IMG/VR virus record: IMGVR_UViG_3300039180_000770
Coordinates: 1-26,414 of that record
Reading direction: 5' to 3' (one strand)
DNA length: 26,414 nt
From: a virus
Lineage: Duplodnaviria > Caudoviricetes
Shown here: one piece after another, positions 1 to 26,414 of the stretch
How positions within the stretch are numbered: the first letter of the stretch is position 1
Layout: each line of letters opens with the position of its first letter
The notes under the pieces: model-generated
The model's database searches: none
Told to the model about the DNA's origin: nothing
The model's input: only the letters and a program-made list of their open reading frames with translations
Position numbers and translations under genes: made by a program

Positions 1-1
1 T

Positions 2-433
2 TATTATCTAGAACCATTCGGAATTAATCCGATAGTATTCCAAAGTGGAACAGGACCAACTATATTTGCAAATAAAACTGCACAACAGGTTCCTAAATCT
101 GCTTTAAGTTCAATTAACGTTAGAGAGGTTGTAATTTATATCCAAGATGGTATTGATGCAATTCTTAAAAACTACTTATTTGAATTTAATACGGCTCAAA
201 CAAGATTAGAAATAAAAACATTAGCTGATAACTTTTTATCAACTGTTCAAAATGATGATGGTGTTTATGATTATAGAAATATAATGGATGAAACAAATAA
301 CACACCAGAAGTAATTGATCAGAATGTAGGTATCTTAGATACATATATTGAACCAGTAAGAGGAATGGAAATTCTTGTACAAAGAACAACTATTTTAAGA
401 ACTGGGGCAATAAGTACAGGAAACTTTCAATAA
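2..433 (+). CDS. Tail sheath protein, C-terminal part (T4 gp18-like), 5'-truncated by the window edge
   Basis: My translation of frame 2 is open from 2 to TAA at 431-433: ...GINPI...ANKTAQ...SALSSINVR...YLFEFN...DETNNTPEVIDQN...YIEPVRGME. These are typical sheath C-terminal motifs, and the tail tube gene follows. Not in the ORF track. Confidence 0.92.
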   Translation, partial: YYLEPFGINPIVFQSGTGPTIFANKTAQQVPKSALSSINVREVVIYIQDGIDAILKNYLFEFNTAQTRLEIKTLADNFLSTVQNDDGVYDYRNIMDETNNTPEVIDQNVGILDTYIEPVRGMEILVQRTTILRTGAISTGNFQ

Positions 434-448
434 GAAGCAACTAAAGAC

Positions 449-458
449 GAATATATAA
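449..458 (+). promoter_or_regulatory. Putative late-type promoter GAATATATAA
   Basis: RATATATAA recurs just upstream of genes (450, 1090, 1104, 7253, 14046, 17832, 22801) and resembles the T4 late -10 element TATAAATA. Confidence 0.5.
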
Positions 459-476
459 AAAAACAAATATAAAACT

Positions 477-1031
477 ATGCCGTTACCACATTATACCCAA
501 TCAAGGGCCAGTAGCCAAAGGTTCGAACCAATCCAACCAAACCTTTTTGAGCTGACTGTTTTTTCGCCATTAGGGGATGACACAGGTCTGATACTAGAGC
601 AAGTAATATCTATTGGAGGATTAAATGGATTAAATCCATCAATTGATGCTATAAATCAAAAATATAAGTTTGCCGATAGATCTTTCGCAGGTATGCCGGC
701 GCAGACGTTTGTTGATTTACCAGTTAACTTTACTCTTAACTTAAATGATGCAAATGAAAATTACATCTATAATACTTTCCGTAATTGGACTAATTTAATC
801 TATGATCCATTAACTGGTGAAATGGGATTAAAGAAAGATTATGTAGGAAGTATGATTTTAGTTCAATATAACAGAGCAGGAGATATTTATAGAAAGATTA
901 CATTTAAAGATGTATTCCCTGTAACACAAATTGATTTTGTTGATGAATTAAATTACACAGTTCTAGATGCAGTAGAATTAACGATGACTTATCGTTGTGA
1001 TCACTGGGTCGAGGAGAATGTAGGATCATAA
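477..1031 (+). CDS. Tail tube protein (T4 gp19-like)
   Basis: 184 aa directly after the sheath gene; NLFEL, FRNW, KKDYVG, QYNRAG..YRKITFKDVFP and final D-H-W pattern match the gp19 family. Confidence 0.88.
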   Translation: MPLPHYTQSRASSQRFEPIQPNLFELTVFSPLGDDTGLILEQVISIGGLNGLNPSIDAINQKYKFADRSFAGMPAQTFVDLPVNFTLNLNDANENYIYNTFRNWTNLIYDPLTGEMGLKKDYVGSMILVQYNRAGDIYRKITFKDVFPVTQIDFVDELNYTVLDAVELTMTYRCDHWVEENVGS

Positions 1032-1043
1032 ATTTTAAATATT

Positions 1044-1078
1044 AAAACTGGGAATATTAAAGTATTCCCAGTTTTTTT
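1044..1078 (+). terminator. Rho-independent terminator (possibly bidirectional)
   Basis: Perfect stem AAAACTGGGAATA (1044-1056) / TATTCCCAGTTTT (1063-1075) running into a T-tract, right after the tail tube stop. Confidence 0.9.
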
Positions 1079-1120
1079 GCCTTCACTCTAATATATAATA
1101 TAAAATATATAATATAGAAA

Positions 1121-1591
1121 ATGATAATCTATAAATTACAACAACAGAAAACAAACAAAGTTTATGTAGGGTATTCAGCAAATGATAACCCTAATAACTT
1201 TGGATCAGGTAAATACATTAAGCGTGCCGTAAAGGATTTTGGAACTACTTCATTTAACAGAGAAGTCTTAGAAGTTTTTAAAGAAAACGATTCACTAAGT
1301 GATATTTTAAAAAGAGTAGAATATTGGATTAATAAGTTTAAATCTGATAATCCTAAATATGGTTTTAATGAAACTGTACAGGAGCTTATTCCTCAAAAGA
1401 AAAAACTTACCAAAAAATTACAAGTATTATTAACGCCTGAAGATGAAGATAGTCTTAATGCAATTATTATACAAAAATCAATGGAAACTAGGATTAAACC
1501 TGTGGCCATTTCAAGGTATGTTAGACAATTAATAGTAGAACATATTGTTGATGAAACTAGACCAGAAAAACAATTAATAAAAAATAATTAA
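1121..1591 (+). CDS. GIY-YIG (Seg-like) domain fused to a C-terminal ribbon-helix-helix-like segment
   Basis: IIYKL...VYVG...GSG..IKRAVKDFG...F.REVLE...YWI...GFN is a Seg-like GIY-YIG pattern. The C-terminus KKLQVLLT..DEDSL...ISRYVRQLI has an RHH-like pattern. Confidence 0.7.
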   Translation: MIIYKLQQQKTNKVYVGYSANDNPNNFGSGKYIKRAVKDFGTTSFNREVLEVFKENDSLSDILKRVEYWINKFKSDNPKYGFNETVQELIPQKKKLTKKLQVLLTPEDEDSLNAIIIQKSMETRIKPVAISRYVRQLIVEHIVDETRPEKQLIKNN

Positions 1592-1594
1592 GAA

Positions 1595-2593
1595 ATGTCA
1601 AACGAACACGAAGATAATATTAAAAAAGAATTTGAAGCAGCCGAAGGTATTACAGTTGAAGCAACAGAAACTCCAAATAAAGTAGTACAAGATTTAGGAA
1701 CTGTTGATGTTGCACGACAGATGGGTAAAATTACTTCAGATGATCCTGAGATTAAAAGAATAAATGCAATGGTTGGTTATACCACATTGGATCTTAATAC
1801 ATTCCCTTCTAAGGGTAAATTTTATAGGGATGATTTTGAAATTCATATTAGACCTGCAAAAGTTGCTGAAATTAGAAACTTTTCAACTATTGATGAAGAA
1901 AATCTTAGAGAAGTAGATGAAGGTTTAAATAATATAGTAGTATCATGCTGTAAAGTAATGTATGGAAAGCAAAGAGGTTCTTATAAAGATATTCTTGAGG
2001 AAGATCGTATTTATTTAATTTTAGCAATTAGAGAATTAACATTTAAGACTGGTGAACAAACATTAATGATGCCAGTTGGTAAAAAGAGTTGTAAATCTCA
2101 AGATTGTAAATCTCAAGAATCTATAGAGTTAAGAACTACTAATTTACAGTTTAATTCTGTGGTAGAAAAATTTGAAAAATACTATGATGAAAATGATAGG
2201 TGTTATTCTGTATCTACAAAAAGTTATGGTGTTATACAAATGGCACCTCCTACTATAGGTGTTATGCGGGCCATAACTGATTACGTGAGAGATAGAGAAG
2301 AAAAAAACTTAGGGTGGGATAAATCTACACTGGCTATATTACCTTACTTACAGAGAGAATGGCGAGGATGGAATGAAAAAGATATATTTGCAAAGATAAC
2401 ATCCTTTCAAGGTTGGGACTCTACAAAATATACAATTGTCTACAGATTAGCTGAAGATATGAAAGTCGGTGTTAAACCGGAGATGGTATTTCCATGTAAA
2501 AGCTGCGGTGAGGAGGTCACCGTGCCACTAACGTTTCCCGGCGGTATTAAAGCTCTATTCATTATTTCAGATATCTCTTCTGAACTTCTTTAA
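1595..2593 (+). CDS. Baseplate hub / tail assembly chaperone (T4 gp26-like)
   Basis: FPSKGKFY, IRPAKV.E, EDRIYLILAIRELT and Cys pairs (CKSQDC, CKSCG); lies between tail tube and tape measure genes. Confidence 0.75.
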   Translation: MSNEHEDNIKKEFEAAEGITVEATETPNKVVQDLGTVDVARQMGKITSDDPEIKRINAMVGYTTLDLNTFPSKGKFYRDDFEIHIRPAKVAEIRNFSTIDEENLREVDEGLNNIVVSCCKVMYGKQRGSYKDILEEDRIYLILAIRELTFKTGEQTLMMPVGKKSCKSQDCKSQESIELRTTNLQFNSVVEKFEKYYDENDRCYSVSTKSYGVIQMAPPTIGVMRAITDYVRDREEKNLGWDKSTLAILPYLQREWRGWNEKDIFAKITSFQGWDSTKYTIVYRLAEDMKVGVKPEMVFPCKSCGEEVTVPLTFPGGIKALFIISDISSELL

Positions 2594-2831
2594 AATTAGA
2601 GTACTATTATTAGAAAAGTTGCATCTCCAACCATCAGAGTTGGATTTGCTTCCTTTCTATGAATATGAGTATACGCTGGAAATCTATAATGATTTGTTAA
2701 AAGATCGAAATAAACAAGAACAACAAAATACTAAAGACACACAGGATAAATACAATATGGATGGGCTATCTAGTAAAATGAAAAATCCTAAGATGCCTAA
2801 GATGCCTAATATATCCATGCCAAAATTATAA
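2532..2831 (+). CDS. gp51-like hub assembly / tail chaperone C-terminal ORF; start uncertain (track start TTG 2619; frame open from 2532)
   Basis: Frame reads RFPAVLKLYSLFQISLLNFFKIRVLLLEKLHLQPSELDLLPFYEYEY..., similar in pattern to short gp51-like proteins of marine T4-like phages. No ATG precedes the conserved-looking part. Confidence 0.65.
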   Translation, partial: RFPAVLKLYSLFQISLLNFFKIRVLLLEKLHLQPSELDLLPFYEYEYTLEIYNDLLKDRNKQEQQNTKDTQDKYNMDGLSSKMKNPKMPKMPNISMPKL

Positions 2832-2844
2832 AAATAAAATTTAA

Positions 2845-5800
2845 ATGGCTGCTGTAACTTTAAAAGATTTGATGGATCCGTTAACTAAGATCCAAGCTGC
2901 TACTGAATCTACGGCGGAAGCTGTGGATTCTTTGTCTGTAGCAATAGGCACACAAATGCAAGGCACTAATGCTGTACTACAGAAATTAGATAAATTGGTT
3001 GCTGCGCAAACTGGTGTATTGGATGGTAATACAGATATAATAATGATGAGGCTTGCACTAAATCGCAATAAATTATTAGCTAAAATTGCTAGTGGGGAGA
3101 GTGGTAGTAAAGGAAAGGCTGCTGGTGGTGGAAAAACAGGAAAACTTAAAGAGGGTGGTGAAGCATTAGGACTATTAGGAGCTGGTGCATCAACGTTAGC
3201 AAAAGGTATGTTATTATTTCAGCTAGTACCAAAGAAGGGTATTAAAAAGTTTAGAGATACCTTATATGATCTCTTTGATATCATGGATACGTTTAATGGC
3301 AAGAAAATAAAGAAAGGTGCAGAAGGGTTTAAATTAATAGCTGATTCTATTGGCACATTTGCAAAAAATTTAGTATTAGCAACACTCCTTTTACCAATAG
3401 GATTAGTAGGGGTAAAATTATTAAAGGTTGCGGTAAACGGTTTATACACTACATTTACCGATTTAGGAGAAGATTCAAAAACAATCAATAAAGGTGCTAA
3501 GGCTTTAGACTTAATGGGTACTTCGCTATTATCATTTGCTAAAGGGTTGGCTCTTGCTGGTTTAGTAGCTATTGTTGGTATTGTTGCAATTCCATTTTTA
3601 ATTGTTAGTTTAGTTTTAGTAGGTGGTGCTATAATGCTACTTGGTAAGCGTGATAAACAAATAAAGAAAGGTGCAAAGGCACTAGATAGGGTTGGGGATT
3701 CTTTAAAATCATTTGGTATAGGTTTAGCTATATTTGCAATAACTACATTTTTTATTATGCTACAGCCTACTATTCTTATAGGAATGGTTGCTAGTATAGT
3801 TTTAATAGGTGGCGCAGTGGCATTAATCGGGTTGCTAAATAAACAAATTAATAAAGGATCATTATCTCTTGCTCTTATGGGCTTGGGTTTAATTGCATTC
3901 GGGATAGGTTATTCAATATTTGCAGCAGCCATTGCAACAACGGCACCTACTATTGGTGATATTGGCATACAGTTCGCAGTCATAGCAGGTATGGGTTTAG
4001 TAACTGCCCTATTAGGCGCTGGTTTAAGTTTAATAGCGCAAGGTGCACTTTCTCTTGTTCTTATGGGCGCTGGGTTAATTATATTTGGTATGGGGTATAC
4101 TCCATTTGCTGAAGCTACTAAAGGTGCAACATTAGAAAGCGTTGGTGTTCAGGCTGGTGTATTAACTGCGTTAGGTTTAGTATTTGCAGCAGCAGGTTTA
4201 GGTGCAATAGCTATTATACCAGGTGCTGCTGCATTTGGTGCAATAGGTTTAGGCTTAATGGCATTAGCACCAGGTTTAAAGGCAATGAAAAAGGTTGACT
4301 TTACTGAAGATGATGCTCTTAAATTAACAACAACATTAGCTGGTGTAAAGATGGCATTTTTAGGACCTCCTAATAAAGGTGGAGTAATAAGTGGAATCTT
4401 TAAGAGTATAGGTGGGGCAATAAGCGGTGGTGCCGATGCGGTCGCAATGACAGCAGCTGCTGTTGGTTTTGCCGCTGCAGGTAAATCATTAACTGCACTA
4501 TCCACAGGGCTAAAAGATTATCAAAAATTAAATTGGTCTGATAGCGAAAGCTTAACTTTAGCTGGAACTTTATCTGGTATAACATCAGCATTTGCACAAG
4601 CAGGTGGCGAACCTGCAAGCCCAGGTGGACTGTTTGGTGCAGTATTTGGAAATACATTCAGTCCTAATGCAACCAAGAGAGGTGTTGATTCTGTTATGGG
4701 GGCAGGTAAAGCATTAACTAGCATAGCAACAGGTTTAACAGTATTTCAAAAATTAGTAAAATCAAAAATTGATTTTATAGGATTATCAAAAGATATAGCA
4801 AAGGTTATTGGATTTGTGTCTGAAGCTTTTGCTGCAATTGGTGGATCTGATCAAGATGTTGAATCAGGCGGATTTTTTAGTGGTTTATTTGGCATTAAGT
4901 CAACAGCAACAGAAGAAGGTATTAGATCTGTAATGGATGCAGGAAGCGCACTAACAGGAATTGCCACTGGTTTAGAAGCTTTTAAAGGATTAAAAAATCC
5001 AGAAGAAACTGCAAGTAAAATTAAAAGCGTGCTTGGTTTTGTTTCTGAAGCTTTTGCTGCAATAGGTGGTTCGGATCAAGATGTTGAATCAGGTGGATTT
5101 TTTAGTGGTTTATTTGGTATTAAGTCAACAGCAACAGAAGAAGGTATTAGATCTGTTAAAGGTGCAGGTGATGAATTAGTTAAAATAGGAACAGCCTTAG
5201 AAAAATTTGCGGGTTTAAAAGATCCAAATGCAACAGCAGCAAAAATTAAAGCAGTCTTAGGAATGGTAGGGCAAGCTTTTGCTTCTGTAGGTGGAAGTGA
5301 AAATGAAGAATCTGATGGTAATTGGTTTATATCATGGGATGAAAATAAAATTGAAAAAGGTATTGATGCAGTAGACGGTGCAGGTGCTGCGTTAACTGAT
5401 ATTGCAGCTGGGCTTAAAGCGTTTAGTGGAGACTTTGATCCTGTTTCAGTTGCAAAATCTATTGGAACTCTATTAACATCAATAGGAACTGCATTTAGTG
5501 ATCTCTATGCAACTAACCCTCTTATATCACCGCAACTAAAAGACTTCTCATCATTCATTGTAACATTAGGAGATGTTGCAGAAAAAGGACTATTAGACAA
5601 AGCAGCTGATGGAATTTCTAAGATTGCAGATTCTATTAATAAAATAGATATTGACAAGACAGTTGCATTTGGTGATCTATTTAAATCAAGCTCTGCTCTA
5701 TCTGAAGACAGAGGTGCATATAGAGCTTTAGCCAGAGCAGTAGAAGATATTAGAGATATGATGGAAGAAACTGGTGGAGGTGGACCTGGTCTTATTGATA

Positions 5801-5982
5801 AAGGGTTAAACGCGCTAGATGGTGGAAATCGTGGTGCTGCCCCTGCTGCAGCAAAATCATCTTCGGGTGGTTTAGATATAAAAAGGTTAAATAGTACATT
5901 GTCCAGCCTAAGTACAGCAATTACACAACTACCAGGTAACATAGAGTCCGCAACCTTCGAAGTAGTAGATCCAAACAGATAA
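2845..5982 (+). CDS. Tail tape measure protein
   Basis: 1045 aa, Ala/Gly/Leu-rich, with many hydrophobic helices and internal ~75-aa repeats; follows the tube and chaperone genes. Confidence 0.85.
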   Translation: MAAVTLKDLMDPLTKIQAATESTAEAVDSLSVAIGTQMQGTNAVLQKLDKLVAAQTGVLDGNTDIIMMRLALNRNKLLAKIASGESGSKGKAAGGGKTGKLKEGGEALGLLGAGASTLAKGMLLFQLVPKKGIKKFRDTLYDLFDIMDTFNGKKIKKGAEGFKLIADSIGTFAKNLVLATLLLPIGLVGVKLLKVAVNGLYTTFTDLGEDSKTINKGAKALDLMGTSLLSFAKGLALAGLVAIVGIVAIPFLIVSLVLVGGAIMLLGKRDKQIKKGAKALDRVGDSLKSFGIGLAIFAITTFFIMLQPTILIGMVASIVLIGGAVALIGLLNKQINKGSLSLALMGLGLIAFGIGYSIFAAAIATTAPTIGDIGIQFAVIAGMGLVTALLGAGLSLIAQGALSLVLMGAGLIIFGMGYTPFAEATKGATLESVGVQAGVLTALGLVFAAAGLGAIAIIPGAAAFGAIGLGLMALAPGLKAMKKVDFTEDDALKLTTTLAGVKMAFLGPPNKGGVISGIFKSIGGAISGGADAVAMTAAAVGFAAAGKSLTALSTGLKDYQKLNWSDSESLTLAGTLSGITSAFAQAGGEPASPGGLFGAVFGNTFSPNATKRGVDSVMGAGKALTSIATGLTVFQKLVKSKIDFIGLSKDIAKVIGFVSEAFAAIGGSDQDVESGGFFSGLFGIKSTATEEGIRSVMDAGSALTGIATGLEAFKGLKNPEETASKIKSVLGFVSEAFAAIGGSDQDVESGGFFSGLFGIKSTATEEGIRSVKGAGDELVKIGTALEKFAGLKDPNATAAKIKAVLGMVGQAFASVGGSENEESDGNWFISWDENKIEKGIDAVDGAGAALTDIAAGLKAFSGDFDPVSVAKSIGTLLTSIGTAFSDLYATNPLISPQLKDFSSFIVTLGDVAEKGLLDKAADGISKIADSINKIDIDKTVAFGDLFKSSSALSEDRGAYRALARAVEDIRDMMEETGGGGPGLIDKGLNALDGGNRGAAPAAAKSSSGGLDIKRLNSTLSSLSTAITQLPGNIESATFEVVDPNR
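4810..5157 (+). repeat. Intragenic direct repeat: two 123-nt copies (4810-4932, 5035-5157), period 225 nt
   Basis: Both copies encode GFVSEAFAAIGGSDQDVESGGFFSGLFGIKSTATEEGIRSV; 8 nucleotide differences, all synonymous. Confidence 0.95.
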
Positions 5983-6004
5983 TTTAAAAACTTTTTAATT
6001 TTCT

Positions 6005-6033
6005 TAAAACTAACTTAATTTTTAGCTATATAA
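6005..6033 (+). promoter_or_regulatory. Putative bipartite phage promoter (TA)AAAC-N17-ATATAA
   Basis: AAAC ends at 6010 and ATATAA is at 6028-6033; same architecture at five other gene starts. Confidence 0.6.
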
Positions 6034-6065
6034 AATATAATAACAGCTAAAGTAAAAAGTATAGT

Positions 6066-6869
6066 ATGAAGAAAAATATAGTTTGGTTTGATTTAGAAAC
6101 CACAGGAATAAGTACAACATCAGATCGCATTATTGAGATATGTATGATCAAGACTGATTTTGATGGAAATGAAATTGAAACTTATAATCAATTAGTTAAC
6201 CCAGGAAATGTAGAGATGCGACCTGAGGCTGTAGATAAGCATGGGATTTCTCTAGAGATGTTAAAGGATAAACCTACCTTTGAAATGATAGCATCTGAAA
6301 TAAATGATTTTATTGGTGATAGTGACTTAGGAGGGTATAATGCCTTATTCTTTGATGTACCATTCTTATGCGAGGAATTTATGAGATGTGGTATTATATT
6401 TGATCATCGCAGTAGAGCTGTAATGGACCCTTTCCTTATATACAGTAACTATGAAAAAAGAGATCTAACCAGTACTTATAAAAAATTCACAGGTAAAGAT
6501 TTAGAAGGCGCCCACAGAGCTGAAGCTGATGTTAGAGCTACAATGGAAATATTTCAAAAACAGAGAGAGGTTTATTCAATGGCTGAAACTGCTGAGGAGA
6601 TTGACAAAGAAGTAAATACTCGTAGAGCAGATCAAGTAGATTTAAGTGGTAAATTAAAATTTGCTGAAGTTGATGGCAAAAGAACAATTATATTTAATTT
6701 TGGTAAACATAAAGGTTTTGCTTTTAAAACTGTTTATAAGAATGATTCTAATTACATTAATTGGATTATTGAAAAAGGTGAGTTTTCTAAAGAACTTAAA
6801 ATCCTATGTACTAAATTGCTTGCAAAATTTAGAGCTGAAGAAAATAAAAATATAGAAATGCCATACTAA
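6066..6869 (+). CDS. DEDDh 3'-5' exonuclease (DnaQ/ExoX-like) with C-terminal FGKHKG domain
   Basis: ExoI FDLETTG, ExoII YNALFFDVPFL, ExoIII HRAEAD; C-terminal FNFGKHKG...YINWI motif. Confidence 0.92.
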   Translation: MKKNIVWFDLETTGISTTSDRIIEICMIKTDFDGNEIETYNQLVNPGNVEMRPEAVDKHGISLEMLKDKPTFEMIASEINDFIGDSDLGGYNALFFDVPFLCEEFMRCGIIFDHRSRAVMDPFLIYSNYEKRDLTSTYKKFTGKDLEGAHRAEADVRATMEIFQKQREVYSMAETAEEIDKEVNTRRADQVDLSGKLKFAEVDGKRTIIFNFGKHKGFAFKTVYKNDSNYINWIIEKGEFSKELKILCTKLLAKFRAEENKNIEMPY

Positions 6870-6931
6870 TCTTTCAGAAGTAAGAAAGATTTGTTACTAT
6901 TATAATATACTGAACAATAACACTAGAAAAA

Positions 6932-7261
6932 ATGAACAGATTAGAAAGACCAGATTTAGCAACAGATGTATCATTCCATGGGCATGCCTTTTTTGCAACA
7001 AAACAAGATATAGAAAAAGTATGCGGTACTGTAATGTATACCGATAATGATATTACTGAAAAGGTACAAAATGAATGGGAAATGCAAACTGAGGATAGTA
7101 CTGCAATTACTATATATGACTACAAAGAATATCGTGAATATTCTGATGATGAAAAGATTGAATGGCATATAGGCGCAAATAATAGATTTGGTTCAAAGAA
7201 AGGATATGATGAATTAAAAAGAGCCTTTCACCTACATCCTAAAGTTACTTATAATATATAA
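6932..7261 (+). CDS. Hypothetical phage protein
   Basis: 109-aa ORF with A-rich leader, co-oriented; EKVQNEW...TIYDYKEY...WHIG pattern. Confidence 0.75.
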   Translation: MNRLERPDLATDVSFHGHAFFATKQDIEKVCGTVMYTDNDITEKVQNEWEMQTEDSTAITIYDYKEYREYSDDEKIEWHIGANNRFGSKKGYDELKRAFHLHPKVTYNI

Positions 7262-7280
7262 TAAAGTTCATTGAATTATC

Positions 7281-7632
7281 GGGGGTGCACGGCTTTTGAC
7301 AGTATGATTGAAATAAAAACCACAGTACCGGGTGATGACCTACATCGACCTTAGCCGACAACGCTGAGTACGCAATGGCTGCCTAAGTAGGTAAGTAATG
7401 CACATCATGTTATTAGTATGCTTGTAAATAACCAAGATGTAAAAAGAAGCAGTATAGGTGTATATGGGCTAGCTATTAAAAACCACCTTAAGAGTTTTAT
7501 ACAGTACGCAGTTTTAGAATGTTATGCTTAAAACATTATTGATTTTTGGAAGTTTATAAAAACTTATCCTACACTGTAAGAATGTTTTTTATGAATACAT
7601 ATTGGACGTGGGTTCGAATCCCACCACCTCCA
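7281..7632 (+). ncRNA. ssrA: tmRNA (transfer-messenger RNA), one-piece
   Basis: Acceptor stem GGGGGTG (7281-7287) pairs with CACCTCC (7625-7631), including a G3:U wobble, with discriminator A at 7632. T-arm GTGGG-TTCGAAT-CCCAC (7608-7624). 5' GGCTTTTGAC motif. CAGTATG (7300-7306) pairs with CATATTG (7598-7604). Internal tag ORF ADNAEYAMAA* at 7354-7386. Confidence 0.96.
7354..7386 (+). other. tmRNA tag reading frame (A)ADNAEYAMAA*
   Basis: GCC GAC AAC GCT GAG TAC GCA ATG GCT GCC TAA, ending in the Y-A-x-A-A degron pattern. The exact resume codon (7354 vs 7357) is uncertain. Confidence 0.85.
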
Positions 7633-7658
7633 CAAAATAAAAATAGTTAAAATAAGTA

Positions 7659-7805
7659 ATGACAACAAATCAAGAAACAAACAACGGACAAACGCAAGTT
7701 AACCAAACCAGGAACTCGTTTAATGACAAGGTATCTAAGTATAAAATGCTAGGTTCTTCTAAAAAAGTACAGTGGGATAACATAAGAAGAAATCGATCAA
7801 TATGA
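7659..7805 (+). CDS. Small hypothetical protein (48 aa), not in ORF track
   Basis: MTTNQETNNGQTQVNQTRNSFNDKVSKYKMLGSSKKVQWDNIRRNRSI*; A-rich leader; ATGA overlap with the next ORF. Confidence 0.7.
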   Translation: MTTNQETNNGQTQVNQTRNSFNDKVSKYKMLGSSKKVQWDNIRRNRSI

Positions 7806-8011
7806 CAAATGATTATTCATATGTTATGAAGGTGATAACAAATAAAAATAATAACCGTTATCATTACCCTGCTCTTAAAAGATTAATATCTATTTGGGAA
7901 ATTAAATGGCAGGATGCACATAAAGAAAAATACTTTGATATTTATTTGCATTCTCTTAAAACTACACTCAAAAGATCGTTCAGTAAACAAATAGATAAAT
8001 TGACTATATAA
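7802..8011 (+). CDS. Hypothetical protein
   Basis: 69-aa ORF translationally coupled (ATGA) to the upstream small ORF. Confidence 0.65.
   Translation: MTNDYSYVMKVITNKNNNRYHYPALKRLISIWEIKWQDAHKEKYFDIYLHSLKTTLKRSFSKQIDKLTI
7984..8011 (+). promoter_or_regulatory. Putative bipartite phage promoter TAAAC-N17-ATATAA
   Basis: TAAAC 7984-7988 and ATATAA 8006-8011, 10 nt before the topoisomerase ATG. Confidence 0.65.
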
Positions 8012-8021
8012 AAATAAAAAT

Positions 8022-9896
8022 ATGGCAGTAAGCATTGAAAAGAAATACCAAAAATTAACAGATACAGAACATGTTCTATTAAGACCAGGTATGTATGTCG
8101 GTTCAATTAAGCCACATACAGAAGAAGTTTTTTTACCAATGAAAGGTAAAGATCAATTTCAACTTACTGAAGTAACCTATAATCCAGGTTTCTTAAAACT
8201 CTTTGATGAAATAGTATCTAACTCAGTTGATGAACATAAAAGAAATGCTAAGCTAAATAAAGTTAAAGTAGATATTGATATGGCTACTGGGCAAATATCA
8301 ATCTGGGATAACGGAGGTATACCTGTAAAGATTCATAAAGAGTATGATGAGTGGGTACCTGAAATGATTTTTTCAAATCTAAAAGCTGGTAGTAATTTTG
8401 ATGATACTGAAGATAGGGTTGTTGTTGGAACAAATGGTGTAGGTAGTACACTAACAAATATATTTAGTAAAGAATTTATAATTGAAACTTGTGATGGTAA
8501 AAAACAATTTGTTCAGACTTTTAAAAATAACATGTCTGAACGAACTAAAGCTAAAATTACAAATAAGAAAACTGCATTTACAAAAATAACATATCTTACT
8601 GATTTTAAAAGATTTGGTTTAAAGGGTATTAATAAGAATCATTATTTAATGATAACTAAAAGGCTTATTGATATTGCAGCATGTAATCCTACTCTTAAAA
8701 TATTCTTAAACGATAAAGCAATTGCGTTTAGAACATTTAAAGATTATGCTAATCGTTATGTAACTCCAGTCTTTTATGATCAATCAGAACATTGGAAAAT
8801 TGGAATAGGGCATTCAACAACTGGCTTTAAAGCAATATCATTTGTTAATTCTGTAGAAACTAAAGATGGCGGTACTCATGTTAATAATATAGACTGGCAA
8901 ATTACATCTTATCTTAGAGATAAAATTAAAAGAAAATACAGAGTAGATGTAAAACCTTCTGAATTAAGACAACATTTATATTTGTTTATTAACTGTACTG
9001 TTATTAATCCAGCATTCTCTTCACAAACAAAAGAAAAATTAATTACTGCCCCTAAGGATTTTGGTACAAGCCATGTTTTAAGTGAAAAGGTATTAAGGCA
9101 AGTTTTAAATTCAGAAATCATACAATCAGTACTAGATTGGATTGAGCGAAAAAAGGATGCAGAAGAAAGAGCAAAGCTTAGGAAACTAAATAAAGGTTTA
9201 GATAAAACTAAAGTTCTTAAATTAATCGATGCAAAGAAAAGAGGTGACAGGGAAAAATGTACACTTGCAATATTTGAAGGTGATTCTGCATCCTCTGCAT
9301 TTAGAAGATACCGAGAGCCTCAGTACCAAGGAGCATTTCCATTAAGAGGTAAATTTATAAATGTTAGAGAATTAACAGCATCTAAGGTTGTACAGAATAA
9401 AGAGGTACAATCAATGATGGCTGCTATGGGTTTAAAGATCGGACATGAACCTAAAGATCTGAGATATGGTAAAATACTTTTATATACCGATGCAGATGTA
9501 GACGGTAATTCTATTGCAGCACTGCTAATTAATTTCTTAGGTAAATATTGGCCAGAACTATTTAGTGAAGGTAGAATACTTAAAGTAGAAACTCCTCTTA
9601 TGGTTGCGAAGAAAGGTAAAGAATCTTTAAACTTTTATTCAGATGATGATTACCAAGAATGGGAATCTAAACAGAAAAATTTAAATTCTTGGTCAATCGA
9701 ATATAAGAAAGGTTTAGCTGCACTCGAAGATGCAGAATATAAAGAGATCATTAGAAGCCCGAGAACCTTTACTCTTACAAAAGACAATGGATTTAACAAT
9801 ACATTAGATATATGGTTCTCTAAAGATTCTACACCACGTAAAGGAAAGATACTTGGAGAGACTGTAATAATTAAAAACAACAAATCATTATTTTAA
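8022..9896 (+). CDS. Type II DNA topoisomerase, ATPase/TOPRIM subunit (T4 gp39+gp60 equivalent)
   Basis: EHVLLRPGMYVGS, EIVSNSVDE, DNGGIP, GTNGVG, EGDSA, PLRGK, TDADVDG and YKKGL motifs. Confidence 0.97.
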   Translation: MAVSIEKKYQKLTDTEHVLLRPGMYVGSIKPHTEEVFLPMKGKDQFQLTEVTYNPGFLKLFDEIVSNSVDEHKRNAKLNKVKVDIDMATGQISIWDNGGIPVKIHKEYDEWVPEMIFSNLKAGSNFDDTEDRVVVGTNGVGSTLTNIFSKEFIIETCDGKKQFVQTFKNNMSERTKAKITNKKTAFTKITYLTDFKRFGLKGINKNHYLMITKRLIDIAACNPTLKIFLNDKAIAFRTFKDYANRYVTPVFYDQSEHWKIGIGHSTTGFKAISFVNSVETKDGGTHVNNIDWQITSYLRDKIKRKYRVDVKPSELRQHLYLFINCTVINPAFSSQTKEKLITAPKDFGTSHVLSEKVLRQVLNSEIIQSVLDWIERKKDAEERAKLRKLNKGLDKTKVLKLIDAKKRGDREKCTLAIFEGDSASSAFRRYREPQYQGAFPLRGKFINVRELTASKVVQNKEVQSMMAAMGLKIGHEPKDLRYGKILLYTDADVDGNSIAALLINFLGKYWPELFSEGRILKVETPLMVAKKGKESLNFYSDDDYQEWESKQKNLNSWSIEYKKGLAALEDAEYKEIIRSPRTFTLTKDNGFNNTLDIWFSKDSTPRKGKILGETVIIKNNKSLF

Positions 9897-11246
9897 ATGA
9901 AAAACACTAGAACTGTAACATCTTTTTTTGATAAAGAATATTTAGATTATGCAAGATATGTTGTAGAAAACAGAGCTATACCAAGTTGCATTGATGGACT
10001 TAAACCAACACAGAGAAAGGTTGTTTATATTGCAAATAAAATCTGGAAAACTGGTAATGAAAAACCTATGAAGTTATTTCAACTTGCAGGTCGAGTTGCA
10101 GCTGAGGCATTTTATCATCATGGTAATACTTCATTAGAATCTTCAATGGTTGGAATGGCTCAAAAATTTAAAAATTCATTACCATTACTTGAAGGTGTTG
10201 GTCAATTCGGTTCTTTAAGAAGTCCTGCTGCTGGTGCACCTCGTTATATTAGTGCAAAGCTACATCCTAATTTTAGATTACTTTATCAAGACTTTGATTT
10301 ATTAGAAAATAAAATAGAAGAAGGTGAAAAAATAGAACCTGCATTTTTCTTACCTATTGTACCAACTGTTATATTAAATGGTACATCAGGTATTGCTGTT
10401 GGGTTTGCTACAAATATTTTAAATAGAAATCCTAAAGATGTAGTAGATGCATGTATATCTACTCTTAATAATAAAAAGATGAAAGTATTAGCTCCGTGGA
10501 TACAAGAATTTAAAGGAACTTTTACTAGAGACTTAGAAAATCCTAAAACATGGAAGATTAAAGGTCAGTATCAAATAATTAATACAACCACAGTAAAGAT
10601 AACTGCAATACCACCAAACTATACATATGAAAGATATGAAGAAATCTTAAATCTTTTACAAGAAAAAGGTATAATAGCTTCTTACGATGATAATTCGTCT
10701 GAAACTATTGAGTACACATTAAAATTTAAAAGATCTGTATTAACTAACTTAATAAGCAGTGAAGGTAAATTAGAAAGGGCTTTAAGATTAAATACACAAG
10801 AAACTGAAAACCTAACAACACTCGATGAACATGGTAAATTAAAGATCTTTGATAAAGCCGAAGATATAGTAAAACATTTTGTTGGTGTAAGATTACAGTG
10901 GTATCAAACAAGGAAAGATTATTTAATTGATAAAACTGAAAAGCAATTAGCATTAGTAACAAATAAAGCAAGGTTCATTAAAGATATTATTGATGGCAAG
11001 TTAAAAATTAACAATGTACCTAAGGAAAAGATTGTAACTTATTTAAAAACTAATTCATATGACACTGTTCATAGTTCATATGATTATCTTTTATCAATGG
11101 CTATTCATTCATTAACAAAAGAAAGATATGAAAAACTATTGTTAGAAAAAGAAGGGTGTATTATTGCTCTTAAAACATTAAAAGCAACAGATCCTAAAGA
11201 AATGTATTTAGGAGATCTTAAAAAATTAAAGCAATCAATTAAGTAA
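9897..11246 (+). CDS. Type II DNA topoisomerase, breakage-reunion subunit (T4 gp52-like)
   Basis: RAIP..IDGLKPTQRK, YHHG, GQFGS, APRY (catalytic Tyr) and NGTSGIAVGFAT motifs. Confidence 0.97.
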   Translation: MKNTRTVTSFFDKEYLDYARYVVENRAIPSCIDGLKPTQRKVVYIANKIWKTGNEKPMKLFQLAGRVAAEAFYHHGNTSLESSMVGMAQKFKNSLPLLEGVGQFGSLRSPAAGAPRYISAKLHPNFRLLYQDFDLLENKIEEGEKIEPAFFLPIVPTVILNGTSGIAVGFATNILNRNPKDVVDACISTLNNKKMKVLAPWIQEFKGTFTRDLENPKTWKIKGQYQIINTTTVKITAIPPNYTYERYEEILNLLQEKGIIASYDDNSSETIEYTLKFKRSVLTNLISSEGKLERALRLNTQETENLTTLDEHGKLKIFDKAEDIVKHFVGVRLQWYQTRKDYLIDKTEKQLALVTNKARFIKDIIDGKLKINNVPKEKIVTYLKTNSYDTVHSSYDYLLSMAIHSLTKERYEKLLLEKEGCIIALKTLKATDPKEMYLGDLKKLKQSIK

Positions 11247-11270
11247 ACTTTTTTAATAAACGACATATAA
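11244..11270 (+). promoter_or_regulatory. Putative bipartite phage promoter TAAAC-N16-ATATAA
   Basis: TAAAC 11244-11248 and ATATAA 11265-11270. Confidence 0.6.
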
Positions 11271-11287
11271 TAATAAATACCTACCCT

Positions 11288-11434
11288 ATGAAAATTTTTA
11301 AATTCTGTATCAATAAAGATTGTACAACAGCATGCGAAGCTGAAACTGAAAACGACGCCTGGGAATGGTTATCACAAACTAAGAGATTAAGTATACCAAA
11401 ATTAAAAAAACTTTATACAATAAAATTAAAATAA
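11288..11434 (+). CDS. Small hypothetical protein (48 aa), not in ORF track
   Basis: MKIFKFCINKDCTTACEAETENDAWEWLSQTKRLSIPKLKKLYTIKLK*; fills the gap between the promoter motif and the KTSC gene, ending 2 nt before its ATG. Confidence 0.65.
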   Translation: MKIFKFCINKDCTTACEAETENDAWEWLSQTKRLSIPKLKKLYTIKLK

Positions 11435-11436
11435 TT

Positions 11437-11664
11437 ATGCTAAAAGAACAATCATCAACAGTTGATTCATCAATGATCAACAAATATATTTACAACTTCA
11501 GTACAGGTACTCTTAAGGTAGAGTTTACCGGTGGTGCTCTATATGAATATGCAAATGTAGATCCTGAATTATATGATAACTTATGTAAAGCAGAATCTAT
11601 CGGAAAATTCTTTAATGAAAAAATTAAAAATAATTTTGAACACATACAACTTTTAACAGACTAA
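11437..11664 (+). CDS. KTSC domain protein
   Basis: VDSSMI...Y....TLKVEF.GG..YEY.NV...Y..L..AESIGKFFN..IK is the KTSC pattern. Confidence 0.9.
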   Translation: MLKEQSSTVDSSMINKYIYNFSTGTLKVEFTGGALYEYANVDPELYDNLCKAESIGKFFNEKIKNNFEHIQLLTD

Positions 11665-11666
11665 CT

Positions 11667-11894
11667 ATGAATAAGAATATAATTTATGATGCTTTAAAAT
11701 CTCAATTTGAAGCACAAAAGCAATTAGCTTTAGCAACACTAACAATTTATTTAACAAACCCGGTAGGTATAGGTGAACACCCTCAGCATATAGAGGAGAT
11801 GATGACTCTAACCAGATCATTAGCCGAAGCAGAAGATTGTTTATCAACATTAGAAAGAACCTTTGAAGCAGAAGAATCTATAACGAATGAATAA
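11667..11894 (+). CDS. Hypothetical helical phage protein
   Basis: 75 aa with NPVGIGEHP motif between two amphipathic helices; overlaps the next gene. Confidence 0.8.
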   Translation: MNKNIIYDALKSQFEAQKQLALATLTIYLTNPVGIGEHPQHIEEMMTLTRSLAEAEDCLSTLERTFEAEESITNE

Positions 11895-12366
11895 AGTAAT
11901 ACTAATAGGAAAGGCTGCTGCTGGAAAAGATCATATGAGAAAGGTTTTAGAGGGTAGAGGATTTACATACGGTACATCTTATACTACAAGACCTCCAAGG
12001 GAAGGCGAGATTGATGGTCAGGATTATTATTTTATATCAGAAAAGGACTTTAGGGATTTTGCAGATAATAACTACTGGTATGAGTATGTAGAATTCAATG
12101 GATGGTTTTATGGAACGAGTCATGATCAATTTAAAAAGAATTGTAATTTATTTGTAATGACTCCTAAAGGTGTAGAAGCAATAAATCCTATTGATAGAAA
12201 AGATTGTACAATCATTTATTTAGATATACCTTTAGAAGTTAGAACAAAGCGATTAGAAGAAAGAGGAGATCTTAATGATAAAATACAGCGGAGGATAGAT
12301 GCAGATGAAATTGATTTTGCAAACTTTAAAGATTATGATATTCTCATAAACAATTCTAACTTTTAA
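11887..12366 (+). CDS. gmk: Guanylate kinase-like protein
   Basis: P-loop GKAAAGKD; SYTTRPPREGEIDGQDYYF; EYVEFNGWFYGT. Confidence 0.92.
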   Translation: MNKVILIGKAAAGKDHMRKVLEGRGFTYGTSYTTRPPREGEIDGQDYYFISEKDFRDFADNNYWYEYVEFNGWFYGTSHDQFKKNCNLFVMTPKGVEAINPIDRKDCTIIYLDIPLEVRTKRLEERGDLNDKIQRRIDADEIDFANFKDYDILINNSNF

Positions 12367-12374
12367 TCATATAA
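12347..12374 (+). promoter_or_regulatory. Putative bipartite phage promoter TAAAC-N17-ATATAA
   Basis: TAAAC 12347-12351 (inside the gmk 3' end) and ATATAA 12369-12374. Confidence 0.65.
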
Positions 12375-12383
12375 AAATAAAAC

Positions 12384-12995
12384 ATGAGCAAATTCATTAT
12401 TATAGAAGGTACCGATAATGTAGGTAAAGATACCCAACAGGATTTAATTATTAAAAACATGAGTGATCACGTTTTTCATAAGCTACATTATTCATCATTA
12501 CCCTTTAAAGATGATATAGAAAAACATACTACATATTCTAAAGAGCTTTATGAAAGTATGTTTTTATTAATGATGAAATCTAAAGTAGGTTATAAAAAAG
12601 GTGATAATGATATTAACATTATTTTTAATAGATCTCATTTAGGTGAAACTGTTTATTCACCATTATATAGAGGTTACTCTGGTGATTATGTTTTTGATAT
12701 TGAAAAGAAATTTACTAAAGCATTAAGAGAAGATTTATATTTAATTACTCTAACCAATGATCCTCATACTATTTTAAAACGAGATGATGGCAAATCATTT
12801 TATGGTAATGAAGAAGAAGTTAAAGCTGAGGTTGATGGATTTAAACGAGCCCATAGGTTAAGTACTATTAAAAATAAGTTACACATTAATGTTGGTACAA
12901 TGAGTGCAATAGAGGTATCTAATATTATAACAGATTTCTTACACCACGAAAATATAGTAACTGGTGATAACAAACAATTAAACTTATTTGAATAA
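12384..12995 (+). CDS. Thymidylate-kinase-like dNMP kinase
   Basis: IIIEGTDNVGKDT P-loop; FNRSHLGETVYSPLYRG (variant of the DR motif). Confidence 0.82.
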   Translation: MSKFIIIEGTDNVGKDTQQDLIIKNMSDHVFHKLHYSSLPFKDDIEKHTTYSKELYESMFLLMMKSKVGYKKGDNDINIIFNRSHLGETVYSPLYRGYSGDYVFDIEKKFTKALREDLYLITLTNDPHTILKRDDGKSFYGNEEEVKAEVDGFKRAHRLSTIKNKLHINVGTMSAIEVSNIITDFLHHENIVTGDNKQLNLFE

Positions 12996-13177
12996 TGGGA
13001 AAGACTGAGGATTTATTATATGAAGCTTATAATGAAGGAATAAGAGGTGAGGTACTTGAAGAGAGTAGGCGTTTATCTGACTTAGGTGGCAAATATATTC
13101 ATATGCCATTTAGAGACCGATTAGAAGAAGCATTAAATAACATTAGAGAAAAGAATAAAAAGAATGAGAACATATAG
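12995..13177 (+). CDS. Hypothetical protein
   Basis: 60-aa ORF overlapping both neighbours. Confidence 0.7.
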   Translation: MGKTEDLLYEAYNEGIRGEVLEESRRLSDLGGKYIHMPFRDRLEEALNNIREKNKKNENI

Positions 13178-14054
13178 AGGAGATACATTTGCAGATGTTT
13201 ATGAAAAGGCATTAAGAGATACTTTAGAGAATCCTGATTATACTTCTAAACCAAGAGGTATGCAAATTAAAGAAATAAGTAATGCAGCTTTAGTTATAGA
13301 TGATCCTTATTTTCCACTTTATGAAAATCAAAAAAGAAGTAGCCAGTTTAAATATATTGCTGGTGAAACTGTTTGGTATTTTACAGGTAGAAAAGATATT
13401 GATTTTATCAGTAAGTATTCTAAGTTCTGGAGTCAATTAGATAACGGGGATGGTACTGTTAACTCTGCTTATGGTAATCTTTTATTTAAAGAAAGGCTAT
13501 CTGATGGCAGAAATCAATATCAGTGGGCATTAGATTCTTTAATAGAAGATAAAGATTCAAGGCAAGCAATTGTTCATTTTAATAAACCTTCTCATCAATG
13601 GAAAGGTAATAAAGATTTTGTATGTACTCTTAATGGTGTATTTCAGATTAGAGATAACAGATTAAACTTTACAGTTGATATGAGATCTAATGATTTAATA
13701 TTAGGTACAGCAACTGATGTAGCATTCTTTTGTTTATTACAACAGCAAATGTTAAGGCATTTACAATTAACTTATCCTAATCTTAAAATGGGTTCTTATA
13801 CTCATATTGTTCATTCATTGCATATTTATGAAAGACATTTTAATTTAGTAAAAGAAATGTTAAGCCATCCATTTTCTCATATGTCTTATCCTCCACTAAA
13901 GAAAAACTTAATTACTATTAAGGGTGATTCAACTGATGCTTTAAATTTATTAGAATTAAATATTGAAAAAGAAACCGTTAATGCAAACCTTGTTATTAAT
14001 GATTCTTTATTTAAATGGTTATCTGATTATAGCTTTCAGTTAACTGATATATAA
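13164..14054 (+). CDS. Thymidylate synthase family enzyme, dCMP hydroxymethylase-like (T4 gp42-like)
   Basis: NSAYG, DSRQA, KDFVCT (catalytic Cys), MRSNDLILGTATD and SLHIYERHF; Asp occupies the position of the dUMP-specifying Asn of ThyA. Confidence 0.85.
   Translation: MRTYRGDTFADVYEKALRDTLENPDYTSKPRGMQIKEISNAALVIDDPYFPLYENQKRSSQFKYIAGETVWYFTGRKDIDFISKYSKFWSQLDNGDGTVNSAYGNLLFKERLSDGRNQYQWALDSLIEDKDSRQAIVHFNKPSHQWKGNKDFVCTLNGVFQIRDNRLNFTVDMRSNDLILGTATDVAFFCLLQQQMLRHLQLTYPNLKMGSYTHIVHSLHIYERHFNLVKEMLSHPFSHMSYPPLKKNLITIKGDSTDALNLLELNIEKETVNANLVINDSLFKWLSDYSFQLTDI
14046..14054 (+). promoter_or_regulatory. Putative late-type promoter GATATATAA
   Basis: Overlaps the stop codon of the upstream gene, 14 nt before the ATP-grasp start; same motif as before the tail tube gene. 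Confidence 0.5.
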
Positions 14055-14068
14055 TAAAATAATAAATA

Positions 14069-15052
14069 GTGTTGAAATATTTAAAACTTTTTGAACAATT
14101 CCTAACAGAAAAAAAACCAGCAGGAGCACCAGACTTTAATCATTCAGATGCACCTGATACTGAAAATGATTTACATAAAATTTATTTAGCAATTAATCCA
14201 AAGAGTGGACATACTTGGTGGTATACTCCATTTGCTGCAGAAAAGTTTATGAATCAATTAGGTGATGACAATATGATGAAGGCAGATATTAATAAAGAAT
14301 ATCCTGTAATGAATTGGAAAAAGGAAGTCACTGAAAAATTAATTAATAAAGGTCTTGTTAAAAAAGAAAATGTTTATAATTTACCAGAGAATGTAAATAT
14401 GAGCTATAAAAAAGAATTTCATGAATTAGTTGATGGACAGGAGCATATACCAAAAACAGTAAATAATACTAAAGACGCTCTTAAATTAGGTTTTCCTTTA
14501 ATTGGTAAACCAACTGATAGTCATTCAGGTATTGGTATTCAAGTTTTTAAAAATCAAAAAGAATGGGACAACGCAGATCATTCAGAGTTAGATGTTTACT
14601 CAGAATATATTAATAAGGTTGCAGAATACAGATTTTTTGTTTTAAACGGCAAAGCTTTTTATTGGATGGAGAGAGAACCTTTAAATAAAAAGGCTGCATC
14701 AGGTGTTGGTAATGGTAAAGATAAAATGATGTTTAAATATATTAAAAAAGACATTACTAAATTACCTAATAATTTCAAAAAGTTAATTTTAAAATTTAGT
14801 AAAATATTTTCAAAGCTACCTTTTATTTGTTTTGATATTATGATAGATAAAGATGATAAGTTATACTTAATAGAAGCAAATCTTCACCCAGGCATGCCAT
14901 TTGATGCTACTGTTCAATTATATAGAGAATTGTTTAAAGATTTCTATGGCAGGGAAGTAAACAAGAAAGCAGATGAAGAACTTAATAAATTAAGTAAGTA
15001 CTTAGATAGCAAAACTTTAACCCACGATCCTACCAGATTTGAGATTGCTTAA
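14069..15052 (+). CDS. ATP-grasp ligase (RimK-like fold) with N-terminal capsid-targeting-like leader
   Basis: IPKT, FPLIGKP..SHSGIGI, YSEYI...EYRFFV, FDIMID and LIEANLHPG motifs; leader KYLKLFEQFLTE. Confidence 0.85.
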   Translation: MLKYLKLFEQFLTEKKPAGAPDFNHSDAPDTENDLHKIYLAINPKSGHTWWYTPFAAEKFMNQLGDDNMMKADINKEYPVMNWKKEVTEKLINKGLVKKENVYNLPENVNMSYKKEFHELVDGQEHIPKTVNNTKDALKLGFPLIGKPTDSHSGIGIQVFKNQKEWDNADHSELDVYSEYINKVAEYRFFVLNGKAFYWMEREPLNKKAASGVGNGKDKMMFKYIKKDITKLPNNFKKLILKFSKIFSKLPFICFDIMIDKDDKLYLIEANLHPGMPFDATVQLYRELFKDFYGREVNKKADEELNKLSKYLDSKTLTHDPTRFEIA

Positions 15053-15160
15053 TTTATTTTAATAAAATCTGAAAAAAGTTCTTAAAAAGTTTTCAGTTCC
15101 CAATAAATTTGTTTATATTTATACTGTATTTAATGAAACAATACACTGTAAAACAATTAT

Positions 15161-15688
15161 ATGAATAAAGAAATACAAAAAGATTTTTACATTACCTCCG
15201 ATACTTGGTTCGGTCGCCCTCAGATTCTTCAGATTGCAAATAGGCAATTTAATAATATAGAGGAAATGAATTCTACTTTGATTAAAAATTGGAATAAAAA
15301 GGTAAAGAAAAACGACGTAGTATTTCATCTAGGTAATTTTGCATGGGATCCAATAACCGCTCGTAAAGTACTCAAAAAATTAAACGGAACAATCTATTTT
15401 CTAAAAGGTAGCCATGATGCTGCATTAGAGGAAGTTATAGAAGACTTCCCTAAAGCTGAATTCTTTAATGATTCTATAATGGAACTAACAGATTTTGATA
15501 CTGTTATTTGTCATTATCCACTATCAGTTTGGAACGGTAAAGGTTCAGGAACTATTCATATTCACGGTCATACAGTATTTGATCATAAAACAGATCTCAC
15601 AATTGAAAACAGATTTAATATTTGTACTGACTTTTGGGGATACTCACCTATTAATTATTTAACTTTAAAAGACTTCATAAATGGCTAA
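15161..15688 (+). CDS. Calcineurin-like metallophosphoesterase family protein with degenerate metal ligands
   Basis: TSDTWFG, EEMN..LIKNWN..V...DVVFHLGNF, KGSHD, CHYP and HIHGHT motifs. Confidence 0.85.
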   Translation: MNKEIQKDFYITSDTWFGRPQILQIANRQFNNIEEMNSTLIKNWNKKVKKNDVVFHLGNFAWDPITARKVLKKLNGTIYFLKGSHDAALEEVIEDFPKAEFFNDSIMELTDFDTVICHYPLSVWNGKGSGTIHIHGHTVFDHKTDLTIENRFNICTDFWGYSPINYLTLKDFING

Positions 15689-16319
15689 AAAAATCAAAAA
15701 GACTTACAAGGAACTTGCAATTGAATTTAAAAAGACAAAAAACGAAAAAGTATATAATCAGTTATATGCTAAAATGAGACCAGGATTATGGTCGTATGTA
15801 AACAACATTGTAAAAGATCCTAGTGTTGCCGATGATATTGTATCAACCACTTTAACCACAGTGTATTTAAAAATTGAACAATACAATGAAGATTATCAAA
15901 TTACAACATGGGCATATCGTATTGCTTATAATGAATGTATAGGATGGATAAGATACAGAAATAGAAAAGTAAGTATGAATGCATTTACTGATAAAGGAAT
16001 TGATCCTCCTACTTTTATGTTACCACACATTGACACAGACAATTCACTACCACCAACAGAAGCAGATCACTGGGAAGCTGAACATCTCTTAACAGAAAAA
16101 GTAAGATTAACAACTGAAGCTATAAAAGCTTTACCTCCAATGTATAGGAGATTCATGGAGGAAAGGTTCTTAAATAAAAAATCTTATAATGATATTTTAG
16201 ATATAATGTCTGATTGTGAAAAAGGCATAAATTTACAAACTGTGAAAAACCGCATATTCCGTGGAAGGAAAATAGTCAGAAAACAACTAGAAAGTATGAA
16301 AGTCTTCTCCGAAGCCTAA
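15681..16319 (+). CDS. RNA polymerase sigma factor, sigma70/ECF-like (regions 2 and 4)
   Basis: Region 2: ADDIVSTTLTTVY...Y....QITTWAYRIAYNEC. Region 4: AIKALPPMYR...SYNDI...INLQTVKNRIFRGRK. Confidence 0.9.
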   Translation: MAKKIKKTYKELAIEFKKTKNEKVYNQLYAKMRPGLWSYVNNIVKDPSVADDIVSTTLTTVYLKIEQYNEDYQITTWAYRIAYNECIGWIRYRNRKVSMNAFTDKGIDPPTFMLPHIDTDNSLPPTEADHWEAEHLLTEKVRLTTEAIKALPPMYRRFMEERFLNKKSYNDILDIMSDCEKGINLQTVKNRIFRGRKIVRKQLESMKVFSEA

Positions 16320-16342
16320 ATACATAAACAACAGATAATACT

Positions 16343-16795
16343 ATGTACATAAGAAAACTATATAAAGAATTACAAATTTGGTATAAGATCAGAAAGATCG
16401 CCAATGAGAACAAAACAAAACTTTTAGAAAAAGGTTTTAGGGTTGATTGGATAGGAAGGATTTATACTGTAATTAATTTACCAGAAGAAGTTGTAAATCA
16501 ACCTATTTCACAAGAAGGGTATGTATTAATGCAATTAAGAGAACATGATAAATTATTTTTGGATATGGGAATTTCCGATTACGTATCTCCAGAATTTAAT
16601 CCAATACCTGAAACTAATTCATTTCTTTTAGTATTATCCGCAGATCGTGATCATTTACAATTTTGGCCTTTTGTTATATCATTTATTAAAACTACAGTAG
16701 GAATTTTTATACTAAGAATACTTTATTTAATATTTCAATCCTATGGTGAAAAAATATCAGAATTATGGAACAAGATGATAAACCTTCTATTTTAA
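16343..16795 (+). CDS. Hypothetical protein with C-terminal hydrophobic segment
   Basis: 150 aa; RVDWIGRIYTVINLP motif; hydrophobic helix near the C-terminus. Confidence 0.8.
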   Translation: MYIRKLYKELQIWYKIRKIANENKTKLLEKGFRVDWIGRIYTVINLPEEVVNQPISQEGYVLMQLREHDKLFLDMGISDYVSPEFNPIPETNSFLLVLSADRDHLQFWPFVISFIKTTVGIFILRILYLIFQSYGEKISELWNKMINLLF

Positions 16796-17001
16796 TTAAC
16801 GTTAATCACATTGAAAACAAATTAAAAGAATTAGAAAAAGAAAAAGAAATTATCCAACAGAGTTGCAAACACCAAGATGGTTTTGATATTAACTTTGATG
16901 AGAAAAAGGCAATAAAGAAATATTGTTCAACCTGTAAGAGAGATGTAGGATTTGCATCTACAAAAGAACAAGAAGATTTCTTTGGACCAGCAAGCAAATA
17001 A
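16765..17001 (+). CDS. Hypothetical small protein, coiled coil plus CxH/CxxC (possible Zn ribbon)
   Basis: ENKLKELEKEKE coil; SCKH...YCSTC. Confidence 0.7.
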   Translation: MEQDDKPSILINVNHIENKLKELEKEKEIIQQSCKHQDGFDINFDEKKAIKKYCSTCKRDVGFASTKEQEDFFGPASK

Positions 17002-17050
17002 TAAAACTTATTATACTTAAAAATCGATAATGTTATCGGTTTTTTTGTCT

Positions 17051-17077
17051 TAAACTTTATTCTTTTTTTACATATAA
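17051..17077 (+). promoter_or_regulatory. Putative bipartite phage promoter TAAAC-N16-ATATAA
   Basis: TAAAC 17051-17055 and ATATAA 17072-17077, before the exonuclease gene. Confidence 0.65.
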
Positions 17078-17090
17078 AAATAAACAGATT

Positions 17091-17840
17091 ATGGCAACAG
17101 CTCAATCATTAGCAACAACAGAAACTATAAATGGTAAAAGATACTATAATATAGGTAAAGGTAAAAAATATCCATCAGTAACAACAATCTTAGGTGCAAT
17201 GACAGATAAGTCTGGTATTGACAAATGGAGAAAACGAATAGGTGAAGAAAAGGCTGATGCCATATCTAAGTTTTCAGCAAATCGTGGAACTGTAATGCAT
17301 CAATTTTGTGAATACTTTTTAGGATCAGAAAAGGAGACTATTAGGGAAAGGCTTATTGACGCGCAAACTCTTATTGGTCCATTTGTAAAAGAAAATGGTT
17401 TTACTGAAGAAGAAACTAATATAGGAAGAAAATTATTCTTTAATTTTTATAATGGTAAATGTTTTGATCGTATTGCAAATGTAGTGTCTATCGAAGATAC
17501 CCTACACTCACCTGTAATGGGGGGTTATGCAGGTAGGGTAGATATTATATATGAGAATGAAAAAGGGCATCTAGTGATCTTAGATTTTAAATCTTCGAAA
17601 AAAGCAAAAAGAGAAGATTGGATAGAAAATTATAAAATGCAAATTGCTGCTTATGCATTAGCATACTGGGAAATGAATAAAAGAAAACCACAAGGCGGCG
17701 AAATTTGGATAAGTAATGAAGCAGATGGTTTTCCTCAGGTTTTTGAAATGTCTTTTGACGATATAACTAAATATGGCAAAATGTTTTTGGAGTTAGTAAA
17801 GGGTTTTCACGAAAAGTATGTACTTGAACCGAATATATAA
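17091..17840 (+). CDS. PD-(D/E)XK exonuclease (Cas4/RecB-like phage family)
   Basis: YPSVTTIL, RGT.MH, AGRVD, LDFKSS and QIAAYA motifs. Confidence 0.9.
   Translation: MATAQSLATTETINGKRYYNIGKGKKYPSVTTILGAMTDKSGIDKWRKRIGEEKADAISKFSANRGTVMHQFCEYFLGSEKETIRERLIDAQTLIGPFVKENGFTEEETNIGRKLFFNFYNGKCFDRIANVVSIEDTLHSPVMGGYAGRVDIIYENEKGHLVILDFKSSKKAKREDWIENYKMQIAAYALAYWEMNKRKPQGGEIWISNEADGFPQVFEMSFDDITKYGKMFLELVKGFHEKYVLEPNI
17831..17840 (+). promoter_or_regulatory. Putative late-type promoter GAATATATAA
   Basis: Identical to the 10-mer at 449-458; overlaps the exonuclease stop codon. Confidence 0.5.
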
Positions 17841-17855
17841 AAAAAATCAAAAACA

Positions 17856-18152
17856 ATGTTTATTAAGAACTATAAAGATTTTCTTTTTGAAGTTAGGGAC
17901 AAGAAACATGAACCGGCTGGTGAAAAAGCAGAAAAGGATCATAAGGATGGGAATCATGCTGGTAAAGACGAAGAATTAGAAAAAGAAATAGATGATGAAC
18001 TTACAGACATTGCGGAAGATTGCCCCCGGTGCGGAGAGCATATCGAATCTTGTGAATGTGCCGAGAAGGACCCATGGTCAACTCAAGTTTATCACAGAGT
18101 TTCAAAAGGAAAAGAAATTACACCAAAACCAAAACAAGAATTTAAAAAATAA
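17856..18152 (+). CDS. Small charged protein with capsid-targeting-like leader and CxxC...CxC motif
   Basis: MFIKNYKDFLFE leader; CPRCGEHIESCEC. Confidence 0.8.
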   Translation: MFIKNYKDFLFEVRDKKHEPAGEKAEKDHKDGNHAGKDEELEKEIDDELTDIAEDCPRCGEHIESCECAEKDPWSTQVYHRVSKGKEITPKPKQEFKK

Positions 18153-18156
18153 ACAA

Positions 18157-18444
18157 ATGAATAAATTTAACAAATTTTTTGCAGATCATGGAATTAAAAT
18201 AATTATAGTTATAATGGTATTAACTTATTTTAAATCATGTAGCATTGATTCTGAAGTAGAAAGAATCAAAAAAGAACAAAGAATACTAACTACAGAGATT
18301 GATACTTTATCATCTCAGATAGTTAATGAAGCTGAAATGATAAAACTTATTAAAGAAGTACCAGCTTGGAAAACTCTAAGAATTGAAGAAATTTCTGATA
18401 AAGAAAGAATCTCTATTAATGCCTTAGAAGAAAAAGATAACTAA
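18157..18444 (+). CDS. Membrane-anchored coiled-coil protein (95 aa; start re-assigned to ATG 18157)
   Basis: MNKFNKFFADHGIKIIIVIMVLTYFKSC then a coiled coil; ATG lies 4 nt after the previous stop and is in frame with track ORF 17992. Confidence 0.75.
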   Translation: MNKFNKFFADHGIKIIIVIMVLTYFKSCSIDSEVERIKKEQRILTTEIDTLSSQIVNEAEMIKLIKEVPAWKTLRIEEISDKERISINALEEKDN

Positions 18445-18446
18445 AT

Positions 18447-18965
18447 GTGGCTAATACACCTATAATACCTGGCGTACCTACTCCAACAAGCGGAGATCCA
18501 AAATGTGCATTAACTCTATGTGGTAGAATTATTGCTCAAGTTGATTGTATTATTATAATAATGCAAGGAACTAATGGCTGTATAGATATACAGTTCTTTG
18601 GAAAGGACGGTCTTCCTTTAGACTTAGATAGATTTACAGAAATTCAAATTATGTTATATAATGAGTTTGACTGTACAATTGCTAACTTTTTCTATCCAGA
18701 TGTACCTACTGGTTGTAAAGGATTAGTAATGACTATCTTACAATATGTAGATGCCAATGGTGTTATTCATAATGAAGGTATGGTAAGAATATGTTTAGAT
18801 GCTGCGTGCACAAAAACAAGCCCTAGTTCAATATTTGCAGAAATCTTATTAACAGAGTTAACAACTGCAGGTACTGCTGAAACTTCAGGGATTCCATGTT
18901 TACAAGTAGCAAAAATAATTCCATCAAGAATTTATGAAAATGGCTGTGATGATGGGTGTAGTTAA
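18447..18965 (+). CDS. Cys-rich hypothetical protein, possibly a virion beta-sandwich protein
   Basis: GTG start; 11 Cys in 172 aa; alternating hydrophobic beta-strand patterns. Confidence 0.7.
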   Translation: MANTPIIPGVPTPTSGDPKCALTLCGRIIAQVDCIIIIMQGTNGCIDIQFFGKDGLPLDLDRFTEIQIMLYNEFDCTIANFFYPDVPTGCKGLVMTILQYVDANGVIHNEGMVRICLDAACTKTSPSSIFAEILLTELTTAGTAETSGIPCLQVAKIIPSRIYENGCDDGCS

Positions 18966-18977
18966 AATATTAATATT

Positions 18978-19754
18978 ATGAAAACATTAAGAGAAAGATT
19001 ATTACATTATTTTATCATAGGTATATTTTGTAGCCTTTATTTTTTGGTAGCTACTATATCAATGATAAATTCTGTTGCATTTTTTGATTTAAGCCATAGT
19101 GGTTTAATGTCATGGTCATTAGCGATAGGATTTGAAATAGGGGCAGCGGCTTCTCTTGCTGCTATTATTATTTTAGATAAAACAAACAAACAAATGGTTT
19201 GGGGTTTATTCTTATTGCTAACTTCATTTCAGATGATGGCTAATTCCTTTCATGCTTTTATTAATTTAGAAAATTATATGGGTTGGATCGAATTGTTTGG
19301 CCTAGAAGAAACAGAGCCAATATATCAAAAAAGAATTTTATCTATTGTTAGTGGTGCTATACTTCCATTAGTAGCACTAGGATTTATTAAATCATTAGTT
19401 GATTATATCAGACCAGAGAAAACTGAAAAAAAAAGTTTAGATGAGGGTACAGACAACCTTGTTAAAAGTAAAATCCCAGTAGTAGTAAGTGAGGAGCTAT
19501 TGGATGAAGATTCTTATTCTCGTGATGCCGAAAAGGCAAAAAATCAAGTAGAAATTGGAGAAGTGCACATAGCACCTGAAACGGTAATTACCGAAGTACA
19601 GGTTGCTGATGCTGTAATAGAGCCAGTTTCTCCTTCGCATATTACACCAGTTGGAGATCCTATTGTGATACCAACAACCGAAACACCAACTAAAGCAGTA
19701 AAGCCACCATTAACGGCTAGACCTTTTAATAGAGGTGTTAATTCAAAACCATAA
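18978..19754 (+). CDS. Integral membrane protein (about 4 TM helices) with Pro/Glu/Val-rich tail
   Basis: Four hydrophobic segments in the first ~140 aa, followed by a low-complexity tail. Confidence 0.8.
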   Translation: MKTLRERLLHYFIIGIFCSLYFLVATISMINSVAFFDLSHSGLMSWSLAIGFEIGAAASLAAIIILDKTNKQMVWGLFLLLTSFQMMANSFHAFINLENYMGWIELFGLEETEPIYQKRILSIVSGAILPLVALGFIKSLVDYIRPEKTEKKSLDEGTDNLVKSKIPVVVSEELLDEDSYSRDAEKAKNQVEIGEVHIAPETVITEVQVADAVIEPVSPSHITPVGDPIVIPTTETPTKAVKPPLTARPFNRGVNSKP

Positions 19755-19807
19755 TCCTTTGTGATTAACTTTATGATTCGGAGGATTTTAAAAAATAAAA
19801 TATTAAT

Positions 19808-20515
19808 ATGCCCGCACGCACATACGATGACGAAGTCTTTAAAGAAAAGAGAAGACCAAAAAATCCAATAACATTTAAATTAAAACTTAATGAAGAGCAG
19901 AAGATAGCAAAACAAACAATATTATTAAATACAATTACATTACTTGCAGGTAAAGCAGGATCAGGTAAAACTTTATTAGCTTGCCAAGTTGCATTAGATG
20001 GATTATTTAGAAGGCATTATGAAAAAATAATTATAACTAGGCCAACCGTATCAAAAGAAGAGATAGGTTTTTTACCCGGTGATTTACATGCAAAGATGGA
20101 TCCGTGGGTACAACCGATTTATCAAAATATGTATAGTCTATATGGAAAGGATAAAGTACAACCTTTTATAGAAAGCGGCCAAATAGAAATTGTTCCAGTT
20201 TCATTTATGAGAGGTAGAACCTTTGTTGATAGTTGCGTTATTGTAGATGAAGCACAGAATGTAACTAATGACCAGATGGAAATGATTGTAACCAGAGTAG
20301 GTATAAATTCTAAAATGATTATATGTGGTGATGATGGCCAAGTTGATTTAAAAGGAAGAGGTGAGTCAGGATTTAGATTTTTGTATAATCAATCATCTAA
20401 AATTAAAAACTTATCTTCTATTACATTATTACAAAATCACAGAGATCCTATAGTAGATGATTTAATTGAAATCTATGAAGAGGAAAATTGTAAAAGATCA
20501 AATAAAAAAAAATAA
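19808..20515 (+). CDS. phoH: PhoH-family ATPase
   Basis: GKAGSGKT, IIITRP, IGFLPG, FMRGRTF, IVDEAQN, TRVG..SK and GD..QVDL motifs. Confidence 0.96.
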   Translation: MPARTYDDEVFKEKRRPKNPITFKLKLNEEQKIAKQTILLNTITLLAGKAGSGKTLLACQVALDGLFRRHYEKIIITRPTVSKEEIGFLPGDLHAKMDPWVQPIYQNMYSLYGKDKVQPFIESGQIEIVPVSFMRGRTFVDSCVIVDEAQNVTNDQMEMIVTRVGINSKMIICGDDGQVDLKGRGESGFRFLYNQSSKIKNLSSITLLQNHRDPIVDDLIEIYEEENCKRSNKKK

Positions 20516-20518
20516 AAT

Positions 20519-20785
20519 ATGGAGATTCCAAAAAAAGGAAAAGTATTACTTCAGTTCACAGCCGATTGGTGTGGACCGTGTAGGGCGATGAAATCAGTAA
20601 CAGAAGAATTTAAAAGTAAATCAGATGTTACATTCCAAAAAGTAAATGTAGATAAGGAATCTAATATAGCACAAAAATATGGGGTACGAAGTATTCCATG
20701 TTTTGTTGTCGTTGAAGATGATAAAGAAAAAGTTAGAAAAGTTGGCTCACAATCATTAAGCCAATTATTAGATCTTGTAAAATAA
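20519..20785 (+). CDS. trxA: Thioredoxin
   Basis: FTADWCGPC active site; KVNVD; YGVRSIP. Confidence 0.95.
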   Translation: MEIPKKGKVLLQFTADWCGPCRAMKSVTEEFKSKSDVTFQKVNVDKESNIAQKYGVRSIPCFVVVEDDKEKVRKVGSQSLSQLLDLVK

Positions 20786-20794
20786 AGTATTTAA

Positions 20795-21499
20795 ATGAAA
20801 GAAGATATAATTAACTGCCCATGGGCCTCATCCAAAGCTCAATTTTTAAATAAATTAAATTCAAAGGATGCATCAAATTATTTATGGATATTTGATAATG
20901 GTCATGGTGGTATTATAGACGGTGTATATCAAACAGCAGGAAAGCGGTCTCCGTTATGGCCTGATGGTGAAATATTATACGAAGGTGAATTTAATAGAGG
21001 TATAGTAAATAGGCTAATAAAATTATGTACCGATTCTGGCATTGATTGTATTAATTTAGTTGATACACAAGAAGACATAGCTTTATCAGAAAGAACTTCT
21101 AAAGCTAACTCTATTGCAAAAGAATCTGAAAAACCTTGTATTTATGTAAGCATTCATGCCAATGGGTTTAGTGATGAATCTGCTAATGGGTGGTCATGTT
21201 ATACATCAGTAGGACAAACTAAATCAGATGAGATAGCAACAATACTTTATAAAAAGGCAGAAGCTGAATTTCCAGATGAAAAAATGAGAAAGGATACTTA
21301 TTCAGATGGTGATGTAGATAAAGAATCTAATTTTTGGGTATTAAGAAAAACTAGTATGCCTTCAATATTATCTGAAAATTTCTTTATGACTAATTCAGAA
21401 AATTGCCATAAATATCTTTTGAGTGAAAGCGGTAGAGATCGTATTGCTAAAATCCACTTTGAAATGATACAGGAAGTTGAATCTACATTACCAATATAA
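20795..21499 (+). CDS. N-acetylmuramoyl-L-alanine amidase (Amidase_3), probable endolysin
   Basis: DNGHGG, E.EFNR, L.ER...AN, SIHAN and L.KT.MPSILSENFFMTN motifs. Confidence 0.93.
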   Translation: MKEDIINCPWASSKAQFLNKLNSKDASNYLWIFDNGHGGIIDGVYQTAGKRSPLWPDGEILYEGEFNRGIVNRLIKLCTDSGIDCINLVDTQEDIALSERTSKANSIAKESEKPCIYVSIHANGFSDESANGWSCYTSVGQTKSDEIATILYKKAEAEFPDEKMRKDTYSDGDVDKESNFWVLRKTSMPSILSENFFMTNSENCHKYLLSESGRDRIAKIHFEMIQEVESTLPI

Positions 21500-21539
21500 A
21501 ATGGAAAGGTAACGGATAAATAAAAAAAATAAAACAATT

Positions 21540-21791
21540 ATGAAAGAAAAAATAATTTATTTAGCAGGTGCACTACTTTTTGGAGTAGCGTCATGGCTAA
21601 TTGGAGCGGTTTATAGCATATCAGTAGATACTGCAATAATCAAAGATAAGATTGAAAAGGTGTATGAGGAGAACTGTCCTTATTGTATACATGCTGCGCA
21701 TAGTTCAATTGGTGAACACCCATTATTATCTCCTACAATAAAACATGCACATCAGCATGTTGGTGAGGAAACAATTAAGGTAAACGATTAA
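21540..21791 (+). CDS. Small single-pass membrane protein, His-rich with CxxC; possible lysis accessory
   Basis: N-terminal TM helix; CPYCIHAAH...HP...HAHQH; adjacent to the amidase gene. Confidence 0.65.
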   Translation: MKEKIIYLAGALLFGVASWLIGAVYSISVDTAIIKDKIEKVYEENCPYCIHAAHSSIGEHPLLSPTIKHAHQHVGEETIKVND

Positions 21792-21800
21792 CAAAAAACC

Positions 21801-21883
21801 AGTGGATTAAAACCCACTCTTAGGACCGAAACTAGTTTTCGGATTAAGTGCCAGGAGTTTCGCTACTTCTGGCATTGTTTTTT
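21801..21883 (+). ncRNA. Candidate structured RNA element of three tandem hairpins, the last terminator-like
   Basis: AGTGG/CCACT (21801-21818); CCGAAA/TTTCGG (21826-21842); 12-bp stem at 21847-21876 with loop TTCGCT. GC-richer than other intergenic DNA in the window. Confidence 0.4.
21847..21883 (+). terminator. Rho-independent terminator
   Basis: AGTGCCAGGAGT-TTCGCT-ACTTCTGGCATT stem with two G:U pairs, followed by GTTTTTT. Confidence 0.8.
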
Positions 21884-21890
21884 ATAAACC

Positions 21891-21978
21891 AGACATCTTG
21901 ACATAAATTATAAAGAAAAATGGACAATATGTCAACAATTTTACTTTGGCACGGTTTTTTCAGTATAGTATATAAATA
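21891..21978 (+). promoter_or_regulatory. hsp20 upstream control region: GACA/TGTCA operator-like repeats, sigma54-like TGGCACG, and TATAAATA
   Basis: Inverted repeat TTGACATA (21898-21905) / TATGTCAA (21928-21935); TGGCACG-GTTT-TTTCA at 21947-21962; TATAAATA at 21971-21978. Confidence 0.5.
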
Positions 21979-22015
21979 AGGAAACAAATCTTTATTTGTA
22001 AAAAACTAAATAAAT

Positions 22016-22414
22016 ATGTACACATTTTTTAATGGCTTTAAGCCAGTAACACAAGCAAGAAGAATCAACGATAATATTGATACACTATTAAAAGATCCTT
22101 TCTGGGATGAATTTGAAAACTTCTTTACAAAACCATCAAAAGGTTGGCATTGTATAAAGGAAGACGATAAGTGGATTTTAGAAATAGCAATTCCTGGATT
22201 AGTTAAAGAAGATTTAAAAGTTAAAATGATAAAGGGTGAATTAAGCATCATATCAGAAAATGAAGACAATGTTTGGTTAGGATCTTTTGATAAAAGGTTT
22301 ACTTTACCACAAGATGTAAATACTAAAAAAATTAAAGCAAAAGTAGAAAACGGAGTTTTAACTATAACGCTATTAATAAAAGAAGATACTGAAAATAATA
22401 TAGACATTAAGTAA
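22016..22414 (+). CDS. Small heat-shock protein (Hsp20/alpha-crystallin)
   Basis: EIAIPGLVKEDLKV, GSFDKRFTLP and IKAKVENGVLTI motifs, plus C-terminal IDI (IxI). Confidence 0.95.
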   Translation: MYTFFNGFKPVTQARRINDNIDTLLKDPFWDEFENFFTKPSKGWHCIKEDDKWILEIAIPGLVKEDLKVKMIKGELSIISENEDNVWLGSFDKRFTLPQDVNTKKIKAKVENGVLTITLLIKEDTENNIDIK

Positions 22415-22439
22415 ACAAATTAAAGAGTTAAGTATATAA
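22412..22439 (+). promoter_or_regulatory. Putative bipartite phage promoter TAAAC-N17-ATATAA
   Basis: TAAAC 22412-22416 and ATATAA 22434-22439. Confidence 0.62.
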
Positions 22440-22475
22440 TAATAAATATATTTAAATCAAAAACAAAAAGTTAAC

Positions 22476-22748
22476 ATGGATAACACAAATGAAAATCAAA
22501 ATCAAAATCCGGAAGAAGTAAATCCAACAGGAGAGCTTAACGGTCAGCAAGCATTAAATGTATTAATACAAGCTGTAAGAATCGCACAAGGTAAAGGTGC
22601 TTATACTATCGAGGATGCTGAATTAATTTCAAGAGCAATTAAGGTATTCGTTCCACCAACTCCAGCAGGAGAAGAAGGAACTGCTACTGATCCAATTGTA
22701 AATGAGGAAACTCCAGCTGAGCCAGTAATGACTAAAGTTGAAAACTAA
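22476..22748 (+). CDS. Hypothetical acidic protein with a helical-hairpin core
   Basis: Core ALNVLIQAVRIAQGKGAYTIEDAELISRAI flanked by acidic low-complexity arms; has its own promoter motif and terminator. Confidence 0.8.
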   Translation: MDNTNENQNQNPEEVNPTGELNGQQALNVLIQAVRIAQGKGAYTIEDAELISRAIKVFVPPTPAGEEGTATDPIVNEETPAEPVMTKVEN

Positions 22749-22767
22749 ATCTTACTTATAATTTTTT

Positions 22768-22795
22768 AAAAGGATCCAGAAATGGATCCTTTTTT
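22768..22795 (+). terminator. Rho-independent terminator
   Basis: AAAAGGATCCA-GAAA-TGGATCCTTTT stem with a GAAA tetraloop and T-tract. Confidence 0.9.
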
Positions 22796-22824
22796 AGCTT
22801 AATATATAATTAAAATTAAACTAA

Positions 22825-23490
22825 ATGGTTTCTTTAGTAGAGCTGCAGGAATATTGCCAAGAAAAACGAATTATCATCGTAGGTAATTCTGGCAAGATGA
22901 TAGGAAGTAATAGTAGAAATATTATTGACAGCTATGATATTGTAGTTAGAATTAATAACGGTTACCAATTTAGGCGAACTGCATTATCAGATAGTATTGG
23001 ATCTAACACTCATATTTTAGCAATAGGTATGAAATCTGCAAAACAAGCTTCTACTGTTATTAAAAGTAATTATATTGATTATATTTTAAGCCCTATTATA
23101 TTTAGTGAAAAGTTAGACTATTCAAATGTTTATAATGTAGATGATAAAACTTACAATCTTTTAAAAACTTCATTAGGAAATATTAAACCTTCAACTGGTA
23201 TTAGTGTTTATAATTTTTTTAATAGATTTATAAATTTTGAAAGATTAGACTTAATAGGTTTTGATTTTTTTACAAGTTCTACTAATCAGAGGAATGCCCT
23301 AGGTCATTTATTTGTAAAAGATCATGATGGTGCAAAAGAAAAAGAGTTTTTTGAAGATAGTAAAGATTCTGAAAAAACTAAACTGTATAAATTAAAAGGT
23401 GGCATGGTTAAGAATACTAATAATATTCCAAGATATGATGACATACAAGAAAGATACAGTTACAATATTAAAAAAGTTACTAAGAGATGA
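22825..23490 (+). CDS. GT29-like (sialyltransferase-motif) glycosyltransferase
   Basis: IIIVGNSG...IDSYDIVVRINN (sialylmotif-L-like), KPSTG and LIGFDFF (motif-S-like), HD...EK (VS-like). Confidence 0.78.
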   Translation: MVSLVELQEYCQEKRIIIVGNSGKMIGSNSRNIIDSYDIVVRINNGYQFRRTALSDSIGSNTHILAIGMKSAKQASTVIKSNYIDYILSPIIFSEKLDYSNVYNVDDKTYNLLKTSLGNIKPSTGISVYNFFNRFINFERLDLIGFDFFTSSTNQRNALGHLFVKDHDGAKEKEFFEDSKDSEKTKLYKLKGGMVKNTNNIPRYDDIQERYSYNIKKVTKR

Positions 23491-25007
23491 GCCGCAAAAA
23501 AATTATAAAAACAAAGCTAGATCCTAAATCTTATAGTAAAGAAGTTCCTATGAATATTCCTAGAATTTCAGTTAGAGATATAAAAAATTTTAAAACAGTA
23601 CCTCATGATAGGCATAAACACCAAAAGATTAATGTAACTAGAACTTTTAAAAAGAATACACCACAAGTTAGTAAACCTATTAATTTTTTAAGTAATGAAT
23701 TTACAAATGTAGAAAAAGATATATGTTTTGTTGTAGGTGGTGGGCCGTCTCTTAATGGTTTTGATTTTAGTCAATTAAACGGTTATGATACTATTGCTAT
23801 AAACAAAGCAGCTGAATATATTCAAAACCCTACTTATTTTATTACAACAGATTATTCCTATTTTCTTAAAGCATCTTTGCCAATAGATGAATTAAGCCAG
23901 AAATGCAACTATACTTACTTTGTAGCGAATATGTCACACCCTTATATGGAATATAAAAATAGTAAGGTGGTTGATACTCGTAGAAATTTTGTATATGAAG
24001 ATCTTTATAAATACACTGGAGTTATTGAATCTTATAATAAAACTGGCTTTGGTTCAAGTTTAAATGAATTTACCCATGGCGAAAACAGCGGACATTGTGG
24101 CATTCAACTTGCTCTATTGTTAGGTTATAAAAAAATATACTTATTAGGCTTTGATTTAAATTCTGACGGGCAGACTCACTTTCATCAATCTTATAGAGAA
24201 GTAGACCAAAAGTCATTTAAGAATAGAGTTAATAATTATGCTAAAACTTTAGTACAATCTTTGGCTGAATATAAAGGAGCTCAAGAAATTATTAATCTTT
24301 CATCATCAAGTATATTAACTACCTCACCACACATTAAAACCCAATCTTTTAATGATGTAGTAGATAATACTAAACATATAAGTACAGGCGATAACAGCAC
24401 CCTTGATAATTTAATGGTTGTCGGTTATTATACAGTTAATACACCGTATGAAGAAGAAGCTCAAAATTTATTACAATCACTAAATAAATTAAAAGTTAAT
24501 CATGATATTATTGGAGTTAAGACTTTAGGTAATTGGCAAGCTAATACTAGATTTAAAGCTGGGTTTATGTTAGATATGTTAATTAAGTGGCCTAAGCATA
24601 GATTACTTTATGTTGACGTTGATGCTGTTGTACATAAAAGCCCAGACTTATTTAAAAATTATAATTGTGACATAGCTGTAAGATGGCAAGACTTTAGATG
24701 GAGAAAGAATGAATGTTTAAGTGGAACTATTTATATGGAAAACAATGAAAGAACTAAACGTATCTGTGAATTGTGGAGAGATATAAATGTTACAGAAGGT
24801 AATGAATCAAATAGAATGGAGCAATGGAATTTAGATACTGTTATTAATAAGATGAAAGCAGAAGATCCTAATTTTACTTATAAGAACCTTCCACCAGAAT
24901 ATACAATGATATTTGATAGTATGAGAGGTATGTATCCTAATATAACACCAGTCATAGAACACTTCCAAGCAAGTAGAAGATTTAAGAAAGACGTAAACGA
25001 AAAATAA
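23487..25007 (+). CDS. Two-domain glycosyltransferase: Maf/DUF115 (GT42-like) domain plus GT-A nucleotide-sugar transferase domain
   Basis: N-domain: VVGGGPSL, IAIN, NSG...IQLALLLGYKKIYLLGFD...HF. C-domain: YYT.NTPY, GNW..NT.FKA, LYVDVDA, SGTIY, EQ, LPPEY and IEHFQASR. Confidence 0.8.
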   Translation: MSRKKIIKTKLDPKSYSKEVPMNIPRISVRDIKNFKTVPHDRHKHQKINVTRTFKKNTPQVSKPINFLSNEFTNVEKDICFVVGGGPSLNGFDFSQLNGYDTIAINKAAEYIQNPTYFITTDYSYFLKASLPIDELSQKCNYTYFVANMSHPYMEYKNSKVVDTRRNFVYEDLYKYTGVIESYNKTGFGSSLNEFTHGENSGHCGIQLALLLGYKKIYLLGFDLNSDGQTHFHQSYREVDQKSFKNRVNNYAKTLVQSLAEYKGAQEIINLSSSSILTTSPHIKTQSFNDVVDNTKHISTGDNSTLDNLMVVGYYTVNTPYEEEAQNLLQSLNKLKVNHDIIGVKTLGNWQANTRFKAGFMLDMLIKWPKHRLLYVDVDAVVHKSPDLFKNYNCDIAVRWQDFRWRKNECLSGTIYMENNERTKRICELWRDINVTEGNESNRMEQWNLDTVINKMKAEDPNFTYKNLPPEYTMIFDSMRGMYPNITPVIEHFQASRRFKKDVNEK

Positions 25008-25008
25008 C

Positions 25009-25740
25009 ATGAAAAAAGTAACGGTACTTATACCAACATTTAATAGAGGTGATCTATTAGCAAAGACTATTAGAAATTGTTTTTCTCAAACATATAAGAA
25101 TTTTGATATTCTTATTTATGATGATGGCAGCACAGATAACACTACTGCTGTTATTAAACACCTACAGCAAAAATATCCTAATAGAATTAAACATATTATA
25201 GGTCAAGCTAATAATGGGATAGGTTATTCTAGGCATATGCTATTAAAGAATCTTACTACAGAATTTGGCGTTTGGCTAGATAGTGATGATTATATGAAAG
25301 TTAATCGATTAGAGAAATGTGTTGATTATTTACAGGCACACCCTAAAGTTGATATTGTATTTTCTTATCTTAAAAGATTTCATGAAGAAAATGCTGGTGT
25401 ATTTACACCTATGGGTAATGATATTACAATTGATGTTACATCATATGATAAAACTAATTATAGAAGTTTACATTCAAATACTGCATGTGCCACTGCATTT
25501 TTTAGAAAATGTGTACAAGAGCATGAAGTTGTTCCATTAAGATATGGAAGTGAAGATGTTTTATGGTTATGGAAATTATTAAATTCAAATATTAAAGTTG
25601 GACAAATATCAGAATCTTTATATTTTTATCGCTCACATAGCCAAAGATTAGGTATACAAAAAAAGAATTTAAATAAAGAAGATAAGATTCCTGAGGAATC
25701 TATAATCCACCAGAAAATAAATGAATATAGAAATGGATAA
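25009..25740 (+). CDS. Glycosyltransferase family 2
   Basis: VLIPTFNR, QTY.N.DILIYDDGSTD, WLDSDD, SED and LYFYR motifs. Confidence 0.93.
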   Translation: MKKVTVLIPTFNRGDLLAKTIRNCFSQTYKNFDILIYDDGSTDNTTAVIKHLQQKYPNRIKHIIGQANNGIGYSRHMLLKNLTTEFGVWLDSDDYMKVNRLEKCVDYLQAHPKVDIVFSYLKRFHEENAGVFTPMGNDITIDVTSYDKTNYRSLHSNTACATAFFRKCVQEHEVVPLRYGSEDVLWLWKLLNSNIKVGQISESLYFYRSHSQRLGIQKKNLNKEDKIPEESIIHQKINEYRNG

Positions 25741-26414
25741 TACAATATACGCAAGATGGTATAAACATACACCTAATTGGGGTGATGCTTTAAATAAAGT
25801 AATGATTGAAAAAATCTCAGGTAAAACCTGCCAATGGGTTAATACTAACGATGGGAATACAAAGGAGAAACATATTGTATTAGGAAGTATTTTACAGTGG
25901 GCAGATGAGCATACTATTTTATGGGGTCCTGGTTTTATAGGAGATGATCGCAGGCTATCTAAAAAACCAAAAAAGATTTGTGCCGTTCGTGGCCCTCTTA
26001 CTCGAGAAATAATTATAAATCAAGGTTACGATTGTCCTGAAGTTTATGGCGATCCTGCTTTACTTTACCCAAGACTATATAACCCAAGAGGTATTGCAAA
26101 AAAACATAAGATAGGAATTATTCCTCATTATATTGATGCAGATAACCCATGGATTAAAAGATTAAGACGGAATGGCATTAAAATAATTAATATATTAGAT
26201 CCTATTAATAAAGTTGTAGATGAAATATTAGAATGTGAAATGATAGCAGCAAGTTCACTACATGGTGTTATTGCAGCAGATGCTTATGGCGTACCATCAA
26301 CATGGATAGAATTATCTGATAAAGTAATCGGTAAAGGTTTTAAATTTAGAGATTATTTTATGTCAGTAGGTAGGAAAGATAGAGAACCTTTAATTATAAA
26401 CCCAACTACTAAAT
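25733..26414 (+). CDS. Polysaccharide pyruvyltransferase family protein (ExoV-like), 3'-truncated
   Basis: My translation from ATG 25733: NWGD, GSIL, WGPG, AVRGPLTR, GDPALL, IIPHY and SSLHGVIAADAYGVP; frame open to the window end. Not in the ORF track. Confidence 0.88.
   Translation, partial: MDNTIYARWYKHTPNWGDALNKVMIEKISGKTCQWVNTNDGNTKEKHIVLGSILQWADEHTILWGPGFIGDDRRLSKKPKKICAVRGPLTREIIINQGYDCPEVYGDPALLYPRLYNPRGIAKKHKIGIIPHYIDADNPWIKRLRRNGIKIINILDPINKVVDEILECEMIAASSLHGVIAADAYGVPSTWIELSDKVIGKGFKFRDYFMSVGRKDREPLIINPTTK

What the first reader, a model, noticed from the sequence alone, without database searches (positions are those of the whole stretch)
6005..22439. Six-copy bipartite promoter TAAAC-N16/17-ATATAA defining a replication regulon, with a phage ECF-like sigma as candidate reader
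Seen: AAAC (TAAAC in five of six) followed after 16-17 nt by ATATAA at 6005-6033, 7984-8011, 11244-11270, 12347-12374, 17051-17077 and 22412-22439. Downstream genes are the DEDDh exonuclease, topoisomerase II, KTSC/gmk, dNMP kinase/hydroxymethylase, the PD-(D/E)XK exonuclease and one unknown gene, so nearly all are DNA metabolism. Some copies lie partly inside upstream coding sequence yet keep the spacing. Known: many ECF sigmas read an AAC-containing -35 element with a ~16-17 nt spacer; T4 instead uses MotA/AsiA for middle genes. Inference: a sigma-cascade middle programme run by the sigma factor at 15681-16319, which itself lacks this motif upstream.
Basis: partly seen in the sequence, partly recalled or inferred. 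Interest (0 to 1): 0.8.

Follow-up and report, generated by a model that had tools for sequence, protein, structure and literature searches.

The report
Jumbo-phage ECF-sigma middle promoter set
Six two-part DNA signals in front of this phage's DNA-copying genes are real and recur across a large family of giant Bacteroidota phages, including Lak megaphages, and they are likely promoters read by the phage's own ECF-type sigma factor, which would form the middle step of a host-sigma, phage-ECF, gp55 relay.

Summary
Confirmed: six AAAC-N16/17-ATATAA sites, all on the coding strand, 9-36 nt before starts (0.95 expected). The core AAAC-N17/18-TATAA recurs in 99 of 109 non-redundant phage loci carrying homologues of the 15681 sigma, and in Lak-A1 and other 460-735 kb phages. 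It is absent from PTm1, pT24 and MA9V-1, which lack this sigma. In relatives it precedes helicase, recombinase, topoisomerase and the late sigma gp55. The sigma operon itself carries a host-type TATATTT(A/G) promoter (38 of 41 loci). The protein is SigW-like and keeps the TGAAAC-contacting residues. The motif shifts when its helix changes: Arg194 goes with G/T at -35, Lys with A (two independent changes), and cultured MaF61 pairs a diverged orthologue with TGCAAC-N15-GCATT. Against: PAU has a similar motif without this sigma; one subclade keeps the sigma but lacks the -35; close relatives carry a second, RpoD-like sigma. No start-site, timing or binding data. Verdict: an SPO1-like sigma relay in T4-like phages, with an ECF sigma likely replacing MotA/AsiA. 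The scan noted this cascade before on two related windows; added here are its breadth, the covariation and a culturable test system.

The parts
6007..6033 (+). M promoter site 1 (AAAC-N17-ATATAA), 32 nt before the DEDDh exonuclease 6066-6869
   Evidence: present in 3 of 3 evaluable related loci
7985..8011 (+). M promoter site 2 (N17), 10 nt before the topoisomerase II operon 8022-11246; ends on the stop codon of ORF 7802-8011
   Evidence: present in 39 of 39 related loci as 25 distinct sequences
11245..11270 (+). M promoter site 3 (N16), overlapping the topoisomerase stop codon; precedes a 48-aa ORF (11288-11434), KTSC, a 75-aa ORF and guanylate kinase
   Evidence: same site in G001 at 47223
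12348..12374 (+). M promoter site 4 (N17), starting inside gmk; precedes dNMP kinase 12384-12995 and the thymidylate-synthase-family gene 13164-14054
   Evidence: present in 38 of 41 related loci
17052..17077 (+). M promoter site 5 (N16), before the PD-(D/E)XK nuclease 17091-17840; lineage-specific
   Evidence: present in only 6 of 39 related loci; in the others the gene abuts an upstream gene
22413..22439 (+). M promoter site 6 (N17), overlapping the hsp20 stop codon; precedes the 90-aa unknown gene 22476-22748
   Evidence: 11 of 25 loci scored, and 13 of the 14 misses show AAAC cut by my search window; also present in LR756500.1
15681..16319 (+). ECF-like (group 4) sigma factor, 212 aa, regions 2 and 4; proposed reader of the M promoters
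   Evidence: Pfam Sigma70_r2 and r4_2; NCBIfam TIGR02937 above cut-off, best row SigW below its cut-off; PDB best hit SigW E 8e-12; model pLDDT 77.9, Foldseek hits are ECF sigmas
15091..15121 (+). Early-type promoter TTTCAG-N17-TATATTTA before the phosphoesterase-sigma operon; host sigma-A-like -7 element
   Evidence: 38 of 41 related loci match TTTC[AC]-N16-20-TATATTT[AG], and 19 of 41 carry an exact TAnnTTTG; host consensus from PMC9723704 passages
15161..15688 (+). Phosphoesterase gene overlapping the sigma start, likely co-transcribed with it
   Evidence: PHROG 547; gene order kept in L001-L034
16343..16795 (+). 150-aa protein of no known family with a C-terminal hydrophobic helix, usually just downstream of the sigma; untested anti-sigma candidate
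450..458 (+). Late-type element AATATATAA before the tail tube gene. Same class at 1090, 7253, 14046, 17832, 21515 and 22801; shares ATATAA with M sites but lacks AAAC
   Evidence: class found for 16 of 16 structural and 2 of 20 replication genes of G001

Best explanation
The six sites are conserved two-part signals on the coding strand just upstream of genes, and they likely act as -35 (AAAC) and -10 (TATAA) promoter elements read by host RNA polymerase core carrying the phage's ECF-like sigma encoded at 15681-16319, which would run a middle transcription programme. Shown: the motif, its spacing, strand and position, its conservation, the sigma's family, and the three promoter classes with their gene sets. 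Inferred steps: (1) host sigma-A transcribes the phosphoesterase-sigma operon from TTTCAG-N17-TATATTT(A/G); (2) the ECF sigma binds core, its region-4 helix (T187, K189, N190, R191, F193, R194) reads (G/T)AAAC as SigW reads TGAAAC, and region 2 opens the -10; (3) this drives replication, recombination and nucleotide genes and the T4-type late sigma gp55; (4) gp55 reads the -10-only RATAWATAA class before virion genes.
For: Spacing peak at 16/17 nt in 34 loci: 89 and 74 sites against 1-23 at other gaps. Whole contigs carry 22-30 strand-biased sites against 3-5 controls (4 of 4 searched). The topoisomerase site is kept in 39 of 39 loci with free spacers. 99 of 109 non-redundant sigma-bearing loci hold a site (control spacings 20-37), as do 329 of 2863 upstream regions (controls 22-47). 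Enriched in Lak-A1 (58 vs 6.3), LR756504 (53 vs 5.8), LR756502 (25 vs 2.2), LR745206 (26 vs 4.2), weakly LR756501 (11 vs 3.7); not in PTm1, pT24 or MA9V-1, which have no orthologue. In LR745206 the only Sigma70_r2 hits are this sigma and gp55, and in LR756502 only this sigma. The RpoD-like second sigma is in just 2 of 21 further large contigs, while matches outnumber the reversed control in 17 of 21. SigW's DNA-contact residues (PMC6713349 results) align to invariant or near-invariant residues. Arg194 goes with G/T at -35 (51 of 53 loci) and other residues with A (27 of 30), echoing the SigW R175-G-35 bond. The TVRTR clade shifts to GAAC (26 vs 15). MaF61 ORF93 is a diverged orthologue (E 6.7e-19 with a profile lacking it; hhalign 97%) paired with TGCAAC-N15-GCATT in 21 of 187 upstream regions, including DHFR, TS, gmk, ligase and a gp55-like gene. 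gp55 lies behind an M site in G001, G002, LR756504, LR756502 and LR745206.
Against: No start-site, time-course or binding data. Phage PAU has TGAAAC-N17-TATAA (22 vs 3.2; 35 sites listed) but no detectable orthologue, only an RpoD-like gp1. G026, G027, G028 and G038 keep the sigma, yet show no excess of the motif. G026 has an intact helix and its replication genes show CATATAA-like -10s without AAAC. G036 shows no motif. A second, RpoD-like sigma sits in G002, G007 and G017, and G007's ECF is 92% identical to the window's. The residue-194 link rests on 2 parsimony changes only. The window's clade has Arg194 but prefers T over G (28 vs 11). Three Arg189 loci keep AAAC. The replication bias of M sites in G001 is modest: 12 of 20 replication vs 4 of 16 structural genes, P = 0.049, on gene sets I chose. 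In Lak-A1 and LR756502 an M-type site lies upstream of the sigma gene itself, and none was found before gp55 in Lak-A1 or LR756501.
Confidence: 0.8

Rival explanations
1. The second, RpoD-like phage sigma (G002 6559 family; PAU gp1) reads the sites, since TATAA(T/A) resembles a group-1/2 -10 hexamer.
For: Close homologues in G002, G007 and G017; best NCBIfam rows are RpoD/RpoS-type; PAU has the motif and only this kind of sigma besides gp55.
Against: Not found in LR745206, LR756501, LR756504 or MaF61, nor in 19 of 21 further contigs, most of which carry the motif. MA9V-1 has such a sigma and no motif. It does not explain covariation with the ECF helix.
Confidence: 0.07
2. A host ECF sigma reads the sites and the phage ECF does something else.
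For: F. psychrophilum has 7 ECF sigmas (PMC9723704 passages). PAU has the motif, no orthologue, and almost no TAnnTTTG promoters (7 of 289).
Against: The same motif spans phages with very different recorded hosts (Prevotella for Lak) yet is absent from the Tenacibaculum and Chryseobacterium phages that lack the phage sigma. It changes with the phage's own helix. The ECF-type motif described for F. psychrophilum has a CGT -10 box (logos not seen).
Confidence: 0.05
3. gp55 reads the ATATAA of these sites, with AAAC as a box for a separate activator; the -35 is accessory.
For: M and late classes share ATATAA. Some sites are dual, for example before the prohead protease. G026 has -10-only sites.
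Against: gp55 is itself downstream of M sites in five genomes. PTm1, pT24 and MA9V-1 have gp55 but no motif. 0 of the 6 window sites match the late pattern.
Confidence: 0.05
4. AAAC is a MotA-like activator box used with host sigma-A, as in T4 middle transcription.
For: Position about 30 nt upstream of the likely start, as for a MotA box (recalled).
Against: Host sigma-A reads TAnnTTTG, which M sites lack. No MotA or AsiA family hit among 135 of 221 G001 proteins scanned (G001 is 65% complete).
Confidence: 0.03

Closest known systems
Bacillus phage SPO1 sigma cascade (host sigma-A, gp28 middle, gp34 late)
   Same: A phage sigma made from an early host-sigma promoter is used for middle genes and a second phage sigma for late genes (PMC13401047, abstract start and passages).
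   Different: Here the middle sigma is ECF-type and the late sigma is T4 gp55-like (PHROG 234), in a T4-like Bacteroidota phage. SPO1 also needs gp27 and gp33 for the switch; no equivalents were sought here.
Bacteriophage T4 transcription (MotA/AsiA middle, gp55 late)
   Same: gp55-like late sigma, a -10-only late element before virion genes, T4-like replication and virion gene set.
   Different: Middle genes carry an ECF-style bipartite promoter rather than a MotA box with a sigma-70 -10 (T4 mechanism recalled; AsiA role seen in PMC7824862 passages).
Bacillus subtilis SigW (and E. coli sigma-E)
   Same: Best solved relative; TGAAAC -35; conserved contact residues T168, K170, R172, R175, S154 = T187, K189, R191, R194, S168.
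   Different: Far below the SigW cut-off (79 vs 209 bits). T171 is N190 and H174 is F193. -10 is (Y)RTATAA rather than CGTA (SigW -10 recalled). The regulon is replication, not envelope stress. No autoregulatory site in this clade.
Phage 7-11 gp47 and phiEco32 gp36
   Same: Phage-encoded sigma with its own promoters; bipartite GTAAtg-(16)-aCTA in 7-11 (PMC8948821 abstract).
   Different: [quoted passage not shown]
Moraphages, bS21 phages and Lak phages (genome papers)
   Same: Large Bacteroidota phages. Moraphages lack RNA polymerase and have a core sigma-factor orthogroup (PMC12619734 sections 11-12 and passages). Lak-A1 carries the orthologue and the motif.
   Different: No promoter analysis seen: 'sigma' and 'promoter' occur 0 times in PMC9723584 and PMC11165621. 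Membership of the window's phage in the moraphage or bS21 clades was not tested.

Membership tests
ECF (group 4) sigma factor | Regions 2 and 4 only, about 200 aa, joined by a short linker | tested here: met
   212 aa; Pfam r2 and r4_2 only; model with two helical domains and a low-confidence linker 95-121; Foldseek top hits are ECF sigmas
ECF (group 4) sigma factor | Recognises a bipartite promoter with an AAC-containing -35 | tested here: inconclusive
   Matching motif and covariation; binding not shown
ECF (group 4) sigma factor | Autoregulatory promoter before its own gene | tested here: not met
   0 of 42 loci in this clade; an M-type site was seen before the gene in Lak-A1 and LR756502
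ECF (group 4) sigma factor | Co-encoded anti-sigma factor | tested here: inconclusive
SigW orthologues | Score above the curated SigW cut-off | tested here: not met
   79.4 vs 209 and 60.1 vs 243.1 bits
SPO1-type sigma cascade | Middle sigma gene behind a host primary-sigma promoter | tested here: met
   38 of 41 loci with TATATTT[AG], 19 of 41 with exact TAnnTTTG; sequence level only
SPO1-type sigma cascade | Late sigma gene behind a middle promoter | tested here: met
   gp55-like gene behind an M site in 5 of 7 motif-bearing genomes examined; not seen in Lak-A1 or LR756501
SPO1-type sigma cascade | Temporal order early, middle, late, and sigma dependence | not testable with these tools
   Only assembled RNA contigs are available; they cannot show starts or timing
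T4 middle-promoter system | MotA and AsiA with the host primary sigma | tested here: inconclusive
   No such PHROG family among 135 of 221 proteins of the 65%-complete G001
bS21 phage clades of Chen 2022 | bS21 on the reverse strand in the terminase-capsid-portal block | tested here: not met
   In G001 a bS21-like ORF (identified from recall, not scanned) lies on the + strand near 114 kb, far from that block at 16-33 kb

The most novel reading that the evidence does not exclude
An ECF sigma with an AAAC-N17/18-TATAA promoter is the ancestral middle-transcription switch of a whole branch of RNA-polymerase-less T4-like Bacteroidota jumbo and megaphages (this clade, Lak, the 630-735 kb phages, MaF61). 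It would be a third solution besides T4's MotA/AsiA and phage RNA polymerases, and its natural helix variants (R/K194, K/R189, MaF61) would spell out a testable sigma-promoter code.
Probability: 0.6. Interest if true: 0.75.

Novelty: new variant of a known kind. Interest (0 to 1): 0.62.

Why it matters
Lak and related megaphages are uncultured, and the genome papers I checked give no account of how they time transcription without their own RNA polymerase. One short motif now sorts their largely hypothetical genes into a replication-phase set. The cultured Flavobacterium phage MaF61 carries a diverged orthologue, annotated only as hypothetical, with 21 matching sites, so the model can be tested directly. 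The sigma-promoter pairs differ from the host TAnnTTTG system and could serve as orthogonal switches in Bacteroidota. The mechanism class (phage sigma relay) is known from SPO1, which limits the surprise.

Tried and rejected
Chance or AT-richness: rejected by shuffles, spacing controls, strand bias and reversed-pattern controls. Translation signal: rejected because spacing to AAAC is fixed while distance to the start codon varies from 9 to 36 nt. Generic sigma-70 scan: 93 sites vs 106.5 expected, uninformative. RNA evidence: four metatranscriptome assemblies labelled marine cover 26-30 of 30 bins, mostly at 90-99% identity, but they are contigs and show no starts, strand or level. Search for relatives of the MaF61 sigma in viral contigs found none, so that covariation is a single case. 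PAU ECF orthologue sought five ways without success. Anti-sigma idea for 16343-16795: the gene lies within two genes downstream of the sigma in 28 of 30 (C4), 19 of 19 (C14) and 23 of 29 (C12) loci but 0 of 56 (C7). Homologues are unlinked in four megaphages and present in PAU. No Pfam, atlas or fold assignment. Literature: no paper held all of jumbo phage + sigma factor + promoter motif + Bacteroidetes or phage-encoded + ECF sigma factor + middle promoter. Lak + megaphage + sigma factor + promoter gave 5 listings; I read passages of two and none described this motif. The MaF61 paper PMC13269007 has 0 occurrences of sigma or promoter. The library lacks most subscription papers, and no supplements were read. 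Gene calls in my scripts came from a simple longest-ORF method, so some starts are wrong and counts of upstream sites are approximate.
Full report
AAAC-N16/17-ATATAA occurs six times in the window, all on the + strand, where shuffles give 0.95 on average and 0 of 100 reach six. T precedes AAAC in five of six, and the sites end 9-36 nt before a start codon. The genes downstream are a DEDDh exonuclease, the two topoisomerase II subunits, a 48-aa ORF followed by KTSC and guanylate kinase, a dNMP kinase with a thymidylate-synthase-family gene, a PD-(D/E)XK nuclease, and a 90-aa unknown. The genome held for the window is only the window itself, so genome-wide tests used relatives.

The phage is a T4-like myovirus of Bacteroidota. 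Its tail tube and a relative's portal are closest to LR756500.1, then to the Lak phages, the 630-735 kb phages, PAU and Tenacibaculum and Chryseobacterium phages, and more weakly Flavobacterium phage MaF61. Relatives' CheckV figures imply genomes near 280-310 kb. It may belong to the moraphages (PMC12619734, sections 11-12 read), but I could not test that.

Conservation. In 34 loci around homologues of the 15681 sigma, gaps of 16 and 17 nt hold 89 and 74 sites against 1-23 at each other gap from 8 to 28. Four whole contigs carry 22-30 sites, almost all on one strand, against 3-5 for the reversed pattern (a fifth was not held), and five more agree. The topoisomerase site is present in 39 of 39 loci as 25 different sequences, with both elements fixed and the spacer free. 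The dNMP-kinase site is in 38 of 41. The nuclease site is in only 6 of 39, so single sites turn over.

Three promoter classes. Upstream regions of G001 and G002 show three patterns. Class E is TTTCAG-N17-TATATTT(A/G), whose 3' part resembles the Bacteroidota sigma-A -7 box TAnnTTTG (PMC9723704, passages). Class M is this motif. Class L is RATAWATAA without AAAC. In G001, M serves 12 of 20 replication genes against 4 of 16 structural genes (P = 0.049) and L serves 2 of 20 against 16 of 16 (P = 4e-8; gene sets chosen by me from the PHROG labels). The phosphoesterase-sigma operon has class E in 38 of 41 loci, and M is absent before the sigma gene in all 42 loci. The gp55-like late sigma lies behind an M site in G001, G002, LR756504, LR756502 and LR745206, but none was seen in Lak-A1 or LR756501. 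This wiring is what a relay from host sigma to M reader to gp55 would need. Timing itself is inferred.

The candidate reader. The 212-aa protein has only regions 2 and 4, passes the sigma70-ECF superfamily cut-off and scores best on SigW, far below that cut-off. Its closest solved structure is B. subtilis SigW, and its model matches ECF sigmas. In the SigW-DNA crystal structure (PMC6713349, results section read) T168, K170, T171, R172, H174, R175, K148, S154 and L155 contact TGAAAC. These align to T187, K189, N190, R191, F193, R194, R162, S168 and Y169, all invariant or nearly so in 38 homologues.

Co-occurrence. Orthologues exist in LR756500, Lak-A1, LR756501, LR756502, LR756504 and LR745206. 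AAAC-N17/18-TATAA is enriched upstream of genes in each: 6 vs 0.8, 58 vs 6.3, 11 vs 3.7, 25 vs 2.2, 53 vs 5.8 and 26 vs 4.2 (only Lak-A1 was analysed whole, the others in 41-440 kb parts). PTm1, pT24 and MA9V-1 have gp55 but neither the orthologue nor the motif. Three further scans brought the set to 277 viral loci. Among 109 non-redundant ones (sigmas under 88% identical to each other; cluster means down to about 20% identity to the window's), 99 hold a site, against 20-37 for control spacings.

Covariation. Where residue 194 is Arg, the base before AAAC is G in 125 and T in 71 of 219 sites. Where it is Lys, it is A in 94 of 108 (background G 14%). By locus, 51 of 53 Arg loci favour G/T and 27 of 30 others favour A, but the tree needs only two changes of the residue, so this is two events and not 83. 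It fits the R175-G-35 bond in SigW. A clade with helix TVRTR shifts to GAAC (26 vs 15), though three of its loci keep AAAC. The cultured phage MaF61 encodes a diverged orthologue, ORF93, between its guanylate-kinase and thymidylate-synthase genes. Its helix differs and its dominant motif is TGCAAC-N15-GCATT in 21 of 187 upstream regions, before DHFR, TS, gmk, ligase and a gp55-like gene. That pattern was found in no other of 227 loci.

Evidence against. PAU has about 35 TGAAAC-N14-TAGTA sites, 22 of which fit AAAC-N17/18-TATAA, yet no orthologue by five searches, and it has almost no host-type promoters. Its only candidate is an RpoD-like gp1. A similar second sigma is present in G002, G007 and G017, so the window's phage probably has one. 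It is, however, missing from LR745206, LR756501, LR756504 and MaF61 and from 19 of 21 further large contigs, while matches exceed the reversed control in 17 of those 21, some only slightly. Four contigs of one subclade keep the sigma but show no excess, and in G026 the replication genes have CATATAA-like elements without AAAC. The -35 is therefore not universal in the family. RNA data are contigs only and show no starts.

Comparison and novelty. The system works like the SPO1 cascade (PMC13401047, passages) and shares gp55 with T4, but an ECF-type middle sigma in a T4-like phage is neither. Phage 7-11 and phiEco32 use phage sigmas for late or middle/late genes (PMC8948821, abstract). Searches found no paper describing this motif. 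The Lak taxonomy, bS21 and MaF61 papers contain no occurrence of 'sigma' or 'promoter'. Subscription papers and supplements were not seen. I had found the classes and the second sigma before reading them, and the cross-lineage tests here favour the ECF. Verdict: real, well supported, a new variant of a known kind; confidence 0.8 in the ECF reader; interest 0.62.

Noticed in passing
window 7281-7633 (+): Phage-encoded tmRNA with tag DNAEYAMAA, preceded by a late-type element at 7253-7261.
   Followed up: no
window 21948-21964 (+): TGGCACGGTTTTTTCAG upstream of hsp20 resembles a sigma-54 -24/-12 promoter (consensus recalled); a GCAC-containing element is kept in 18 of 23 related loci. Flavobacterial chaperone genes are in the sigma-54 class. 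Possibly a fourth, host heat-shock-type promoter.
   Followed up: partly
window 13164-14054 (+): Thymidylate-synthase-family gene has ATDVA where the true TS of G001 has PFNIA. Asp for Asn suggests a dCMP-modifying enzyme such as a hydroxymethylase (rule recalled); with dNMP kinase and many glycosyltransferases nearby this hints at modified DNA.
   Followed up: partly
window 16343-16795 (+): 150-aa protein of no known family, confident alpha/beta model with a C-terminal hydrophobic helix, usually directly after the sigma, also in Lak-A1; unlinked in other megaphages and present in PAU. Untested anti-sigma or membrane core protein.
   Followed up: partly
L045:6559-7128 (G002); also G007, G017: Second phage sigma, 189 aa, RpoD-like region 2 plus region 4, behind an early-type promoter. 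Phages with such a sigma (this clade, MA9V-1) show TTTCA/TGTCA in place of the host TTTG upstream box, so it may serve the early class.
   Followed up: partly
PAU genome (L086-L096): About 35 AACTGAAAC-N14-TAGTA sites, many inside inverted repeats, and almost no TAnnTTTG promoters; AACTGAAA is the reverse complement of the TTTCAGTT seen in this clade's early promoters. Unexplained.
   Followed up: partly
window 11244-11246 and 22412-22414; relatives of site 6: The -35 element often overlaps the upstream stop codon (TAA-AC, or TGA-AAC in relatives), which may partly set the T or G before AAAC.
   Followed up: no
window 17024-17047 (+): A short hairpin followed by a T run lies just upstream of site 5, like a terminator-promoter cassette (seen; not picked up by the terminator scan).
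   Followed up: no
L040 near 14120-14320 (G001 about 114.2 kb): Small basic ORF resembling ribosomal protein bS21 (identification from recall, not scanned).
   Followed up: no
window 1121-1591 (+): Protein with a GIY-YIG-like N-terminus conserved between tail tube and hub genes in G001 and G002, behind a late-type element; looks domesticated rather than mobile.
   Followed up: no
window 21907-21935 (-): A perfect TTGACA-N17-TATAAT on the minus strand in the gap before hsp20, pointing away from it; function unknown.
   Followed up: no
Lak-A1 (L132-L159): Besides AAAC-N18-TATAA (53), an AGAC-N18-TATAA variant is enriched (24), one copy upstream of the sigma gene itself.
   Followed up: no
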